The notes under the pieces were generated by a model, which was not told the DNA's origin, did no database searches, and saw nothing but the letters and a program-made list of their open reading frames with translations. From Dehalococcoidia bacterium (lineage in GTDB: Bacteria > Chloroflexota > Dehalococcoidia > UBA6926), in assembly GCA_963666115.2 (NCBI GenBank), contig CAXXET010000007.1, positions 256,595 through 320,594 of the forward strand: a stretch of 64,000 nt of DNA, written 5' to 3'. Of this stretch, positions 1 to 64,000 are shown one piece after another (positions within the stretch are counted from its first letter, which is position 1; each line of letters begins with the position of its first letter). Made by a program: the position numbers and the translations under genes.

Positions 1-5
1 GCGCC

Positions 6-1097
6 ATGCCCAATACAGAGCCGCCCCTCGACTCGCCTGAGCTGATCGAATTCGTGAAACGCACGGCGGCGGCCACAGCGAGCGTCCGCGTGCTGCCCAT
101 CGGAACGATCACGGTTGGGCGGGCAGGACGGGAGCTTGCGAACCTGGGCGAACTCGCGGCGGCAGGGGCCGTCATGTTGAGCGACGACGGCTCAGCCGTT
201 GCGGACGACGAAATCATGCGGGCGGCGCTGCGCGAATCGGCGCGGCTTGGGCTGTCGCTGAGCCAGCACTCCGAGGACCCGGAGGTGATTGGCAGCGCGG
301 TGGCGCACGCGGGCGAGGCGGCAGCGGAGCTGGGACTGCCGTCCGCGCCTGCCGAAGCCGAAACGAATGTTGTCGGACGTGATTTGCGGCTGTTGGCAGA
401 GACGGGAGGGCTTTTGCACGTGGCGCATGCCTCAACGGCCGGCGCGGTTGCGCTGCTGCGCGAGGCGCGGGAGCGCGGCCTGCCGGTAACGTCCGAGGTG
501 ACCCCGCACCACCTGGCGCTCGCAGACCGCGCATTGGTGGGCGAACGAGGGCCACAGCACGGGTGGCCGAACGGCCCTGTCGGTGACACGTCGCTGCGCG
601 TCAATCCGCCGCTGCGGCCGGAAGAGCATGTGCACGCGCTGGTGGACGCGCTGCGCGAGGGTGTAATCGACGCCGTCGCGACGGATCACGCGCCCCACTC
701 GGCGCAGGACAAGGCTGGTAAATTTGTGGACGCGGCGCCGGGCATATCCGGCTTCGAGACGGCTTTCGGACTGCTGATGACGGCGCTTGTCCACACGGGG
801 CGGCTGGATTTGCCAACCCTCATAGCAAGGCTGACCATTGGCCCAGCCGCGATAATCGGCGCGGCTGCCAACACGCTGGGGTTGCGCGGCCTGACGCCGG
901 GCGCGGCGGCGGACGTTGTCGTGCTCGATCCTGATCGGGCGTGGACGGTCCGGGCGGAGGATTTTTTGTCGCTCGGCAAGAACACCCCGCTTGAGGGATG
1001 CGAGTTGCGCGGGATGGTGACCCACACGTTTGTCGGGGGACGGCTCGTGTACTCGGCTGCGCCGGCATTGGCCGGGCAAGGGGCGGCGCGGTCATGA
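6..1097 (+). CDS. pyrC: Dihydroorotase (type I), 5' end truncated by window edge
   Basis: (A)MPNT.P, SDDG, HSED, HVAHAS, EVTPHHL, VNPPLR, ATDHAPH and KNTP motifs. N-terminal HxH region lies upstream of the window. Stop overlaps carA start (ATGA). Confidence 0.95.
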   Translation: MPNTEPPLDSPELIEFVKRTAAATASVRVLPIGTITVGRAGRELANLGELAAAGAVMLSDDGSAVADDEIMRAALRESARLGLSLSQHSEDPEVIGSAVAHAGEAAAELGLPSAPAEAETNVVGRDLRLLAETGGLLHVAHASTAGAVALLREARERGLPVTSEVTPHHLALADRALVGERGPQHGWPNGPVGDTSLRVNPPLRPEEHVHALVDALREGVIDAVATDHAPHSAQDKAGKFVDAAPGISGFETAFGLLMTALVHTGRLDLPTLIARLTIGPAAIIGAAANTLGLRGLTPGAAADVVVLDPDRAWTVRAEDFLSLGKNTPLEGCELRGMVTHTFVGGRLVYSAAPALAGQGAARS

Positions 1098-2215
1098 CGC
1101 TCGTCGGCAGAACCGAAGAGAAAGAGTCGTTTCTCGTCCTAGAGGACGGGAGCGTCCACCGCGGCTACGCATTTGGCGCCGCCGGCGCGGAGGCCATCGG
1201 CGAGGTCGTTTTCAACACGTCGATGGTCGGCTACCAGGAGATGCTGACCGACCCGTCATACGGCGGGCAGATCCTCGTGCCAACGTACCCGTTGCAGGGC
1301 AACTACGGCATCAATGACCGTGACGTCGAATCCTCGCGGATTCAGGTTCGCGGCTTTGTCGTCCGGGAGGCGTGCGACTTGCCCAGCAACCGGCTCTCGA
1401 CACGCACGCTGGACGATTTCCTGCGGGATGAGGGCGTGCCCGGCATCTATGGGGTGGACACGCGCGCGCTCACGCGCAGAATCCGCATGGCCGGCGTCAT
1501 GATGGGCATCATCACCACCGGGGGATCGCCTGAAGAGGCGCTCACGCGGCTCCGTGACGCCCCGGACTACGGCAGTCTTGACCTGGTCAGCGAGGTTATC
1601 GCGGCATCCTCGTACGAATGGACGGAGGGAACGGGCGAGTTGCCGCCGGACGCGCCGCGCGTCGTCGTGATGGATGAGGGGCTGAAGTACAACATCCTGC
1701 GGCTCTTGCGGCGGCGAGGATGCGCGGTGACTGTGGTCCCCAGCTCAACCCCGCTGGATGACGTAATGGCTCTCCGTCCGTCCGGGGTGCTCCTGTCGCC
1801 GGGGCCGGGTGATCCGGCGCTGTTGGAAGGAGTGGTGCAGACCGCGGGCGGCTTGCTCGGTCGTTTGCCGGTCATGGGCATCTGCCTCGGCCACCAGGTT
1901 GTCGCCCGGGCGTTGGGCGGGCAGACGTACAAGCTGAAGTTTGGACACCGGGGCGGAAATCATCCCGTCAAGGATCTCGCCACGGATCTCGTGACGATCA
2001 CGGCGCAGAATCACGGCTACGCGGTAGACTCGGACGGGCTGCCGCCGGGGCTGGAGGTAAGCCACATCAACCTGAACGACCATACGGTTGAGGGGCTGAC
2101 GCACCGCGACATGCCGCTGCTGACAATCCAGTATCACTCGGAGGCGTCGCCCGGGCCGCTGGACAACGAGTATCTTTTTGACCGGTTCTTAGACTTGATT
2201 CGAGAATACAGGTAG
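1094..2215 (+). CDS. carA: Carbamoyl-phosphate synthase small subunit
   Basis: GEVVFNTSMVGYQEMLTDPSY, SPGPGDP, GICLGHQ (catalytic Cys), QNHGYAV, QYHSEASPGP. Likely start is ATG 1094, overlapping the pyrC stop. Confidence 0.97.
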   Translation: MTLVGRTEEKESFLVLEDGSVHRGYAFGAAGAEAIGEVVFNTSMVGYQEMLTDPSYGGQILVPTYPLQGNYGINDRDVESSRIQVRGFVVREACDLPSNRLSTRTLDDFLRDEGVPGIYGVDTRALTRRIRMAGVMMGIITTGGSPEEALTRLRDAPDYGSLDLVSEVIAASSYEWTEGTGELPPDAPRVVVMDEGLKYNILRLLRRRGCAVTVVPSSTPLDDVMALRPSGVLLSPGPGDPALLEGVVQTAGGLLGRLPVMGICLGHQVVARALGGQTYKLKFGHRGGNHPVKDLATDLVTITAQNHGYAVDSDGLPPGLEVSHINLNDHTVEGLTHRDMPLLTIQYHSEASPGPLDNEYLFDRFLDLIREYR

Positions 2216-2303
2216 GGTATAGTGTCGCGAAGCGCGGGTAAAGCGGAATTGGTTTGCGGACTCTTGTCGCGCGCTGCGGCAGAGGGTCTGGAAGGAGGTG
2301 TCT

Positions 2304-2903
2304 ATGGTGCTGGAAATGGAAGCGCCACTGGACCGGGGCATATCGCCCACGCCCACCGAGCCCCAGCGACGGCAGTCGCAGTTGGTGGAGTACGAGATTC
2401 TGGACTCCTACTGGATGCATCACCATCAATGGATGTGGTTGTCCGGCCTTGTGCTGATTGGCCTTTCGATGTTCGGCATGGCCGTGCTGCCCATGGGGCT
2501 GGCCGGTCACGAGCTGCGCACGGAAATCATCAGCTTCGTGTCGGTCATTTCAATAGCGCTCACGCTCATCTGGTGGGGAATGCTGCGGCACATGCTGAAT
2601 GCGTTATCGGTGGTGCAGCATCGCAAGCGGGAGATCGAACGCAACCTCGGAATGAGGATGGAGTTCTACCTCGCGGCATCGCGCGCGCCGCGCAAGCGGG
2701 AGCGTATCCGCGAGTTCGCGCAGCAGGAGGCGGGGGACGACCCGGAACTGCGGGCGGATCTGTCCGATTTCCTGCGGTCAATGACAGTCCGGCAGAGCTT
2801 CCTGCCCGGCGAGCAGGCAGCGTGGGGAATCATCCCGCTCCTCTTCATGGGCGCGTGGATTCTCTTCTGGGCCATCATGGCCGGCCCGGCACTCTTCGGC
2901 TAG
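2304..2903 (+). CDS. Hypothetical membrane protein (about 3 TM helices)
   Basis: AGGAGG RBS 5 nt before ATG 2304. Hydrophobic segments WLSGLVLIGLSMFGMAVL, IISFVSVISIALTLIWWGML and WGIIPLLFMGAWILFWAIM. Confidence 0.75.
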   Translation: MVLEMEAPLDRGISPTPTEPQRRQSQLVEYEILDSYWMHHHQWMWLSGLVLIGLSMFGMAVLPMGLAGHELRTEIISFVSVISIALTLIWWGMLRHMLNALSVVQHRKREIERNLGMRMEFYLAASRAPRKRERIREFAQQEAGDDPELRADLSDFLRSMTVRQSFLPGEQAAWGIIPLLFMGAWILFWAIMAGPALFG

Positions 2904-3009
2904 GGCCAAGCGCTAACCGTACACACACGCCGCGCGTCCCGGTTCACCATGCCGGGGCACGTGGCTTTGTGTCTCCGGCGCTCCCGGTGGTTCAGCGCGG
3001 GAGGGCGGC

Positions 3010-6000
3010 ATGACGACCGCGCCGGAACGCCCATCCCGCGTGCTCGTGCTCGGCAGCGGCCCAATCGTCATCGGCCAGGCCGCCGAGTTTGATTACGCGG
3101 GCACGCAGGCCTGCCGCGCGCTCCGCGAAGAGGGTGTCACGTCCATCCTCGTCAACTCCAACCCCGCCACGATCATGACCGACCACGAAATCGCAGACGT
3201 AGTCTACATCGAACCGCTGACCGTCGAGGCAGTGACACGTGTCATCGAACGGGAGCAGCCCGACGGGCTGCTGCCAACGCTCGGCGGGCAGACCGGCCTC
3301 AATCTCGCCGTTGACCTGGCGGAGGCGGGAGTCCTTGAGAAGTACAACGTCCGTCTTCTTGGGACGCCACTGGATGCGATACGCACTGCGGAGGACCGCA
3401 ACCTCTTCCGGCAAATGCTGGACAAGATCGGCGAGCCCGTGCCGGAGAACGAAGTCGTCACGACGGTCGAGGACGCCCGACGGGTGGCAGAACGCCTCGG
3501 CCTGCCCGTGGTGATCCGCCCCGCGTACACGCTCGGCGGCACGGGCGGCGGAATTGCGTACACCCCGGAGCAACTTGATGAGCAGGTCCGCACCGGACTC
3601 TCGTACAGCCCCATCGGTCAGGTGCTGGTTGAACGCAGCCTGATCGGCTGGAAAGAGATCGAATACGAGGTCATGCGCGACAGCGCGGATACGACCATCA
3701 CCGTCTGCAACATGGAGAACCTGGACGCGATGGGCGTTCACACCGGCGACAGCATCGTCGTCGCGCCCAGCCAGACGTTGACGGACAAGGAGTACCAGAT
3801 GCTCCGCTCCGCCAGCCTGAAGATCATTTCCGCGTTGGGGATCGAGGGCGGCTGCAACGTCCAGCTTGCGCTGGAGCCACACCCGACGGTGGCCGGCAAT
3901 GGGCAGAATGCGGGCTATTCCGAATCACCCTATTACGTGATTGAGGTGAACCCGCGCGTCAGTCGCTCCTCCGCGCTGGCGTCCAAGGCAACCGGCTATC
4001 CCATCGCGCGCGTGGCAGCCAAGATCGCTGTGGGCAAGCGGCTGGACGAGATTCCCAACGCGGTCACGCAGGTCACCACCGCCGCATTTGAACCGGCGCT
4101 CGATTATTGCGTGGCCAAGATTCCGCGCTGGCCGTTCGACAAGTTCCCGTCCGGCGACCGCTCATTGGGGACGCAGATGAAGGCCACCGGCGAGGTGATG
4201 GCCATCGACCGCTCGTTTGAGGCCGCGCTGCAAAAGGCCGTGCGGTCACTCGAAGTGGCAGGGGACAGCCTGCTATGGGAGCACGGCTCATGGAGCGCAG
4301 TTGCCGACCCTCTCGAAGAACTGCCGCTCCACCCGAATGACCAGAGGTTGTGGGCGCTGATGGCCGCGCTGCGCCGCGGCGTTTCGCTTGAGGACCTGTC
4401 CGTCAAGACCGGTGTTGACCCGTGGTTCCTGTACAAGCTGAATGCCATTGTCGGCATGGAGAACAAGCTGCTGGCGGAGCCGCTGACGCCGCGCCTGCTG
4501 CGTGACGCAAAACGCATCGGATTCTCCGACACACAAATCAGCACGCTGGCGGACCGGCTCCCGGAGCAGGTGCATGAACTGCGGCAGGAATGGGACATCC
4601 GCCCCGTGTACAAGATGGTGGACACGTGCGCGGCGGAGTTTGAGGCGGCCACGCCTTATTTCTACTCGACGTACGAGGAGGAGAACGAAGCCCTGCCGCT
4701 GGAGGGACGCTCAGCGGTCGTCATCGGCAGCGGGCCAATCCGCATCGGGCAGGGAATCGAGTTCGACTACTGCTCCGTTCACGCCGCCTGGGCTTTGCAG
4801 GATGAGGGCGCGGCCAGCATCATCATCAATTCCAACCCGGAAACAGTGTCAACTGACTTCGACACGTCCAGCCGCCTCTATTTTGAGCCGCTTGACGAGG
4901 AGGGCGTCGCCTGCGTCCTGGAGAACGAGCGCGTCATGCAGGGAGAACAGGAGGTGTTCCCCCGCACGGCAGCGCAATTCGGAGGGCAGACGGCCATCAA
5001 TTTGATCAGCCCGTTGAGCAGGCGCGCCTTTACGATCCTGGGCACTCAACCGGCGACCGTCGATCAGGCAGAAGACCGCCAACGGTTCGACGAATTCGTC
5101 ACCACGCTCGGCATCCCGCGCCCACCCGGCGCCGGCGTGACGTCCATCGAGGAGGGGCTGGCCGTTGCCAACTCCATCGGCTATCCGATTGTCGTGCGGC
5201 CGAGTTTCGTGCTCGGGGGCCGCGCAATGGAGATCGTCCACACGCCGGCGGAGTTCACCCGCTACGTGATGACCGCCATGGAGGAGGTCGGGGATAACCG
5301 CCCAATCCAGGTGGACAAGTTCCTGGAGGGCATGGAGGTGGAGGTGGATGCCGTCAGCGACGGCGAGGACGTGCTGATTCCCGGGATCATGGAGCACATC
5401 GAGCGGGCAGGCGTCCACAGCGGGGATTCCATGGCCGTCTACCCCGCCCCCTCGTTGTCGGAGGGCGATGAGCGGCAAATCGTCGACTATACGATCCAGC
5501 TTGGCCGCGCGTTCGGCATCATCGGCCTGATGAACATCCAGTTCGTCGTTGTCCAGAACGAGAACCAGGACGGGACGCCCGCGCCGTCCACCGTCTATGT
5601 GCTTGAGGTCAACGTTCGCTCCAGCCGGACGGTGCCGTTCATCTCCAAGGTGACGGAGGTGCCGATGGTCAGTCTCGCAACGCGCGTCATCATGGGGCGC
5701 ACGCTCAAGGAGATGGGCCATGGGAGCGGGCTGTGGCCGAAAAAGCCGCTCGTGGCAGTCAAAGCGCCAGTCTCGTCCATGTCCAAGCTGATGGGCGTCG
5801 ATACGTACCTTGGACCTGAGATGAAATCCACGGGCGAGGTCATGGGCATCGACACTTCTCTCGCCCCTGCGCTGACAAAGGCGTTGCAGGCGGCGCGGCT
5901 CATGCTGCCGCACTCCGGCGGCATCCTCATCAGCGTGTCCGACCGCGACAAGACGGAGACGGTGCCGATTGCCCGCCGCCTGGCCGCGCACGGCTACGAA

Positions 6001-6354
6001 GTCTACGCAACGGAGGGCACCGCAACAATCCTGCGCGCCGTGGGCATTGAGGTTGCAGGCGTCCCCGCCAAAGTCAGCGAGGGCGGCGACGGCTCGGGCA
6101 CGACCACTGATCTAATCCGGGACGGCCGCGTGCATGCCGTCGTCAACACCATGTCCGGCAACCGCGTGCCCTTGAGAGACGGCTTTGAGATCCGCAGAGC
6201 CGCCACGGAGCAGGGCATTCCCTGCTATACGAGCCTGGACACGTTCCGGGTTGCCGTCGATTCCGTGACGGGCGGCGCGGAGGCGGGCGAGTACAGCATC
6301 ATGCGCCTCGATGAATATGTAAACGGCGGGCCTGCGGAGACTCACGGCGCATGA
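3010..6354 (+). CDS. carB: Carbamoyl-phosphate synthase large subunit
   Basis: [15 protein letters not shown], duplicated ATP-grasp halves ([15 protein letters not shown]), [18 protein letters not shown]-terminal MGS-like domain. Confidence 0.98.
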
Positions 6355-7172
6355 ACACCGTCTTCGTCCCGGCGGAGCATCGCGCCCGGATAATCGGGGT
6401 GGAGGAGGTGGCGCAGGAAATGTTCCTGCTGCGCCTCCATGCGCCGGATCTGGCGGCGTCCGCGAAACCGGGTCAATTCGTGATGGCGCGCGCAACGGAC
6501 AGCCCGGCCGGGAGCTACCTGCCCTATCTCCATCGCCCGCTCGCCCTGCACGGCATCCGACCGTCCGAGGGCGAGGTCTCCCTGCTCTTCCAGGTCATCG
6601 GCATCGGCACGCGCAATCTCTCACTCGCTCGGAGCGACCGCCACCTGGACGTGTTGGGTCCCCTGGGAAAGCCGGTCACGCTTCCCGAGGACGCGCGGCA
6701 CATCGCCTTCGTGGCGGGCGGTCTTGGCATCGCGTCCCTGACGGCGCTCATCGACGAAGCGCTGGAACACGGCTCGCGGGTCACACTGCTGGCAGGCGCG
6801 CGGACGGCGTGGCGGCTCTACCCCTCACGCCTGCTCCCGGACACAGTGCGGGAGATGACGGCGACGGACGACGGATCAGCCGGCGTGCGCGCCCCCGTCA
6901 CCCATCTTTTGCAGCAAGTTCAGCATGAGGCGGACCTAGTAGTCGCCTGCGGTCCGACGCCGATGCTGGCAGCCCTGGCCAGGATGCGCGCCGATGCGCT
7001 GCTGGCCGCACCGACAATCCTGTTGCTGGAATCACGCATGGCCTGCGGTTTCGGAATATGCCACAGCTGCGTTGTCACCACTTACGAAGGATCCCGGCTC
7101 ATCTGCATGGACGGCCCGGCGTTTGACTTGGACGAGGTTGACTGGGACGCGCAACCAGCAGAGGGCAGTTAA
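6351..7172 (+). CDS. pyrK: Dihydroorotate dehydrogenase electron transfer subunit
   Basis: [29 protein letters not shown], and 2Fe-2S motif CGFGICHSC...C.DGP. ATGA-coupled to carB. Confidence 0.9.
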
Positions 7173-7173
7173 G

Positions 7174-8193
7174 CTAGCGCACCGGCAACTCGACGGTCGC
7201 GTTCCCATTGACGCACGGCCTGCCTCCGTTGCCCTCGCTCCATAGCTCAAGCGCGACGAGGGCCGCGCCGCCATCGTCGCGCCATTTCCGTGAGACGCGG
7301 CCGTAGTGCATGATTGTCTCGCCGATGAACTCCGGGGAGCGAACTTCTCCGCGAAAGCACCGCAGGATGCCGCGCCGCCCCATCCATCGTGTCGCCGTTT
7401 GGCACAGCATGTCCCCCGAAAGATCACCCTGGGCAATCCGCTCCGGCAGGCCCTCCACCTGGGCATAGGCGCGGTCGTAGTGAATCAAATGGCTATTCGT
7501 CTTGACGAGGCCGTAGAAAAAGACCTGAACGGTTGAGATGAAACGTGGCAGCGGTGTTAGCTCGTCGCCCTCGTGAACGTCATCCCATACCGGCTCGTCT
7601 GTCCACTGCGGCGGCTCGGCGGGCCGCGCCTGCGCGCCATCCCCAAGTTCGAGCATGCCCCATTCACGCCCTGCGCCATCCTGCGATGACGGCTGCAGCA
7701 CGATGGCCGTCGTGGTGCGGTCGATCATCACCGTGCGCCCATGCTGGTTCGTGATAGTCATTTCCTTGGTGGTGAAGATCATTGTACCCGAGCGTCCCTG
7801 CTTCTCCTCAACGTCCGTGACCGTTGATTGGCGCGTCAGCACGTCGCCCGGCCTGATGGGCTCAATAAGAGTCACGTCCGTGCCGGTGTACCGCGACTGC
7901 ACGCCGGGGATACGCAGTTGGAGGGGGTCATTGCGCGTATCCGGGAGGCCGTCAGGACGCAAGTCGGCGATGGCCGTCGGCGGGAAGTTGGTGAAGCCGG
8001 TGAACAGCGGTGGCGCAACAATGCCGCCGTAAGGACCGTCTTTGGAGCGCTCCGCGTCAACATACGAAGGGCGCACGTCATCAACGGCGTAGGCATAGCG
8101 GGCAATCTCATCAAAGGTGACGGGCGGCCGTGTCTCCGGCTCGGATGTCCGTCCGAGCAACTCCCGCGTTGCTTGCAGCGCCTTGCTTGTCAT
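7174..8193 (-). CDS. Fused double hot-dog (MaoC_dehydrat_N + MaoC) acyl-CoA dehydratase-like protein
   Basis: N-half IARYAYAVDD..P.Y...GPYGGIVAPP and PIRPGD. C-half DVHEGDELTP, IHYD, G.ATVELP. Confidence 0.8.
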   Translation of the reverse strand: MTSKALQATRELLGRTSEPETRPPVTFDEIARYAYAVDDVRPSYVDAERSKDGPYGGIVAPPLFTGFTNFPPTAIADLRPDGLPDTRNDPLQLRIPGVQSRYTGTDVTLIEPIRPGDVLTRQSTVTDVEEKQGRSGTMIFTTKEMTITNQHGRTVMIDRTTTAIVLQPSSQDGAGREWGMLELGDGAQARPAEPPQWTDEPVWDDVHEGDELTPLPRFISTVQVFFYGLVKTNSHLIHYDRAYAQVEGLPERIAQGDLSGDMLCQTATRWMGRRGILRCFRGEVRSPEFIGETIMHYGRVSRKWRDDGGAALVALELWSEGNGGRPCVNGNATVELPVR

Positions 8194-8303
8194 ATGTGTC
8201 CGCCTCGATGACTTCTGTGAGTACCAAGCAAGGATACGCCACCTTCATGTTCATGCTGTCAAAGCGTTGCGTGAATCACGGCAAAGATGGCACAGTGAGC
8301 GCC

Positions 8304-10712
8304 ATGATGACTACGAATGATGACGGCACGGCGCTTGGGCATCTGAAGGTTGTTGAGCTTGGCGAGGGCAGCGGCGCGGCGGCCATGGCGGGCCGCCTGC
8401 TTGGCGATATGGGCGCGGAGGTTGTGCTCGTTGAACCGCCCGGCGGTGTTGGCGCGCGGCGTATTGGCCCGTTTGCCAACGACATTGAAAACCCCGACCG
8501 TAGCCTGACGTTCCTGGACCACAACCTCAACAAGCGATCCGTCGTTATTGACCTCGACACCCTAGATGGGCAGGAATCCGCGCGACGCCTAGCAGCCTGG
8601 GCGGACGTTCTCATCGAGTCGTGCGCGCCCGGCTACCTTGCCGAGCGCGGGCTTGGCTACGACGACCTAGCAGAAATCAACCCCGGCCTTGTCTACGGCT
8701 CCCTCACCCCGTTCGGGCAGGACGGGCCGTATGCGAACTACGCCTCCACAGAACTCATCATCCAGTCGCTGGCGGGTGATCCGTGGGTCTACGGCGATGA
8801 TGAGCGAGCGCCGGCGATGGTGCCGGGCGACGCGACCGCCCGCATCGGCTCCATGCACCTGGTCTACGGCATCCTGCTGGCGCTGCGCGAGCGGCGGTGG
8901 TCCACGCGCGGCCAGCACGTGGACGTGTCGCGTCAGGACATCGGCGTCTGGCAGTTGGTGAGCGGCAGCATCTCACGTGTCGGGCTCCGCAATGAGGTGT
9001 TCCGCCGCCCCGGCAAGGCGTCCACCGGCATCGGCAGCATCTACCACTGCGCAGACGGCGTGATCCAATTCTTCCCGTCCACCAACGCGCAGTTCCGCGG
9101 CCTGGTCACGGGATGGATGCAGGACTCCACGTTCGACGATGAGGCGTGGGACGACACCAATTTCCGCCGCGACAACTACGACATCATCGACGTCCGCATG
9201 AGAGAGTTCATGGGTACACTGACGGCGGCGGAGATCGAGGAGCAGGCGGCAATCCACGACGTGCCGATGGCGCGGATGTCCACGATGGCGGAGTTCGTTG
9301 AGCACCCCCATACCATCGCCCGTGAGTTTGTGGTCGATGCCACCCACCCCGTCATTGGCCACTACCGCGCGCCCGGCCCGCCGTACCGGTTCAGCAAGAC
9401 GCCGTGGGCCATCCATCGCCCCGCGCCGCGCATCGATGAGCACGGCGGCGAACTCCGCGCGATGATTGAGGGGCTGTCGTCCGCGCCGCCCGACTCCGCG
9501 CAGTACGTGGCGCGTCGGCATGACCGCCGCAAGCAGCCGCTGGAGGGCGTGCGAATTGCCGATCTGAGCCGCGTGTTTGCTGGGCCGTTCGGCACAATGC
9601 TGCTCGGTTTCCACGGCGCGGAGGTCATCCGCATCGAATCCGAAGACCTGCCCGCCTTTCGGATGCCGATGCAGCCGAACTACCCGGAACTTAATCGCAA
9701 CAAGCTCTGCGTCACCATCGACATGCGCTCCCAAAAGGGGCAGAACCTTATCAAGGACATCGTCGCGCAATCGGACGTCGTCTTTGAGAACTTCCGCCCG
9801 ACGGTGATGGAGCGCATGGGGCTTTCTTACGAGGAGCTGCGCAAGGTCAGGCCGAATGTGATCATGGCATCTATGTCAGGGTACGGTATGTCTGGGCCGA
9901 TGCGCGACCGCCCTGCGTTCGGCCAGCTTCTAATGGCGTTCGGCGGCCTGTCCTACATGTGGGGGCATCCGGAGAGCGACATCGACACGCGCCCCAAGAA
10001 TGCGTATTCGGACTTCGTGCTGGGCGCGCAGGCGGCGATGGCCGTGATGATCGCGCTGGAGCGCCGCGACCAAACCGGCGAGGGACAGCACATCGAGAGT
10101 TCCCACGTGGAGGGACTCGCAGCCCTACTCGGCCCGGAGATGCTGAGCTATTTGATCAACGGCGTCAGCCCGCAGCCGCGCGGCAACGCGAGCGACGTGT
10201 ACGCCCCGCACGGCGTCTATCCCACGCTCGGCCACGACGCGTGGGTATCCATCGCGGTGGAGAACGATGAGCAGTGGGGACGGCTGGCTACGGCAATGGA
10301 CAGCCCAACGTGGGCGACGGATGGCAAATACGCCACGCAGGAGGCGCGGCTGACCAATCGGACGGAGTTGGACGCGCGGCTGGGCGAGTGGACATCAACG
10401 CGCTGGGCGGGACAGATTCAGGTTGCGCTGCAAGCCGTCGGCGTGCCGTGCGGCGCGGTGCAGAACCCGCTGGATTTGCTGGCCGATCCGCAGCTTCGCC
10501 ACCGCGGAACCATCGTCACCGCGCACCACGATCCGGACTGGTGGGGAACGATGCAGCACCCCGGCGTCTCCGTCCGGTTGAGCGCCACGCCTGGCTGGGC
10601 GACGGATTCCACGCCGGGCCTGGGCCAGGACAATGACCGCGTGTTCAAGCAACTCCTGGGGCTGACGACGGCGGAGATAGAGGGGCTAACGGGGGAGGGA
10701 GTGCTGCGGTAA
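8304..10712 (+). CDS. Tandem two-domain CoA-transferase family III (CaiB/BaiF)
   Basis: Two repeats: LGDMGAEVVLVEPP..NLNKRSV and PLEGVRIADLSRVFAGP..NRNKL..ENFRP. Start trimmed to ATG 8304. Confidence 0.9.
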   Translation: MMTTNDDGTALGHLKVVELGEGSGAAAMAGRLLGDMGAEVVLVEPPGGVGARRIGPFANDIENPDRSLTFLDHNLNKRSVVIDLDTLDGQESARRLAAWADVLIESCAPGYLAERGLGYDDLAEINPGLVYGSLTPFGQDGPYANYASTELIIQSLAGDPWVYGDDERAPAMVPGDATARIGSMHLVYGILLALRERRWSTRGQHVDVSRQDIGVWQLVSGSISRVGLRNEVFRRPGKASTGIGSIYHCADGVIQFFPSTNAQFRGLVTGWMQDSTFDDEAWDDTNFRRDNYDIIDVRMREFMGTLTAAEIEEQAAIHDVPMARMSTMAEFVEHPHTIAREFVVDATHPVIGHYRAPGPPYRFSKTPWAIHRPAPRIDEHGGELRAMIEGLSSAPPDSAQYVARRHDRRKQPLEGVRIADLSRVFAGPFGTMLLGFHGAEVIRIESEDLPAFRMPMQPNYPELNRNKLCVTIDMRSQKGQNLIKDIVAQSDVVFENFRPTVMERMGLSYEELRKVRPNVIMASMSGYGMSGPMRDRPAFGQLLMAFGGLSYMWGHPESDIDTRPKNAYSDFVLGAQAAMAVMIALERRDQTGEGQHIESSHVEGLAALLGPEMLSYLINGVSPQPRGNASDVYAPHGVYPTLGHDAWVSIAVENDEQWGRLATAMDSPTWATDGKYATQEARLTNRTELDARLGEWTSTRWAGQIQVALQAVGVPCGAVQNPLDLLADPQLRHRGTIVTAHHDPDWWGTMQHPGVSVRLSATPGWATDSTPGLGQDNDRVFKQLLGLTTAEIEGLTGEGVLR

Positions 10713-10742
10713 GATGAGCAGGCAAGGAGGAGGCAGAGGCAA

Positions 10743-11624
10743 ATGATGAGTTCTCAGCAGGCTCAATTTCGTGGCTTTGTAATGCAGATTCACGTTCCAT
10801 CTGGAGTTCCCGACAGCCTAAGAGTGGTGTCAAAGGACAACTGGAACGGCGAAGGTGCCTTCTTCTCGCGTACGTCTTATTCGGAAGTCAGGACCGGCGG
10901 ATCGTTTGATTTCGAACGAACAGGAGTCTACGTTCTCTGGGGACCAGCCGACGAAAGCGATTTACTGCGGGTATATGTGGGGGAGGCTGATCACTTGCGC
11001 AATAGGCTCAATGAACAATTCGTGCAACTGGACTTCTGGACAAACGCCGTCGCCTTTTGCTCCAGTAACCAGAACCTGAACAAGGCGCATGTGCGCCACA
11101 TCGAAGCTAGACTGATCGCGTTGGCTGACGAGGCGAAGCGGTGTCTACTTGAGAATGCTAACGCTCCTAGAATTCCACACCTGTCTCCCGGTGACAGAGA
11201 TACGGCTGAGAATTACCTCTCGGATATGTTACTGTGCTTACCCGTGCTAGGGGTAAACTTCTTTGAGAGGACAAGGCCACGCGACATAAGTCTTAAGGAT
11301 CTCACTATCAACTCAACAGCTTTACGCGCGACGGGGTACGAGGATGTATCGGGGTTTGTAGTAAGGGAAGGCTCTCAGACGGCCAAAAATGAAACCAAGA
11401 CTATACGTCCAACGATGTCGGACTTACGAGCCGACTTGCTGAAAAAGGGGGTTCTCGTGGACAAAAATGACGCCTACGAGTTCACTCAAGATTACTCGTT
11501 TAGTGCACCAACCACGGCAGCTAATGCCATCTTGGGCTCGTCATCAACCGGTCTTGACATCTGGAAAGGCGCTGATGGGCGCACGCTTAAGCAGATCCGT
11601 GAAGAACAGAGTCGCTCAGAATAA
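10743..11624 (+). CDS. GIY-YIG nuclease family protein with DUF4357-like C-terminus
   Basis: GVYVL...VYVGEA..LRNRL, NLNKAHV..IE, and C-terminal FTQDYSFSAPTTAA..ILG...G...WK..DGRTL. Lower GC than neighbours. Confidence 0.85.
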   Translation: MMSSQQAQFRGFVMQIHVPSGVPDSLRVVSKDNWNGEGAFFSRTSYSEVRTGGSFDFERTGVYVLWGPADESDLLRVYVGEADHLRNRLNEQFVQLDFWTNAVAFCSSNQNLNKAHVRHIEARLIALADEAKRCLLENANAPRIPHLSPGDRDTAENYLSDMLLCLPVLGVNFFERTRPRDISLKDLTINSTALRATGYEDVSGFVVREGSQTAKNETKTIRPTMSDLRADLLKKGVLVDKNDAYEFTQDYSFSAPTTAANAILGSSSTGLDIWKGADGRTLKQIREEQSRSE

Positions 11625-11695
11625 TCCGATGGTCGCCTTGAGGTACATGGCTTCCACGCGACATCCGCGCCTGGATGGCCTACGCTCATACAAAT

Positions 11696-11995
11696 TTAGT
11701 CTCCAATTGATCCAGGGAAGCGTCGGCTGCTGTGCCGGATATGAAGAAGCTCCACACCATCTTCGATCGGCCGGTAGAAGGTCACGTACGGAGTTGAGGG
11801 CGCGGCGAACGTCCGAATACCAAGGCCTGACTCCGGACGTGATGCGCCCATGCGTGGTTGATCGGCCAGACGAAAGCAAAGGGCTTCCAGGCGGTCAACC
11901 AGCCTGTGAGCGTTGGCTACGCTGTCATCGGCTACGTAGTCGGTAATCTGCTGAAGATCGCGGAGTGATCGCTGGGAAAAGACGCAACGGCTCAT
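11696..11995 (-). CDS. RelE/ParE family type II toxin
   Basis: RDLQQITDYVA.DS...A, LADQPRMG..R.E, FYR, ELLHIRHSSR. 4-nt overlap with the upstream antitoxin. Confidence 0.85.
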   Translation of the reverse strand: MSRCVFSQRSLRDLQQITDYVADDSVANAHRLVDRLEALCFRLADQPRMGASRPESGLGIRTFAAPSTPYVTFYRPIEDGVELLHIRHSSRRFPGSIGD

Positions 11996-12258
11996 TCGAC
12001 GTGCTGCTCTGTTTCCCGAATCCGCTCCCGCACATCGGCGAAGACCTCTTCGGCGGTGTACACCTCGCCGCGGGCGATCTGGTCGATGCTGGTCTGGATC
12101 TTCTCGCGGATGTCCGCGAGTTCCTCTTCGTAGCCCTCGTCGCCCGGCCTCAGGAGGCCCATCTCATCGCCGAATCCGTCGTCAGACGCGCCGTTCCGGC
12201 CGGGCTCAGCGGGAGCGCCGGCGGAGGCCTTGGTCTCGTCTCTGTCAGAGATGTCCAT
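11992..12258 (-). CDS. Putative antitoxin (ParD-like C-terminal region)
   Basis: Acidic 88 aa ORF coupled to the toxin. LADIREKIQTSIDQIARGEVYTAEEVF resembles ParD toxin-binding tails. Confidence 0.65.
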   Translation of the reverse strand: MDISDRDETKASAGAPAEPGRNGASDDGFGDEMGLLRPGDEGYEEELADIREKIQTSIDQIARGEVYTAEEVFADVRERIRETEQHVE

Positions 12259-12370
12259 GCGCCAAGGCTACTCCGTTGGACAATCTGTGGCAACCGGCGG
12301 CGCCCTTACGCAGGCGGGTCATCATGAGTATCATGACAACAGGACGCCGAAGAGCAGGAGACCATATCCC

Positions 12371-12721
12371 ATGCCAAACATTGAGTTCTATCATTGGACG
12401 ACTTGAAACACCTGCAAGACAGCGAAAGCGGCGCTTTCGCAAGCGGGTCACGAGTTCGCGGAGCGCGACTTCTTCAAGGAGCGCATGACGCGGGAGGAGA
12501 TTGTCGCGCTGCTGGGCGACTCGCCGCCCAGCGCGTTGTTCAATCCCAGGTCGCAGGCGCTCAAGAAGGCAGGAATCGATGTCGCGTCACTGAGCGAGGA
12601 TCAGATGCTTGACCTGCTCGTCGAGGAGCCGCGCTACTGGCGGCGTCCGGTGGCGGTCATCGATGGCAAGCTGGTGGCGGGAGCAAACGCCAAGACGCTG
12701 GCAGCGGAACTGGGACTGTAG
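12371..12721 (+). CDS. ArsC/Spx/MgsR-family thioredoxin-fold protein, probable selenoprotein (UxxC)
   Basis: AGGAG RBS, then ATG 12371 reads MPNIEFYHWTT-TGA(12404-12406)-NTCKTAKAAL..RDFFKERMTREE, in frame with ORF 12485-12721 (EPRYWRRPV). 116 aa in total. Confidence 0.85.
12410..12448 (+). promoter_or_regulatory. Candidate bacterial SECIS element
   Basis: Lower stem ACCTGC(12410-15)/GCGGGT(12443-48). Perfect 8-bp upper stem GCGAAAGC(12422-29)/GCTTTCGC(12433-40) with G-starting loop GGC, about 23 nt after the UGA. Confidence 0.7.
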
Positions 12722-12726
12722 CGGCG

Positions 12727-13170
12727 CTATTTCTTGGTCGGTAGCTCTACCGTCGCCGCGCCGGGGGTGACCTTTTCGCCTTTCTGGTTGGTGATCAACA
12801 TCTCAAGATCAACGACGTTCCGGCCTTCATCATCCACGCGCTTATCCGTCACGCGGCCCGTGCACGTCAGCATGTCGTTCTTGAAATTGATGCCGCGCAG
12901 TTGGGCATTCAGCGTCAGGATCACGCCCTCTTCGCCGATCCACTTGCGGACCAGCGTGTGCAGGTAGGAAACACGGATGCGCCCCTGCCCGATGACCGCC
13001 GGCTGGCCGTTCTCCTTCGCCCCCTCATCGTCCATGTGGTACGGCACGAACTCATCGTACGTGGCAGCCCAGCGATTCCAGTTCATCAAGTCCGTCACGC
13101 GCTCAAACGGCGGCAACTCCTGACCGACCTCAACATCGTCCCAATAAAGCGTTGCTTCTTGCGTCGTCAT
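12727..13170 (-). CDS. MaoC-family dehydratase
   Basis: YWDDVEVGQELP, DEFVPYHMD (D..H hydratase-like motif), NQKGEKVTPGAATVELP. Confidence 0.85.
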   Translation of the reverse strand: MTTQEATLYWDDVEVGQELPPFERVTDLMNWNRWAATYDEFVPYHMDDEGAKENGQPAVIGQGRIRVSYLHTLVRKWIGEEGVILTLNAQLRGINFKNDMLTCTGRVTDKRVDDEGRNVVDLEMLITNQKGEKVTPGAATVELPTKK

Positions 13171-13189
13171 ATCATCGTCCCCGTTGCTG

Positions 13190-13729
13190 TCACCACGCGA
13201 TATTCGTCGTGCGCGTTGTCTTGACCACCGCGCCGTCCTGCTTTGTCCAGGTTTCCTCCGTGATGTAGAAGAGCATGGGGCCGAGACGGCCGCTGCGCTC
13301 GTAGAGGTCCGTCGCGGTGATCACACTGGTAATCTCATCGCCCGGCCGCATCCGTTCGTGGTAGACAGTGTCCACGCCCCCAAACAGGAAATTCGGCGGC
13401 GCGCCGGGCGGGCGCAGGTTGCGGGCCTCTTCCAACTCAGACTGAGCCGTGTCCAGGCGATCAGGCTGCGGGCCGACATGGGCGCGGCCAATCATCCACG
13501 CGAACGGGTTGAACTCCTCCGGCGCGATGATGCCGCCCCACCGCGTTTGCGCGGCGTGCTCCGCGTCCCAATAGACGCGCGGCGGCACCTCCGGCCAATA
13601 GATGGAGATAGCGGCGCGGCGGATATCGCTCTCGGAGATCGGCGGCGATGTCAACGGCGGCGCAGTTGAACCAACCCATGCGCGCATCGCATCGGTAATC
13701 AGGGGCTGTCCGTCGCCGCCGGAGGTCAC
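13190..13729 (-). CDS. MaoC_dehydrat_N (FAS1-like) hot-dog protein, partner of the downstream MaoC
   Basis: DIRRAA....P..YWD..A..TRWGGIIAP, MRPGDEI, ERSGRLGPMLF. Confidence 0.8.
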   Translation of the reverse strand: MTSGGDGQPLITDAMRAWVGSTAPPLTSPPISESDIRRAAISIYWPEVPPRVYWDAEHAAQTRWGGIIAPEEFNPFAWMIGRAHVGPQPDRLDTAQSELEEARNLRPPGAPPNFLFGGVDTVYHERMRPGDEITSVITATDLYERSGRLGPMLFYITEETWTKQDGAVVKTTRTTNIAW

Positions 13730-13749
13730 AGGCTCACCTCACTGTCAGC

Positions 13750-14193
13750 CTACTTCTTCAACTCCTTTTCGAGGTTCTTGATGAAGTCTTTCATCTGGGA
13801 GTTGGCCTTGGAGCGGATGAACGGCTGCCCCATCGTGCCCAGCTTGCCCATGAACTGGATGTCCGTTGCGACGGTGAGGGTCGAACTGTCCGCGCCCGCC
13901 TCGGCGATGGCCGCGTCGACGATGACGCGCAGCCCGCCGCCCGCAAGCGCCTTCGCGTTGCCCTCGATGCGCCACGTATAGTCCTCGGCGTTCTGCGTGG
14001 TCGTCAACTCTCCGTCGAGGCTGATCTTCATCGGGCCGACGCGCGTCTCCATTTTCCCGGAATACGTGTCCGGGCCTGTTTCGGCGACGTCCCTGACGCC
14101 GGGAATCAACCCCGCCGCGCGGGGGACGTCCTGCAACAGCGCCCACACGTCCTCACGCGACGCGCCCACCTGCGATTCCTGTTCGATCTTCAT
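13750..14193 (-). CDS. coxG: CoxG/SRPBCC family protein
   Basis: VWALLQD...AGLIPG, VGPMK, GKLGTMGQ..I...A...F..NL. Follows coxS/coxM-like genes. Confidence 0.8.
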   Translation of the reverse strand: MKIEQESQVGASREDVWALLQDVPRAAGLIPGVRDVAETGPDTYSGKMETRVGPMKISLDGELTTTQNAEDYTWRIEGNAKALAGGGLRVIVDAAIAEAGADSSTLTVATDIQFMGKLGTMGQPFIRSKANSQMKDFIKNLEKELKK

Positions 14194-14230
14194 TCCCTGT
14201 GATTGTCCTTTCGCCGGTGATGGCCGGCTG

Positions 14231-15091
14231 CTATTCGAGTCCCAGCACGCGCGTCAGCGCCCGCCGCGTGAACACCACCGCCATGTCCGTCTTGTACTCC
14301 GCGGAGCCTCGGAAGTCCGGCGTCGGCGCGCACAGATCGCGCACCGTCTCCGCCGCCTCACGCACCAGGTCTGCCGTCGGGGCCTTGCCCACCAGCACGC
14401 CCGCGACGCTCTCCGCGTACACGGCTGTCGAATTGACCGCGCCCAAGCCGACGCGCGCGTCCGTCACCACGCCGCCGTCAACCACCCCGAGCGCGGAGAC
14501 CGCGACCGTCGGATAATCGTCTGCCGTGCGTGGCAGGAACTTGATGTACGTGGTCTTCGCATTCGCCGGAGCCGCCGGAACGGTGATGCCCGTCACAATC
14601 TCGCCCTCTTCAACGCCCGTCGTGTAGTAGTCAACGAACCAGTCGTCTCGAACCTTGACCGTCCGCTCCCCGTCCTTCGATGCCACGTGAACGCTCGCGT
14701 CGAGCACGAGGAGCGTGGGGGGCGGGTCCTGCGCCGGGTCGCCGTGGGCGACGCCGCCGCCGACCGTCGCCGCGTTGCGCACGCGCACCGTCGCGACCTC
14801 GCCATAGGTCTCGGTCAGGAGCGGGACATTCTCATGGACGACGCTCGACGTCGCCATCTCCTGCTGCGTCGTGCGGCCTCCCACCTGCAGGCCCTCGCCC
14901 GTCATGCGGATGTAGTCGAGGCCGTCGACGTTCTGGAGGCTGACCAGGTGGTCAACGTAGATGAGGTCTTGCTTCATCATGTTGATCAAGCCGGTGCCGC
15001 CGGAAATGACGCGCGCCTCCTCGCCGTAGTCGCTCAGCAGGCTGTGGGCCTCCGCCAGCGTGGAGGGCGTGTGGAACTGGAAGTCTCTCAT
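14231..15091 (-). CDS. Xanthine dehydrogenase/CoxM-family FAD-binding (medium) subunit
   Basis: Start MRDFQFHTPSTLAEA at 15091; SGGTGL, VRNAATVGG..AHGDPAQD, DFRGSAEYK. Confidence 0.9.
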   Translation of the reverse strand: MRDFQFHTPSTLAEAHSLLSDYGEEARVISGGTGLINMMKQDLIYVDHLVSLQNVDGLDYIRMTGEGLQVGGRTTQQEMATSSVVHENVPLLTETYGEVATVRVRNAATVGGGVAHGDPAQDPPPTLLVLDASVHVASKDGERTVKVRDDWFVDYYTTGVEEGEIVTGITVPAAPANAKTTYIKFLPRTADDYPTVAVSALGVVDGGVVTDARVGLGAVNSTAVYAESVAGVLVGKAPTADLVREAAETVRDLCAPTPDFRGSAEYKTDMAVVFTRRALTRVLGLE

Positions 15092-15102
15092 GTCGCCCTC
15101 CC

Positions 15103-15597
15103 CTAGTTGCCCAGCCGGATCATTTCGCCGGCCTTCTGGATGGATTCGATAATCTTGTAGTAGCCCGTGCAGCGGCACAGGTTGCCCATCATCCAGTCCT
15201 TGATCTCGTCCTCCGTGGGATCGGGATTCTGCTGGAGCAGGGCGCGCGAGGCCATGATCTGGCCGGGCGTGCAGATGCCGCACTGGAACCCGCCGTAGTT
15301 CATGAATGCCTCTTGCAGCGGGTGCAGCTTGTCGCCGTCCGCCACGCCCTCGATGGTCGTGAGATTCGCGCCGTTGGCCTGGACGGCGAGCAGGATGCAG
15401 GACGAGACGATCACACCGTCCATCTCCACCGTGCAGATGCCGCACACGCCGACGCTGCAGGCCTCCTTGGTGCCCGTCAGGCCTAGGTCATACCGGATGA
15501 AATCGACGAGCGTTCGTCGAGGCGGAACCTCCGCCGAATACTCCGTGCCGTTGATGGTGACCGTCACCGGCACGCGGGCCACTGTGTCTGTCGTCAT
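15103..15597 (-). CDS. Xanthine dehydrogenase/CoxS-family 2Fe-2S (small) subunit
   Basis: [37 protein letters not shown]. Confidence 0.93.
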
Positions 15598-15735
15598 AGA
15601 TTCCTACCCCTCCCCACCAATGATTGCGTTAGGCGCAGCACACGTTGATTATAGCAGTGCGTGCATTGGCGTGCCGCACTGTGTTACAACTCAAACAGCG
15701 GTTTCGCGCAGCGCCGGGCAAGAAGGGAGCAGGTC

Positions 15736-16023
15736 ATGTCCGCCTATCTGATCGCCGATGTTGAGGTTACGGATGAAAGCCTCTTTACGCAGTTTCGCGA
15801 GCGGATGACGCCCGCCATCGAATCCTACGGCGGCAGGTTCATTGAGCGAGGGGGCGAGATCGAGGTCATCGAGGGCTCCTGGGCGCCGAAGCGCCTCGCC
15901 ATTGTCCGGTTCGACAGCATGGAGCAGGCCCGCGCATGGCTGGACTCGTCCGAGAACCACGCGCTCGATGATATTCGACACAGGTCGTCCAACATCAACA
16001 TCGTGCTCGTCCAGGGCGTCTAG
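15736..16023 (+). CDS. DUF1330 family protein
   Basis: MSAYLIADV, YGGRFIERGG..EVIEG.W.P, F.SMEQARAW..S. Confidence 0.85.
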   Translation: MSAYLIADVEVTDESLFTQFRERMTPAIESYGGRFIERGGEIEVIEGSWAPKRLAIVRFDSMEQARAWLDSSENHALDDIRHRSSNINIVLVQGV

Positions 16024-16150
16024 CGAACCTCGTACGCCCACATCTCGTGCCAGGCGTCCGGCTCGCCGTTGCCAGCATCCCCGGCGTCCAGAGTTTACCG
16101 CACGAACCACGCCCATACCCTGCTACACTGAATAGACAGGAGTGCCTACG

Positions 16151-16441
16151 ATGACTACCAAAAAGAAGAGACTCAGCCTGGATGTGGACGCCGATTTTCA
16201 GCAGCGTCTGAAGGACGTCGCCGCAAGCAAGGGCGTCAGCATGCGCCGGTATTGCGAGGACGCCATAGACAATGCCCTTGCGCAAGACGAGGCGAAAGGC
16301 AAGAGGGACAAACGTCCCGCCCATGAAGTGTTCGCAGAGTTGCGGCAGAAGTACTTTGGCGACAAGATTCTACCCGGAAATTCCGCCGATATGATCCGCG
16401 AGGCGCGTGCGATCAGAGACGCCCAAATGGCCGAATGGTGA
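16151..16441 (+). CDS. Putative VapB-type antitoxin (RHH-like)
   Basis: KRLSLDV...QRLK..AA..GVSM, C-terminal SADMIREAR. TGATG overlap with the PIN gene. Confidence 0.7.
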   Translation: MTTKKKRLSLDVDADFQQRLKDVAASKGVSMRRYCEDAIDNALAQDEAKGKRDKRPAHEVFAELRQKYFGDKILPGNSADMIREARAIRDAQMAEW

Positions 16442-16881
16442 TGCCCGGGGTCGTTGTCGTTGACGCGAGCTTGGTAGTTAAGTGGCTGATTAGGGAAGAG
16501 GACTCCGACAAGGCCCACGCTCTCCTCCAGTCCTGGAAAGATCAGGGAATACGGCTGGCTGCCCCGTACCTCATGCCTTTTGAGGTAACCAACGCTCTTC
16601 ACCAGCGAGTTATACAAGGCGAGCTAAGCGTTGCAGGGGCTGGCGATATGGTTGAGAATCTCCTGTCGTCAGGGCCTGAACTACATCAGACAGCGGGCCT
16701 CCACGCACGGGCACTGGAATTAGCCAGTGAACTCCGGCAGGGCGCGTCCTACGATGCCCATTACCTCGCGCTGGCCGAAGAGTTCGGCTGCGAACTGTGG
16801 ACTGCCGACCGTCGGTTCCACCGTGCCGCAGAGCAGGCCGGCAACGTCCACCTGATCGCCGACTGGGTCACGCCGCAGTAG
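16441..16881 (+). CDS. vapC: VapC/PIN domain toxin
   Basis: VVVDASLVVKW, FEVTNAL, SYDAHYLALA, LWTADRR. Confidence 0.9.
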   Translation: MPGVVVVDASLVVKWLIREEDSDKAHALLQSWKDQGIRLAAPYLMPFEVTNALHQRVIQGELSVAGAGDMVENLLSSGPELHQTAGLHARALELASELRQGASYDAHYLALAEEFGCELWTADRRFHRAAEQAGNVHLIADWVTPQ

Positions 16882-16885
16882 AGGT

Positions 16886-16930
16886 CCCCCTCACCCTAGC
16901 CCTTCGACAGGCTCAGGGTGAACGGGGGGG
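16886..16930. repeat. REP-like imperfect palindrome between convergent genes
   Basis: CCCCC-TCACCCT-AGCC...TTCG...GGCT-C-AGGGTGA-AC-GGGGG folds into a long stem and contains CCTTCGACAGGCTCAGG. Confidence 0.55.
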
Positions 16931-16955
16931 CGCAGGGCGCACGGTGGGGGGTGGG

Positions 16956-19900
16956 CTACTGGATGCGGTGCCAGCCGCTCCAACTGCCCCAGATTAGGTT
17001 GAATGCCCTTACGCGGAAGTAGTTGCCGTTGTTGGAGTAGTGGTTGCAGTGCTGGTTGCCGCCCACGTACTTGCTCGTGGTGGTGGACTCGCCCGCGTCG
17101 CTAACTGCTATGGCCCGCTTGCACTGCACGTTGTACTTGGTGATGCCGGTTTGGCCGTTGCCGGTATTGGAGGGCGCGGTCCAGTGGACGTTATTCTTGT
17201 CTCCGCCCAAGCCCGTCGCCGTGCCCGGGGCGGCGAGGGCCGGGAGGGATGACGACTGCACCCAGGCGCTGTTGTTGCCGGTGCCGTAGACGGCCCGGAT
17301 GCGGATTATGTAGGAGTTGCCTTTGTGCAGGCCCGTGATCGTGCGGCTTGTGGCCGTGGCGGCTATCGCCGTGCTGTCGGAGGTCCAGTTTGTGCCGCTG
17401 TCCGTGCTGTACGCCGTCTCATAGGCAGTGATGCCCGTTCCGTCCGGCGCAGTCCACGAGAGCTCGACGCTGTCGCTGTTGTCCGATCCGCTGTACGTCC
17501 GCGTCGCGGTGAAGCTCGTCGGCGCGGGCGCGGTCTTGAACGAGGTGGCCAGTCCGAGCGCGGTGGAGCAGGCGGAATCGCTGTACGCGGTGTAGGTATA
17601 CGTCGTGTTCGCGGTCAGCCCCGTCAGCGTCGCGGTGGACGTTCCCGCGCTCACCACCGACGAGCAGGACGTGTGCGGGCCGGTGGTGGCCTTGTAGCGC
17701 CAGGCCGCCGGGTGCCGGATGATGGTCAGCGTCGCGCCCGTGCCGGAGATGTTGGACACGCTCAGCGCGGGCCGCTGTTCGGCGGCAGGCAGGTAGTCGC
17801 CGTACTCCAGGATCGGATACTGGTTCGCCGTGCCGAAGTCCCAGGGGTCATCGTTGCCCGTCACGTCGTCCACGTTCACGTTCCAGGTCGCGTAGATGCC
17901 GGTGTAGCCCGTCGGCGTCTGGAGCTCCGAGGTGGTCTTGGCCGTGCCCGCAGGGCTGCTGGACTTGCCGGAGGTGGTGGTGTCCCAGTAGCTGGTCGTA
18001 ACCGTGCTGCTGCCCTCGTTTGTGCCGACCAGACCGCCCCTGTTCTTGTTCGCGCCGCTGCTAGATCCGACGGTGCCGGTGGAGTAACTGGCGGTGATGG
18101 TTCCGTTGTTGTTTCTGCCAACCAGGCCGCCGTCCCATGCGCGGGTTGCATTGGAGCTGACGTTGCCCGTTGCGTAGGAGGCGATGATAGTACCGCCGTT
18201 GTTGATTGCCACCAGCCCGCCGGCGCGGCTATTGCCGAGGGCCTGGTTGGTAACGCTGGTCTCGGCGCGCACGCTGCCGGAGGCGTAGCTCGCGGCTATG
18301 GTTCCCTTGTTCACTGCGACCAGCCCGGCGGCGCGCGCGTCGCCGTTGGCCGAAACACCCCGGCTGGTAACGGCTGCGGTGGAGTAGCTGGCGCCGATGG
18401 TGCCCTCGTACGCGGTGGCGCCGGAGCCGCCCTTGTCGTTCACACCAACCAGTCCGCCCACCTGGATCCAGGTGGTCGAGGACGTCCGCTGCGAACTTCC
18501 CGTCACGCTGCCGCTGGACCAGACGCCGATGATGGCTCCCCGGTTGTCCGCCGCGAGAGCGCCGGCGAAAATCTCATCCTCCAGCGTGCTGCTGACGGTG
18601 ACGGACACGTTCTCCAGGCCGAGGTTAATGACCGCGCCGCCGCTGCCGATGCCCGCGAAGAGCCCGCCGACGTCGGGCGTGGCGTCCTCGGCGGTGGTGC
18701 TGGCATTTATGTGGAGGTTGGAGAGGGTGAAGCCGCCGCCATCGAAGGTTGCGGTGAAGACGTTGGAGGTATCGCCGATGGGCGTCCAGCCCGCGCCGCT
18801 GTTCCAGTACGTGTCGCCGGAGTCCGCCGTGCCGCTGCCATTGGTATCGAAGTCCAGGTTGGCGGTGAGTTCATAGCCCGTGCACGCGGACGGAGTGGAC
18901 TCATCGTCGTTGCAGCCCATGTTGGACTTGGCGTCGGGGAAGGCCGTGGCGTAGGTGGTCGTGTTGCCGCCGGAGGCCGTGCCGTTGCCGTCCAGGTCCC
19001 AGCGCATGGCGTTCAACTGCGCCAGGCTGCCGACCTCAATCAGCCCGTCGTCGTCCGCGTCGAAGTCGGTGACGGCCAGGAACGACGACGCCGTGGCGAG
19101 CAGGTTCGTATCGGCGCACCCGCTCGCGCTGTAGGCCTTATAGGTGTAGGTGGTGTTGGCGGTCAGGCCGGTCACGGACTCGGTTGACGTGCCGGAGGCG
19201 ACGGGGCCCTGGCAGGTGGAGTCTGGCCCGGTATTGGCCTTGTACCACCACTGCCCTGTGTGTCCTGTGATGGTGAGCGTCGCGCTCGTCGCGGTGACGT
19301 CGGAGACCGTGAGTGTCGCGGCCGTCGTGAACGTCGCCGTGCCCAGCAGGTTGGCGGTCGTGCAGGCGGAATCGCTGTACGCCTTGTAGGTATAGGCCGT
19401 GCCGGGCGAGAGTCCGGTCAGTGTCTCGGTGGTCGCGCTGACCGCGCTCGAGCATGAGGTGTCCGGCCCTGTGTCGGCCTGGTAGTGCCAGTTGCCCGTG
19501 TGTCCGGCAAGGTTGAGGGTCGCGCCGGTGGCGGTGACGCCGGACGCGGTGAGGGCGGCGTCGGTGGTGAAGGCCGCCGCGGCGGCCAGGGCGGTGACGC
19601 AGGAGGAGTCCTTGTAGACGGTGTAGGTGTAGGACGTGCCGGGCGTCAGTCCCGTCAGCGTTTCGGTCGTACCGCTGACCGCGCTCGAGCACGTGGTGTG
19701 TGGCGCGGCATTGGCCTTGTAGTGCCAACTCCCGGTGTGGCCGGAGATGGTGAGGGTCGCGCCGGTGGCGGTGACGCTGCCGGATGTGAGCGTGCGCGCG
19801 CTGGGAATGCCGAAGGCGGAAGCGGACCACTGACCGTCGCCGCGCGCGTTCTTGGCGCGGACCTGCACCTCGTATTCGGTGTTGTTGGTGAGGCCGCTGA

Positions 19901-22900
19901 GGGTGTAGCTGGTGGCGGTGGTGGCGAGGTCGATGGCCACGTCCATGCTGCGCGTGGAGAAGTGCTGCGAGCGGTCAGGCGTGACCCAGAAGTAGTGGCC
20001 GGCGGTAATAGAGCCGTAGAACGCGTACGGGAAGTCAAAGCGTTTGTTTGCCCCAGACGTGTTTGTGAGGCTGGCCAGCTGCGTGCCGGCGGTGTGGATG
20101 TTGCTGGACGGCTTTGTGCTGTGCGTCCGCAGGCTGACGATGGTGTCGCCGCCCAGGTTGACCGTGTAGGCGGCGACGTGTATCCGCGCCTCGTCGATGG
20201 CGCTGCTGCCGAACTTGTAGAAGCCGTTGCTCTCATTGGTGAGGGGGGAGACGGTTCCGAAGTTGATCGGGTCGCCGCCCGGCCCGTTGCCCAACTCGGA
20301 AGTGAAGGAGCTTCGAATGCCGGAACTCCCGCCGTCGTAGATTCGCACCCAGCTTGACGAAGTGGTCTGGCGGTAGCGCACGTCGTAGTCCGTGATGGCG
20401 GAGCCGTTGATCGCGGGTGCCGTCCAGGAGATGGCGAGCTGCTGGCTGCTGGGAGTGAGTGTGACGACGGGCTGCTGCGGCGCGCCCGCCGTGCCTGTCG
20501 CCGTTGCGGACCATGCGCCGTCGCCATGGGTGTTGGTGGCGAGCACCTGGAAATCGTAGCTCGTATTGAGGGTGAGACTGGCGACGGCGGTCTGTCTCGT
20601 CGTGCCATCCGAGGTGAACGTATGCGTGGACCACGTTGAACTCGACGAGGCCTTGTACCGGACCTTGAAGCCGGTGATCGACGCGCCGCCGTTGTACGGG
20701 GCCGTCCATTGCACGGTGATCTGGTTCGTGCTGAGCAGGAGCGTGGGGGTGTCGGGCGCGTTGGGGAGGCCGGCGTTGGTCGCGAGTGAGGCTGCGGGCG
20801 ACCACCCGCCCTCGCCTGCCGCGCTCTTCGCCCGCACGCGCGCCTCGTAGGTGGCGGCGCCTTCGAGGCCTGTGATGGTGGCGGTGACGGCTGTGCCGGT
20901 GTGCGCCCACTCAGACCAGCCGGTCGCCCCGGACTTGCGGTACTGCACGTCATAGTCCGTGATGGCAGAGCCGTTGGGGGTTGGGGCGGTCCACGTGACG
21001 GTCAACTGCCGCGTCCCGGCGGTGAGGGTGGGCGCGGTCATGGCGGGCGGGCGTCCGGGCTTGTCCGTTGTGGATGCGGACCACGGCCCGGTCGCGCTTG
21101 AGTTCGTGGCGCGCACCCGCACGCGGTATGCGGTGTTGTTGGTGAGGCCGGTGATGGTTGCAGTGCGCGTGGCGAACGTGATGCTGACGTTTGCGGACGA
21201 CCACGTCGTGCCGTCGGTGGAGTACTCCACGCCGTAGGAGGTGATGGCGCGTCCGTTGTCCGCAGGCGCAGTCCACGTGGCGGTCAGCGTGGCATTGCCG
21301 GAGGCGAGAGTTGGGGCGGCAGGCGCGTCTGGGCGTCCGGGTTTGACGGATGCGGAGGACGGCGACCAGAGGCCGTCGCCGTGGGTGTTCGTGGCGCGCA
21401 CCTGCGCCACATACGCCGTGTGGTTGGTGAGACCAGTGATGGTTGTCGAAGTCGTCGTGCTCGTGTTGGACGGGTTGAACTCGGTCCAGGTGACGCCGGC
21501 GTCTGACGAGTAGCGGATGTCATAGTCGGAGATGGCCGAGCCGTTGCCGGAGGTGGCAGCCCAACTCGCGGCCAGATCACCGTCGCCGGACACGAGCGTG
21601 GGGGCGGCGGAGACGGCGGGGAGCCCGGCCTTGAGCGTGCCGGAGGGGGACCACGCGCCGCGTCCAATGGCGCTGAAGGCGCGCACCTGGACGTTGTAGC
21701 TCGTGCCGTTGGTCAGGCCGGTGATGGTGAGGGAGCGAGACGCGGCGGACGCGTCGATCTCGGCGTCAACGCGCGGGAAGAAGCTGTCGGTGCTGCCGCT
21801 GCTCGTGGTCGTGATCCAGAAGTGGGTGTTGGCGGGGAGGACGCCCGTCCAGGCATCGCCGGTGATAGAGGCGGCCTCGCTAGCCGTCTGCTCCCACAGG
21901 AGCGTGCCGTGGGTGTTCATGTTGCTTGTCGTTGGCGCGGTCGAAGCGTAGCGCGCCCGGTACGTGAGAGCGCCTTGGCCAGCGTTATTGGCATTCCGCG
22001 CGTCCAGCTTCAGGCGCAATCGATAGACGGGCTCGGCGATCTTGTAGACGTTGGAGATGCCGCCCGTGCTGACCTTTGAAATGGTCAGGCCGGAGAGGCT
22101 GACGCTGCCCAGGTCAAACGCGCTGCCCGCTGAGCCGTCGCTGGTCTTGATTCCGACAAGCTGGCCGGGGTTGTAGCTGGGGAACAGCGCGGGCGGGACG
22201 CTCCACCCGGAGGCGCTGGCGGCCTGGTATCGGACGTTGTAGCCGGTAATCGCTGAGCCCCCGTCCGCCGGGGCCGTCCACGCCACGCCAAGCTGTGCGT
22301 TGCCGGTGGTGAGCGCCGGGGCTGCCGGGGCGACGGGGACGAGCTGCGGACTTGCGGAGGCTGAGGAGGGCGACCAGAGGCCGTCGCCGTGGGTGTTTCC
22401 GGCGCGCACCTGCACGATGTAGGCGGTTCCGTTGTCGAGCCCGGTGATGGACGCGGTGGTGTCGGTGGACGTAGTGTCCGTCACCACCGTCCACGTTGCG
22501 CCGCTGTCTGAGGAGTAGCGCAGGTCGTAGTCGGTTATGGCGGAGCCGTTGCCGGAGGGCGGGGTCCAGGAGACCGTGATCTGCTGATTGCCAGCGGCGA
22601 GGGTGGGCGCGGCGGGCCGGGCGGGCAAGCCGGGCTTCAGGGTGACGGGGTCAGACCACTCGCCGTCGCCGACGGAGTTGCCTGCGCGCACGGAGACCTG
22701 GTAGGCCGTGCCGTTGGTGAGGCCGGTGATGGTGTACGCGGTGGCGGTGGAGGCCAGGTCCATGTGGTATATGGCGTGGAAGCGAGTGGCATACGTCGAC
22801 GAGCCGGTGGTGGGAGACGCCCAGAAGTAGCCGTTCGCAGCGATGGGGCCAACCCATTCCCGGAACTTGTTCGTTGGCGTCGTCGTCGCTGAGGATGCCA

Positions 22901-24713
22901 GGACTGTGCCCGTGTTGAGGGCAGAGGGCTTGGAATTCGCCGTCCGCATGGTGAAGTTGGCGCCGTTGTTGGCCTGCAGGTAAATCTCCATCTCGTCGAT
23001 GGCGCTGGAAACCTTGTAGAGGCCCTGGTGGCTGCCCAGCGACTCGCGGGTTATCCCCGCGCCGATGTTGCCGAAGTCGATCGGGTCCGTGCTGCTGGCG
23101 GTGTCGCTGCCGCCAGCGGGGGTCGTTCCGACGGTGCCGCCGTCAGAGACGCGCGTCCAGTCGGTTGTTCCGACCTGACGGTAGCGGAGATCGTAGTCGT
23201 TGATGGCGGAACCTCCGTTAGACGGAGCGGTCCACTGCGCCGCAAGCTGCGCGTTGCCGGTAGTGAGGGCGGGGGCTGCCGGGGCGGCGGGCGCGGTAGG
23301 CCCGGTCGTGGTGAAGGACGTCCCCGCCAGTTCCGTCGAGCACGACGAGTCGTGGTAGGCGCTGTAGGAGTAGGAGGTGTTGTTAGAGAGGCTCCCAAAG
23401 GTGTGCGTCGCGCCGCTGATGGCGGATGAGCACGTTCCGGCGGGGGCGGGCGCAGTCTTCTTCACGTGCCAGGCGCCGCTGTGCCCGGCGAGGGTCAGGG
23501 TCGCCTCGGCTCCGGTGATGCTGCCGGCAGTGAGCCAGCCGGGGACGGGCGCGTTGCGCCACTGGCTTGTCGCGCCGCCGTTGGTGGCCTGGACGGCGAC
23601 GGTGGCTGCGGCGGTTGAGGTGACGGTATGGGTGTGGGTGGTTGTCGAATGGTCGGTGGCGATGCGCTGCCACTGGCCGCCGTCCGCGCGGTAGTTGACG
23701 TTGTAGGCGTTAGCACCCTGGCCGGCGTTCCACGTTGTGGTGACTGTGCCGCCGTCCGTGCCGTGCGTGGTGGAGGTGACGGCACGGAGGCCGGAGACCG
23801 CGCAGACGGACGGCGGCGGGACGGTGGCGGAGTTGGTCCAACCGCTTTCACCGGCAGCGTTGCGGGCGCGGACGGCCAGGGTGTAGGTCTTGTTCTTGCT
23901 CCACTTGGCGAAGTTCCAGGACGTGTACGTCACGTTGCTAAGGGCGCGCTTCCAGGTCTTGCGCTTGTTGGTGCTGACGTTCACGTCGTAGCCGGTTGCG
24001 CCGGACACGGGCGTCCAACTGACCGACATCGCTTCACAGGCGCGGCTGAGAGAGACGTTGGCGGGCGCGGACGGTGGCGGATCGGCAGGAACCCAGGGGG
24101 CGCTCGCCGGGGAGTTGCGCCAGTTGCCCCACAGCGTGTTGCCGCCGTCGGTCTTCCCTGCGCGGACGCCGACGACGTAGGGATACTGGTTATCGACGTT
24201 GATGGTGATGCTGGTGGACGAGTGGGCAAAGGCGGCAAGGCTCCAACTCTTCTTGCCGTCCGAACTGTAGGTGACGTGGTACTTGTCCGCGCCAACGACG
24301 GCGGGCCAGGAGGCGGTTATCGAGCCGTCGCTGCGGCTGATCAAGACATAGCTGACGCGAGCGGGCGGGCCGCTGGGATTGTTGGAGGCGGAGTTCCGCC
24401 ACTGGCCCCAGCCGTGCTCGTTGCCAGCGCGGACGCCGACGACGTAGGCCTTCGACGTGTCGATGCCGGTGATGTCGATGGATGTTGTGGCGTGGTCGTA
24501 GGCGGCGAGGCTCCAGCTCTTCTTGTTGTCGGAGCTATAGGTGACGTGGTACTTGGTGGCGCCGGCAGGGGCGTCCCACGATGCGGTGAGGGTCGTGTTG
24601 GCGCGGGTGACGGTGACGCTCGCCACCTGGCCGGGGGCTGATTGGGCGACGGCGGGCGAGGCGGCCACTGCCATGGCTGCCACGAGGATAGCCAGAGCGA
24701 TAATGCTACGCAT
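16956..24713 (-). CDS. 2,585-aa secreted fibronectin type III repeat protein with one GLUG-like module
   Basis: Sec signal [24 protein letters not shown] and GGAGG RBS. Many FN3 repeats (W..P...G..I..Y...Y...GL..G..Y.V.VRA.N..G.G.WS). [22 protein letters not shown]...GGLVG.N repeats...[11 protein letters not shown]. No C-terminal TM. Confidence 0.9.
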
Positions 24714-27700
24714 CCGTTTCCTCCGTGGTCGTGGCCCGGCGCGCGCGCCTGCGGCGGCGCAGAATGATGAACAGGATCAGGGCGAGGAGCAGCAGGCCCG
24801 CGCCGGCGATCACGAAAGGCGCGTAGTCACTCGCGGCTATATCGTCCACCACGTCAGGCAGCGAGACGGCGGTCGCCACGGGAACGGCCGTCGCGGACTC
24901 GTCCACGGGCGCCGGCATGACGACGAGCGCGTAGACACTGAAGCGCGTGAGCACGGAGACCGTCCAGGAATTGCCTGAGCCGTCGACGGCGCAATCGTGC
25001 CGCACGCGCCCCCATCCCTCCGCCTCCACGCGGTACACCCGGGCGCGGTTGTCCGTGCAGGCGGACTGGTCGTTCTCCGGCAGCTTGAACCACAACTCCA
25101 CGCCCTTCAGCCACGTGGTCGGCGCGAGAATATCCGTCCCCGCGATATACGTGTTCACCTCGACCGCCAGGTTGACGAGATTATCCGCAACAGGCGCCTC
25201 GCTCTCGAGGGAGCCGGTGTCCAGCGTCCACATCCGGACTTCAAGGAGTTCCGGCGCGGCCCCCGCCGGGATGATCAGCCGCGCCCGGCCGTCCGGCGTC
25301 TCGATCACCGTCGCGCTGTCCGGCCACACAAGGTCTCCTCCCTCGGACACCTCAGGCAGCGGCGTGGGCGTTGGCGTGGGCGTCGGCGACGGTCCCGGCG
25401 TGGGCAACGGCAGAGGTGTTGGCGTGGGCGTCGGCTCCGGCGGCGGCTCCGGTGTTGGGGTGGGCGTCGGAAGCGGTGTCGGCTCCGGCTCGGGCTCCGG
25501 CGTGGCTGCGGGCGGCGGTGCAGGCGTCGGCGCAGGCGTCGGCGTTGCCTGCGCGGCAGGCGCGGCGGTGGGCGGAGGCGGCAGGACCCTGATCCTCACG
25601 ACGTCCGTGGCGTAGCGGCCCGCCTCGACGTGTATGCCCACGGTCTGGACACGCAGCTCGAAGTGCAGCACGATGGCGTTTTCCACCGTCGGCGCGAGGA
25701 ACGTGGCCGTCAGGGACGACGCGTTGTTGATGGTGACGGTGGCGGGCGGGTTGTCCCCGGTCTGCGTCCACGTGTATTCCAGCGACAGGCCGGGCTTCGT
25801 GTCGACGCCCGGATAGTTGGCCTGGCCTGACAGCCTCACCGTGTCGCCGCTGTACTCGGACCGGTTGTTGCCCGCATCGACGAAGGGGCGCGGGTTGACG
25901 ACGACCCGATTGATGGCGATGCCGTGGTAGCCGGGGTCATGGCTGTACGCGGTGTGGGCCATGATGACTTCGCCGTGAGAGCCGTCGCGGTTCCGTCCCG
26001 CCGTCACGGTGACGGTCTGCGCCGTATCCCAGTTGCTGGGCGTGAACGTGAGCGTCGCCGGACTGACCGTGATGTCCGGATCGCCCGTCTTCACGACCCT
26101 GACAACCACGTCGCTCTCCGGCGCATGCGTTGCCAGGACGACCGTATACGTGGTCGACTCGCCCTCTTCGAGATTGTCGATGCTCGACTTGGAGACGACA
26201 GTGCCGCGCGTCCTGACCATGGCCGGCCCCGCCGCCGTGCTCTCGCCCGCGGCGTTGACGGCGCGGAGTTGGAAGGCATAAGTGGACAGCGGATCGAGGC
26301 CGGTGAGCGTGAAGCCGCGCGCGCCTGAACCGCCGGAGATCGTCGTCCACGTCGCGGACGCAAAGTCGAAGCTGTCGCAGTCGGTCGCGTCGCATCCTGT
26401 CCCCTTGGCCTGCAGGTACTCCCACCGGCTGATGACGGAGTCCGCCGGAACCGGATCATCCCACGTGAACCTGGCCATGCCCCACTTGGGCAGCGTGAAC
26501 GCGAAGTTCCTGGGCGCGGCGGGCCTGATGAGGGCGGTGTTGTCCGTCGTCAACTGGTTCAGCGTCGGCTCGCCGTTCCCTGCCGCGTTCACCGCCCGCA
26601 GTTGGAAGCTGTAGGACATGCCCTTCTTGAGGCCGGTCACCGTGTAGCTGGTGCGGACGAAGACGGCCCGCACCTGGAAGTCATAGGTCGTGCCGGACGT
26701 GAGATTGTCCACCTGGTGGCTCGTCTTGTCGACGCACGTGCTGTCGTCGGCGGCTGTGCAGATGTCCACCCACGCGCCGTACTCGGTCGCCGTGCTCTCC
26801 TTCATCCGGTACTGCCACTTGAGGAAATGGGTGGTGTCGGCGGGCGTGCTCCACGTCAGCGTGACGCTGCTGCTGGCCGTCGCGCTGCCGTCAAACGCGG
26901 ACGTGCCGACGGTGGATGACACGTTCTTCCAACCCGTGTTCGTGGGAGGCGTGGCCGTCGCCTCGTCCAGCGCCGGATGAACCACCGGGCGAATCTCAAA
27001 GTCGCAGAACGCGCCCGCGGGCGAGCACGTCGCCGTGTACGACGTCGTCGTATCGCCGCTGTTCGATATATCCGTCCAGCCGAACGGGTCGGTCGCCGGC
27101 CAGTCATCCGCCGCCGCCTTCGTCCGGTACTGGTACTTGACGATGGTGTTGTCCTTCGGATCAGTCCACGAGAGCGTCTCCTCGTGGTTGGTGTCGGAGA
27201 ACGTCGTGAAGTTCCACGTCTTGTACACGACGAGCGGGAGGACATAGCTCAGCCCGTCCTGGATCACCGGCGCAACCTGGAAAACGTAGTCCGTATCGAC
27301 GGTCAGGCCGGTCGCGGTGTAGGACGTGGTGGTCGCGCTGCTGCCGGCGATGTCCGTCCACGCGCCAAAGCTCCCCGTCCCCGACTTCTGCCGGTACTGC
27401 CACTTGATGATCCGGGCGTTCTGCGGGTCGCTCCACGCCAGCGCGATCTGGTTGGCGCTGCCGATGTTGGCCAGGCTCCAGCTGCCCACCGCGTCGAGCG
27501 TGACCTGCATCGCATCGTTCGGCTTGAACGCGCGCGCCTGGAAGGTGTACTCCGTGTTGTTGGTCAGGCCCGTCACCCGGTACTGCGTGGTGGTTGCCGT
27601 GCTGTCCGGGATGTCCGTCCAGCTTCCGTAGGCGCCCGTGCTCTTCTGCCGGTACTGCCACTTGGTGATCGCGCTGTCATTGGGATCGGCCCACTTCAGG

Positions 27701-28668
27701 AGAACCGCCTTGTCCTCGGCGAGGGCGACCAGGCTGCCCTCCATCGTCCGGTACTGGTAGGTCGTGATGGACGGGTCGTTCGGGTTATTCCACGTCAGCG
27801 TGGCATTGCTGATGTCCACCACCACGTTGGCCGTGAACTGGTCGGGCATCTCCGGTATCAGGACGATCTCCACCGCGTCAGACGGCACGCCTCCGTCCAC
27901 GGCGCTGCTCGCCACGTTCGCCGCGCGCACCTGGAAGCGGTACACGTCATTGGCCAGGCTCGTCCTGACGTACGACCTGGTATCGCCGTCGCTGCTGGGA
28001 ACAGCCCGCCACTCCGCCGCGTTCAGCATGGTCGTCCATTCCGTCTCCGTCGTGTCCGTGTCGCCGCTCGCGGCGCGCCAGTCCCATGACGTGATGGACG
28101 GATCCGCCGGGGATGGCGGCGCCCACGTGAGCGTCACGTTGAAGTCGTTTGTGCGCGCCACGTACGTATCGCTGAGGGTCAGGCTGGCGGGCTTGCCCGG
28201 CGTGAGCGTGACGGTGGCGGTGGCGGACGCCGCGCCCTTGCCGGACGAGTTGACCGCGCGCACCTGGAACTGGTAGCCGCCGGGGCCGGTGACGCCGAAG
28301 GGGATGGTGTAGCTGCGGGTGTTGTTCTTGCTGCCGGGGATGGCCGTCCAACCGGCGCTGTTGAGGTCCTGACGCTCGGAGGTCGCGCGGTACTCCCAAC
28401 TCAGGATGGAGGAGTCGGCAGGCGAAACCGTCCAGGCGACCGAGACCTGGAAGTTGTTGGTGGCCTGGAGGTACGCCTTGCTGGCGGTCAGCGTTGCGGG
28501 CGCGGCAGGCTTCGCGGGCAGCGAACTCGTCGCGGTGGCCGACGCGGGGCTGATGCCGGCCGGGTTCACCGACCGGATCTGGAACTTGTACGCGGTGTCG
28601 TCGCTCAGGCCGGTTGCCTCATACGACGTGGCGGACGCGCTCGCGCTGATGGTCGTCCACGCCTTCAC
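24706..28668 (-). CDS. C-terminal segment of the giant protein (FN3, Calx-beta-like, PKD-like, Pro/Thr linker, TM anchor), as-sequenced ORF
   Basis: Begins mid-FN3 (KAWTTIS..SYEATGL). VDAG...[17 protein letters not shown]-like unit, PT/PE linker, TM helix [19 protein letters not shown]. Confidence 0.8.
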
Positions 28669-31600
28669 GCCCGACGCCGTGTGGTTGGCGCCGGGTCTTC
28701 ACGCCCTCAACCTGGTAGGTGAACGACGCGCCGCTGGTCAGATTCTTTGTGAATGTATGCGAGTTGAGCGTTCCGACGGCGCAGGGCGACGCGCAGGTGA
28801 TATTCGTCCACGCGGAGCCGTCCGTGCTGTACCGCCAGCCGGTGATGCCGCTGTCATTGGGATTCGTCCACTCCAGCGTGATCTCCTGCGTGGCGACGCC
28901 CTTGCCGACGATGAAGTCCGCATTGCTGCCCGTCCAATGCCGCATCTGCCACTTGGTGATGGACGGGTAGTTCGGGCTTGTCCAGGAGAGCGTCGCCTTC
29001 TGCTGCCCCGCCGCCGAGCTCAGTCCCTTCGGTTGGAGAGGCGTGGTGGCGGTGGAGGCGACGTCCGAGCCCGGCCCATACACGTTGTTGGAGTTCTTGG
29101 CGCGCACCCGGAACGAGTATGTCGTGCCGGTGTTCAGCCCAGACGTAATGCTGTGCGAGTTGGTGTTGGCGCCGCTGTTGGAAATGGGCCGTCCAATTGC
29201 CCCAGTTGCCGCTGCCCTTCCTCTGGCGGAACTCCCAACCCGTGATGTTGTTGCCGGTGGTCGGTATTGCCGTCCACGACAGGCTGACGTTCGTGCCGGT
29301 TGCGGTGGCGGTTAGGTCCTGAGGCTGCGGCGGGACGGCTCTCGGCGTCTGCGACACGCTATCAGTCGCAACGCCGGTTCCCGTCCCGTTGACGGCGCGA
29401 ATTTGGAAGTTGTACGGCGTGTTGTTGGTGAGCTGCGTCACCGTGTACGAGGTCGTGGTCGCCTTGCTGTTCGAAATGGTAGACCAGTTCGATCCGCCAT
29501 CCTTGCTGTACTGGTAGCCGGTGATGGATGAGTCGTCCGGGTCGTCCCACGTGAGAACCACCCGCCGGTCTCCCGGCTCGGCCGTCAGGCCCGTCGGCTT
29601 GGCCGGATACAGCGTGGGCGAGGACGCGTCCGATGCCGCGCCGTTCCCCGTCGCGTTGACCGCCCGGATTTGGAACGTGTACGCCGTGCCGTTGTCGAGG
29701 CTGCTTACCGTGTAGGTGGTGGTGGACGCGCTCGTGCTCATTTGCGTCCAACTGCCGTAGGTGCCCGTGGTCTTCTTCCGGTACTGCCACTTGGTGATGC
29801 TGGAGTTGTCCGGGTTGTCCCAGCCAAGCGTCGCCTGCCCGTTGCCGCCCGTTGCCGTGAAGTTGGTGGGCTTGGCCGGATACTGGACGAACTTGGACGA
29901 CGTGGCGGCATCGCCGACGCCATTCGGCCTGGCGTTGTTCACCGCGCGCAGCTGCGCCTTGTACGACTTCCCGTTGGCGACAGATGTGATGGTGTGAGTC
30001 GTGCTGTTATGGTTGCTGCCGGAAATACTCTTCCAGCCCTCGCTCGTCGATGGCGTGGTCGTCACGGTGTCCAGCGCCGACCCGGCGCCGGTCGTATAGG
30101 GCCGCACCTCGAATTGGTGCGACGCGCCGTTCGTCAGGCTCGTCACCGTGTGGGTCGTCGTGGTCGCGCTGCTGCTGGAAATGTCCGCCCACGATTCCCA
30201 ATTCTCCGTGCCCTCCTTGTAGCGGTACTGCCACTTGGTGATGTTGGAATTGTTGGGATCGGTCCAGTTCAGCACAACCTGCGCGTTGCCCGGCACGGCC
30301 TCCAGTCCGCCCTCGCCGGCCTCCCAGTAGCGGTACTGGTAGCGGTAGCCGGTGGTGCTGGTGTCGGTGGTCTTCGTCCAACGGAGCGTCGCCTGGCCGT
30401 CGCCGCCCGTTGCCGTGAGGCCGGACGGCGTGGACGGCCGGGCCAGCGGAATGACCGTGGCCGTATCGGAAATGGGGCTGGCACCCGCGTCGTTCTTTGA
30501 CCGAACCTGGAACGTGTACGTCGTGTTGTTGGTCAGGGAACCGACAGTGTGCGTCGTGTAGCCGGGCGTCTGCTCGGTGTTGACGGTAACCCAGTCGCCG
30601 TAGCTGCCGCCGGACTTGTAGCGGTACTCCCAGCTATGGAAGTACTTGTGGCCGGTGTTGAACCAGCGGAGGAGCGCGCTCCCGTCACGCGAGGTCGCGT
30701 TCAATTGCGTCGGCTTGTTGGGCGCGCTCGCCACCGGAACGGCAGTCGCGGAGTCCGACGCCGGGCCCGCGCCGCTGACGTTCACCGCGCGAATCTGGAA
30801 CCGTACCTTGGAGCTGTTGTCCAGCCCCGTCACCGTGTGGCTCGTTGTGGTCGCGCTGCTGGCGATCGCCCGCCACTGGCCCCACGATGCCGACGGATGC
30901 CCATAGCGCAGCTCGTAGCGGGCAATCGAGGCGTTGTTCGGGTTCGTCCACGACAGGCTAACCTGCGTGTTGCCGCCCGTCGCCGTCAGTCCGGTTGGCT
31001 TGCCCGGCAGCGCGCGCGGCGTCGCCGACTTCGCATCGGACTGCGTGCCGTTGCCGGTGCCGTTCACCGCGCGAATCCTGAACGTGTACTCCGTGTCGTT
31101 GGTGAGGCTGCCAATGGTGTACGTCGTGGTGGACGCGCCGCTGCTCGGTATCGTCGTCCAGTTGCCCGTGTCCTGCTTGTACTCCCAGCTCGTAATCGAG
31201 GAGTTGTTCGGATTCGTCCACGTCAGCTTCACCTTTTGGACGTTCGGCGTCGCCCTGAAGCCCGTCGGCTTGGCGGGCGCGGCCACCGGGGTCGCCGTCT
31301 TCGCATCGGACGACGCGCCGTTGCCGCTGATATTCACGGCGCGGAGCCTGAACGTATACGTCGTGTTGTTCGTGAGGCTCGGGACGGTGTACGTCCTGGT
31401 GGTCGAGTCGCTGCTCGGGACGGTCGTCCACGTGCTGCCCCACGCGCCCGAGGTCTTCTGCTGGTACTGCCAGCTCGTGATCGTGGAGTTGGAAGGGCCG
31501 GTCCACCTCAGCACGACCTGCCCGTTCCCGCCCATCGCCGTGAACCCTGACGGCGCGGCCGGCTTCGCCTTCGGCGTGGACGTTACGCCCGCCGACGCAG

Positions 31601-34600
31601 TGCCGTTCCCCGCGTCGTTCACCGCGCGCACCTTGAACGTGTACGACGTGCCGTTGGTGAGATTCGTGACGGTGTAGGTGGTGGTGGACGCGCTGCTGGA
31701 CGGCACGGCGGTCCAGTTGGTTCCGTTGTCCGTGCTGTACTCCCAGCTCGTGATCGTGGAGTTGTTCGGATTCGTCCACGTCAGCGTCACCTGCCCCGCG
31801 CCCTCCACCGCGGTCAGTCCCGTCGGCGTGTCCGGGGTGGGCAGGGTGGGCGTGACGTCTGACGACGGGTCGGACGCCGGGCCGCTGGCCGATGCGTTGA
31901 CCGCCCGTATCTGGAAGTTATACGTCGTGTCATGCGTGAGCCGTGTCACGGTGTGCGTCGTCGTCGTCGCGCCGCTGGATGGGATGGTCGCCCAGCCCCC
32001 GCCGGACGCCGGCGTCACGCTCACTTCAGAGAGCGCCGTCTCCGGCGTGGTATTCTTCACCGCCCGCACCTGGAACCGGTACGCCTGGCCGTTCTTCAGG
32101 CCCGTCACCGTCCGCGACGTGGTCGTCGCCCCGCTGGACGGGATGGTCGTCCAGATCTTCAGCCCGCTCACCGTCACGGCCGTGTTGCTGCTCGTGAGGC
32201 CGCGAATCTGGTACACGCCCAGCGCGTTCTGCGTATACGTCCGCGTGAAGCTGTGCGAGTTTATCGTCGTCAGCGTGCATGAGCCCGTGCACGGGATATC
32301 CGTCCAGAGCGTGCCGTCCGGGCTGTACTGGAACTTGGCGATGCTGGAGTTGTTGGGGTTCGTCCACTCCAGCGTGACGGCGGTGGACGAGTTCTGGCGG
32401 CTGATGAAGTCGCCGAGGTTGCTCGTCCACTCGCGAATCTGCCACGACGTGATGGTCGAATCGTTCGCGTTGTCCCAGCCAAGCGTGGCCGACGCATTGC
32501 CCGGGAGAACGTGCATCCCGCCCGTTCCGACCGTCCACTCCCTGACCTGCCAGCTCGTGATGCTGGTATCGTTCGGGTCCGTCCAGGTCAGGTCGGCCTG
32601 TCCCGTCGTGTATAGCACGACGGGTGTCTTGGTCGTCTTGGCGACTGCCGTGAAGCCGGACGGCTTGGACGGCGCGGTGCGCGCATCTGCCCCGCTCGAT
32701 GCAGCGCCGTTCCCTGCGTCATTCACGCCCCGCACCTTGAACGTGTAGTCCGTGGCGTTGGCGATGCCGCTCGTAATGGTGTAGCTCCGCGTTGAATCGC
32801 TCGTGTTGGTCATGGCGACCCAGTTCGTGCCGTCGTCCGTGGTGTACTCCCACGAATTGACCCACCTGGCGTTCGATGCCTTCGTCCACGTTAGCGTGGC
32901 CTGCTCATTGCCGCCGCTGGCGGTCAGCGAAGCGGGCGCCTCCGGCACGCCGGACACCGGCGTCGCCTGCGCCGCGTCGGACGCCGCGCCGTTGCCGATG
33001 AGGTTCACCGCGCGAACCTGGAACTTGTACGCGGAATTGTTCGTCAGCCCCGTCTTCGTGTACGAGAGCGTCGTCGTTCCCGTCGGCGTGATCGTCGTCC
33101 ACCTGCCGTAGGACGCGGACGCCAGCGCGTAGCGGAACTGCCACGAGGTGATCGTGCTCGTCGGCTTCGTCCAGCTCAGCGTCACCTGTGTATTGCCGCC
33201 CGTCGCGCTCAACCCCGTCGGCTTGGCGGGAACCGTGTACGGCGTCGCCGACACCTCGTCCGAATCCGCGCTGTTGCCGGACGCGTTCGCGGCGCGAATC
33301 TTGAACGTGTACGCCGTGCCGTTTGTGAGTCCGGTGACGATGTGGGACGTGAGAGTAGTGACGTTGGCGGAGACGGAGCGCACCTGGAAGTAGTGGCCCG
33401 CTCCGGCGGTCAGGCCCGTCACCCTGTAGCTCGTGGTTGACGCGCTGCTGCTCGGGATGTCCGTCCACGCCCCGAACGACGTGGAGGAAGAGCCCTTCCG
33501 GTACTCGTACTTCTCGATCTTTGAGTCGCTCGGGTTGTCCCAACTCAGCAGGACGCTGCCGTTGCCCGCCACCGTCTTGTACGCGTTCAGGTGCGTGGTC
33601 AGCTTCTTGATGTCCTGCCAACTGCCGTACGTGCTCGAGGTCTTCTGCGCGTACTGCCACTTCGTGATGCTCGAATCGCTCGGGTCTGTCCAGTTCAGCG
33701 TCGCCTGCGTATCGCCCGCCGTCACCGTGAAGTTCACGGGCTTGGCGGGCACCGAAACCGGCGTGGCGGCCCTGACGTTGGACGACGCGCCGCTGCCGTA
33801 GCTGTTCTTGCCCCTCACCGCGAAGCGGTACTCCGTGCCGTTGGTCAGATTATCGACGGTCGCCGTTCGTGTCGTGCCCGTGCTGCTGGCGACGTTGCCC
33901 CAGCCGCTCCACGTCCACGTCGTCGTGTTGTTCCTCGTCGAACTCGTGGCGATGCGGTATTGCCAGCTCGTTGCCGCCGGCGTGCCGCCGTACGTCCACG
34001 TCAGCCTCACCTCGCCGTCGCCCGGTGTTGAGCCGGTCAGCGTCGGCGCGGCGGGAACCGGCCCCGGCGTTGCCGTCGCCGCAGTCGCCGATGCGCCGTT
34101 CCCCGCGCTGTTCACCGCGCGAACCGTGAACGAGTACTCCGTGCCGTTGGTGAGCTTGGCGATCCTGACCTTGGCGGCGGTGATGGCGAAGCCGGACGTC
34201 GTGCTGACGCTCACGTTCTCACTGGGCGCGGACGCCAGCTTGACCTTGACGCTCTGGGGCTGCTTCCAGGTGGCGGCGGGGAAGGTGATTTGGGCGGGAG
34301 TGAAGATCACGTTGTCCTGCGGCGTCAGCCTCACCGTCAGGTCAACCGATGGCCGCTGCAGGTTTGCCGGGACGCTCACGGAGATGGTCTTGTCCGTGCT
34401 CCAGTCGGTCGTGGTGAACGCGGCGGCGCGCGCCGTCACCAGCGGGAGGACGATGTCCTTCCAACTGCCGGTGTCCACCCGAACCTGCTGCTTCAGGACC
34501 GTCGTATCCGCAGGGTTCGTCCATGTCAGGTCGACGTATTTGTCCCCGGCCTCCGCCGTCAGGCTCGTCGGCGCGGCGGGCACAGGCACCGGCGTCACGG

Positions 34601-37600
34601 TCACCTTGGAGGACGCCGTGCCGTACAGGTGGCCGTTCACGGCGCGAATCCTGTATTCATGCTCCACGCCGTTGGTCAGCCCCGTCACCGTGTAGGACGT
34701 CGTGTCCTTGTCGCTGTCCGGTATCGCGCGCCAGACGGCAAACCCTGTCACAGGCTTGATCTGCACGTACTCAAAGCTGGCGGCGCCGGCCCGGGCATGG
34801 GTGTCCGGCTCCGCGAATTTGTCCCACGTCAGCAGGACGGACTGGTGCTTGGCCGTTGCCTTAAAGCCGGTGGGCGCAAGCGGCGCTCCCTGCGGCGTGA
34901 ACTTAACCGTCGCCTCCGCCCCGGTGCCGCTCGCGTTGAAGGCGCGCACCTTGAACGTGTATTCCGAGCCGTCGTACAGCCCAGAGTTCCGCGTCGTGAA
35001 GCCGTTGAGTTGGAAGCCGGACTCGATGTCCACGGTGACGTTTTCACTGGGCTGGGCCGCCAGCTTGACGGCGACGTTCTGGGAGCCGCCCCAGTTCCGC
35101 CCGCCGGGGAACGTGAGGATGGCCGGCGTGAACACCACGCCGTCCTGCGGCTTCAGCCGGACCCGCAGGCTCGTTGTGGGCCGGTTGCTGTCTGCGTCCG
35201 TGATCGTCACGGAGACCGTCTGCGCCGTGTTCCAGTTCTGCGTTGTAAAGGTGACAGTCGCTGCCGTCAGATCGATGGTGTGGTCCGTCCACGTCGTCGT
35301 TCCCGCGCCAAGGCTCAGGCCGGTCTGCACCTTCGTGATCGTCGTGTCCGTGGGCGCGTCCCAGTAGAAGACGTTCTGCGTGTTGTGAACCTGCGCCTCC
35401 AGGTTCGTCACCGCAGAGGGCAGCGCCAGCGGAGTCTCAGACACCTTCGCGGACGCCGCGCTCGTCTGCCCCGCCGTGTTCACCACCCGCAGGTAGTAGT
35501 CATACGCCGTGCCGTTCGTCAGCGTTGCCGCCGTCGTGTGCGACGTGGTCGTTGCGCAGTTGGAATCGGCCGTGCTGTTGCAGACCTCAGTCCACGGGAT
35601 GGCGACCGTGGACGTGTTGTCCTTCGCCGTCACGCGATATTCGTACTTGTCGATGGTCGAATCGCTCGGGTCGGTCCACGTCGCGTACAGCGAGGAATCC
35701 CGCTTGGCCAGCGCGACGCCCGTCGGAGCGGGCAGCAGCCGCGGCGTCGCCGTCGCCCCGTCCGAGGCCGGCCCCGCCTGGCTGTTCGCGTTCACGCCGC
35801 GCACCTTGAATGTAACCGCTGTGCCGTTCGTCAGCCCCGTCGCCTGGTACGTGTAATTCGTCCCAACCGTGGTGGGCGTCACCGCCGACCACGTCCCGCC
35901 GTTGTCCTTGCTGTACTGCCATGACGTTGCCGTATTCGTCGTCGGCCACGTCAGCGTCGCCGTCGCATTCTCGCCGGAGCGCGCCGCCAGCCCCGTCGGC
36001 TTCGCCGTCAGTGCCTTCGGCGTGGCGTACTTCACGTCCGACGCCGCGCCGAGCGAGTTGTGAATCCGCGCCCGCACCTGGAACGCGTACAGCCTGTTGT
36101 TCGTCAGGCTCGAAACAGTATGGGCAATCGTCGTCGCGCTGCTGCTTGAGATTGCCGTCCAGCCCGCCGTCGCCGACGGCCTTGCCGTTCCGCCGCCAAT
36201 CGCGGCCCCTGCCGCTAGCGGCCTGCCCGTCGCGTCGCCCAGGACGGTGTTCACCAAGTTGTCCGAGCTGTCGATCCCCCGCACCTGGAACGTGTACTGC
36301 GTGCCGTTGGTCAGGAGATTTACCGTAGTGACGTTAAGGTTCGGGCACCTGGGGTTGCCAAACCAGTGATAGGTGCAAATGGTGTTCCATGATCCATAGG
36401 CCCCGGTGGTCTTGTAGCGATACTGCCACTTATGGACGCTCGATGCGTTGTTGGGGGTGGTCCAGTGCAGTTCGACTTGCCCATTGTAGGCGAGAGTGGT
36501 CAGGCCACCCGTCGTATTGGAGTTCACCGCCCGCACCCGGAACTTGTACGTCCGGCCATTGGCCAGGGGCGTGCCGTTCGTTTCGGTTGTGATGGTGTAG
36601 GAGTTGGTGGACGCGCTGCTGTTGGGGATGTCCGCCCACACGCCGTAGTTGTTCGCTGTGCGCTCAGCGCTGTACTGCCACTTGGTGATGCCCGTCGTAT
36701 CGCTCGGGCTGTCCCAGGAGATTGCAATCGACCGGTCTCCGGCCCACGCCGTCACGCCGTTCACGGGCGCGGTCTGCCGGTACTCATAGCCTGTGATATG
36801 GCTGTTGGCCGGGCTTGGCGTTGCCCACGCCAGCGCGACCGACTCCACCTTGCCCGCCGCGGTGAAGCCGGTGGGCTTGGCCGGGGCGGCGCGCGGCGTG
36901 ACGGCGGTCGTCGTGGTCGAGTTCGGGCTGTTGCCCGTCTCATTCACCGCGCGAATCGTAAACGTGTACGCCGTGCCGTTCGTCAGCCCCGTCACGAGGA
37001 ACGACGTTGTCGTGGAGCAGCCGGAGTCGGCCAGCGCGTTGCAGATATCCGTCCAGTTCGTCTCCGCGTTCTTCTTGTACTGCCACTTGTCGATGGTCGG
37101 ATCGGCGGGGCTGGGCGCAGTCCACGCCAGCGTCACGTTCGTATCCCCCGGCGTGGCCGTCAGCCCCGTCGGCTGCGCGGCCTGCCTCGTTCCGTACGCC
37201 CATTCGGTGGAGGGGCCCGCGCCGGATGAGTTGACCGCCCTCACCTGGAAGGAATACGCCACGCCCCGGACCAGGCCGGTTGGGCTGTGCGAGACGGTGG
37301 TGGCGCCGCTGCTCGTGATGTCCGTCCAGCCCTCCGTCGTCGATGGCGTCGCCGTCGCGTCGTCCAGCAGCCGCGTGTACATCGGCCTGATCTGGAACGT
37401 GTAGAACGAGCCTGCGGCCAGGTTCGTCGCCGTATACGACGTCGTCGTGGGATTGCTGCCCGCGATGCCCGTCCACGCGCCCGTCGACGTCGCGCCCGTC
37501 CTGACGTGCCTGTGAACTTGGTAGCTGTCGATATAGTCCTTGTCCGGGTCGGTCCACGTGATTGTCTTGGAGGTTGTGCCGTTGGCCAGCGCGGTGAACT

Positions 37601-40600
37601 CCCACGTAATTGGCGTCGGCTGTGACCCGACGTACACAAGGCGGCGCACCTGGAAGGTGTAGTGTGTGCCGGCGGTCAGCGCGCCTGACGTCCACGTCGT
37701 GGTTTCCCAGTTCGTGCTGATAAGCGTCCATGCGCCGTACGAGCCCGCGCCCGTCCGCTGCCGGTATTCCCACCTGTACGTATTCGACGACTCAGCCTTC
37801 TGCCACGTCAGCGTCACCTTGTTGCTGCTGTCCAGCACGGCGTACCTGTACGTGCCGACGTTGGCCATGGCGGCGAGCGGCGGGTTGCTCGTGTCGTGCG
37901 TCCGCTCCCGCACCTGGAACGTGTGCTTCACGCCGTTCGTCAGCCCCGTCACCGTGTACGACGTGTTGGAGAGCTGCGGCATGTTCGTCCAGTTGCCGTA
38001 GGTCTCCGCCCCCGCCTTGTACCGGTACTCATAGTTGCCGACCTTGGGATCGAGCGGGTTGTCCCACCACAGGAACACCTCGCCGTTGCCCGGCGCCGCC
38101 GAAAGCGTCCCCTCCTGCACGCGCTGGCGCACCTGGTACTTCGTGATGGTCGGAGCGGTGGGGGCGGGCGTCGACCACGCCAGCGCCACTCCCGTCGCGC
38201 TCCCCGTCGCCGTGTACCCCTTCGGCTGGTGCGGCTTCGGCGGCGGCTTCGGCGTCGCGGAAATCGACGCGACCGGGCTCCTGCCGCCGGCGTTCTTGGC
38301 GCGAAGCTGGAACGTGTACAGCGTATTGTTCGTCAGACCCGTCACGGTAAGCGCCGTCGCGTTGCGCCAGATGCCGGAGGAGACGGCGACCGTCACGTCC
38401 TCCGTGGGCGCGGTCGCCAGCGTCACGCTGACCGCCTGCGTGGTGTTCCAGTTCTGCGTGGTGAACGTCAGCTCCGACGGCGAGAACGTCACGCCGCTCT
38501 CAACAAGCGTGACCTTCACCTCTGCCGCCGGCGCGGCGGCCAGTTGCACGTTCGCCGTCTGCGCCGTGCTGTAGTTCCCGCTGTTGAACGTCAAAGTGTC
38601 CGCGCTGGTCAGCGCGATGGGAACTTCCGCCCAGTCGCTCCAGCTTCCCTGGTTCCCGCTCTGCTCATAGCGGTATTCGTACTGCGTGATCGTCGCGTCG
38701 GCCGGATCCGTCCAGCCCAGCGAAACCTGCGTGTTCCCGCCCGTGGCCGTCAGGTCGTTGATCCTGGCCGGCGCCAAGCCCTCCAGCATCAGCGTCGCCG
38801 TGTACGAATCGTCCGAAACGTTGTTGCTTGAGTCCACGACGCGGTAGGTGAACGTCGCGCTGCTGAAGCTGTCCGAGGGATAGAAGTACAGGGTCTTCCG
38901 GGTAGTGCTGATCTGGAGCTGGTCGTTCGGCGCGTACTGCCCGGCGGTGACGGGCGTCACCGTATCGCGGCACAGGTGGTGATTGGGCTTGTTGCGGCAT
39001 GCCGGCTTGCCCGCGAACCGGCCCTTTTGGACAAGCTGCAGCTGGCCTTGCGCCGACGCCGGCAGCGTCTCGATGAGAACGTAGGACAGCTTGTCTCCGT
39101 TCTCATCCTCGTACCGGAACGACTGGCTCACCGCCATGATCGTCCGGCTCGACGAGCTCTTCGCCTTCACGTAATGCGTGAAGCTCGTGCTCGTCGGCGG
39201 TTTGTTGTTGTCCGTCTCCGTCGCCACAACCGTCGCCGTCACGCCGCTGAAGTCCGCGCCCGTCGTCGTGGCCGTATGCAGGATATTCACCACGTCGTCC
39301 ACGCCGTCCGAGTCCTTCGTCACCGTCACCGTCACCGTCTGCGCGACATTCCAGTTGCTCGTGGTGAACGTCAGGCTCGACGGCGAGAACGTCGGGTTGG
39401 TCGGCGTCGTCGTGGACGAGCCTGTCCCGCGCGTCAGGTTCAAGGTCACGCTCGCGCTCGGCTGCACGGACAGCTTCACCGTGTACGTTCCCGTCGCCGA
39501 GCCGCTGTTCGGCTCCTCCACCGCAAGCGTCGCCCCCGAGAACACCAGCAGCCCCTTGTAGGTCAGCGTTGTTTCGCTCGACGACAGCCCGTGGTCGCTC
39601 CCGCTCTTCGTCCCGTACACCCGGATGTCGTACGTCGTGCCCGGCGTCAGGCTGGCCGCCGGAATGTCCGCGCTGGTGGCGTTCGCCTGCCCGGCGACCA
39701 CCTGGTTGGTGGACGTGTAGATTTCCGTCCCGGACTTCCACTCCACCACGTAGCCCGTCGCCCCCGTAAGCGTGCTCCACGATACCGTCGCCCCGCCCGC
39801 CGGGTTCCCGTGCGTATCCGTCTTCTGCGCCGCGCTGACACCCGTCACCTGCCCAAGCTCGTCATCGTCCGTGATGGTCAGCGCCGGGTTGGCTCCGGCG
39901 CCCTTGACCACCCACTTGGAGTTCGTCGGCTGCGCGAGCAGTGTCAGGGTCGCCGAGCCGTTGATCAGGTCGCTGTAATCGTTCTGCGCCGTCAGCGTCA
40001 CCGTGCCGGTGGTGGCGCCTACGGCGAGGGTGATCGTCGGGCTGCTCAGGTTGTATGCCTGGCGGTACACGTTAAGATCGACCTTGTACCCGGTGGTCAC
40101 GTTGCTCGAGTTCTTGGTGATGGACACCCGCGTGGTCGCCGACGTGGGCTCTGCCAGGAACACCACGCTGATGTTTTGCGTCGTGTCCCAGGTGCCGCTG
40201 GTGCCGCCCGTGAACGTCAGGTACTTGGGCGTGACCTCCGGCTCGTGGACGCTGAGGCGCGTGAAGTCCACCACCACCGTCTTGCCTGTTCCGGGGTCTG
40301 CGGCCAGCTTGACGGTGGCGGTCTGCGCCGTGCCCCAGTTGCCGTTGTTGCCGGACGTGAAGGTGAGGAAGCCGCTGGACTGGTTGGTGCCGCCGACGGT
40401 CAGGCCGTCCGGCGCCTGCGGCAGCGTGATCACGATGTCCTCGTCCCAGTCCTCCGTCATCGTCGCCGTCACCGTCGACGTCGTCGCCCCGCCCACCTTC
40501 TCATAGATCGTCGTCGGGCTGGCCGTCAGGTTCACGACGGGGCGCTGGTCCGCGACGGTCAGGTTGTCCGTGGAGCCGGCGTGCTTGGAGACGGGGTACT

Positions 40601-43600
40601 GGCTGGACGTGCCGAAGTCCCACGGGTCGTCGTTGTTCGTGTCGTTGTTGAAATCGAGGTCCCAGTCCACGTAGATGTCCGTGCCCGTGCCATACCCGGT
40701 GGGCGTCTGTAGCTCGGCGGTCGTCTTGCTGGAGCCGTTGTCGTTGCCGCAGCCGGTCACCCCCAGGGTGTCGCCGTTGAAGTAGGAGTTATTGATCTGG
40801 GCTCCGTCCTGCTTTTGGGCGATGATTCCGCACCTGCTGGCGGGGTTGGGGGTGGTCCCGCTGAGCGCGCCGGTGGCGTAGCTGGCGGTGATCGCGCTGG
40901 GCGCCTGGTTGTCGGTCGTGCCTGTGATGAACCCAACGAGGGCGCCGCGATAGACGTTGCCCGTTGCGCCGGTTGCGCTGACGTCGCCCCGGGCGTAGCT
41001 CGCCCTGATGTCCGAGCCTCGATACGACGCGCCGATCAGCCCGCCGGCATAGGCGTCGCCGGTATCGGGCGTGCCTGACTTCGCCTTGGCAGTCACGTCG
41101 CCCGCGGCCCAGCTTGCCGTCACGTTCGTGTCCGGGTAGTTGGTGAATGGCACCTCGCCCGTGAGACCGGCGAGGCCCCCCGCGTAGACGCGCGTCGCCT
41201 CCGTGGAGGTGGTCGCGTCCGCCTCCACGTCCGCCCAGGAATAGCTTGAGAGGATGTCAGCGTCCATGATCCGTCCGACCAGCCCGCCGGCGTAGGTATA
41301 GGTCCCGGTCGCGGTGACCTTGGCCTTCGCCGTCACCGTGCCCGTCGTATAGCTGCGCGTGATGTCCGTTCCGCTCCTGCCGGCGAGCGCGCCGGCGTAC
41401 ACGTCGCTGGACGCGCCGCTGCCGCCGGTGTTGTCGAACGTGATGTCCACGTTCTCCAGCGCGACGTGCCAGACCTCGTCGTCGGCGCTGTTCAGGTAGG
41501 CGAAGAGGCCGACGTAATTGCCCGTGGTCCAGTTCTGGAACAGGTTGCTTATCGTGTACGGTCCGCCGTCCCCGGTGGAGTCCGTGTCCATGTTGCCGTC
41601 GAACCCGCCCGTGTACGCCGTGCCGGCGGTGCTGCCAATGGGGTTCCAGCCGCTGCCGTTGTTCCAGTACGTGTCGCCAGTATTCGCGCCGGTGGGATTG
41701 TCGGCGGTCGGCGTGCTGTCGTTGGTGTTGAAGTCCAGGTTGGCGCGCAACTCGTAGCCGTTGCACGTATTGGAGACGCAGCCCATGCTGGGCGCCGCGG
41801 ACGGGTACGCCAATGCGTAGCTGGCCGTGCTTCCGCTCGCCGCCGTGCCGTCCGCGTCCAGGTCATACCGGATCGCGTTCAACTGCAACAGGCTGGACAC
41901 CTCGATCTGCCCGTCGTCGTCGATGTCGTAGTCGATGCCCGCGCCGACGTTCAGCGTGGCGTACGGGCTGTCATCCTCGCCGGACGCCGACGGCACCGCC
42001 GTGACGCGCGTGTTGTAGAGCGAGCCGGCTGTGCTCGTGACGGTGTAATGGCACTTGGTGTTGTTGGAGACCCGGCAGCCCGTGTCCGAGTTGGCCACCG
42101 TGACGACCGTGCTCCACGTGCTGGACGTGGACAGCTTGTGCTGCACCTTGTAGCTGGCGACGTCGGTGCCCATTCGACCCCAATTGATCTCGAATTCGGT
42201 GGCGTCCTGGCGCGCCAGGACCAGGTTGGGCGGCGCGGAGATCGAGTCGTCGTCATTGATCGTAAACGTCGGTGTAGCAGACGCGAAGCTCACGCGCGGG
42301 TCGCTGGAACCCGCCCCCGTCGCCAGGTTCACCTGCTTGTTCGCCGCGTTCACCCGGTTGTTCACCGCCGTCAGCGACACCGTTGCCGTCGTTGAGCCCG
42401 CCGTGATGGTCATTGTGCTGCTGCCCAGGGTGTAGGCCGCGTCCGTCGGCGGCGTCACGACCACGTCGTTCAGCAGCTTCTCGCTGAGCGTGGCGGTGAT
42501 GGTGGTGGCGTTCACGCGGCTCGGCGTGCTGAGCGCGCGCTCCCAGATCGGCGTCGGCGTGGCGGACATGGTGACGGTCACGCGCTGGTTGGCGGGCGTC
42601 AGCCCGTGCTTGAGCACGGGGTACTGGCTTGCCGTGCCGAAGTTCCACCCGTCCTGCGTCCCCGTTGTCACGGAATCCAGGTCAATGTCCCAATCCTTGT
42701 AGATATCGTTATTGCCCGTGCCGTACTGCCTCGGCGTCGTCAACTGGCTGGCCGTCTTGCCCGTGCCCTGTCCGGTGGCGGTGATGCCGGACAACTCCGT
42801 GTCCCAGTAGCCGTCCGTCGTCGTGCCGGACGTGTTGCTCGCTACCAGCCCGCCCTTGGTCTCCGTCACCCCCGTCGTCGCCCCGTCCTTGTCCGTCGTC
42901 GGCGCCCCCGTTGAGTAGCTCGCCGTGATGTTTCCGCCCGACTGGAGCGCCACGAGTCCTGCGACGTACAGCGTGACGGACGTGTTGCTGCTGCCCGCGT
43001 TGGACGCCTTCGGAGCCGCGTAGGAGTACGCCGCCTTGATATCGCCGCCGTTGTGCTCGCCGACGAGCCCGCCCGCGTAGGCGACCCCGTTGTCGTCCGA
43101 TACCTTGGCGTTGACGATGCCGGTTGAGTAAGACGCGATGACGTTCCCCGCCTTGTGGTAGCCGACCAGCCCGCCCGCGACGGCGTGCAGCGTGCCGTAC
43201 TGCGCGTTCTGCTCCGCCGTGACGGTCGCGCGCGCGTAGCTGGAGATGATGTCCCCCGCCTCCTTGTACCCCACAAGCCCGCCCGCGTGGGAGGCGAACG
43301 TGGACTGCGTGGAATTGCCGGCCTTGGTGACGGCCTTGACCGCGCCGCGCACGGAACTGCCCGTGATGCTTCCCGCCTTCTGGTAGCCCACAAGACCGCC
43401 CGCGTACACCTCCGGCTGCGGATCCTCGGTTGACGTGCTTTCCAGCGTGACGGACACGCCCGTCAGCGCGACGTCTTGGATGACCGCGCCCGTATCGATC
43501 CGCCCGAACAGCCCCGCGTAGTACTTCGTCCCTGTCGTCGTGGCGTCCCGGTCGATGAACAGGTTCTCAATCGTGTACTGCGTGCTGCCGTCCTTGCCGT

Positions 43601-46600
43601 GGAACTCTCCCGTATACGCCGTGCTGCCGCCCCCGATGGGATTCCACCCCAGCCCGCCGTTCCAGATGATGGCGTCCTCATTGGAGTCCTTCGTGTTGTC
43701 ATTGTCCAGGTCAACGTAGTCGTTCGTATCGACGTCGCCGTCGTCGTCCGTGTCAAAGTCAAGGTTCGCGGTCAACTCATAGCCGTCGCACGTCGGATTG
43801 CCCGTGGTGTTGCTCGCGATCGACACGGCGGACTCATGGCATCCCATGTTGTCCTCCGCGCTCGGGAACGCGGCTGCGTATTGCGTGCTGTAGTCGTACT
43901 CGCCCGTGTCCGTATAGTCCCCGTCATTGTTGGAGTCATACTTGTCCGCCGCCCCGTCCCCGTCCAGGTCATAGCGAATCGCGTTCAGCTTCAGCAGGCT
44001 GTCAATCTCGATCAGCCCGTCGTTGTCCGTGTCATAATCGCCCGTCCCTGAACTCGACTTCGTCGTCGCGCTCACCACGTCCGACGCCGGCGAATCCAGT
44101 TCGCCCGTCTTCGTGGCGATCACACGCACGTAGTACTTCGTGTTGGCCGTCAGGGCAGGGGTCCTGTAGTTCGTCGTGCTGCCGCTGTCCACCGTCCCCG
44201 TCGTGGATGAGCCGAACGCGCTGTCATCGTCGTACTCCACCTTGTACCCCGTCGCGCCCGTCACCGGTGCCCAGTCCGCCCGTATCTTCGTGCCGTCAAC
44301 CGACAGCCTGACGCCCGTCGCCTTGGACACGTTGTCATCGTCGTTAATGGTGATGGTTTCGGCGGAGGTGGGCACGAAAATGGCGGCGATGTATGGAGAA
44401 TCCGTACTCGTGGCGCTCAGGGACACGTTGCGCGAATCCGGGGTTGTCTGATCCACAGAGTCGTCAACCGCAGTGAGCGTTGTGGTTCCGGGGGTGGTGG
44501 TCCCGGCGGACAGGGTAATAGTCGTGCTGGTGAGGGTGTGGGTGGCGTTGTTGCCGGTGACGGGTGTGGGCAGCGTGACCGTCACGTCGTCCTCCCACGC
44601 CCCGCTCAACGTCGCCGTGATCGTGGACGTGTTCACGCGGCTCAGCCCCGTGTCCGCGCGCTCCCAGATTGTCACAGCCGACACCGTCATCGAAACCGTC
44701 GCCCGCTGCTTGCTCACCGTCAGGCCCGTGAAGTCCAAAACCGGGTACTGCGACGCCGTCCCAAAGTCCCACGGGTCATCGTTCCCCGATGCCCCGTCCA
44801 CGTTCACGTCCCAGCTCGCGTAGATGCCCGTCTCCGACGTCGGCGTCTGCAGCGCGGACGTCGTCTTCCCCTCCGGCGCGTCCGTGCCCGCGTCGTCCGC
44901 GATGCCGGACGTCGTCGTGTCCCAATAGCTGTTCGTGACGGTTCCGCTGCCGCTTCCGGTGAAACCGCCCGTGTTGCCCGTGCCGCCTGTCCCCGTCGTC
45001 GCGGTCGCCGCGCCGATTGAGTAGCTCGCCGTGATCGTCGCGCCCGATGCGTTCTCACCCGCCAGCCCGCCGGTGTCCGTGTTCAGTCCTGTCGCCCCGA
45101 CGTCGCCTGTTGCGTACGACGCCGTGATCGTTCCCTTGTTAACGGCAGCCAGCCCGCCCGCGTGCGAATCGTTGTCCGCGTTGCCCGTCGTGTCCGTCCC
45201 CCGGTCCGCCGTCACTGCCCCCGTCGCGTAGCTCGCCGCGATCGTGTCGCTCGTGTCGTTAAGTCCAACCAGCCCGCCCGCGTAGCCCTCGTTCGAGTCG
45301 TGCGACGAGGCCGTCACCGTGGCCCGCGAATACGCCGCGCGAATTGTCCCGTCGTTCCAGCCGACCAAACCGCCCGAGTAGGCCTTCTTGTCCGTTCCCG
45401 TGCCCGTCCGCTTGGCCGTCACCTCGCCGAGCGACCACGACACCGTAATCGTGCCGCTGTTCTTGCCCGCCAGCGCCCCCGCGTACACCGAGTCCCCGGA
45501 CGTGCTGCCCGTCACGTCCACGCCCGTCAGCGCCACGTGCTTGATCTCCGCCCCGCTCCCGATCACCCCGAACAGCCCCGCGTACGACGTGCCGGACGTG
45601 GACGACAGGTTGATGGTGAGGCCGCTGATCGTGTACGGCCCGCCGTCCTTCTCCCCGTTCGGGTCCGTGTTGTCCGTTGTGGACGTGTCGTTGTTGCCGT
45701 CGAAGTCGCCTGTGTACCCCGTCGTGCCGTCTCCAATCGGCACCCACCCCGCGCCGGTGTTGTACGGCGACGTGTTCAAGTCCAGGTTCGCGGACAACTC
45801 GTAGCCCGTGCATGCCGGGTTCCCCGTGTTGTTGCTGGAGATGGTGAATACGGACTCGTTGCATCCCATGTTCGCTTCCGCGCTCGGGAACGCCGTGTCA
45901 TACGCCGTCTGGTTCGAGGCGTCGTCGACCACGCCGTCGCCGTTTAGGTCATAACGCATCGCGTTCAGTTGCAGGAGCGTGTCGACCTCGATAAGCCCGT
46001 CATTGTCATCGTCATAGTCGCCCGTCCCCGCGACGCTGCTCTTCGGCGTGATGCTCACCACGTCGGACGGCGGCTCGTCCGCCCCCGTCTTCGTCGGCAG
46101 CACGCGGATGTAATACGTCGTGCCGACCGTCGCGCCCGTTATCTTGGCGTTCAGCGTGGAGCCGCCCGTAATCGCCCTCGTCGACGGGCTGGTCCACGCG
46201 GTGTTCGACGTCGTATTCCACTGCAATTCGTAGCCCGTGGCGCTGGTTACCTGGTTCCAGTGAACCTGGATGTTGGCGCCGTCGACGGAGGCCCTCACCC
46301 CCGTCGGCTTCGTCAACTCATCATCGTCCGTGATGGTGATGTTGATGTCCGTCCCCTTGACCGCCCATTTCGTATCCGTCGGGTGCGTGCTCTGGGCGAG
46401 CGAGATCACCCTCGCGTCGGGACTCTCATTCGTGAAGTTGTTCACCGCCGTCAGCGTCGCCGTCCCCGTCGTCGATCCCGCCGCGATCGTGATCGTCGTC
46501 GCGCTCATCGTGTACGCCGCGTTCGTCGGCAGCGTCACCACAACCGCCTCGTTCCACGTGCTGTCGAGCGTTGCCGTCATCGTTGACGTCGTGTCGCGCG

Positions 46601-49600
46601 TGGAGCCGCCGGTCGTGGACTCATAAATCGTCACCGGGTTGACGCTCAGCGTCACCGTCAGCCGTTGATCGTCCGCCGACTGCTCCCCGTATTTCAGCGT
46701 CGGGTACTGGTTCGCCGTGCCGAAGTCCCAGCCATCCTGCGTTCCCGTCGTAACCGAGTCCAGGTCGATGTCCCAGTCCTTATAGATATCCGTGCTCTGC
46801 GTGCCGTATTCGGTCGGCGTCTGCAGATTGGCCGTGGTCTTGGGCGTTCCCGAAGCGCCTGTGGTAATCCCGGAGGTCTGTGAGTCCCAGTAGGAGTCCG
46901 TGCTGACTGTGCCGTTGTTAGTGCCAACCAGCCCGCCCGTGAATTTCGACGAGCCCGCCCCTGCGGTCGTGACCGCGCCGGTGGAGTAGGACGCGGTGAC
47001 ACTGCCGCCGGAGACAATGAACCCGATCAGGCCGCCTGCGGCGTTCGTGCCCGCGTTGGCCGTGGCGCTCACGTCGCCGCGCGCATAGGACGACCGCACT
47101 GCGCCGGTGGCGATCAGGCTGCCCCCAAGGCCGCCCGCGTGAACCAGCGACCCGCTCCCCCCGTTGGTCACGGTTCCGGTCACCGCGCCCGCGCCGTATG
47201 ACGCATCCACCTTGCTGTGGACATAGCCCAGCAGCCCGCCGATGCGCATGCTTGTATTGTTCGTTCCGCCATCCACGTACGCCGTCACAACCGCAGTGGA
47301 GTACGAAGATACGATCTTCGACGCCGACGTGTTGCTCTTGCCGTTCTGGCCCACGAGTCCGCCCACGTTGACGCCCTTGGCGGCGGACAGCGTGATCTTG
47401 TTGGTCGCGTCGTACCCCGCCCGAACCGTGCCCGTCGAATAGCTGTCCTCGATGGCGGAGTCCGCGACGCCCGCCAGCCCGCCCATGTCAATATCCGTCG
47501 CGGACGTGCCCGTGCGCGTGATGTTGACGTTGACGAGCGCGACGTCCTCGATCGTTCCGCCGCTGACCTTGCCGAACAGCCCGAAATACTGGCCGGACGA
47601 CGCGTTGATGAACAGGTTGCTTATCGTGTACGGCCCGCCGTCCTTCTCCCCGTTCACATCCGTGTTGTCGGTCGTCGACGTGTCGTTATTCCCGTCGAAA
47701 TCGCCCGTGTACGCCGTCGTGCCGTCTCCGATGGGAACCCACCCCGCGCCGGTGTTGTACGGCGCGGCATTCAAGTCCAGGCTCGCCCGAAGCTCATACC
47801 CGTCGCACACGGGGTTCCCCGTATTGTTGCCGCTGGCGATGCTGACCACGGACTCGTTGCACCCCATGTTGTCTTCCGCGTTCGGGAATGCGTTGTTGTA
47901 GTTGGTCTGGTCGCCGGACGCGACCTGTCCGTTGCCGTCCAGGTCCCACCGCATCGCGTTCAACTGCGCCCGGTTGGAAATCTCGATCAGCCCGTCGTTG
48001 TCCAGGTCATAATCCACCGTGGCGGGTGTCGCGGCGTGCGTCTTGATATCCACAACGTCGGACGGCGGCTCATCCGCCCCGCTCTTCGTCGGCAGCACCC
48101 GCACGTAGTACCGCGTATTCGCCGTCAGCCCGGTCGTGATGGAGTAGGTGACCGTGCTGCCGTTTGAAATCGTGTGGGAGGACGGGCTGCTCCACGCCGT
48201 TGACGACGTGCTGTTCCACTGCACCGTGTACCCCGTCGCGTTCGGCACCGCCGTCCAATCCACCCGGATCTTCGAGCCGTCAACGGTCAGCTTCACCCCT
48301 GTCGGCTTGGACAACTCATCATCGTCATTGATGGTGACCGTCACGTCCGTCCCCTTGGACGCCCATTTCGTGGCGGCGGGGTGGTCCGCCTGGGCCAGCG
48401 CGACGGGGTTGTGGGCCGCGTCCACCAGGTTGTTCACCGCCGTCAGCGTGGACGTCGCCGTTCCCGCCGTTGCCCCGGCGGCGATGGTGATCGTGGCCGC
48501 GCTCAGCGTGTACGCCGCGTTCGTCGGCAGCGTCACCACCACGTCCTCCGTCCACTCCGTATCCAGCGCCGCGCTCACGGTCGCCGTGTTCACCCGGGGC
48601 GGGGTCGTCAGCGCCCTCTCCCAAATCGTCATTGGCGCAACGCTCAGCGTCACCACGACGCGCTGGTCGCCCGCCGTCAGCGTCCCGTAGTCCAGCGTCG
48701 GGTACTGGTTCGCCGACCCAAAGTCCCACGGGTCATCGTTGCCCGTCGAGCCGTCCAGGTCCAGGTTCCAGTTGCTGGCATAGATGCCGGTTGTGCCGGT
48801 GGGCGACTGGAGTTCGCTGGTCGTCTTGCCCGTGCCGACCTGGTTTGCCTCGGTGGTGGTGATGCCTGAGGTGTCCGTATCCCAGTAGGACGCGGGGGCG
48901 GTGCCGGTGTTCTTGTGGCCCACCAGTCCGCCCGCCCCGCCCGTGATGGTTCCGGTGGTTGCCGTCGCCGTTGCCGCGCCCGTGGAGAATGACCCGGTGA
49001 CCGCGCCGGTTGCCAGGTATCCCACGAGTCCGCCGGCCCTGGCGTTGCCCGTCTTGGAGATGGTCGCGGAGACGGCGCCCCTGGCGTAGCTGGCGCGCAG
49101 GCTTGCGCCCGCTCCGGCGATTGAATGGTCACCCACAAGGCCGCCCGCACTGACGGTGGGCGTGCCGGTGGTCACGACGCTTGCCGTCACCGATCCTGCC
49201 GCGTAGGAGCCGTCCACGGAGCCGCCGGTTCCCTGCGCATAGCCGACCAGTCCGCCGGCGCGGCCCGATACGTTGCTGCTGCCGCCTGCGACGTTGGTCG
49301 TCACGTCGGCGAGCGAGTAGCTGCTGTCGATGCTGCTCGCGTTCAACTCACCCACGAGGCCGCCAACGTAGACATTGACGTTGCCCGTGAGGGTCACGGG
49401 GCTCGAAGCGGACTCGCCGGCGCGCACGCGCCCCGTGACGTAGCTGTCCTCGATGTCCGTGGCCGAGTAAGCCGCCAGCCCGCCCACGTAGACGGACGTG
49501 CTGCTTGCCGTGGACAGGTTCAGCGTCACGTCCACGTCCTCCAGCGCAACGTCCTGGACCTTCCTGCCTGTTGCGCCGTTCAGCTTGCCGAACAACCCAA

Positions 49601-52600
49601 CGTAGTTGCCCGACGTCCGGTTGATGAACAGATTGCTAATGGTGTAGGTCGCCGAGTTCCCATTGAAGTTGCCCGTGTATTCGCCCGTGCCGGCCGTGCC
49701 GCCGATGGGGTCCCAGCCTACGCCGGTGTTATACGGCGCGACATCCAAGTCGAGGCTGGCGCTGAGCTCATAGCCCGTGCAGGAGGGGTTCCCAGTCGTG
49801 TTGCTGGCGATGTTGACGACGGACTCGCTGCATCCCATGTTGGCTTCCGCGTTCGGGAACGCCGTCGCATAGTTGCTGTCGGTCGAACTGCCGTCGCCGT
49901 CCAGGTCATAGCGGATGGCGTTGAGCTGGGCGACGCTGGAAACCTCGATCAGGCCATCGTTGTCGGCGTCGTAATCGACGGTGGCCGGGCTCGTGGCGTG
50001 CGTCTTCGTGCTGACGACGTTGGACGGGGCTGCGTCGATCTCATTGGTCCTGACGGCGATGACGCGAACGTAGTAGGTGGTGTCAGCGGTGAGGGCGGGC
50101 GTGGGATTGATGGTGTAGTTGGAGGTTGTGCCGCCGGGAACATCGACCTTCTGGCCGGACGGGATGCTGTCCCACCCGGAGTTGGCGGTATTCCACTCCA
50201 CCCGGTACCCCGTCGCCCCAGCCCCCGCCGTCCAGTCCGCCCGGATCTTCGTCCCGTCAACCGAAAGCTTCAGCGCCGTCGCCTTCGCCACGTTGTCATC
50301 GTCGCTCACTGTGATCGTCGCGTTGCTGATCGTGAGCGCGACCACGTGCGAATCCACGCTCGTCGTGGACAGCGAGATGCTCCGCGAGTCCGGGCTAGTC
50401 TGGTTCACCGTGTCGTCCACCGCCGTCACCGTCACCGTTCCCGCCGTCGTCGTTCCCGCCGAAATCGTGATCGACGTCGCGCTCAGCGTGAACAGCGTCG
50501 CGTCCGCGGTGGGCAGTGTCACGACGATGTCGTCCTCCCACGCCCCGCTCGGCGTCGCCGTCACGGTGGACGTGATGACCCGGCTCAACCCCGTGTCCAC
50601 GCGCTCCCAGATAGTCGTCGGCGACGCCGTAATCGTCACCGTCACCCGCTGCTTGGCGAGCGTATGGCTCCCAAAGTCCAGGACGGGATACTGCGACGCC
50701 GTGCCGAAGTCCCACGGATCGTCGTTCCCCGGCGCCCCGTCCACGTTCACGTCCCAGTTCGCGTAGATGCCCGTCTCCGACCTCGGCGTCTGGAGATCGG
50801 TCGTGCTCTTGCCCTCCGGCGCGTTCGTATCCGCGTCGTCCGCCTCGCCCGACGTCGTCGTGTCCCAATAGCTGTCGCTGATCGTTCCGCTGTTGCTTCC
50901 CGCGAACCCGCCCTTCGTCGGCGTCCCGCTGCTTTCCGTCGTCGCGCTCAACGCGCCCAGCGAGTAGCTCGCCGTGATCGTCGCCCCGGTCGCGTTCTCC
51001 GCGACCAGCCCGCCGATGTCCGTATTGAGCCCGGTCGCCGACACGTCGCCCGTCGCGTACGCCGCCGTGATCGTTCCCTTGTTGACGGCAACCAGGCCGC
51101 CCGCGTGTGAATCGTTCGCCGCGGCGCCGGTCGTGTCCGTGCCCCGGTTCGCCGTCACCGCCCCCGCCGCGTAGCTCGCCTCGATCGTGTCACTCATGTC
51201 GTTCAGTCCGACGAGTCCCCCGGCGTACCCCTCGTTCGCGTCGTGCGTCGAGGCTGTCACGGCGGCGCGGGAATACGCGGAGCGGATGGCTCCGTCATTC
51301 CACCCGACCAGGCCGCCCGCGTAGGCCGTCTTGTCCGTCCCCGATCCCGTCCGCTTTGCCGTCACCGCGCCGAGCGACCACGACTGCTTGATCGTGCCGC
51401 TGTTCTTGCCCGCCAGCGCCCCGACGTAGACCGCGTCCCCCGTCGTGCTGCCCGTGACGGAGACGCCGGCGAGGGCGACGTTTTCAACCGTTGCGCCGGA
51501 GCCGATCACGCCGAACAGCCCCGCGTACGACGTGCCCGACGTGGACGACAGGTTGATGGTGAGGCCGCTGATGGTGTACGGCCCGCCGTCGCCGGACCCG
51601 TCCGTGTCATTGTTGCCGTCGAAATCGCCCGTGTACGCCGTTGTGCCGTCGCCGATGGGGACCCATCCCGCGCCGGTGTTGTGCGGGGAGACGTTGAGGT
51701 TGAGATTCGCCTTCAGCTCATACCCCGTGCACGCCGGGTTCCCCGTGTTGTTGCTGCTGATCGTCGCGCCCGTCTCGCCGCACCCCATGTTGTCTTCCGC
51801 GTTCTGGAACGCCGTGTCATACGCCGACTGGTTCGCCGAGTCGTCCACCTGCCCGTTGCCGTCCAGGTCATACCGCATCGCGTTCAACTGCGCGACGTTG
51901 GAGACCTCGATCAGCCCGTCGTTGTCCACGTCGTAATCGCCCGTCCCGGCGCTCGCCCGCGTCGTCGTGCTCACCACGTCGGACGGCGGCTCGTCCGCCC
52001 CCGTCTTCGTCGGCAGCACGCGGAAGTAGTAGAGGGTGTTCGTCGCCAGCCCGCTCTCTACCGTGTGCGTCACCGTGCTGCCGCTTGAAATCGCCTTCGA
52101 ACCGGTGAGACTGCCCCAGCCTGCCGTCGTATTCGCGGTTGACCACTGCACCTTGTAGCCGGTGGCATCGGAGACGACGTTCCAGTCCACCTGGACTTTC
52201 GCCCCGTCAACGGAGAGCTTGACGCCCGTCGGCTTGGCGAGTTCGTCATCGTCATTGATCGTGATGCTGATGTCCGTGCCCTTGCTGATCCACTTCGAAT
52301 CCGTCGGGTACGTCGACTGCGCCAGCGATATCGACCTCGCGTCCGGGTCTTCATTGGTGAAGTTGTTGACCGCGTTGAGCGTCGCATCTGCCGACGTCGA
52401 TCCCGCCGGAATCGTGATCGTCGTCGCGCTCGTCGTGTACGCCGCGTTCGTCGGCAGCGTCACCACAACGTCCACGTCCCACGCCGTATCCAGCGTCGCC
52501 GTGATCGTCGTGGACGTGGCGCGCGTGGAGCCGCCCGTGTTCGATTCCCAGATCGTCATCGGGCTGGCGGAGAGCGTCACGACAGCCCGCTGGTCACCGG

Positions 52601-55600
52601 CAGTGTGGCTGCCGTACTGCAGCGTCGGATACTGGTTCGCCGTCCCAAAGTTCCACGGATTGTCGTTGCCCGTCGTGCCGTCGAAATCGAGGTTCCATGC
52701 GGCATAGATGCTGCTGCCCGTGCCGTACTCAGTCGGCGTCTGGAGTTCGCCGGTCGTCTTGCCCGTGCCGACTGCGCTCGTTGACTGGCCGGAGGTCGCC
52801 GTATCCCAGTAGGAGTTGACGGCACTGCCGGCGCTGAGGCCGACCAGTCCGCCAACGCCGCCCTGAGTGGCGGTGCCTGTTGTGGTGGGCGTTCCCGTGG
52901 AGTAGGAGCCGGTGACGGCATCGCTCAAGAGGAATCCCAGCAACCCGCCGGCCATGAGAGGACCGCTGCTGGAATTGGTCGCCGAGACATCGCCGCGGGC
53001 ATAGCTGGCCTTGATCCCGTTCGTGCCGCTGTGGTCTCCAACCAGTCCTCCTGCATAGGCGCCGGGAAGGGACGTGCCGACTGCGCTTGCGACGACATCG
53101 CCAGCCGCATAGCTGGCGGCGACGACATAGTTGTTGTTGGAACTGGTGCCCTGCATCGTGCCAACCAGTCCCCCCGCCTGGACCGTCGGGGAGCTCTGCG
53201 TACTCGTGACGTGGCTCGTCACGTCGGCCAGAGAGTAGCTTGAACTGATAGGCGACGTATTCGCTTCACCGACCAGCCCGCCAATGAAGACATCCTTGCT
53301 GGCAGCGGTGAAGGTGATCGGTTCGGACGCTGATTCCCCGGCCCTGACTCGTCCAGTCGTATAGCTGTCCTCAATCTCCGATCCGCCTCCGATGCGGCCC
53401 GCCAGGCCGCCGACGTAGACGTTGTCGCTTACGGAGCCGTTCAGCGTAACATCCACGTTGTCCAGCGCAACGTCCTCAATGCTCTTGTTGCCGCTGTAGA
53501 TATAGGCGAAGAGTCCGGCGTATCTGCCCGACGAGCGGTCGATGAATAGGTTGCTTATCGTGTACGGCCCGCCGTCGCCGGTGTCCGTGTCCGCGTTGCC
53601 GTCAAATTCGCCGGTGTACTGGCTGCCGCTGACGCCGCCGATGGGGAGCCATCCGTCGCCGGTGTTGTATGGGGAGACGTTGAGGTCGAGGTTCGCGCGG
53701 ATTTCGTAGCCCACGCACCCCGTCAAGGGGCACCCCATCCCCGGTATCGCGTTCAAGAACGCGGCCAGGTAGTTGGTCCGATCCCCGGAGGCCACCGTGC
53801 CGTCAGCGTTGAGGTCCCACCGGATGGCGTTGAGTTCGGCAAGGTCGGTGACTTCGATGTAGCCGTCGTCGTCGGTGTCATGATCATCGCCGACGCCGAC
53901 GTTGACGGTGCTTGACCAGTCTCCTTGCTTGGTGCTGCTGGCCCTGGCGCGGATGCGGACGTTGTACGTATTGGACGCGCTGACGCCCTCGATGTCGTCC
54001 GTCACGGTGGCGATGGCGATGTTGTCCGAGAAGGTCGTCCACGTGCTGGTCGTGCTGATCTTGTACTGGAGGTCGTAGCCGTCCGTCGCGTCCGCGTTGC
54101 GCGTGTTCACCGCGTTCGGCGCGTCCCAACTCACCGTGATGTCATACGTGTTGTCGCCCTGCTTGGCCGCCGTTGCCGTCACGCCCGTCACGTCATGGAT
54201 TTCATCATCCTGGATAGCGATGGTGTCCGACGTGCCAAAGGTGACGGAGTTGGCAGGCGTGACGACGGCATCCGTCAGATCGGCGCTGACGTCCCCGTCC
54301 TTGGCGCTGTTGCCGGTAGCGGTGAACGTGCCGGTGTTGGACGTGTCGCCCTTGGAGATCGTGATGTCATAGGAGTAGCGCGACGAGGACGGACTGACGA
54401 TCCGCACGTCATAATTCCTGGTGTCCGAGCCCATGGAGGCGGTGAGCGTGGTAGTTGAGCCTTCCGCGACGGTTGTGGACGCGGCGGTGATGGTGAGCGT
54501 CACGGGCTGCTGGTCACCCGGCACCGGCGTCGTTCCGCCCTGCGGCGCGAAGCTGAGGACAGGGAACTGGCTGCTCGTCCCAAAGTTCCAGGGGGTGTCG
54601 GTCGTTCCATCGCCGTCGATGTCGGTGTCGTCCCACGTTGAATAGATGCCGGTGCTCCCATAGTCGGTGGGGGTCTTCAGCTCCGTCTCGGTCTTGGTCC
54701 GGGCGCTAGGGTTCGTAATGTTTGAGGAGAAGGTAGTCACCGTGCCGCTGCCGTAAATGGCCGTGAGGGTGGAGCCTGTGCAGTTGACGACGGTCGACGT
54801 GCTGCAGGCCGCGGCGCTGCTAAAGAAGTTGGTGCGGAAGTTGCCGAGGTTCGTGCCTCCGGGATGGCCAACCGCGCCGGTGGCATAGGCGGCGCGGACC
54901 ACGCCGCCGGAGTCCACTTGGCCGACGAGACCGCCGCCTGCGGTGTACCCGAGGGGATCAGTGGTCGTGCCGGCGGTGTTGTTGTTCTCCGAGGCCGTCA
55001 CGCTGCCCCACGCGTACGCCGCTTCGACGGTTCCCCCGACCCTGCCCACCAGCCCGCCAACATACCTGCGCCCCTGGTCGTCCCAGTTGCTGCCGCTCGA
55101 CTTGAAAGTAACGGCGCCGGCGGCGTACGAGGCGATGACCTTGCCGCCGGACTTGACGTAGCCGACCAGCCCGCCCACCGCGTACTCCTGCTTCGTGTTG
55201 GTTGCGGACGCGCCGCCGGTGGCGGTCACCACCGCGTGGGAGCTTGAACCGGAGACCGTTCCGCCGCTCTCCACGATGTTCACCAGCGCCCCGATGCCCT
55301 TGTCGTCGCCGCCGTCCCCAGCGACCGTCACCGTGCCCTCGACGCTGACGCTCGTGACCTTGCCCGACACTGTGTCCGCGAGAATCGCGGATTGAGCCCC
55401 GCTGGTGTGGCCGGTCTTGACGTGAAGCTGCTTGATCTCGCCGGATGACCCGATGGTCTCAAAGAGCGGACGCCTGTCATTGTTGGTGATGGTGTTGTTG
55501 TTGCCGTGGAAAGTCGCAGTAAAGGTGCCGGGAACCAGGTAGTTCGTCCCCGCGTTCGTCGGACTCGCCGTAATCGTCAGATCAGAGTTGATCTCATAGC

Positions 55601-56502
55601 CGACGCAGCCGCCTGTACACGTCGGGTTGCTGCCGCCGAACGCGGTTTGGTACGTGCTCGCGTTGGACTCTGGCGTGCCGTTGCCGTCCAGGTCCCACTG
55701 CATGGCGATGAACTGCGCCTCAGTGGTCACGTCGATGAGCGTCGCGCTCGCGGCGGCCCTCGCTCCCTCCTCCTGCTGCGATTGCGCGAAGGCGATCTCC
55801 GGCTCCGGGGTGGGCGCGGGAGTGGGAGTCGGCGCCGGCGACGGTTCCGGCGGCACGGGCGGCGTGTACGGCGGGCTCGATTCGGAGTTGCGCCAGCCGC
55901 TGAAACCGCCCGCGTTGCGCGCGCGCACCGCGACGATGTACGCGGCGTCGTTCGCTATTCCTTTAATAGTGATGGCCGTCTCGGCGTGGTCGAACGCCGC
56001 CAGGCTCCAGCTCGCCGCCCCGTCCGCGCTGTGCGTGACGTGGTAGAAAGTCCGCGCCCGCAACGGCGGGCCATGAGGCCGTGAGTTCGCCGTCGCCGCG
56101 CGACACCGTGACGGACGAGGGGGCGGGCGGCGGCGTGGCGAACGGCGGCGCGGCGTCGGAATTGACCCATTCGCCCGCGGCGCCGCCGGAGACCGCCTGC
56201 ACGGCGGCGTAATACGTCGTGGCGTTGTTCACCCCGTTCACGGTGGCGGATGTGCCGATGACCCCGGTTCGGACGCGCGTCCAGCTATTCTTGGCGTCGT
56301 CGCTGGTGTTAACGTTGTAGGAGTCCGCGCCGTCCACCGCGAGCCAGTCAACGATCAGCGTGCCGTCGCCCCTGCTGACCGTGACGTCGGGCTCCGACGC
56401 GCTGCCCTGGTAGGCAAAAGAGGGCGATGCCGCCAAAAGGAGCAATGCCACAGCCGCGACCACCAGCAAGTTCGTCCTGCGAACACGGCTTAACCGCGCC
56501 AC
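24706..56502 (-). CDS. Giant (~10,597 aa reconstructed) membrane-anchored surface protein/adhesin, split by three +1 frameshifts
   Basis: GTG 56502 with GAGGT RBS and signal peptide (..[20 protein letters not shown]). Removing one base at each of 56047-49, 29186-88 and 28693-95 gives one continuous frame to TAG 24706. Ends in a TM helix plus RRRRR tail. Confidence 0.85.
25355..25585 (-). repeat. Pro/Thr/Glu-rich low-complexity linker
   Basis: [56 protein letters not shown]... Confidence 0.85.
28854..56063 (-). CDS. Main 9,069-aa segment of the giant protein (GLUG-like/Calx-beta-like/FN3 modules), as-sequenced ORF
   Basis: 27-kb stop-free frame, Thr/Ser/Gly/Ala-rich. Last ~110 codons after GNWGNWTA are out of frame. 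Confidence 0.85.
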   Translation of the reverse strand: MRARTFYHVTHSADGAASWSLAAFDHAETAITIKGIANDAAYIVAVRARNAGGFSGWRNSESSPPYTPPVPPEPSPAPTPTPAPTPEPEIAFAQSQQEEGARAAASATLIDVTTEAQFIAMQWDLDGNGTPESNASTYQTAFGGSNPTCTGGCVGYEINSDLTITASPTNAGTNYLVPGTFTATFHGNNNTITNNDRRPLFETIGSSGEIKQLHVKTGHTSGAQSAILADTVSGKVTSVSVEGTVTVAGDGGDDKGIGALVNIVESGGTVSGSSSHAVVTATGGASATNTKQEYAVGGLVGYVKSGGKVIASYAAGAVTFKSSGSNWDDQGRRYVGGLVGRVGGTVEAAYAWGSVTASENNNTAGTTTDPLGYTAGGGLVGQVDSGGVVRAAYATGAVGHPGGTNLGNFRTNFFSSAAACSTSTVVNCTGSTLTAIYGSGTVTTFSSNITNPSARTKTETELKTPTDYGSTGIYSTWDDTDIDGDGTTDTPWNFGTSSQFPVLSFAPQGGTTPVPGDQQPVTLTITAASTTVAEGSTTTLTASMGSDTRNYDVRIVSPSSSRYSYDITISKGDTSNTGTFTATGNSAKDGDVSADLTDAVVTPANSVTFGTSDTIAIQDDEIHDVTGVTATAAKQGDNTYDITVSWDAPNAVNTRNADATDGYDLQYKISTTSTWTTFSDNIAIATVTDDIEGVSASNTYNVRIRARASSTKQGDWSSTVNVGVGDDHDTDDDGYIEVTDLAELNAIRWDLNADGTVASGDRTNYLAAFLNAIPGMGCPLTGCVGYEIRANLDLNVSPYNTGDGWLPIGGVSGSQYTGEFDGNADTDTGDGGPYTISNLFIDRSSGRYAGLFAYIYSGNKSIEDVALDNVDVTLNGSVSDNVYVGGLAGRIGGGSEIEDSYTTGRVRAGESASEPITFTAASKDVFIGGLVGEANTSPISSSYSLADVTSHVTSTQSSPTVQAGGLVGTMQGTSSNNNYVVAASYAAGDVVASAVGTSLPGAYAGGLVGDHSGTNGIKASYARGDVSATNSSSGPLMAGGLLGFLLSDAVTGSYSTGTPTTTGTATQGGVGGLVGLSAGSAVNSYWDTATSGQSTSAVGTGKTTGELQTPTEYGTGSSIYAAWNLDFDGTTGNDNPWNFGTANQYPTLQYGSHTAGDQRAVVTLSASPMTIWESNTGGSTRATSTTITATLDTAWDVDVVVTLPTNAAYTTSATTITIPAGSTSADATLNAVNNFTNEDPDARSISLAQSTYPTDSKWISKGTDISITINDDDELAKPTGVKLSVDGAKVQVDWNVVSDATGYKVQWSTANTTAGWGSLTGSKAISSGSTVTHTVESGLATNTLYYFRVLPTKTGADEPPSDVVSTTTRASAGTGDYDVDNDGLIEVSNVAQLNAMRYDLDGNGQVDDSANQSAYDTAFQNAEDNMGCGETGATISSNNTGNPACTGYELKANLNLNVSPHNTGAGWVPIGDGTTAYTGDFDGNNDTDGSGDGGPYTISGLTINLSSTSGTSYAGLFGVIGSGATVENVALAGVSVTGSTTGDAVYVGALAGKNSGTIKQSWSLGAVTAKRTGSGTDKTAYAGGLVGWNDGAIRSAYSRAAVTASTHDANEGYAGGLVGLNDMSDTIEASYAAGAVTANRGTDTTGAAANDSHAGGLVAVNKGTITAAYATGDVSATGLNTDIGGLVAENATGATITASYSLGALSATTESSGTPTKGGFAGSNSGTISDSYWDTTTSGEADDADTNAPEGKSTTDLQTPRSETGIYANWDVNVDGAPGNDDPWDFGTASQYPVLDFGSHTLAKQRVTVTITASPTTIWERVDTGLSRVITSTVTATPSGAWEDDIVVTLPTADATLFTLSATSITISAGTTTAGTVTVTAVDDTVNQTSPDSRSISLSTTSVDSHVVALTISNATITVSDDDNVAKATALKLSVDGTKIRADWTAGAGATGYRVEWNTANSGWDSIPSGQKVDVPGGTTSNYTINPTPALTADTTYYVRVIAVRTNEIDAAPSNVVSTKTHATSPATVDYDADNDGLIEVSSVAQLNAIRYDLDGDGSSTDSNYATAFPNAEANMGCSESVVNIASNTTGNPSCTGYELSASLDLDVAPYNTGVGWDPIGGTAGTGEYTGNFNGNSATYTISNLFINRTSGNYVGLFGKLNGATGRKVQDVALEDVDVTLNLSTASSTSVYVGGLAAYSATDIEDSYVTGRVRAGESASSPVTLTGNVNVYVGGLVGELNASSIDSSYSLADVTTNVAGGSSNVSGRAGGLVGYAQGTGGSVDGSYAAGSVTASVVTTGTPTVSAGGLVGDHSIAGAGASLRASYARGAVSATISKTGNARAGGLVGYLATGAVTGSFSTGAATATATTGTITGGAGGLVGHKNTGTAPASYWDTDTSGITTTEANQVGTGKTTSELQSPTGTTGIYASNWNLDLDGSTGNDDPWDFGSANQYPTLDYGTLTAGDQRVVVTLSVAPMTIWERALTTPPRVNTATVSAALDTEWTEDVVVTLPTNAAYTLSAATITIAAGATAGTATSTLTAVNNLVDAAHNPVALAQADHPAATKWASKGTDVTVTINDDDELSKPTGVKLTVDGSKIRVDWTAVPNATGYTVQWNSTSSTAWSSPSSHTISNGSTVTYSITTGLTANTRYYVRVLPTKSGADEPPSDVVDIKTHAATPATVDYDLDNDGLIEISNRAQLNAMRWDLDGNGQVASGDQTNYNNAFPNAEDNMGCNESVVSIASGNNTGNPVCDGYELRASLDLNAAPYNTGAGWVPIGDGTTAYTGDFDGNNDTSTTDNTDVNGEKDGGPYTISNLFINASSGQYFGLFGKVSGGTIEDVALVNVNITRTGTSATDIDMGGLAGVADSAIEDSYSTGTVRAGYDATNKITLSAAKGVNVGGLVGQNGKSNTSASKIVSSYSTAVVTAYVDGGTNNTSMRIGGLLGYVHSKVDASYGAGAVTGTVTNGGSGSLVHAGGLGGSLIATGAVRSSYARGDVSATANAGTNAAGGLIGFIVSGGSVTASYSTGAVTTAGAGSSKFTGGLVGTNNGTVSTDSYWDSQTSGITTGASGTPKTTANLQTPTEYGTQSTDIYKDWDIDLDSVTTGTQDGWDFGTANQYPTLKYGEQSADDQRLTVTLSVNPVTIYESTTGGSTRDTTSTMTATLDSTWNEAVVVTLPTNAAYTMSATTITIAAGSTTGTATLTAVNNFTNESPDARVISLAQSTHPTDTKWAVKGTDINITITDDDELTKPTGVRASVDGANIQVHWNQVTSATGYELQWNTTSNTAWTSPSTRAITGGSTLNAKITGATVGTTYYIRVLPTKTGADEPPSDVVSITPKSSVAGTGDYDDDNDGLIEVDTLLQLNAMRYDLNGDGVVDDASNQTAYDTAFPSAEANMGCNESVFTISSNNTGNPACTGYELSANLDLNTSPYNTGAGWVPIGDGTTGYTGDFDGNNDTSTTDNTDPNGEKDGGPYTISGLTINLSSTSGTSYAGLFGVIGSGAEIKHVALTGVDVTGSTSGDSVYAGALAGKNSGTITVSWSLGEVTAKRTGTGTDKKAYSGGLVGWNDGTIRAAYSRATVTASSHDSNEGYAGGLVGLNDTSDTIAASYATGAVTADRGTDTTGNADNDSHAGGLAAVNKGTITASYATGDVGATGLNTDTGGLAGENASGATITASYSIGAATATTGTGGTGNTGGFTGSGSGTVTNSYWDTTTSGIADDAGTDAPEGKTTSALQTPTSETGIYASWDVNVDGASGNDDPWDFGTASQYPVLDFTGLTVSKQRATVSMTVSAVTIWERADTGLSRVNTSTITATLSGAWEDDVTVTLPTPVTGNNATHTLTSTTITLSAGTTTPGTTTLTAVDDSVDQTTPDSRNVSLSATSTDSPYIAAIFVPTSAETITINDDDNVSKATGVRLSVDGTKIRADWAPVTGATGYKVEYDDDSAFGSSTTGTVDSGSTTNYRTPALTANTKYYVRVIATKTGELDSPASDVVSATTKSSSGTGDYDTDNDGLIEIDSLLKLNAIRYDLDGDGAADKYDSNNDGDYTDTGEYDYSTQYAAAFPSAEDNMGCHESAVSIASNTTGNPTCDGYELTANLDFDTDDDGDVDTNDYVDLDNDNTKDSNEDAIIWNGGLGWNPIGGGSTAYTGEFHGKDGSTQYTIENLFIDRDATTTGTKYYAGLFGRIDTGAVIQDVALTGVSVTLESTSTEDPQPEVYAGGLVGYQKAGSITGSSVRGAVKAVTKAGNSTQSTFASHAGGLVGYKEAGDIISSYARATVTAEQNAQYGTLHAVAGGLVGYHKAGNVIASYSTGIVNAKVSDDNGVAYAGGLVGEHNGGDIKAAYSYAAPKASNAGSSNTSVTLYVAGLVALQSGGNITASYSTGAPTTDKDGATTGVTETKGGLVASNTSGTTTDGYWDTELSGITATGQGTGKTASQLTTPRQYGTGNNDIYKDWDIDLDSVTTGTQDGWNFGTASQYPVLKHGLTPANQRVTVTMSATPTPIWERALSTPSRVNATTITATLSEKLLNDVVVTPPTDAAYTLGSSTMTITAGSTTATVSLTAVNNRVNAANKQVNLATGAGSSDPRVSFASATPTFTINDDDSISAPPNLVLARQDATEFEINWGRMGTDVASYKVQHKLSTSSTWSTVVTVANSDTGCRVSNNTKCHYTVTSTAGSLYNTRVTAVPSASGEDDSPYATLNVGAGIDYDIDDDGQIEVSSLLQLNAIRYDLDADGTAASGSTASYALAYPSAAPSMGCVSNTCNGYELRANLDFNTNDSTPTADNPTGANTGDTYWNNGSGWNPIGSTAGTAYTGGFDGNMDTDSTGDGGPYTISNLFQNWTTGNYVGLFAYLNSADDEVWHVALENVDITFDNTGGSGASSDVYAGALAGRSGTDITRSYTTGTVTAKAKVTATGTYTYAGGLVGRIMDADILSSYSWADVEADATTSTEATRVYAGGLAGLTGEVPFTNYPDTNVTASWAAGDVTAKAKSGTPDTGDAYAGGLIGASYRGSDIRASYARGDVSATGATGNVYRGALVGFITGTTDNQAPSAITASYATGALSGTTPNPASRCGIIAQKQDGAQINNSYFNGDTLGVTGCGNDNGSSKTTAELQTPTGYGTGTDIYVDWDLDFNNDTNNDDPWDFGTSSQYPVSKHAGSTDNLTVADQRPVVNLTASPTTIYEKVGGATTSTVTATMTEDWDEDIVITLPQAPDGLTVGGTNQSSGFLTFTSGNNGNWGTAQTATVKLAADPGTGKTVVVDFTRLSVHEPEVTPKYLTFTGGTSGTWDTTQNISVVFLAEPTSATTRVSITKNSSNVTTGYKVDLNVYRQAYNLSSPTITLAVGATTGTVTLTAQNDYSDLINGSATLTLLAQPTNSKWVVKGAGANPALTITDDDELGQVTGVSAAQKTDTHGNPAGGATVSWSTLTGATGYVVEWKSGTEIYTSTNQVVAGQANATSADIPAASLTPGTTYDIRVYGTKSGSDHGLSSSETTLTYKGLLVFSGATLAVEEPNSGSATGTYTVKLSVQPSASVTLNLTRGTGSSTTTPTNPTFSPSSLTFTTSNWNVAQTVTVTVTKDSDGVDDVVNILHTATTTGADFSGVTATVVATETDNNKPPTSTSFTHYVKAKSSSSRTIMAVSQSFRYEDENGDKLSYVLIETLPASAQGQLQLVQKGRFAGKPACRNKPNHHLCRDTVTPVTAGQYAPNDQLQISTTRKTLYFYPSDSFSSATFTYRVVDSSNNVSDDSYTATLMLEGLAPARINDLTATGGNTQVSLGWTDPADATITQYEYRYEQSGNQGSWSDWAEVPIALTSADTLTFNSGNYSTAQTANVQLAAAPAAEVKVTLVESGVTFSPSELTFTTQNWNTTQAVSVTLATAPTEDVTVAVSSGIWRNATALTVTGLTNNTLYTFQLRAKNAGGRSPVASISATPKPPPKPHQPKGYTATGSATGVALAWSTPAPTAPTITKYQVRQRVQEGTLSAAPGNGEVFLWWDNPLDPKVGNYEYRYKAGAETYGNWTNMPQLSNTSYTVTGLTNGVKHTFQVRERTHDTSNPPLAAMANVGTYRYAVLDSSNKVTLTWQKAESSNTYRWEYRQRTGAGSYGAWTLISTNWETTTWTSGALTAGTHYTFQVRRLVYVGSQPTPITWEFTALANGTTSKTITWTDPDKDYIDSYQVHRHVRTGATSTGAWTGIAGSNPTTTSYTATNLAAGSFYTFQIRPMYTRLLDDATATPSTTEGWTDITSSGATTVSHSPTGLVRGVAYSFQVRAVNSSGAGPSTEWAYGTRQAAQPTGLTATPGDTNVTLAWTAPSPADPTIDKWQYKKNAETNWTDICNALADSGCSTTTSFLVTGLTNGTAYTFTIRAVNETGNSPNSTTTTAVTPRAAPAKPTGFTAAGKVESVALAWATPSPANSHITGYEYRQTAPVNGVTAWAGDRSIAISWDSPSDTTGITKWQYSAERTANNYGVWADIPNSSASTNSYTITTETNGTPLANGRTYKFRVRAVNSNTTGGLTTLAYNGQVELHWTTPNNASSVHKWQYRYKTTGAYGSWNTICTYHWFGNPRCPNLNVTTVNLLTNGTQYTFQVRGIDSSDNLVNTVLGDATGRPLAAGAAIGGGTARPSATAGWTAISSSSATTIAHTVSSLTNNRLYAFQVRARIHNSLGAASDVKYATPKALTAKPTGLAARSGENATATLTWPTTNTATSWQYSKDNGGTWSAVTPTTVGTNYTYQATGLTNGTAVTFKVRGVNANSQAGPASDGATATPRLLPAPTGVALAKRDSSLYATWTDPSDSTIDKYEYRVTAKDNTSTVAIPWTEVCNSTADSNCATTTSHTTAATLTNGTAYDYYLRVVNTAGQTSAASAKVSETPLALPSAVTNLEAQVHNTQNVFYWDAPTDTTITKVQTGLSLGAGTTTWTDHTIDLTAATVTFTTQNWNTAQTVSVTITDADSNRPTTSLRVRLKPQDGVVFTPAILTFPGGRNWGGSQNVAVKLAAQPSENVTVDIESGFQLNGFTTRNSGLYDGSEYTFKVRAFNASGTGAEATVKFTPQGAPLAPTGFKATAKHQSVLLTWDKFAEPDTHARAGAASFEYVQIKPVTGFAVWRAIPDSDKDTTSYTVTGLTNGVEHEYRIRAVNGHLYGTASSKVTVTPVPVPAAPTSLTAEAGDKYVDLTWTNPADTTVLKQQVRVDTGSWKDIVLPLVTARAAAFTTTDWSTDKTISVSVPANLQRPSVDLTVRLTPQDNVIFTPAQITFPAATWKQPQSVKVKLASAPSENVSVSTTSGFAITAAKVRIAKLTNGTEYSFTVRAVNSAGNGASATAATATPGPVPAAPTLTGSTPGDGEVRLTWTYGGTPAATSWQYRIATSSTRNNTTTWTWSGWGNVASSTGTTRTATVDNLTNGTEYRFAVRGKNSYGSGASSNVRAATPVSVPAKPVNFTVTAGDTQATLNWTDPSDSSITKWQYAQKTSSTYGSWQDIKKLTTHLNAYKTVAGNGSVLLSWDNPSDSKIEKYEYRKGSSSTSFGAWTDIPSSSASTTSYRVTGLTAGAGHYFQVRSVSANVTTLTSHIVTGLTNGTAYTFKIRAANASGNSADSDEVSATPYTVPAKPTGLSATGGNTQVTLSWTKPTSTITSWQFRYALASASYGRWTTITPTGTTTLSYTKTGLTNNSAYKFQVRAVNLIGNGAASDAAQATPVSGVPEAPASLTASGGNEQATLTWTKASNARWVNSWEYTTDDGTNWVAMTNTSDSTRSYTITSGIANATDYTFKVRGVNDAGNGAASSGADARTAPSKPSGFTAVAKTTKTPVVLYTTGQADLTWTDPNDTSITSWQVREWTVGTGGMHVLPGNASATLGWDNANDSTITSWQIREWTSNLGDFISRQNSSTAVTLEWTNPNNSSIAKFQYSPDGTLWTDIPCTGSCTLTTINSHSFTRTYTQNALGVYQIRGLTSSNTAVTVSGLKIWTTIPSSGATTTSRTVTGLKNGQAYRFQVRAVKNTTPETALSEVSVTPASGGGWATIPSSGATTTTHTVTRLTHDTTYNFQIRAVNASASGPASDPSSDVTPTLPTPDTPTGLTAVEGAGQVTLTWTNPNNSTITSWEYSTDNGTNWTAVPSSSASTTTYTVTNLTNGTSYTFKVRAVNDAGNGTASAGVTSTPKAKPAAPSGFTAMGGNGQVVLRWTGPSNSTITSWQYQQKTSGAWGSTWTTVPSSDSTTRTYTVPSLTNNTTYTFRLRAVNISGNGASSDAKTATPVAAPAKPTGFRATPNVQKVKLTWTNPNNSSITSWEYKQDTGNWTTIPSSGASTTTYTIGSLTNDTEYTFRIRAVNGTGNGTQSDAKSATPRALPGKPTGLTATGGNTQVSLSWTNPNNASIARYELRYGHPSASWGQWRAIASSATTTSHTVTGLDNSSKVRFQIRAVNVSGAGPASDSATAVPVASAPNKPTQLNATSRDGSALLRWFNTGHKYFHSWEYRYKSGGSYGDWVTVNTEQTPGYTTHTVGSLTNNTTYTFQVRSKNDAGASPISDTATVIPLARPSTPSGLTATGGDGQATLRWTKTTDTSTTGYRYQYRYWEAGEGGLEAVPGNAQVVLNWTDPNNSNITKWQYRYKEGTENWESWADISSSSATTTTHTVTSLTNGASHQFEVRPYTTGAGSALDTVTTTPSTSEGWKSISGSNHNSTTHTITSVANGKSYKAQLRAVNNARPNGVGDAATSSKFVQYPAKPTNFTATGGNGQATLGWDNPDNSSITKWQYRKKTTGTYGSWTQMSTSASTTTYTVSSLDNGTAYTFQIRAVNATGNGAASDASSPTLYPAKPTGLTAEPGDRRVVLTWDDPDDSSITGYQYSKDGGSNWSTISNSKATTTSYTVTQLTNNTPYNFQIRAVNGTGTGVATDSVSQTPRAVPPQPQDLTATATGTNVSLSWTAIPTTGNNITGWEFRQRKGSGNWGNWTAHFQQRRQHQLAQHYVWAEHRHDILVPGARQELQQRVWAGLGRRLHRHHASPTEGTELGGGAAEGDALLDKPELPVHHQVADAALDGQQCGLHRRQGRRHAGDHAGVDESQ
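39590..55750 (-). repeat. Eight tandem ~2-kb coding modules
   Basis: D.D.DGLIE.....LNA.R(Y/W)DL...G motif near 55740, 53870, 51930, 49970, 48000, 46010, 44030 and 41930, each closed by W(D/N)FG...Q(Y/F)P. Confidence 0.85.
55963..56502 (-). CDS. N-terminal segment of the giant protein (signal peptide + FN3), as-sequenced ORF
   Basis: Protein-like until ...WPAVAGADF, then continues as YHVTH in the next frame. Confidence 0.75.
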   Translation of the reverse strand: MARLSRVRRTNLLVVAAVALLLLAASPSFAYQGSASEPDVTVSRGDGTLIVDWLAVDGADSYNVNTSDDAKNSWTRVRTGVIGTSATVNGVNNATTYYAAVQAVSGGAAGEWVNSDAAPPFATPPPAPSSVTVSRGDGELTASWPAVAGADFLPRHAQRGRGGELEPGGVRPRRDGHHY

Positions 56503-56614
56503 AGCGCGACCTCGCCGGTTTAAACCCCGGTTTGATCCGCGCAAACGGGTATACTCCTCCCCACCAGAGGCTGATTCCAATTGACAAGCATAGTGGGGCG
56601 GCGGTGATATAGGG

Positions 56615-56643
56615 GTGATAAAACGGGCTGTTTCGGTTATAAT
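56615..56643 (+). promoter_or_regulatory. Putative sigma70 promoter for the sensor gene
   Basis: GTGATA(56615-20)-17 nt-TATAAT(56638-43) in the AT-richer divergent intergenic region. A perfect TTGACA also sits at 56581. Confidence 0.5.
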
Positions 56644-56721
56644 GGAATGACATCAGGCGAAATTGGGCGGTTTGGCGCCGCGAACTCCGTTCAGATGCGC
56701 GCCAAAATGCGGAGGTGAACA

Positions 56722-57555
56722 GTGGCTCAGACAGAAAATGAGGCCCCCCGGGCGGCGGCTCTCCAGGAACGGCTGACACGCTTGAGCGAGGCAAGCCTCA
56801 GCATCAACGACAGCCTTGATCCGGACGCGATATTGCAGAGGGCGCTGGACAGCGCGCGATCCCTGACGGGCGCGCGGTTCGGCGTGCTGACAACGCTCGA
56901 TGAGTCCGGCCAGCCGAGGGACTTCCTCGCGTCCGGGCTGACCCCGGAAGAGGCGCAGGGGCTGATGGACATGCCCGGCGGCATGGAGTTCTTCGCGTAT
57001 TTGCGAACGCTGCCAGGGCCGCTGCGCGTCGCCGACTTCGCGGAGCACGTGCGCGCCCTGGGCCTGCCCGATTTCCGCCCGCCCACGCCCATGAGCTCCT
57101 TCCTCACCGTCCCCATACGCCACCGCGGCGACGAGGTCGGCAGCATCCACATCGCCAACGCCGAGCCGGGCAAGGAGTTCTCCCGCGAGGACGAGGAGAC
57201 CCTGGTCATGTTCGCGTCCCAGGCCGCGATGGTCATCGCCAACGCCCGCCGCTACCGCGAGGAGCATCGCTCCCGCACCTCACTGGAGGCGCTGGTGGAA
57301 ACCTCTCCGGTGGGCGTCGCCGTCTTCGACGCCCGCACCGGCGTGCCGGCGTCCCTCAATAAGGAGATGATGCGTATCGTTGACGCGCTGCGCGAGCCCA
57401 ACCAGACGCCGGCGGAACTCCTGGAGACGATGACCTGCCGCCGCGCGGACGGGCGCGAGCACTCCCTCAAGGAGTGGCCGCTGTCCGAGGCGCTGGCCGT
57501 GGGCGAGACCGTGCGCGCGGAGGAGATCCTGCTCAGCGTGCCGGACGGCCGGCGC
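56722..57555 (+). pseudogene. GAF + PAS sensor (histidine-kinase-type input region), truncated
   Basis: GGAGG RBS. GAF (ARSLTGARFG, SFLTVPI, FSREDEETL..FASQAAMVIANAR) then PAS (LEALVETSPVGV.VFD). Protein-like sequence ends at SVPDGRR with no kinase domain. Confidence 0.75.
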
Positions 57556-57698
57556 CTACCTGCTCGAACGCGCGGGCGCCGGCGCCTGAGCGCACGGCCG
57601 GGTGCGGCAGCGCCGCGCCGGCCTCGCGGCGGTCCCGCCGGGCGGCGATGCGGTATGATGCGTGGCTGCGCTGCTTCCGGTGCGGCGCACAGGGAACG

Positions 57699-58399
57699 AT
57701 GAGCTTGCGCATCGTGATCGTGGGCTACGGCCCATGGGCAAGACGGTCGAGCGGCTGTGCGACTCGTACGGCTGCGAGGTCGTCGAGCGGCTCGACATCC
57801 ACAACAACGCGGCGGGCGAAGGGATCGACGCGGCGCGCCTGCCCGCCGCCGACGTGGCGATCGACTTCTCGACGGCCGACGCCCTGCTCACCAACCTGCC
57901 GCGGCTGGCCGCCGCGGGCCTGAACGCCGTGGTGGGCACGACCGGCTGGAACGACCACGAGGCGCGCATGAAGACGATCGTGGCGGACGCCGGCATCGGG
58001 GTGGTCGCCGCGGCGAACTTCTCGCTCGGCGTCAACGTGTTCCAGGTCATAGCCGAGCGCGCGGCGCAGCTCCTGCAGCCGCTCGACGAGTTCGGGGCGT
58101 GGATCCACGAGTCGCACCACGCCGCCAAGATCGACGCGCCGTCGGGCACGGCGCTCGCGCTGCGGGACGGCATGCGCCGGTCCGGGTACGATGCGGCCAT
58201 CGACATGGCGTCGACCCGCGCCGGGTCGTCCCCCGGCACGCATACCGTCGGCTTCGACGGCCCGTTCGAGGCGCTGTCGCTGACGCATGCGGCGCGCGAC
58301 CGGGCCACGTTCGCGCACGGCGCCATCGCCGCCGCGCGCTGGGTGCACGGCAAGCGCGGCTGGTTCACCATGCGCGACGTCCTGGGACTGGAACCGTAG
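57699..58399 (+). CDS. dapB: 4-hydroxy-tetrahydrodipicolinate reductase (one-base frameshift near 57731)
   Basis: MSLRIVIVGYG from ATG 57699 joins PMGKTV after adding one base in the C-run 57731-33. DVAIDFS, VVGTTG, ANFSLGVN, ESHH..KIDAPSGTA, FAHGAI.AA. Confidence 0.9.
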
Positions 58400-58402
58400 G
58401 CC

Positions 58403-59314
58403 ATGGACGCAACCTGGCGCGGCTGCGGCACGGCGCTGGTCACGCCGTTCAGCGCCGGCGGCGAGCTGGACGAAGCCGCCGTGCGGCGGCTGGCGCGGCG
58501 GCAGATCGACGCCGGCGTGCACTTCCTCGTGCCGTGCGGCACCACCGGCGAGAGCCCCACCCTGACGCACGCCGAGAAGCTGCGCGTGGTGGAGATCGTG
58601 GTCGACGAAGCCGGCGGCGCCGTGCCGGTGCTGGCGGGGGCCGGCGGCTACGACACGCGCTCGGCCGCAGCGCTGGCGCGGGAGCTGGCGGCGCTCGGCG
58701 CGGACGGGCTGCTGTCGGTGACGCCGTACTACAACAAGCCGACCCAGGAGGGCCTGTACCGGCACTTCCGGACCATCGCGGACGGCGTCGATCGGCCGCT
58801 GGTGCTCTACAACGTGCCGAGCCGGACCGGCTGCAACATCAGTCCGCCCACGCTCATGCGCCTGGCGGCGGCCGGCAACGTCGCCGGGGTCAAGGAAGCG
58901 TCGGGCGACCTCGGGCAGATGTGCGAGATCTGCCGCACGGCGCCCGGCGGCTTCGCCGTGCTCTCCGGGGACGACGCCTTCACGCTCGCGCTGCTGGCGC
59001 TCGGCGGGCGCGGCGTGATCTCCGTCGTCGCGAACGAGGCGCCGGCGGCGATGGCGGAGCTGGTCGAGCGGGGCCTGGACGGCGACTTCACCGCCGCGCG
59101 GGCGGCGCACGAGCGGCTGCTGCCGCTGATGCAGGTGAACTTCATCGAGTCCAACCCGATCCCGGTCAAGGCCGCGATGGAGGCGATGGGTCTCGCGCCG
59201 GCGCACTACCGGCTGCCCCTGTCGCCGCCCGCGCTGGCGGCGCGGGAACGCATCGCCGCCGTGGTCTCCGAGCTGGGCCTGGCGGGTGACATGGAAACGG
59301 CGGGAAGATCGTGA
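58403..59314 (+). CDS. dapA: 4-hydroxy-tetrahydrodipicolinate synthase
   Basis: TALVTPF, GTTGES, PYYNKPTQEG, LYNVPSRTG, GVKEASG, SGDD, ESNPIPVK. Confidence 0.96.
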   Translation: MDATWRGCGTALVTPFSAGGELDEAAVRRLARRQIDAGVHFLVPCGTTGESPTLTHAEKLRVVEIVVDEAGGAVPVLAGAGGYDTRSAAALARELAALGADGLLSVTPYYNKPTQEGLYRHFRTIADGVDRPLVLYNVPSRTGCNISPPTLMRLAAAGNVAGVKEASGDLGQMCEICRTAPGGFAVLSGDDAFTLALLALGGRGVISVVANEAPAAMAELVERGLDGDFTAARAAHERLLPLMQVNFIESNPIPVKAAMEAMGLAPAHYRLPLSPPALAARERIAAVVSELGLAGDMETAGRS

Positions 59315-60171
59315 GCAGCGCGCAGACGGCGGAGCTGGCGGAGGAGATTCGGCAGCTCGCGGAGCTGGCGGACGGCGGCGGGCGGCAGCGGGCCCGGGCG
59401 GCGTTCGAGCGGCTGCGGGAGGAGTTGTCGGCCGGCCGCGTGCGCGCCGCCGAGCCGGACGCCGCGGCGCCGACCGGCTGGCGCGTCAACGCCTGGGTCA
59501 AGCAGGGCATCCTGCTCGGCTTCCGCTCCGGCGACATCGCCCCCTACCCCGCGGCGAGCGCCGAACAGCCCTATCTCGACAAGGACACGCTGCCGCTCAA
59601 GCGCCTCGACGGCGCGTCGAAGGTGCGGCTCGTGCCGGGCGGATCCTCGATCCGGGACGGGGCGTACATCGGCGCCGGCGTCATCTGCATGCCGCCGATG
59701 TACGTCAACATCGGCGCCTACGTGGGCGGCGGCAGCCTGATCGACTCGCATGCCCTCGTGGGGTCGTGCGCGCAGGTCGGCAGCCGCGTGCACGTCAGCG
59801 CCGCGGCGCAGATCGGGGGCGTCCTGGAGCCGGTCGGCGCGCTGCCGGTCATCGTCGAGGACGACGTGCTGGTCGGCGGCAACACCGGCCTGTACGAAGG
59901 GGCGGTGGTGCGCCGCCGGGCCGTCATCGCCGCGGGCACCGTGCTGACCGGTTCGACGCCGGTCTACGACCTGCCCAACCGGCGCCTGATCAAGCCCGGC
60001 CAGGGGCAGCCGGTCGTCATCCCCGAGGGCGCCGTCGTCGTGCCCGGGGCGCGGGCCGTGACCGCGCCGGCCGGCCGGGAATGGGGGCTGTCGCTCGCCA
60101 CGCCGGTCATCGTGAAGTACCGCGATGACCGCACCGACACGCGCACAGGACTAGAGGCATGGCTGCGGTAG
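59311..60171 (+). CDS. dapD: Tetrahydrodipicolinate N-succinyltransferase
   Basis: WRVNAWVKQGILLGFR, RLVPGG, YVNIGAYV, VGSCAQVG..VH, IGGVLEP hexapeptide region. Confidence 0.93.
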   Translation: MSSAQTAELAEEIRQLAELADGGGRQRARAAFERLREELSAGRVRAAEPDAAAPTGWRVNAWVKQGILLGFRSGDIAPYPAASAEQPYLDKDTLPLKRLDGASKVRLVPGGSSIRDGAYIGAGVICMPPMYVNIGAYVGGGSLIDSHALVGSCAQVGSRVHVSAAAQIGGVLEPVGALPVIVEDDVLVGGNTGLYEGAVVRRRAVIAAGTVLTGSTPVYDLPNRRLIKPGQGQPVVIPEGAVVVPGARAVTAPAGREWGLSLATPVIVKYRDDRTDTRTGLEAWLR

Positions 60172-61163
60172 ACCTCGTGCGCCTCGCGCGCACGCTGATC
60201 GACATCGACTCGACCACCGGCAAGGAAGCCGATGCGGCCGGCTGGCTGGCGCGCTGGCTGCGCCGGCGCGGCTACGACGTCGTGGAGCAGCCGGTGACGG
60301 CGCGGCGCTTCAACGTGTACGCCACGCTCGATCCGCCGGAAGTCGTGCTGTCCACGCACATCGACTGCGTGCCCCCGTTCTTTTCGAGCCGCGAGGAGAA
60401 CGGCCGCCTCTACGGCCGCGGCGCCTGCGACGCGAAGGGGATACTGGCCGCGCAGATGGCCGCGCTGGAGCGGCTGCGCGACAGCGGCGAGCGCCGGGTC
60501 GGACTGCTCGTCGTCGTCGGCGAGGAGCGCGGCAGCCACGGCGCCCGCGCCGCCAACAAGCGCGCGCCGGGCTCGCGCTACCTCATCAACGGCGAGCCGA
60601 CCGACAACCGCCTGGCCACCGCCACCAAGGGCGTCTACCGGGTCCGGCTCTCCACGTCCGGCCGGGCCGCGCACTCCGCCTATCCAGAGCTGGGCGAGTC
60701 CGCCGTCGAGAAGCTCGTCGACGCGCTCGTTGCGCTGCGGAGCCTGGAGCTGCCGGCCGACCCCGTCCTGGGCGATACGACCTACACCGTCGGGATGCTG
60801 TCCGGCGGCGTGGCGCCGAACGTCGTGCCGCCCGCGGCCGAGGCGGACGTCAACTTCCGCACCGTGGGACCCACCGAGCGCCTGCGCGAGCGGCTGGCGC
60901 TGCTGCCGGGAACCGTCTCCATCGACGACGTCGTGATAGTGCCGCCCGTGCGGCTGACGACCGTGCCCGGCTTCGACACCGCGGTCTTCTCGTTCACGAC
61001 CGACATCCCGTTCCTCGACGCGTGGGGCAAGCCGCTGCTGCTCGGCCCCGGCTCCGTGCACGTGGCCCACAGCGCGGAGGAGCACGTGAAGATCGACGAG
61101 CTGCAGCACTCGGTCAACCTCTACGAGAAGCTCGCCCGCGAGTTGCTGGCCGGCGACGGCTGA
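60159..61163 (+). CDS. M20 family metallo-hydrolase (ArgE/DapE-like)
   Basis: THIDCVP, GRGACDAKG, GEE, GEPT, GRAAHS.YP, GG.APNVVP, GPG....AH...E. Confidence 0.88.
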   Translation: MAAVDLVRLARTLIDIDSTTGKEADAAGWLARWLRRRGYDVVEQPVTARRFNVYATLDPPEVVLSTHIDCVPPFFSSREENGRLYGRGACDAKGILAAQMAALERLRDSGERRVGLLVVVGEERGSHGARAANKRAPGSRYLINGEPTDNRLATATKGVYRVRLSTSGRAAHSAYPELGESAVEKLVDALVALRSLELPADPVLGDTTYTVGMLSGGVAPNVVPPAAEADVNFRTVGPTERLRERLALLPGTVSIDDVVIVPPVRLTTVPGFDTAVFSFTTDIPFLDAWGKPLLLGPGSVHVAHSAEEHVKIDELQHSVNLYEKLARELLAGDG

Positions 61164-61175
61164 TGGCATGAGCCG

Positions 61176-61988
61176 ATGGCGCTGCTCGACGGCCACGAGG
61201 AACCGCCGCCCGCGCGCCGCCGCTGGCCGTACTGGCTGATCGCGGTCGTTCTCGCGGCCGCCGCGGCCTGGCTGCTGGTTCCCCGGCTGCTGCCGCCGGC
61301 GCCGGACGCCGACAGCACCGCCCCGGCCGCAGCGCCTGCCCCCGCCCCCGCGGCGCCGGACGCGCCGGAAGCCGTAACCGCCGAAGCGCCCGATCCGGAA
61401 CCCGCCGCGCCGGAGCCGGAGCCCGAACCGGCTGCCGAGCCCGAGCCGCCGGCGCCCGATCCTCCCCCGCCGCCCCCAATCGTGCTGCGCGTAACGAGCG
61501 ACGTCGACGGCGCGGACGTCTTCATCGACCGGCAGCACGTGGGCACGACGCCGTTCGAGTCGAATGCCGTCGAGCCGGGCCGCTACCGCATCAACGTCGC
61601 GGCCACGGGCTACGAGACCTACGCGGCGGACGTGGAGATCACCGGCGACCTGACCTCCGTGGAGGCGGTGTTCCGGCTGGTGCGCCTGGACGAGCGTATC
61701 CCGGTCGTCCACAGGCACCGCTTCGGCGACTGCCAGGGCGAGCTGCTGGCGAGCACGAGCGGCATCACCTACCGCACCGACGACGACGATGCGTTCGAGG
61801 TCGGCCTCGACGACCTGGAGGAATTCGAGGTCGACTACCTGGAGCACAACCTGCGCATCAAGGTGCGCGGCGGCCGCACCTACAACTTCACCGACCGCCA
61901 GGACAACGCCGACGCCCTGTTCGTCTTCCACCGCGAGGTCGAGCAAGCCCGCGAGCGCCTCGCCCGCGGCGACCTGCCGGCGCCATAG
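61176..61988 (+). CDS. Membrane-anchored PEGA domain protein
   Basis: N-terminal TM, Pro/Ala/Glu linker, LRVTSDVDGADVFID...GTTP....PGRY.I.....GYE. Confidence 0.8.
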   Translation: MALLDGHEEPPPARRRWPYWLIAVVLAAAAAWLLVPRLLPPAPDADSTAPAAAPAPAPAAPDAPEAVTAEAPDPEPAAPEPEPEPAAEPEPPAPDPPPPPPIVLRVTSDVDGADVFIDRQHVGTTPFESNAVEPGRYRINVAATGYETYAADVEITGDLTSVEAVFRLVRLDERIPVVHRHRFGDCQGELLASTSGITYRTDDDDAFEVGLDDLEEFEVDYLEHNLRIKVRGGRTYNFTDRQDNADALFVFHREVEQARERLARGDLPAP

Positions 61989-62564
61989 ACGAACGGACGG
62001 ACGTATCATTTCCACGGATGATCTCTTCAGTCATTACGTCTCTTCGGCACCTTGTTGGTCTTCGCGCCACGTTGCCGCGCCACTTCGCGGAACCGATGAG
62101 CATTGAGGGTCCACCATGGATCCACGCTAACCCTTTTAATAGCAACATGTTGTACTGTAACCGTCACCCGCGTTCCCCGGTGGTGCCCCCCCAACCTGCA
62201 CTGGACTGTACCGCACGGCAGCAGCCCGTCGCGGACCGGTTCCCTGCTACTGAACCTCAATCAACCACACCCTACCCGCCATCTTCCATGACCATCGCTC
62301 GTCCAACGGCCGCGCATCGGACTCCCGACACACCGCCCGATTCCGCTCCGTCGGACGCCAGTGCAGGCGGCACACTTTCACCTGCCTCTGCCCGTGCGCG
62401 ACCGCAACCGCATGGCTCTCTATTCCATAGCCCCGCACTCAAGTGGGACCACGGTGCGCGACTCACCCGGTAGAAGTCGCCCCAGCTTGTCGCCGACCCG
62501 TCAGTCGGCTACTCTTGATCAGAGTGACCGGTCGGTACCCGGCCCCAAAAAACCGTATTCCCCA

Positions 62565-63314
62565 ATGCGATCCCTCAGAAAGTGGTGGGCGCCGTTATCG
62601 GCGGTTCTCGTGTCCATCGCTGGCATCTGCCTAGCCTACTACGGATGGGATTGGCTGACCGAATCCGGAAGCGAGACACACAGCGCGACAGTTCGCAACG
62701 TCGTCTTAGGCATCGCCGCGCCGGTAACTCTGCTGCTGGCAATTTGGCGTAGCCTTGTCGCAGAGCGACAAGCTGACACAGCGCAGCGTAGTCTGCATGA
62801 TGAGATGTATCGAGCGGCCGCCGGCATGCTTGACCACAGGCAGCTATTCGTCCGCTTGGGCGCCATCGACACCCTGCTACGCCTTGCCAGGACTTATCCC
62901 GCGGATTTCCACCTACGCGGTGTGCGTCTCCTGGCGGCCTTTGTTCGCCATCCGCCAACCCAGGAGGAGAAGGCACCCGGCGACCGCGTCCGAGAGGACG
63001 TTCAGACGATTCTCGTATTCTTCGGCGCACGGTCGACGGAAGCCCACGAACTCGAAGACAAAGCCGATTTCATCATTGACCTGCAAGGATCAGATCTCAG
63101 TCACATCTGGCTCCCACGGGGGGCAAACCTCAAGCGAATCAGACTGGCACGCTGCAACCTGTCCGATGCGGTGCTCAATGGAGTTACCGGCCTTACGCAA
63201 AATCGGATCCAAGGCTCGACTGCCGCCCCGACGCAGCCTCCCAGCTTCCGGGACGCGATTGACTGCGAGACAGGACTGCCCCTGATATGGCCCCCGGATA
63301 GCCCTACCGGATAG
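62565..63314 (+). CDS. Two-TM membrane protein with short pentapeptide-like C-terminus
   Basis: Two hydrophobic helices, VRLGAI..L..LA motif, DLQGSDLS..ANLK..CNLSDAVL repeats. Confidence 0.7.
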   Translation: MRSLRKWWAPLSAVLVSIAGICLAYYGWDWLTESGSETHSATVRNVVLGIAAPVTLLLAIWRSLVAERQADTAQRSLHDEMYRAAAGMLDHRQLFVRLGAIDTLLRLARTYPADFHLRGVRLLAAFVRHPPTQEEKAPGDRVREDVQTILVFFGARSTEAHELEDKADFIIDLQGSDLSHIWLPRGANLKRIRLARCNLSDAVLNGVTGLTQNRIQGSTAAPTQPPSFRDAIDCETGLPLIWPPDSPTG

Positions 63315-63446
63315 ACGACAACAACACCGCGTCGTCGATCATTGATGTTCCGATGCGCTGCTAGCCAACCCGCCACGGCCGTGGTCCCTTCCTTGCAGGC
63401 GATGTGGCCTTGGCCGCTCCACTTGCCTCCCTGTAGGTCTTTGATG

Positions 63447-63935
63447 TCAAAGGTCCGCAGCGAGGCTTTCTATATGTTCCGAGACCGCCTTGGATATCGT
63501 TTCATCGGAGTACCCTTTCTTTATAAGGGCGTCCTTTTTGACTGTCGCTTCCGGGTCTCCTCCGAAAAATGCTTCGCAGTAGGCTCTGAACTCGGGCTCT
63601 TCATGAAGCATGCTCGCATTCTTGCGCAGTTGTTCCGAGAGCTTTTCTCTACTGAGCCCCTTGGCCTTCATCATCGATCTTAGCGTCGTTTTGTTGTCCG
63701 TAAAGAACTTCTGAAATTCCTGTCTGTCAAATTCAATCAGTTCAATTGCATTTTTCCGGCATGGGTTATTTGTATACGAGGTCAACAGTCTTGCAAGATC
63801 GTTTGGAATGACTCCTCCTGCAAACGCGTGCACCAACAGGTCGGCTGCGAACGTGAAGTCACAGTTCGAGAAGATATCGTCCCAATATCTTCTTTTCTTT
63901 AGTCCGAACAAGTCCACTTTTTTGACCGTTGGCAC
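63447..63935 (-). CDS. Hypothetical protein (low GC)
   Basis: 162-codon ORF in AT-richer DNA with Lys/Glu-rich helical composition. No recognised motif. Confidence 0.45.
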   Translation of the reverse strand: MPTVKKVDLFGLKKRRYWDDIFSNCDFTFAADLLVHAFAGGVIPNDLARLLTSYTNNPCRKNAIELIEFDRQEFQKFFTDNKTTLRSMMKAKGLSREKLSEQLRKNASMLHEEPEFRAYCEAFFGGDPEATVKKDALIKKGYSDETISKAVSEHIESLAADL

Positions 63936-64000
63936 TCAGCAAAAGACGGTCGAAGGCGCGCCTGAGGTGTCCTTAGTCGGCAGCGATCCGTCCGGCGATG

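Follow-up and report, generated by a model that had tools for sequence, protein, structure and literature searches.

Gene organization and reading frame

The window, that is, the whole stretch of 64,000 nucleotides of Dehalococcoidia DNA that was analysed, carries on its forward strand a candidate selenoprotein gene with a hairpin inside its coding sequence, preceded by a DUF4357 gene and by a ParE-family toxin gene with its overlapping partner (Table 1). The reading frame starts with MPNIEFYHWTT, reaches an in-frame TGA, continues as NTCKTAKAALSQAG... and stays open until a TAG. The preliminary description had proposed that a ribosome-binding site and an ATG give MPNIEFYHWTT ahead of this TGA and NTCKTAK after it, with the TGA in frame with the remaining fold and an RRP motif; all of these elements were read directly at the coordinates in Table 1.

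Table 1. Coordinates of the candidate selenoprotein gene, its sequence elements and the adjoining inserted genes (positions of the window)
Feature	Position	Strand	Remarks
DUF4357 gene	10743-11624	+	between CoA-transferase and selenoprotein genes
ParE-family toxin gene	11696-11995	-	between CoA-transferase and selenoprotein genes
88-aa ORF	11992-12258	-	no Pfam match, overlaps ParE gene; probably antitoxin
Shine-Dalgarno-like AGGAG	12356-12360	+	10 nt ahead of ATG 12371; read directly
Full CDS, putative 116-aa ArsC/Spx-fold selenoprotein	12371-12721	+	ATG 12371, TAG 12719-12721; translated with TGA = U
In-frame TGA, putative Sec residue 12	12404-12406	+	opens U-N-T-C; conserved in homologs; on Cys10 of Spx
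Lower tier of hairpin	12410-12448	+	12410-12415/12443-12448; in minimum-energy fold here, only part of family
TGC, Cys15	12413-12415	+	resolving partner in UxxC; invariant in 31/31 aligned sequences
SECIS-type hairpin	12422-12440	+	8-bp stem 12422-12429/12433-12440, apical loop GGC 12430-12432; pairing conserved, covariation
78-aa ORF from ordinary gene calling	12485-12721	+	replaces full gene; from ORF listing
R91-R92-P93 motif, ArsC/Spx fold	12641-12649	+	R92 and P93 invariant in 31/31; aligns with Spx RRP

The frame is also open upstream of the ATG, as far as 12230. The start was placed at 12371 because the orthologs share nothing 5′ of this ATG beyond a GGAG-like stretch, which occurs at similar spacing in most of the orthologous loci, the upstream DNA being otherwise dissimilar. 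Across these loci, residues 1-11, ahead of the UGA, are conserved as protein and variable in their codons, with Pro2 encoded by CCA, CCC, CCT or CCG, Ile4 by ATT, ATC or ATA, His8 by CAT or CAC, and Phe6 and Tyr7 by two codons each. Such codon variation under a conserved protein is a signature of translation, unlike what a chance frame would leave.

Ordinary gene calling does not recover this gene. The sole ORF that the table 11 listing gives at the locus is the 78-aa one, and among the 22 close relatives found by a word-based protein search the query coverage reached 81% at most, the public calls being 69-164 aa long and several of them exactly 78 aa, which agrees with the earlier expectation that standard callers shorten the gene to this length. 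The description of the gene as "hidden" therefore holds for annotation, where database calls cover no more than 81% of the protein; it does not hold for the literature, in which ArsC-like UxxC selenoproteins are already listed.

Conservation of the in-frame TGA codon

A six-frame search was performed on 61 genomes, including that of the window (G000), and gave matches in 29 of them: besides G000, the rest of the genus (21 of 21 genomes) and 7 of the 33 genomes that represent the class outside this family were matched, and no match was obtained in 6 genomes of two other genera of the same family. In all 20 loci that were read through (G000 and 19 congeners, 70-88% identity), the same codon was TGA, followed by x-T-C. 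In the congener G003 a frameshift around residue 25 divided the ortholog (L048, G003:C1:66727-67672) in two, the result of either pseudogenization or misassembly, and the TGA was kept in its N-terminal piece. The congener G009 carried an intact copy with TGA at 66% identity (L047) plus a degraded second copy (L049, G009:C1:1437461-1438507), still with TGA, whose frame was lost after about 46 residues. The degraded copy lay at the syntenic site, adjoining the dehydratase-like gene that flanks the gene of the window, and the intact one lay elsewhere and bore the stem variant (Arg19, CTC) and the motifs of a second clade, which suggests that the original gene was replaced by a second-clade gene.

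This second clade was recovered by the scan of a genome-contig database, which revealed 23 loci, all 23 with TGA. Eleven of them repeated proteins already present in the first set, and the remaining 12 constituted the second clade, at 61-66% identity, eight of them lying on records as large as a chromosome (2.8-3.3 Mb). The loci are labelled as Dehalococcoidia, apart from one "Chloroflexota bacterium" and another named "SAR202 cluster bacterium". Among the seven distant homologs from other families of the class (28-41% identity), six presented a UxxC motif (UTSC, USTC twice, UTTC, UTGC and UTQC) and one, from G055, presented Cys in the form CSQC.

A wider view was given by a profile search against 1.84 billion cluster representatives, which returned 4518 proteins at E ≤0.001; 149 of the best 150 were aligned. 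Residues 12 and 15 of these 149 were C..C in 82, C..S in 2 and C..I in 1, and residue 12 was absent from the protein as called in 62 (58 without both positions and 4 without the first only). The other two, P0027 (YFWNRWSSCR) and P0126 (YCFPTWRTCR), had Trp at residue 12 and probably represent Sec genes whose TGA was translated as Trp by the code used in gene calling. A search for homologs with Cys or TGA at this codon, which had been advised at the outset, thus returned both: TGA in 20/20 and 23/23 loci, and Cys in G055 and in 82 of the 149 representatives.

It had also been considered that sequencing reads might show TGC or TGT at 12404. Contigs spanning 12404-12406 came from two public runs, and no alternative letter was found at the TGA. 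One, of 151 bases, was identical to the window and may share its source; the other, of 1096 bases, presented 34 differences from the window, none of them at the TGA.

The hairpin downstream of the UGA

The stem of the hairpin starts 15 nt past the UGA and its GGC loop 23 nt past; counted from the U, positions 19-26 pair with 30-37 around a loop at 27-29. A 45-nt stretch containing the hairpin folded at -17.6 kcal/mol (z = -2.9), with 2 of 200 shuffles folding equally well, and a longer stretch of 67 nt gave an unremarkable fold (z = -1.12). The case for the hairpin is built on conservation and not on energy.

In the 27 Sec-containing sequences, 97.7% of the 216 cells of the 8-bp stem were paired, against 36-63% in slid controls, and compensatory changes were found in 4 of the 8 stem pairs (G-C to A-U, A-U to C-G, A-U to G-C and C-G to A-U). 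None of 500 shuffles matched the observed percentage of pairing or the covariation score, a significance that is overstated by the relatedness of the sequences. Moreover, the codons of the stem were frozen: in 20 orthologs, a single codon was used at all four invariant four- or six-fold degenerate residues in the stem (Ala18, Ala20, Leu22 and Ser23) and at 0 of 27 such residues elsewhere (Fisher p = 3e-5). In the second clade, Lys19 (AAG) was replaced by Arg (AGG) and its pairing partner in Leu22 changed synonymously from CTT to CTC, so that an amino-acid change on one arm of the stem was silently compensated on the other. The conserved peptide A-K-A-A-L-S could explain part of the stem conservation; however, the frozen synonymous sites and the compensatory changes argue otherwise.

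The lower tier behaved differently, being paired in only 63% of the cells across the same 27 sequences. The two-tier hairpin with a G-led loop about 23 nt downstream, as first proposed, is therefore conserved in its upper tier, and its lower tier forms here and only in part of the family. The description of bSECISearch reportedly sets limits on loop length, asks that one of the first two nucleotides of the loop be a G and places the loop 16-37 nt from the UGA. The hairpin, with a loop of only 3 nt (GGC or GGU), would fit these criteria. The Cys form that was folded, that of G055, gave a predicted structure without a comparable 8-bp hairpin at that place.

An Rfam scan of 12200-12900, with E values up to 10, returned no SECIS-type family. 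Its five matches (mir-219, mir-488, Bp1_684 and two snoRNAs) all fell under the gathering scores and were taken as chance, including the mir-219 match at 12241-12294 (-) within the terminal portion of the presumed antitoxin gene, with 29.6 bits (E 1.8e-4) against a gathering score of 54.5.

Selenocysteine machinery and genetic code

The assembly of this genome comprises 2.07 Mb in 9 contigs and is 100% complete. The preliminary description had implied selA, selB, selC and selD elsewhere in the genome, and the whole set was present: selA (539.2 bits), selB (329.8 bits), selD (386.6 bits) and a tRNA-Sec (68 bits), each over its curated cut-off, the last being reported by ARAGORN as tRNA-SeC with anticodon tca. 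With this, all three conditions that the preliminary description had named as refuting its interpretation (a genome devoid of Sec machinery, TGC or TGT in the reads, and close homologs that never carry TGA) turned out in its favour. The selD gene (L010 on contig C6 of G000, ~1531-1533) contains one in-frame TGA, in the context ...LSHCAG-TGA-AAKLG..., and the selenophosphate synthetase of the genome would, by this sequence, itself be a selenoprotein.

In the window, TGA terminates 4 of the 15 long non-overlapping ORFs and is an ordinary stop there. An alternative code in which TGA means Trp or Gly was discarded on these terminations, on the alignment of the site with a Cys in homologs and on the presence of the Sec machinery.

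Family assignment and fold

For the profile scans of the 116-aa product, its U was written as C. The product belongs to the Pfam ArsC family (PF03960, 49.5 bits against a cut-off of 24) and reaches the cut-off of none of the curated NCBIfam models. The best NCBIfam match was Spx/MgsR TIGR01617 (54.3 bits against 75.05), together with the nitrogenase-associated TIGR01616 (50.3 against 109), arsC TIGR00014 (29.8 against 106.05) and NF041106 ArsC_rel_Se_1 (23.7 against 85, as a weak full-length alignment over residues 7-108), and NF008107, "ArsC family reductase", was absent from its NCBIfam matches. Two distant Sec-containing relatives exceeded the TIGR01617 cut-off, with 93.7 and 76.5 bits. NF041106 was also run on seven other homologs, of which the six distant ones gave 22.5-36.6 bits and the seventh, the G009 copy, did not reach E 0.001.

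In a phmmer search against PDB sequences, Spx chains ranked first (E 6e-9), with U12 and C15 placed on C10 and C13 of Spx and RRP on RRP; the TGA thus falls, as had been claimed, at the first Cys of a CxxC motif, C-T-S-C in Spx. The AlphaFold model, built from a 31-sequence alignment, reached a pLDDT of 91.8 and presented a strand at residues 4-8 and a helix at 13-24 directly after U12, which would put residue 12 at the classical position ahead of helix 1. Among the 21 best-ranked Foldseek rows (TM 0.65-0.80), the best matches were chains of Spx (TM 0.72-0.79, E 2e-8), YffB (0.80) and E. coli ArsC (0.76-0.78). Residue 60 is an Arg in the window protein and varies among R, K, N and Q over the family.

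Proposed decoding, chemistry and rival readings

The reading preferred here, to which a probability of roughly 87% is assigned, is that 12371-12721 is a stand-alone gene for a 116-residue selenoprotein of the ArsC/Spx/YffB fold, in which the UGA at codon 12 would be decoded as selenocysteine. The 8-bp hairpin with its G-led apical loop would be bound by SelB carrying Sec-tRNA(Sec), and SelB bound in this way would deliver Sec to the ribosome. In the product, Sec12 and Cys15 are located where helix 1 begins and would cycle between the selenol/thiol and the selenenylsulfide states, and the protein may act as a small thiol-disulfide-type oxidoreductase, a role that, taken on its own, is favoured with modest confidence. 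Sec as the leading residue of a CxxC-type motif, placed where helix 1 of a thioredoxin-like fold begins, is the layout that characterizes thiol-disulfide oxidoreductases, and therefore the selenenylsulfide/selenol-thiol cycle is the most likely chemistry of the pair.

One rival takes the TGA as an ordinary stop, the locus being either a gene in decay or one for a short ArsC fragment protein of 78 aa, preceded by a chance frame. The gene callers do read the locus so, and TGA does terminate other ORFs in the window; however, a decaying gene would not be expected to keep a stop at one codon down to 28-41% identity, nor a chance frame to combine protein-level conservation with synonymous variation upstream of the TGA, and the 78-aa product would, according to the model, lack the first strand and the first helix. 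The truly decayed copy of G009 (L049), with its frame lost early, also looks different, and this reading is regarded as extremely improbable. A functional rival accepts the Sec and makes the protein a glutaredoxin-coupled arsenate reductase of the R773 ArsC type, with Sec replacing the catalytic Cys12. Membership in the Pfam ArsC family and the fold match to E. coli ArsC chains agree with this, as does the Sec-containing "Arsenate reductase (ArsC) 1" family, which is in print in the available portion of PMC2398784. That same portion gives UxxS as the motif of Sec-containing ArsC 1, whereas the motif here is UxxC, as in Spx-type proteins. TIGR00014 stays far below its cut-off, residue 60 varies, no member of an ars-type family, be it an efflux pump or an ArsR-type regulator, and hence no ars operon context, was found among the seven window neighbours and five second-clade ORFs scanned, and none of the window's neighbours is an ars-type gene in the synteny of the genus. 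An arsenate reductase of this type is consequently judged very unlikely.

The other functional rival makes the protein a redox-switched regulator of the Spx/MgsR type, which would bind RNA polymerase and have the selenenylsulfide as its switch. Spx chains are the best PDB matches both in sequence and in fold, U12 and C15 align with the Spx pair, and TIGR01617 is the best NCBIfam match, with two distant Sec-containing relatives above its cut-off; against this, the window protein itself stays under that cut-off, has 116 aa against the 131-132 aa of full-length Spx chains, ending ahead of the Spx C-terminal tail, and carries a Pro at the residue aligned with Spx Gly52. Gly52 of Spx is important for the contact with the alpha subunit. 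To our knowledge, Spx function is documented only in Firmicutes, and we know of no selenoprotein transcription regulator that has been described. The regulator reading is held to be improbable to a high degree. A selenium-based counterpart of Spx, whose selenenylsulfide switch would dock on RNA polymerase and reprogram transcription, is in the same way a long shot, and that it would act in marine Dehalococcoidia exposed to oxidative stress or thiol stress is a quite doubtful supposition.

Relation to known proteins

Selenocysteine-containing ArsC-like proteins had been stated to be already reported, and the literature bears this out. The portions available of the papers concerned describe ArsC-like selenoproteins in Desulfotalea and Desulfuromonas in 2006 (PMC1794560), the families "Arsenate reductase (ArsC) 1, UxxS" and "Arsenate reductase 2, cd03032, UxxC" in the GOS study (PMC2398784), and an "Arsenate reductase-like protein, COG1393, UxxC" in a 2022 list of prokaryotic selenoproteins (PMC9312934). 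Since ArsC-like UxxC selenoproteins are in print in these portions, the kind is a described one, and the gene of the window is a further member of it and brings no new mechanism. The second GOS family and the COG1393 row, as presented in the same portions, share with the window protein the ArsC-family fold, a UxxC with Sec first and the existence of Cys homologs; the window subfamily, with the pattern YHW-x-x-U-x-T-C-K ... EEPRYW-R/K-RP, is likened to them by description and not by sequence. A literature search joining Spx, selenocysteine and UxxC found no paper.

NF041106 ArsC_rel_Se_1, "ArsC family (seleno)protein", resembles the window protein in being a curated ArsC-family model that permits Sec and in its weak alignment over residues 7-108. 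The low scores of the window protein (23.7 bits against 85) and of six other homologs (22.5-36.6) are the grounds on which the window protein is placed in a different subfamily. Bacillus subtilis Spx (PDB 1z3e, 3gfk and 7f75) is similar in fold, in the position of the redox pair before helix 1 and in the RRP motif, and differs in that the window protein has Sec for the first Cys, ends about 15 residues earlier and stays below the TIGR01617 cut-off. The resemblance to YffB (PA3664, PDB 1rw1) and E. coli R773 ArsC (PDB 1i9d) lies in the fold (TM 0.80 and 0.78, respectively), the sequence match being weak, with TIGR00014 far under its cut-off and no match to NF008107. YffB and R773 ArsC use one catalytic Cys and are not known to rely on a CxxC pair.

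The practical value of the gene is in annotation, in that the gene of this lineage is called in an N-terminally shortened form, the 78-aa ORF is devoid of the active site and no curated NCBIfam selenoprotein model rescues it. The family is also a clean example, suited to teaching, of how an RNA signal can be embedded in a coding sequence, with frozen synonymous sites and silent compensation across the arms of the stem. Moreover, the gene adds to the published picture of Dehalococcoidia as a group that can be selenoprotein-rich and that the available portion of the BSepDB paper of 2026 (PMC13326102), whose BLAST example is an arsenate reductase-like protein, places among the selenoprotein-richest genomes.

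Gene neighbourhood

Within the genus, the selenoprotein gene is flanked by a CoA-transferase III gene on one side and by two convergent dehydratase-like genes on the other, and this interval also holds variable inserted material. The window neighbours that were scanned comprised the CoA-transferase III gene, DUF4357, the ParE toxin with its partner ORF without a match, a 147-aa ORF without a match, a FAS1-type dehydratase and CoxG. Congeners hold differing subsets of the DUF4357, ParE and partner genes at the same spot, and the segment 10743-12258 of the window looks, from this comparison, like an insertion hot spot. In the second clade, mutL was located 3′ of the selenoprotein gene in both loci examined and a TctA transporter gene upstream in one of them, the ORFs scanned there giving TctA and MutL matches plus two ORFs without a match. 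No conserved gene partner emerges, and since the neighbours differ between the two clades, the context gives no hint of a substrate. A promoter and terminator scan of 12000-13000 revealed neither a sigma-70-like site nor a terminator downstream of the gene, a result that is uninformative for this phylum.

As a separate observation, the CoxG-family gene of the window lies within 13750-15597 (-) and matches PF06240 with 61 bits. The two ORFs that follow it have translations that, by eye, resemble the FAD-binding and 2Fe-2S subunits of an enzyme of the CO-dehydrogenase/xanthine-dehydrogenase type.

Follow-up and report, generated by a model that had tools for sequence, protein, structure and literature searches.

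Three single-base insertions divide a probable 31.8-kb gene for a giant, predicted membrane-anchored surface protein, with FN3 domains inserted into FN3 domains, in a Dehalococcoidia genome

The window analysed here, a 64,000-nt stretch of contig CAXXET010000007.1 (assembly GCA_963666115.2), contains four minus-strand open frames at 55963-56580, 28854-56063, 28619-29107 and 24706-28668 (frames A to D). An earlier note on this DNA had proposed that they form one gene, 24706..56502 on the minus strand, with a GTG start at 56500-56502 and a TGA stop at 24706-24708, disguised by three surplus bases. By three-frame translation of the minus strand we located the three junctions at the same positions, in the forward-strand runs AAA, GGG and GGG. 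At J1 (56047..56049) the coding-strand TTT run has one base too many (GCG GAC TTT C TAC CAC), and with one base fewer the protein passes from frame A to frame B as GADF followed by YHVTH. At J2 (29186..29188) the surplus base lies in a coding-strand CCC run (ACG GCC C ATT TCC), with the protein reading GNWTA before the break from frame B to frame C, and at J3 (28693..28695) it lies in another CCC run (AAG ACC C GGC GCC), where GVKT precedes the break from frame C to frame D. Dropping one base at each site yields a single stop-free frame of 10,597 codons. The pieces of 151, 8952, 163 and 1328 residues are all stop-free, and with one X for each 4-base step they add up to 10,597 residues. The gene measures 31,797 nt as assembled and 31,794 nt without the three extra bases, in agreement with the earlier count of (31797-3)/3 = 10,598 codons including the stop. 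No further lesion was found across the 10,597 codons, and an open frame of this length at 65% G+C after three single-base steps excludes chance.

J2 falls within an FN3 match that covers the entire profile (residues 9041-9131, profile 1-88 of 88, E 2e-26) and J1 within another FN3 match (residues 109-190, profile 5-85, E 1e-8). J3 lies outside any contiguous FN3 domain, in the linker between the end of an inserted FN3 and the C-terminal half of its host FN3; the host N-half, read in frame C, covers profile positions 4-42, the C-half, read in frame D, covers 43-81, and the spliced domain scores 67 bits. The proposal that each correction restores an FN3 consensus across the break holds literally at J1 and J2 and, at J3, in the modified sense of a domain-insertion boundary. 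If the four frames were instead separate genes, as annotated, each would need its own start, and an in-frame GTG or TTG is indeed found near the 5′ end of each piece; moreover, the 1,320-aa piece stands in the protein database as a separate protein. However, in pieces B, C and D the first ORF with an ATG, GTG or TTG start opens in the middle of an FN3 strand (LRARTFYHV.., VRAKNSNN.. and VKAWTTIS..) with no signal peptide behind it, and profile matches cross the breaks. Since the whole read-through contains two hydrophobic stretches only, the N-terminal signal and the C-terminal transmembrane (TM) helix, there are no internal signal peptides. With the unbroken form also present in other public contigs, the four-gene annotation is refuted as far as those data allow, and we give it practically no chance.

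The earlier note had held that confirmation of the insertions by accurate reads would mark the gene as a recent pseudogene; what public contigs contain is the form without the extra base, at J2 in two runs and at J3 in one low-depth contig. At 29186 one base is absent from the contigs of X1 (depth 10.4 of 10.4) and X2 (7.8 of 7.8), two runs from two studies, and the X2 contig has no other difference over 979 nt. At 28693 one base is absent from X4 (depth 2.2 of 2.2, one 204-nt contig), a position that X1-X3 do not cover. For J1, 300 residues of the region after the break found no relative in JGI metagenomes, and a word-index search with 250 residues returned nothing above 59% identity, so that the same gene was not recovered. 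The equivalent of J1, SWPAV.GA.(S/K/R)YHVTYS.., is unbroken in the adjacent paralogue, gene E, and in the homologues P0001-P0003, P0010 and P0011, from which we infer the intact form. The stretch is present in seven public runs altogether, from marine and sponge metagenomes; none is RNA, and they have no bearing on expression. X2 is possibly the source sample of the window and hence perhaps no independent strain, while still an independent type of data.

A genome-wide scan for frame changes returned 98 candidates, 61 with a +1 and 37 with a +2 shift. When the best 20 were tested, five proved to be breaks within a single conserved gene or domain, the two parts complementing each other: DUF2298 (1-88 and 89-488), KARI (ilvC), Asd, NMO (4-207 and 213-330) and DnaA. 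The rest comprised a probable MFS case, a false positive at yidC/jag and 13 candidates without a verdict. The scan rate is at most about one candidate per 20 kb, which makes three breaks in 32 kb somewhat above average, and the scan missed J3, showing that its sensitivity is limited. As dnaA, asd and ilvC are broken in the same assembly, the cause is most likely faulty assembly and not decay; J1, J2 and J3 are most likely single-base insertions made in 3-nt homopolymers during sequencing and assembly.

Two explanations in which the extra bases are real have to be set against these data. In the first, the gene is a recent pseudogene, newly inactivated or yielding only a 178-residue N-terminal stub. 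All three shifts do stand in the deposited assembly, the intact form at J1 comes from homology alone, and giant accessory surface genes are easily lost; a search of 21 other species of the genus gave no orthologue of the giant protein. Yet the intact form is present in contigs from other runs, two at J2 and one at J3, one of the J2 contigs being otherwise identical over 979 nt; the remainder of the 10,597 codons is undamaged, and breaks of the same sort in dnaA, asd and ilvC would hardly be tolerable for a living cell. We consider inactivation improbable. In the second, the extra bases are read through by programmed +1 frameshifting or switched by homopolymer phase variation. The same +1 shift is required at all three breaks, and at J1 the TTT is followed by CTA, a Leu codon expected to be rare at high G+C, so that the site resembles the slippery-plus-hungry-codon frameshift sites of prfB and Ty. 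However, J2 (GCC-C) and J3 (ACC-C) allow no re-pairing of the P-site tRNA, housekeeping genes are broken in both directions in this assembly, and public contigs lack the extra base. Phase variation was discarded on account of run length: the usual slipped-strand switches need runs longer than the three bases present here. Together, frameshifting and phase variation are very remote prospects, and we favour one intact gene whose breaks are most likely artefactual.

The predicted protein starts with a signal peptide (56413..56502, minus strand, as for all features below) that has a basic n-region, a hydrophobic core and an SFA cleavage-type end, and a GAGG lies 8-12 nt upstream of the GTG start. 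Its hydrophobic stretch spans residues 7-31, and in the homologues P0001, P0010 and P0011 a signal peptide is found at an equal distance from the VTVxRGDG motif. Two FN3-type domains follow (55932..56418, residues 29-190). At the other end, a single TM helix and a poly-Arg tail are encoded at 24709..24828, as judged by hydropathy, and the presence of only two hydrophobic stretches in 10,597 residues agrees with the signal peptide and one C-terminal TM helix described earlier. The NCBIfam model GG_III-CTERM (NF041738) reached 17.0 bits (E 0.004), below its cut-off of 22. LPxTG and NPxTG are absent from the whole protein, which has a single LAxTG at residue 7208, far from the C-terminus; the RTX motif GGxGxD occurs nowhere in it; and the genome, scored 100% complete, has no Omp85 match. 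These results bear out the statement that the protein shows Sec export without a T1SS, autotransporter or sortase signal.

Between the N-terminal domains and the stalk lie eight tandem modules of 626-776 aa each (~650 aa; 39621..55778, residues 242-5627). The eight large modules already noted are evident both from a DNA periodicity of ~2 kb (families D9, D12 and D20) and from their alignment, and each consists of a DxDxDG motif, a GLUG-repeat beta-helix, a conserved closing motif, an Ig-like domain and one FN3; the stretch 48030-49991 is an example. The module core matches Pfam Glug with 43 bits (cut-off 20.5) and Peptidase_M26_N with E 2.5e-9. An AlphaFold2 (AF2) model of a module, built from a 9-row alignment, has a pLDDT of 70.7, with an all-beta core at 120-390 reaching ~80-95. 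In a Foldseek search this model matched the putative IgA1 protease 3n6z (E 6e-5, prob 1.0, TMt 0.56) and the S. pneumoniae IgA1 protease 6xja_P (prob 1.0), and, more weakly, beta-helix lyases, hydrolases and phage depolymerases (E >= 0.05, prob <= 0.13). No HExxH occurs in the 10,597 residues, the M26 catalytic domain is absent from the Pfam output, and Pfam revealed neither a glycoside-hydrolase nor a lyase family. The modules are thus of the GLUG / IgA1-protease-N beta-helix type, with no catalytic motif. The 267-aa region that separates them from the stalk (38820..39620, residues 5628-5894) has no Pfam match better than E 0.16.

The FN3 stalk (26269..38819, residues 5895-10077) includes the nested units described below. 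Two profiles that we built ourselves gave 58 and 60 FN3 hits in the protein, half-domains included, in line with a previous manual count of about 50; 53 of the 60 canonical-profile hits, again with half-domains, lie in the stalk. Pfam fn3 matched one half of the protein alone with E 1.9e-170 in 23 stretches. After the stalk come two Ig-like domains (25579..26268, residues 10078-10307), the second weakly PKD-like. For this pair Pfam gave K319L-like_PKD (E 9e-4) and fn3_6 (E 8e-3), neither of which reached the cut-off, so the PKD-like domain of the earlier note is weakly supported; its Calx-beta-like domain was not recovered, with no Pfam match at E <= 1. A Pro/Thr/Glu-rich low-complexity linker of ~75 aa follows (25354..25578, with tandem repeats at 25360-25544), and then a membrane-proximal domain of 153 aa (24895..25353) that Pfam assigns to no family and for which the PDB holds no sequence match at E <= 1. 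Against the Atlas this domain found unnamed clusters only (0.92-0.94), the nearest named one being ZU5 at 0.88, below the trustworthy level, and in a word-index protein search its sole match was the protein itself.

At least seven units of the stalk consist of an FN3 domain split by one to four complete inserted FN3 domains. In six of them, one doubly nested, the host breaks at the C-C′ loop (profile 42/43), while in U7569, the seventh, it lies beyond strand C′. From the inserted part the chain returns to the remaining half of the host through a conserved linker of 12-18 residues. The simplest arrangement is seen in U8673 (29934..30506), with a host N-half, one complete FN3, an 18-aa return linker and the host C-half. 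The doubly nested U7930 (31902..32735) runs N-half, N-half, complete FN3, C-half, C-half, with profile ranges 3-41, 12-41, 15-79, 47-81 and 44-82. Profile hits place three inserted FN3 domains in U6073 and two in U6523 (together 36057..38306), and U9141 (28564..29101) has J3 at the boundary between its inserted FN3 and the host C-half.

In 13 of the 150 top-scoring representative public proteins, the segment that aligned best, and colinearly, was the nested unit, which would make it a building block and not an oddity of a single gene. Among 21 other genomes of the genus one matched, over the inserted domain only, and the literature searched yielded no description of FN3-in-FN3 nesting. Structure prediction was of little help: a single-sequence AF2 model of the nested unit had a mean pLDDT of 46.4, too low to use, and a complex prediction of the host N-half with the C-half, run without controls, gave a score of 0.24 against a mark of 0.32 and speaks neither for nor against their association. 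Two MAFFT alignments of the nested unit mixed host and inserted halves and were left out. If the two host halves do co-fold, the inserted domains would project as rigid FN3 side-branches from the fibre, and the unit would represent a conserved, unnamed 'matryoshka' building block of giant bacterial surface proteins; to our minds the chances of this are even.

Immediately downstream lies gene E (16956..24713, minus strand), whose first 8 nt coincide with the end of the giant gene, stop codon included. It encodes a paralogue of 2,585 aa that starts at an ATG of its own and has a signal peptide, FN3 domains and a single GLUG module but no TM anchor. A promoter scan upstream of the giant gene returned one promoter-like site, on the opposite strand, and a promoter/terminator scan of the 3′ end of the two-gene unit (16500-17100) returned none. 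Of 41 genomes, 35, among them G000, had a match to the last 497 residues; apart from the one in G000, these matches are short, at most 48 bits, and cover the linker and the PKD-like parts only. The 21 congeneric species gave no orthologue, for which reason conservation is no argument for function.

The nearest relatives of the carB gene of the host are Dehalococcoidia MAGs (86, 67 and 65% identity). Its genome of 2.07 Mb has no PBP transpeptidase match, one Mur-ligase-type match only and one sortase match, at C6:113732-114148. Since the searches recovered no Omp85 and no PBP transpeptidase, this Dehalococcoidia-related host is probably monoderm, with no normal murein wall. Open frames of at least 1,200 aa, many of them Thr/Ser-rich, account for about 8% of the genome and include a second GLUG giant on C8.

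Taken together, these results make it very probable that the locus is one intact gene with artefactual breaks, encoding a TM-anchored fibrillar adhesin or surface fibre. As predicted from sequence, the product would be a 10,597-residue type-I membrane protein whose N-terminus is taken out of the cell by the Sec signal peptide and which the C-terminal TM helix and a cytoplasmic poly-Arg stop-transfer tail would hold in the cytoplasmic membrane. Outward from the membrane, the order would be the 153-aa domain, the ~75-aa Pro/Thr linker, the two Ig/PKD-like domains, a stalk of ~45 FN3 domains, several with loop-inserted FN3 side-branches, the eight modules and, at the tip, two FN3 domains. An FN3 domain is ~3.5-4 nm long, and the array may act as a long spacer of ~0.2-0.3 µm if extended, by our own estimate. 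The eight beta-helix modules could serve as multivalent binding surfaces for a putative host-matrix, particle or glycan ligand, although we know of no experimentally defined ligand of a GLUG helix. Pfam gives no known adhesive domain, only fn3-type, Glug/Peptidase_M26_N and weak Ig/PKD matches. The secreted, anchorless product of gene E is probably co-translated and may associate with the giant protein.

The same gene might do another job, as a cell coat or outer layer of a wall-less cell or in glycan binding or cutting for nutrition. The apparent lack of murein synthesis in the organism, its abundance of long Thr/Ser-rich frames with the second GLUG giant, and the weaker Foldseek matches to lyases, hydrolases and depolymerases would all suit such a role. 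Nevertheless, the confident structural matches are exclusively to non-catalytic IgA1-protease N-domains, Pfam finds no carbohydrate-active family, and a single 10,597-aa copy per genome would be a costly coat. We regard this role as unlikely, if less so than inactivation, and favour the adhesin or fibre.

The gene makes up 1.5% of the genome and is invisible in the record, which lists four ORFs as if they had nothing to do with one another. On other long contigs, N-terminal fragments of homologues likewise run into out-of-frame tails, and together with the breaks in housekeeping genes this suggests that giant surface genes of uncultured bacteria are probably under-counted through frame breaks. 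The protein is a candidate for attachment of a streamlined, apparently wall-less Dehalococcoidia cell to sponge matrix or particles, and its parts are separable and can be expressed for testing. Nested FN3, if it folds as the sequence suggests, would show how a very common domain can be assembled into a branched fibre in a manner that is new.

Collectively, the layout invites comparison with several known systems. Among diderms, the RTX / T1SS adhesins (LapA, SiiE and MpIBP type) similarly combine a very long tandem beta-sandwich stalk with distal binding modules. The giant protein differs from them in that it has no RTX repeats, carries an N-terminal Sec and not a C-terminal T1SS signal, and has the opposite polarity, with the anchor at its C-terminus and a host without detectable Omp85. 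The M26 peptidases or IgA1 proteases (S. pneumoniae ZmpA, PDB 6xja; Bacteroides ovatus BACOVA_03286, PDB 3n6z) share the GLUG / Peptidase_M26_N beta-helix in sequence and fold, but the giant protein lacks their catalytic domain and HExxH, and its helix is eightfold and not single.

Size by itself is less exceptional than the earlier note had it: in the portion of the work of West-Roberts et al. available to us, proteins of at least 10,000 aa form a recognised, though rare, class (10.1101/2023.11.21.568195). Those described there are likewise longer than 10,000 aa, predicted to be extracellular and equipped with attachment-type domains. Compared with the giants of 30,000-85,804 aa with numerous TM helices in that same portion, the present protein is far smaller, with one TM helix and no SecA-DEAD by Pfam, and Chloroflexota is not among the phyla named there as rich in giant genes. 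Our locus would exceed 30,000 bp of unbroken coding sequence only after three base removals, two backed by independent contigs and the third, at J1, by homology.

In the excerpted part of a survey of sponge symbionts, FN3 proteins are reported as enriched (PMC11706023), and the FN3-rich 'eukaryotic-like proteins' treated there resemble ours as FN3-dominated secreted proteins from sponge and marine metagenomes. Surveys of this type, to the extent of that excerpt, give per-genome domain counts and not individual giant genes, anchoring or nested FN3.

The closest parallel is with the fibrillar adhesins of monoderms. Classical members are several times shorter than the giant protein. It differs from them in its predicted anchor, a simple TM helix followed by poly-Arg with no LPxTG/sortase signal, and in having no catalogued adhesive domain, eight GLUG modules in the distal part, and FN3 nested in FN3. 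Its C-terminus has the hydrophobic stretch and basic tail of a sortase substrate without the LPxTG-type motif, and the host genome combines its one sortase match with a missing PBP transpeptidase and a single Mur-ligase-type match. In the sections of the fibrillar-adhesin survey at hand (PMC8286594), the layout is a distal binding part, a repeated stalk of 1 to 73 domains per protein and a C-terminal anchor, with TM helices in ~20% of the proteins without a known anchor. On the features considered in those sections, tandem stalk domains are present in the form of the FN3 array, Pfam finds no known adhesive domain on the same protein, and surface attachment would be through the TM helix and basic tail predicted from hydropathy, which is not a listed anchor motif. 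Similar to the S. aureus SasG or Cna type (PMC8286594), the protein has a signal peptide, a distal part, a beta-sandwich array and a predicted C-terminal anchor, and we read it as a probable new member of the giant fibrillar-adhesin kind.

Between positions 24706 and 56580, the minus strand of the window carries four consecutive open frames, A (55963–56580, 205 aa), B (28854–56063, 9,069 aa), C (28619–29107, 162 aa) and D (24706–28668, 1,320 aa), followed on the same strand by a fifth, E (16956–24713, 2,585 aa). The earlier note had read the first four as a single gene interrupted by one surplus base at each of three junctions, and three-frame translation located the breaks at exactly these sites: J1 (56047–49, coding strand GAC TTT C TAC), J2 (29186–88, ACG GCC C ATT) and J3 (28693–95, AAG ACC C GGC), all on the minus strand. 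In each case skipping one base in the 3-nt run gave a sensible protein continuation. By reading through the gene with an X placed at each four-base step, we obtained pieces of 151, 8,952, 163 and 1,328 residues with no stop codon, and the total of 10,597 residues agrees with the note's codon arithmetic. GTG 56502 is the likely start codon, with GAGG located 8–12 nt upstream. The product then begins with a putative signal peptide, and the signal peptides of homologues from public assemblies lie at an equal distance from the first VTVxRGDG motif.

To compare the junctions with public data, we used window 28000–30000, which contains two of the three sites (J2 and J3). Four of the seven listed sequencing runs cover part of this region, and they come from three studies (a marine metagenome, an organism-labelled run and two sponge metagenomes); all are stored as contigs and none is RNA. 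At J2, the base at 29186 is left out both in run X1 (one 1,550-nt contig, ~3% different from the window, depth 10.4/10.4) and in run X2 (one 979-nt contig with otherwise zero differences, depth 7.8/7.8). The X1 contig has just two further indels, at 28864 and 28867, which compensate each other. At J3, the base at 28693 is left out in X4, the sole run covering this site (one 204-nt contig, depth 2.2/2.2). Data independent of this assembly's consensus therefore lack the predicted base at exactly the predicted places, and the read test proposed in the earlier note came out favourably at both sites compared. For J1 we turned to homology. The equivalent 30-residue stretch in the second FN3 domain of the downstream paralogue E aligns with the read-through sequence, and the equivalent is unbroken in five database homologues (P0001–P0003, P0010 and P0011; 45–60% identical), suggesting that J1 is a break of the same kind.

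The extra bases could be real, making the gene a recent pseudogene, or the junctions could be sites of programmed frameshifting. To see whether the assembly is prone to such errors, we scanned the 2.07-Mb genome (nine contigs) for places where the codon-position signal leaves one frame for another long before the first frame reaches its stop. The scan reduced 638 overlapping same-strand frame pairs to 98 candidates (shift +1 in 61, +2 in 37), with J1 and J2 among them and J3 missed. After removal of pairs with a piece >1,500 aa or <150 aa, both pieces of the 20 best candidates were searched against Pfam: five are unmistakable splits of single genes, another is probable (MFS halves), the yidC/jag pair is a false positive, and the other 13 gave no clear picture. 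The five are a DUF2298 gene (contig C4:141809–144224, profile 1–88 versus 89–488), the ketol-acid reductoisomerase gene ilvC (C6:430889–431934, N-domain 2–112 versus the remainder plus C-domain), the aspartate-semialdehyde dehydrogenase gene asd (C9:11412–12435, N domain versus C domain), a nitronate monooxygenase gene (C7:140319–141466, profile 4–207 versus 213–330) and dnaA (C8:65596–67213, N-domain versus ATPase plus C). A cell could not survive the loss of dnaA, asd and ilvC together, so these splits are assembly indels, and the giant gene's three breaks are alike in kind. With housekeeping genes split likewise and the X1, X2 and X4 contigs lacking the extra base, both a recent pseudogene and programmed frameshifting are unlikely. 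Taken together with the stop-free read-through, these results bear out the earlier claim of one gene across four ORFs: the giant gene is real, forms one unit and in nature is very probably unbroken. The assembly itself calls for polishing, and numbers of genes derived from it cannot be relied on.

Two of the public homologues, P0010 (417 aa, on a 254,662-nt contig) and P0011 (406 aa, on a 6,504-nt contig), are N-terminal fragments with the same start architecture. P0011 has Arg/Gly/Pro-rich, out-of-frame-looking sequence at its C-terminal end; P0010 has such a stretch internally, after which recognisable sequence resumes. Breaks of this sort thus seem to affect related giant genes elsewhere in public assemblies too.

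The read-through protein contains just two hydrophobic stretches among the 10,597 residues scanned, the signal (7–31) and a helix at ~10,558–10,582, which is followed by a basic tail; Thr, Ala, Ser and Gly account for 46% of its residues. From the N-terminus it consists of two FN3-type domains, eight modules of 626–776 aa each, a 267-aa region without a Pfam family, an FN3 stalk (residues 5,895–10,077), two Ig-like domains, a Pro/Thr/Glu linker of ~75 residues, a 153-aa domain and the TM helix with its basic tail. Two of the domain labels proposed earlier fared differently: a PKD-like domain is weakly recognisable in the second Ig-like domain, while no Pfam match corresponds to a Calx-beta-like one. 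For the 153-aa domain we found neither a family nor a PDB match, and none of its Atlas neighbours is named. An NCBIfam GG_III-CTERM match at the C-terminus falls below its own cut-off. Neither LPxTG nor RTX motifs were found in the protein, in keeping with the note's report of no T1SS or sortase signal.

The eight large modules described earlier are confirmed by a ~2-kb periodicity of the DNA at 60–82% identity and by an alignment that extends over their whole length. Every module contains a DxDxDG motif within a 23-residue stretch, six or seven GGLVG-type GLUG repeats, a closing motif that begins SYWDT.TSG, an Ig-like domain with a DDD end and one FN3. In Pfam, module 4 matches Glug (43 bits, cut-off 20.5) and fn3, and the first half of the protein matches Peptidase_M26_N. 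With the eight modules and the one from gene E aligned as input, AF2 modelled the helix part with pLDDT 70.7 and pTM 0.76 (core 120–390 at ~80–95, short strands throughout). The best Foldseek match of this model in the PDB is the putative Bacteroides ovatus IgA1 protease 3n6z (E 6e-5, probability 1.0, TMt 0.56), followed by the IgA1 proteases of S. pneumoniae and G. haemolysans; other beta-helix enzymes scored E 0.05 or worse with low probability. Since the giant protein contains no HExxH and no Pfam match to a catalytic domain, the modules represent repeats of that family's non-catalytic helix.

What stands out most in the giant protein is the nested FN3 unit. Profile matches in the stalk recurrently run in the order first FN3 half, one or more whole FN3, second FN3 half, as at window positions 29934–30506, 31902–32735, 33282–33818, 36057–38306 and 28564–29101 (minus strand), the split falling mostly in the C–C′ loop. 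Against a profile built from 16 plain FN3 repeats of the same protein, the N-halves of four tested units cover positions 4/5–41/42 and the C-halves 43/45/46–79/82, with one, one, three and two whole FN3 inserted. Once spliced, each pair of halves gives one full-length match (5–79/82) of 63–84 bits, versus 77–117 bits for the training repeats. The break at 42/43 corresponds to what we take, from FN3 structures, to be the C–C′ loop; in unit U7569 (residues 7,583–7,740) it comes later, at ~57–62, after strand C′. The unit at residues 7,942–8,203 is nested two levels deep (N, N, whole, C, C), and that at 9,548–9,972 holds four whole FN3 between its halves. J3 lies exactly where an inserted FN3 ends and the host FN3 resumes. 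The FN3 consensus that the earlier note saw restored there is accordingly that of a resuming host domain, and looks slightly odd because the junction is an insertion boundary.

When a 191-aa unit was used as query in a full HMMER search of 1.84 billion representatives, 6,960 proteins scored E <= 0.001, and in 13 of the best 150 the best stretch is colinear with the whole unit. All 13 segments show the triad of N-half (2/4–36/42), whole domain (10–78/82) and C-half (41/45–78/82), with an entry gap of 1–8 residues, a return gap of 12–18 residues and recurring motifs such as LGDP.ATP. The short entry and long return would reflect a geometric need of a domain with its ends at opposite poles that is inserted in a loop. 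The profile matches point to one split host domain around inserted FN3 as the predicted arrangement; the AF2 model of a nested unit from its single sequence is of low confidence (pLDDT 46). In the paper collection searched, we found no description of nested or split FN3, which is weak evidence of absence.

Gene E, starting at an ATG, overlaps the stop end of the giant gene by 8 nt, an arrangement that suggests coupled translation. Its product, with its own signal peptide, FN3 domains, one GLUG module and no membrane anchor, is probably made together with the giant protein and may bind it. A second giant GLUG/FN3 gene (C8:1–20619, minus strand) is cut by the contig start; between its open frames of 2,123, 3,981, 520 and 576 aa the reading frame changes, and the gene accounts for 7 of the genome's 13 Glug matches. 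At C4:54122–79992 lie three Thr/Ser-rich frames (2,825, 2,776 and 2,655 aa). The products of the first two lack LPxTG and, like the giant protein, close with a TM helix and a basic tail. Open frames of at least 1,200 aa occupy ~8% of the genome. Searches of 21 further species from the genus turned up no orthologue of the giant gene, and it is therefore a strain- or species-specific accessory gene.

The neighbouring genes are those of ordinary metabolism (carA/carB, pyrK-like, CoA-transferase, CoxM/CoxG, a PIN toxin and a GAF protein), and none for secretion or sorting adjoins the giant gene. Just past the 3′ end of gene E, a plus-strand PIN-domain gene (16435–16881) is preceded by an overlapping 99-codon frame (together 16142–16881); the two are probably a VapBC-type toxin–antitoxin pair. 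Window 57700–62100 has 73–74% G+C versus ~64% elsewhere, and the long frames that it contains on either strand match nothing in Pfam.

In a species-representative collection, the closest relatives of carB are from Dehalococcoidia MAGs (86, 67 and 65% identity). In this genome, with a completeness score of 100%, we found no match to Omp85 or to a PBP transpeptidase, one Mur-ligase-type match and one sortase (C6:113732–114148). The host is apparently without an outer membrane and without murein synthesis; we infer a monoderm cell, probably lacking a normal murein wall, a cell type also described for Dehalococcoides.

Sec would export the giant protein and the C-terminal helix would retain it; by the positive-inside rule, its poly-Arg tail would stay within the cell. 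The linker and stalk would carry the eight beta-helix modules outward, roughly 0.2–0.3 μm from the cell if extended, given an FN3 length of ~3.5–4 nm. The modules may act as multivalent, possibly Ca2+-dependent binding surfaces.

Collectively, these features point to the product of the giant gene as a probable further member of the giant fibrillar-adhesin kind. It shares the helix with M26 proteases but not their catalytic domain, and by motif it is neither an RTX adhesin nor a sortase substrate. FN3-rich proteins are reported to be enriched in sponge symbionts and are there linked to adhesion (PMC11706023). West-Roberts et al. (10.1101/2023.11.21.568195) describe giants of up to 85,804 aa and a 'large' class of >10,000 aa, which the giant protein (10,597 aa) just enters; the phylum is not singled out in the part of that survey considered here. 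According to the account in PMC8286594, fibrillar adhesins of monoderms carry the binding part distal to a C-terminal anchor. The giant protein has the same polarity and would work alike, yet contains no known adhesive domain of the kind by which fibrillar adhesins are formally recognised.

Follow-up and report, generated by a model that had tools for sequence, protein, structure and literature searches.

The minus strand of the window (the whole stretch of DNA analysed, 64,000 nucleotides) encodes a single protein, about 10,600 residues long, between positions 24706 and 56580. An HMM parse of the C-terminal 4,800 residues reveals 11 fibronectin type III (FN3) hosts, each interrupted in the C-C' or C'-E loop. 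The guests are one to four complete FN3 domains in 8 of the 11 hosts and a two-repeat beta insert of ~100 residues in the remaining 3. We consider it likely that the product is a giant membrane-anchored secreted surface protein whose 11 host domains hold folded guests as side arms off the main chain.

The giant gene and its product

The N-terminal half of the protein consists of about seven repeats of ~660 amino acids with GLUG-like, Ig-like and FN3 parts, and all nests sit in the C-terminal ~4,800 amino acids, the FN3 region. With the gathering score (cut-off 25) as the membership threshold, Pfam fn3 (PF00041) matched well above it in three segments: 28854-41063 (550 bits, 22 stretches), 24706-28668 (134.5 bits, 5 stretches) and 41064-56063 (121.2 bits, 6 stretches). 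The two ends of the protein carry a signal-peptide-like segment and a hydrophobic helix with a basic tail (Table 1). NCBIfam matches at the C-terminal end are weak and, for several CTERM/LPXTG-type models, confined to helix plus tail; of TIGR01167, the helix-and-tail part alone was matched (positions 13-33, 16.2 bits). No LPXTG motif was found when LP.TG was searched through the whole protein, the RTX nonapeptide motif GGxGxD occurs 0 times in 10,684 residues, and the Pfam results contain no match to an RTX family or a vWA domain.

There are three frame changes overall, each a single surplus base in a three-base homopolymer; the frameshift that a preliminary description had placed within 28540-29040 is among them. 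Contigs of public runs were compared at the changes at 29186 and 28693. Those of runs X1 and X2 have one base fewer at 29186, with 0 other differences in X1 over 29020-29400, and one contig of run X3 (depth 2.2) has one base fewer at 28693.

Table 1. Features of the giant gene in the window, with the order of N (ABC) and C (C'EFG) half-matches to the FN3 HMM
Feature	Position	Strand	Half-match order	Description
Whole gene	24706..56580	(-)		~10,623 codons, three extra bases discounted, TTG at 56580 as start; from ORFs and frames
Signal-peptide-like N-terminal segment	56413..56481	(-)		basic stretch, hydrophobic run, then SPSFA; by inspection of translation
Frame change 1	56047..56049	(-)		one extra T in TTT run, within second FN3 domain
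H1, split in C'-E loop	38229..38765	(-)		N 38613-38765; beta insert A about 38364-38666; C 38229-38381
H2, split in C-C' loop	37173..38231	(-)	N (NC NC NC) C	three tandem FN3 guests, insert 37341-38108
H3	36000..36881	(-)	N (NC NC) C	two tandem FN3 guests, insert 36174-36761
H4	34869..35417	(-)		two-unit beta insert B, about 34986-35324
H5	34041..34577	(-)		two-unit beta insert C, about 34182-34496
H6, split after C'	33219..33743	(-)	N (NC) C	one FN3 guest, insert 33372-33584
H7, outer host of three-level nest	31827..32627	(-)	N N N(full) C C	N 32520-32627; C 31827-32006; encloses H8
H8, inside H7	N 32409-32519; C 31998-32165	(-)		encloses innermost FN3 32166-32408
H9	29871..30434	(-)	N (NC) C	one FN3 guest, insert 30048-30314
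Frame change 2	29186..29188	(-)		one extra C in CCC run (coding strand)
H10	28498..29032	(-)	N (NC) C	N 28907-29032; inner FN3 28694-28906; C 28498-28668; crosses frame change 28693-28695
Frame change 3	28693..28695	(-)		one extra C in CCC run (coding strand)
H11, two loops used	26509..27831	(-)	N (NC NC NC) C' (NC) EFG	N 27733-27831; three tandem FN3 26941-27732; C' strand 26881-26940; second-loop FN3 guest 26659-26880; E-F-G 26509-26658
C-terminal hydrophobic helix, then RRRRRARR tail	24760..24816	(-)		membrane-anchor-like or sorting-signal-like

Split hosts and their guests

The HMM was built from 24 full-length FN3 copies of the giant protein and then cut in two, one half covering strands ABC and the other C'EFG. 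Half-matches follow one another in a balanced bracket pattern throughout, and complementary halves bracket full matches, as had been predicted for a search with an fn3 HMM. Most half-matches have E-values of about 1e-5 to 1e-18; some short N halves are weak (~1e-3). Within a host, the HMM end of the N part adjoins the HMM start of its paired C part (9-35/33-89, 3-42/36-86, 1-47/46-92 and 1-33/34-92). When the insert was excised in silico, every one of the 11 hosts gave a single full-length FN3 match of 44.8-89.4 bits (69.2 bits over HMM positions 1-90 for H10), compared to 30.0-112.2 bits (median 71.7) for 28 contiguous FN3 copies.

The out-of-order strand motifs that had drawn attention to this region are all present in the minus-strand translation, and the parse reproduces all seven FN3-in-FN3 intervals and three non-FN3 insert intervals delineated before. 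Recursive insertion is supported, with complete domains interrupting FN3 hosts in a loop and with three levels in H7/H8. Side arms of up to three domains, also proposed earlier, correspond to the three tandem FN3 guests of H2 and to the 3+1 guests of H11; the bottle-brush shape and the adhesin role suggested along with them are putative.

The name 'Calx-beta-like', given earlier to the inserts in H1, H4 and H5, is not supported by sequence: the Calx-beta profile (PF03160) has no match at E<=10 on inserts A, B or C. Insert A has sub-threshold Pfam matches alone (DUF4971, CBM_35_2 and DUF4402), and inserts B and C have no Pfam match even below threshold (E<=10). Another protein, P0210, does contain a Calx-beta match, at 206-310, elsewhere than its insert-resembling unit at 574-612.

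Predicted structures and occurrence in other proteins

Single-chain AF2 models were computed for the three-level nest and for H1. The alignments behind them were shallow, with 11 and 7 rows, and were assembled from proteins picked for the same arrangement. The best model of the nest has a pLDDT of 83.7 and a pTM of 0.74 (pLDDT 77.8-83.7 over five models); that of H1 has a pLDDT of 92.7. In these predictions the split hosts H7, H8 and H1 are seven-strand beta-sandwiches that superpose on solved FN3 domains. Both models contain the discontinuous FN3 folds that an AlphaFold run had been suggested to look for, and the pairing of halves is nested, not crossed.

The models were compared with solved chains by VIA (48,161 chains for the nest). 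For each of the 50 listed matches VIA gives just the two ends of the aligned range, and discontinuity is deduced from aligned length versus range. For the nest, 42 of the 50 listed matches place the halves of the inner host (N2+C2) on a solved FN3 domain, with a model range of 41-43..212-223 and 83-94 residues aligned (Z 11.5-9.3, rmsd 1.6-4.3; for example 4n68_A, Z 11.1, rmsd 2.1, 89 aligned). A further 8 of the 50 do the same for the outer host (N1+C1), with a range of 1-4..266-273 and 85-99 residues aligned (Z 10.4-9.4; for example 4lsd_A, Z 10.3, rmsd 2.3, 93 aligned). All 50 matches listed for the H1 model span 1-4..177-183 with 85-101 residues aligned (Z 13.1-11.6; 6tpw_A, Z 13.1, rmsd 1.3). 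Insert A has about 8 strands in this model; in both fold searches the listed matches were taken up by FN3 domains aligned with the host.

The same modules were found in further giant proteins from metagenomes, and three MAGs labelled Dehalococcoidia have them too. Of 226 FN3 proteins that were fetched, 18 contain strict nests (34 overall), as do 3 of 4 loci on genome contigs. P0004 aligns with the entire three-level nest in one stretch (query residues 2-272), and P0074 has the N-F-F-F-C pattern of H2. The two-level module, N2 and C2 around the innermost domain D3, also occurs alone between ordinary FN3 domains of other proteins, its junction motif being nearly invariant (W68, Q69, D79 and F80 in 11 rows). 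Since the module stands alone elsewhere, N2 must pair with C2, and N1 is therefore left to C1. No close homologue of the giant protein itself was found in 40 relatives or, at E<=1e-15, in 400 genomes of the class, and the protein is therefore lineage-sporadic.

Alternative readings, precedents and significance

Out-of-order halves could be debris, that is, degenerate unfolded remnants of partial duplication or deletion, or of repeat misassembly, within an otherwise tandem FN3 array, possibly a pseudogene. Assembly errors are common in repeat arrays, the gene carries three frame changes, and N-half matches are short and in part weak (E around 1e-3). Yet each orphan N half has one complementary downstream C half, in bracket order, in 11 of 11 hosts; the same modules recur in independent assemblies with a conserved junction; the halves have high pLDDT; and the surplus bases at 29186 and 28693 are missing from contigs of other runs. 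Misassembly by collapse is unlikely, because copies are just ~40-66% identical to the nearest paralogue halves. The debris reading is already disfavoured, and we regard it as very improbable. It is also improbable, if not to the same degree, that the halves fold but pair crosswise (N1+C2 and N2+C1) or between molecules, giving strand-swapped rods or polymers. Mis-pairing is known among neighbouring similar beta-sandwich domains, and intermolecular swapping is something that single-chain AF2 runs could not reveal. A crossed range, however, appears in 0 of the 50 VIA matches listed for the three-level nest, stand-alone two-level modules have no alternative partner, and a guest folding first during synthesis would unite the halves of its host.

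In the nested arrangement that we favour, the host chain would exit its beta-sandwich at the C-C' or C'-E loop, fold into between one and four complete guests, then return to finish the host; where a guest is itself a host, three levels would arise. FN3 beads would then form a main chain from which side arms of 1-3 domains branch off. An FN3 guest has its termini at opposite poles, which obliges the host C strand to extend along the whole guest. The DSSP lengths in the three-level model fit such a strand (10-11 residues in H7 and in H8, 7 in the FN3 domain at the centre). Judged by pTM and these strand lengths, on which the proposed branch geometry also depends, the long C strands may tie host and guest rigidly together. 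The protein would probably be a cell-surface fibre made by a marine or sponge-associated bacterium, acting as an adhesin or in host interaction, with side arms presenting additional binding surface away from the load-bearing axis.

The nested fold could also be right and serve mechanics or packing instead of binding: loop guests would be shielded from chain tension and form a graded unfolding reserve, or would add thickness to a sheath or surface layer built through lateral contacts. Engineered domain-insertion proteins display a mechanical unfolding hierarchy, the nests are located in the membrane-proximal stalk and not at the distal tip, and the guests share the fold of the stalk beads and are not recognisable ligand-binding domains. 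Against this, split domains of RTX adhesins project ligand-binding domains (PMC12077191), and sponge-symbiont genome papers discuss FN3-rich proteins. We consider a purely mechanical or packing role unlikely, though deserving real weight.

A full-text literature search found no description of FN3-in-FN3 nesting. An FN3 domain with a long insertion is known from the insulin receptor: FnIII-2 was matched by VIA (4zxb_E, 88 residues aligned, chain range 593..807). Its insert is largely disordered and bears the processing site; there is neither a folded guest domain nor any recursion. Closer precedents are found in bacterial adhesins, namely the split domains of the RTX type and the nest of RrgA and GBS104, of which the giant protein is a same-fold version; the novelty first attributed to the arrangement is reduced accordingly, as nests are already solved in RrgA/GBS104 and split domains described in RTX adhesins.

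Split (companion) domains are found in RTX adhesins such as AhLap of Aeromonas hydrophila and FrhA of Vibrio cholerae. There a complete domain breaks into an Ig-like beta-sandwich of a long fibre and projects to the side, and nesting can be repeated, as in AhLap, where a beta-roll hosts a vWFA domain that hosts a further insert (PMC12077191). The likeness to our predicted models is that the chain leaves a beta-sandwich host for a complete projecting domain and returns to it. The RTX guests, however, number 1-3 per protein, have other folds (CBM, RTX roll, vWFA) with adjacent termini and lie at the distal ligand-binding region, whereas in the giant protein 8 of 11 hosts have same-fold guests with termini at opposite poles, up to three guests follow in tandem, one host accepts guests in two of its loops, and the nests lie along a membrane-proximal stalk. 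RTX repeats are absent, and instead of a T1SS signal the protein has an N-terminus resembling a signal peptide and a helix at its C-terminus.

RrgA (PDB 2WW8) and GBS104, Gram-positive pilus tip adhesins, have the order D1(N)-D2(N)-D3-D2(C)-D1(C), in which D1 and D2 are non-contiguous IgG-like folds with D3 between their halves (PMC7893114). The three-level bracket topology is identical to that of H7/H8. The innermost fold of RrgA is vWA, its hosts are IgG-rev and Dev-IgG, and RrgA, a sortase-dependent protein, has a single nest; in contrast, the giant protein has FN3 at all three levels and 11 hosts per chain, without LPXTG and without a vWA match.

FN3 and Ig-like arrays are usually regarded as beads on a string, and annotation pipelines give hosts such as these as fragments. 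For giant proteins, we suggest as an annotation rule to seek complementary half-matches that bracket full matches. Eleven split hosts, same-fold and tandem guests and a three-level nest indicate that loop insertion can be used repeatedly for fibre branching. Same-fold recursive nesting, with tandem guests and with two loops of one host in use, might even be a conserved building principle of a family of giant surface proteins in marine or sponge-associated bacteria, a generalization that we hold possible rather than probable. If true, it would provide a rigid head-to-head joint and a new way of branching a beta-sandwich fibre, with guests shielded from the force along the chain. The protein lends itself as a natural model for asking what keeps neighbours of the same fold from mis-pairing while they fold, how force is shared between host and guest, and in what way uncultured bacteria from the sea or from sponges present binding surfaces on their surface proteins.

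FN3 domains split by inserted domains

The giant protein was scanned with an FN3 HMM built on its own copies and divided in two, the N half covering strands A-C and the C half strands C', E, F and G. FN3 strand motifs had been described as lying out of tandem order, and at every location named in that preliminary description the half-hits follow a balanced bracket order. With the whole HMM, partial matches flank full ones and their HMM coordinates adjoin. In the three-level nest, where the split domain (host) H7 encloses host H8 and H8 encloses a complete innermost FN3, the order along the chain is 9-35, 3-42, a full match, 36-86 and 33-89. Other nests read 1-47, full, 46-92 or 1-33, full, 34-92.

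The protein contains 11 such hosts, H1-H11. Eight of them carry 14 FN3 guests (3, 2, 1, 1, 1, 1, 1 and 3+1), a tally that treats H8 as guest and host alike. The remaining three, H1, H4 and H5, carry an insert of ~100 residues (A, B and C) consisting of two LTFT..NW..Q.V.V units. In-silico excision of the inserts yielded a single full-length FN3 match in 11/11 hosts, at 44.8-89.4 bits. Since these scores are within the range of the 28 contiguous FN3 copies (30.0-112.2 bits, median 71.7), the two halves sum to exactly one domain in each host.

In both copies of the innermost guest of the two-level module, the C'-E region contains two cysteines as Cys-x3-Cys. This pair is common to them and to database homologues P0004 and P0038 and is substituted in other homologues. 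The pair may form a disulphide; the whole protein has 46 Cys in 10,684 residues.

Positions of the giant gene, its nests and associated features in the window
Feature	Position	Strand	Detail
Giant gene	24706-56580	minus	FN3-rich C-terminal ~4,800 residues carry the nests
Upstream fourth frame (ORF)	55963-56580		holds the giant gene's start
Longest frame	56228-28857	minus	9,124 codons, stop to stop
Further frame	29311-28622		carries the gene on past the longest frame
Further frame	28698-24709		carries the gene on past the longest frame
Frame change	56047-56049	minus	extra base in TTT
Frame change	29186-29188	minus	extra base in CCC
Frame change	28693-28695	minus	extra base in CCC
N-terminal half repeats	41000-55700	minus	about seven, ~660 residues each
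Free-standing LTFT..NW..Q.V.V copies	about 39300-40540	minus	upstream of the nests, outside FN3 hosts
H1	38229-38765	minus	host of insert A
Three-level nest	31827-32627	minus	H7 (N1+C1) > H8 (N2+C2) > innermost FN3 (D3)
Innermost guest, two-level module	32166-32408	minus	Cys-x3-Cys
Innermost guest, two-level module	28694-28906	minus	Cys-x3-Cys
Hosts split in C-C' loop			H2, H3, H7, H8, H9, H10, first site of H11
Hosts split after C'			H1, H4, H5, H6, second site of H11
Next gene	16956-24713	minus	2,585 aa, FN3-rich
Insert in next gene	22737-23159		~125-130 residues, non-FN3
Insert in next gene	19902-20339		~125-130 residues, non-FN3

Predicted folds of the nests and of the two-unit insert

AlphaFold modelling had been proposed as a check on the nesting, and two AF2 models, of the three-level nest and of H1 with insert A, give predicted discontinuous FN3 folds. 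They were built from shallow alignments with author-selected rows, A1 (11 rows) and A2 (7 rows), respectively. Model topology was inferred from VIA-align ranges against 48,161 solved chains and not from coordinates; a range gives the first and last aligned residue alone, and discontinuity was inferred from aligned length versus span. For the three-level nest (pLDDT 83.7, pTM 0.74), 42/50 listed rows align one solved FN3 over 83-94 residues with a range of 41-43 to 212-223, corresponding to N2 + C2. The other 8/50 align 85-99 residues over 1-4 to 266-273, corresponding to N1 + C1, and no crossed pairing range occurs among the 50 rows listed. Independently of AF2, N2 can pair only with C2, because other proteins contain the two-level module by itself, flanked by ordinary FN3 domains. 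A PDB profile search with A1 returned 83 matches to single FN3 domains or halves and no solved chain covering the whole nested module.

In the A1 model the C strands of both hosts are 10-11 residues long, compared to 7 in the innermost domain, and the last strand of the guest continues unbroken towards the host C' strand. These two features lend weak support to a host C strand that runs along the guest and would make a stiff joint.

The model of H1 with insert A (pLDDT 92.7, pTM 0.79) had 50/50 listed VIA rows spanning 1-4 to 177-183 with 85-101 residues aligned, the best being 6tpw_A (Z 13.1, rmsd 1.3). Insert A itself comprises about eight strands in this model. The inserts had been called Calx-beta-like, a label that is dismissed on sequence: PF03160 matched none of the three at E<=10, and in the homologue P0210 the Calx-beta match is at residues 206-310, whereas the insert-like unit is at 574-612. 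Pfam matches on the inserts were all sub-threshold, a PDB sequence search with the insert gave 0 matches at E<=10, and the ESM Atlas scores (0.80-0.81) do not rise above noise. The rows that Foldseek listed for the model of H1 with insert A were tandem FN3 chains alone, at rmsd 16-33 Å. Both fold searches (VIA and Foldseek) were filled by matches to the host FN3.

The insert is also found inside FN3 hosts in the homologues P0074, P0009, P0154, P0156 and P0159, the last having a single FN3 host with four LTFT..NW units (residues 40-330). A host in P0022, P0051 and P0088 takes up an FN3 guest at the C-C' loop, and LTFT..NW units follow the host's C' strand. Free-standing copies are present in the giant gene as well, where phmmer places them at 5232-5366 and 5578-5640 in residue numbers of the long frame. 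Occurring both alone and as a guest, the LTFT..NW..Q.V.V unit is therefore a mobile module.

Distribution and age of the nested modules

A 273-residue query containing the three-level nest (31827-32645) was compared with 1.84 billion representatives, and 3,427 proteins matched at E<=1e-3. In P0004 one aligned stretch covers query residues 2-272. The two-level module N2-D3-C2 is aligned in one stretch in each of P0011, P0043, P0026, P0038, P0105, P0028, P0146, P0022 and P0051, and at a second site of P0004. The junction is conserved across the 11 rows of A1, with W68, Q69, D79 and F80 nearly invariant. Under a strict rule (complementary halves with an offset of no more than 6 HMM positions, one or more inner matches, gaps of at most 20 residues), 34 nests were found in 18/226 fetched FN3 proteins, which were retrieved by nested queries, so that the fraction is not a prevalence estimate. 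They include N-F-F-F-C (P0074) and N-F-F-C (P0004) arrangements. A genome contig search with a single protein confirmed 4 loci, 3 of them from MAGs labelled Dehalococcoidia; the 3 MAG loci hold five N(1-36)/inner(7-74)/C(35-89) triplets in all. A search of 41 genomes of the genus, family and class, 40 of them relatives, gave no close homologue: outside the window's own genome the matches were partial FN3 ones only. That genome was also the sole match for the module at E<=1e-15 in 401 genomes of the class with the query used.

The nests might have arisen by recent doubling in situ. However, the nearest paralogue of a host half is never its nest partner, and recent local duplication is rejected. 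Identities are 0.36-0.66 throughout; a host half lies at about the same distance from every paralogue, which makes the nests old modules.

The next gene, whose start overlaps the giant gene stop by 8 bases, also has two split FN3 hosts, with N matches ending at HMM ~46 and C matches beginning at ~45. Its inserts are of a kind unlike that of the giant gene.

The giant gene and the proposed working of its product

The 31.9-kb gene contains three frame changes, each being one extra base in a three-base homopolymer on the coding strand, and has ~10,623 codons once these are discounted. Logan contigs from three public runs (X1-X3) were compared with window 28400-29400, which takes in two of the three sites. 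A 979-base contig of X1 lacks one base at 29186 and is otherwise identical over 29020-29400, and a contig of X2 likewise lacks one base there. A single X3 contig (depth 2.2) lacks one base at 28693. Because the bases are missing from these contigs, assembly error or a strain difference accounts for the extra base at 29186 and probably for the one at 28693 too. The runs come from three studies and carry the labels 'organism A', marine metagenome and sponge metagenome. One may be the window's own source, and the labels are only a hint of a marine or sponge habitat.

At the N-terminus a basic stretch and a hydrophobic run precede SPSFA, and an FN3 domain comes next; read by eye, the segment ending in SPSFA is a putative Sec-type signal peptide. 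The last frame ends with a hydrophobic helix and an RRRRRARR tail; in NCBIfam it gave weak matches alone, to the helix-and-tail portion of several CTERM/LPXTG-type anchor models. A motif search of the whole giant protein revealed neither an LPXTG motif nor an RTX nonapeptide. Pfam fn3 matches run along the entire protein, with GLUG/Peptidase_M26_N-like matches in the N-terminal half. Each repeat of this half has a DxDxDG-like acidic motif, a Gly-rich GLUG/Peptidase_M26_N-like stretch, an Ig-like stretch ending in ...TITxxDDD and one FN3. Neighbouring genes are housekeeping (carA, carB, CoA-transferase and M20 peptidase) and uninterrupted, e.g. carB with 1,114 aa. Compared to about 0.65 across the giant gene, G+C climbs to 0.73-0.74 at 58-62 kb and falls to 0.58 at 62-64 kb. 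The numerous long ORFs that overlap one another on both strands at 57-60 kb are probably artefacts of high GC.

The closest known systems are the split domains of RTX adhesins, as set out in PMC12077191, which cites Graham et al. 2024 (Proteins 92:933), and RrgA/GBS104, for which PMC7893114 gives a solved nest D1(N)-D2(N)-D3-D2(C)-D1(C). According to the former source, RTX guests have adjacent termini, unlike the FN3 guests here, whose termini are at opposite poles. An FN3 carrying a long insertion is also present in the insulin receptor (FnIII-2; VIA row 4zxb_E of the A2 model). The giant protein resembles RTX split domains and RrgA/GBS104 in working but belongs to neither family; it lacks RTX repeats, a T1SS-type end, an LPXTG motif and a vWA domain. 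No description of FN3-in-FN3 nesting was found in a full-text literature search limited to articles without their supplements. The novelty resides in combining four features: guests of the host's own fold, recursion, tandem guests together with the use of two loops in one host, and a chain with eleven hosts.

The preliminary description had read the nests as a branched adhesin; its observation is confirmed and this interpretation is supported in part. The protein would be a surface fibre anchored via its C-terminal helix, its FN3 stalk lying proximal and its repeat-rich N-terminal half distal. Side arms one to three domains long would branch from the stalk either at the C-C' pole, where the host's own C-terminus also lies, or at the C'-E pole. 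A solely mechanical or packing role for these arms is a live rival; in the working proposed here, they would supply extra surface for binding, or bulk, away from the load-bearing axis.
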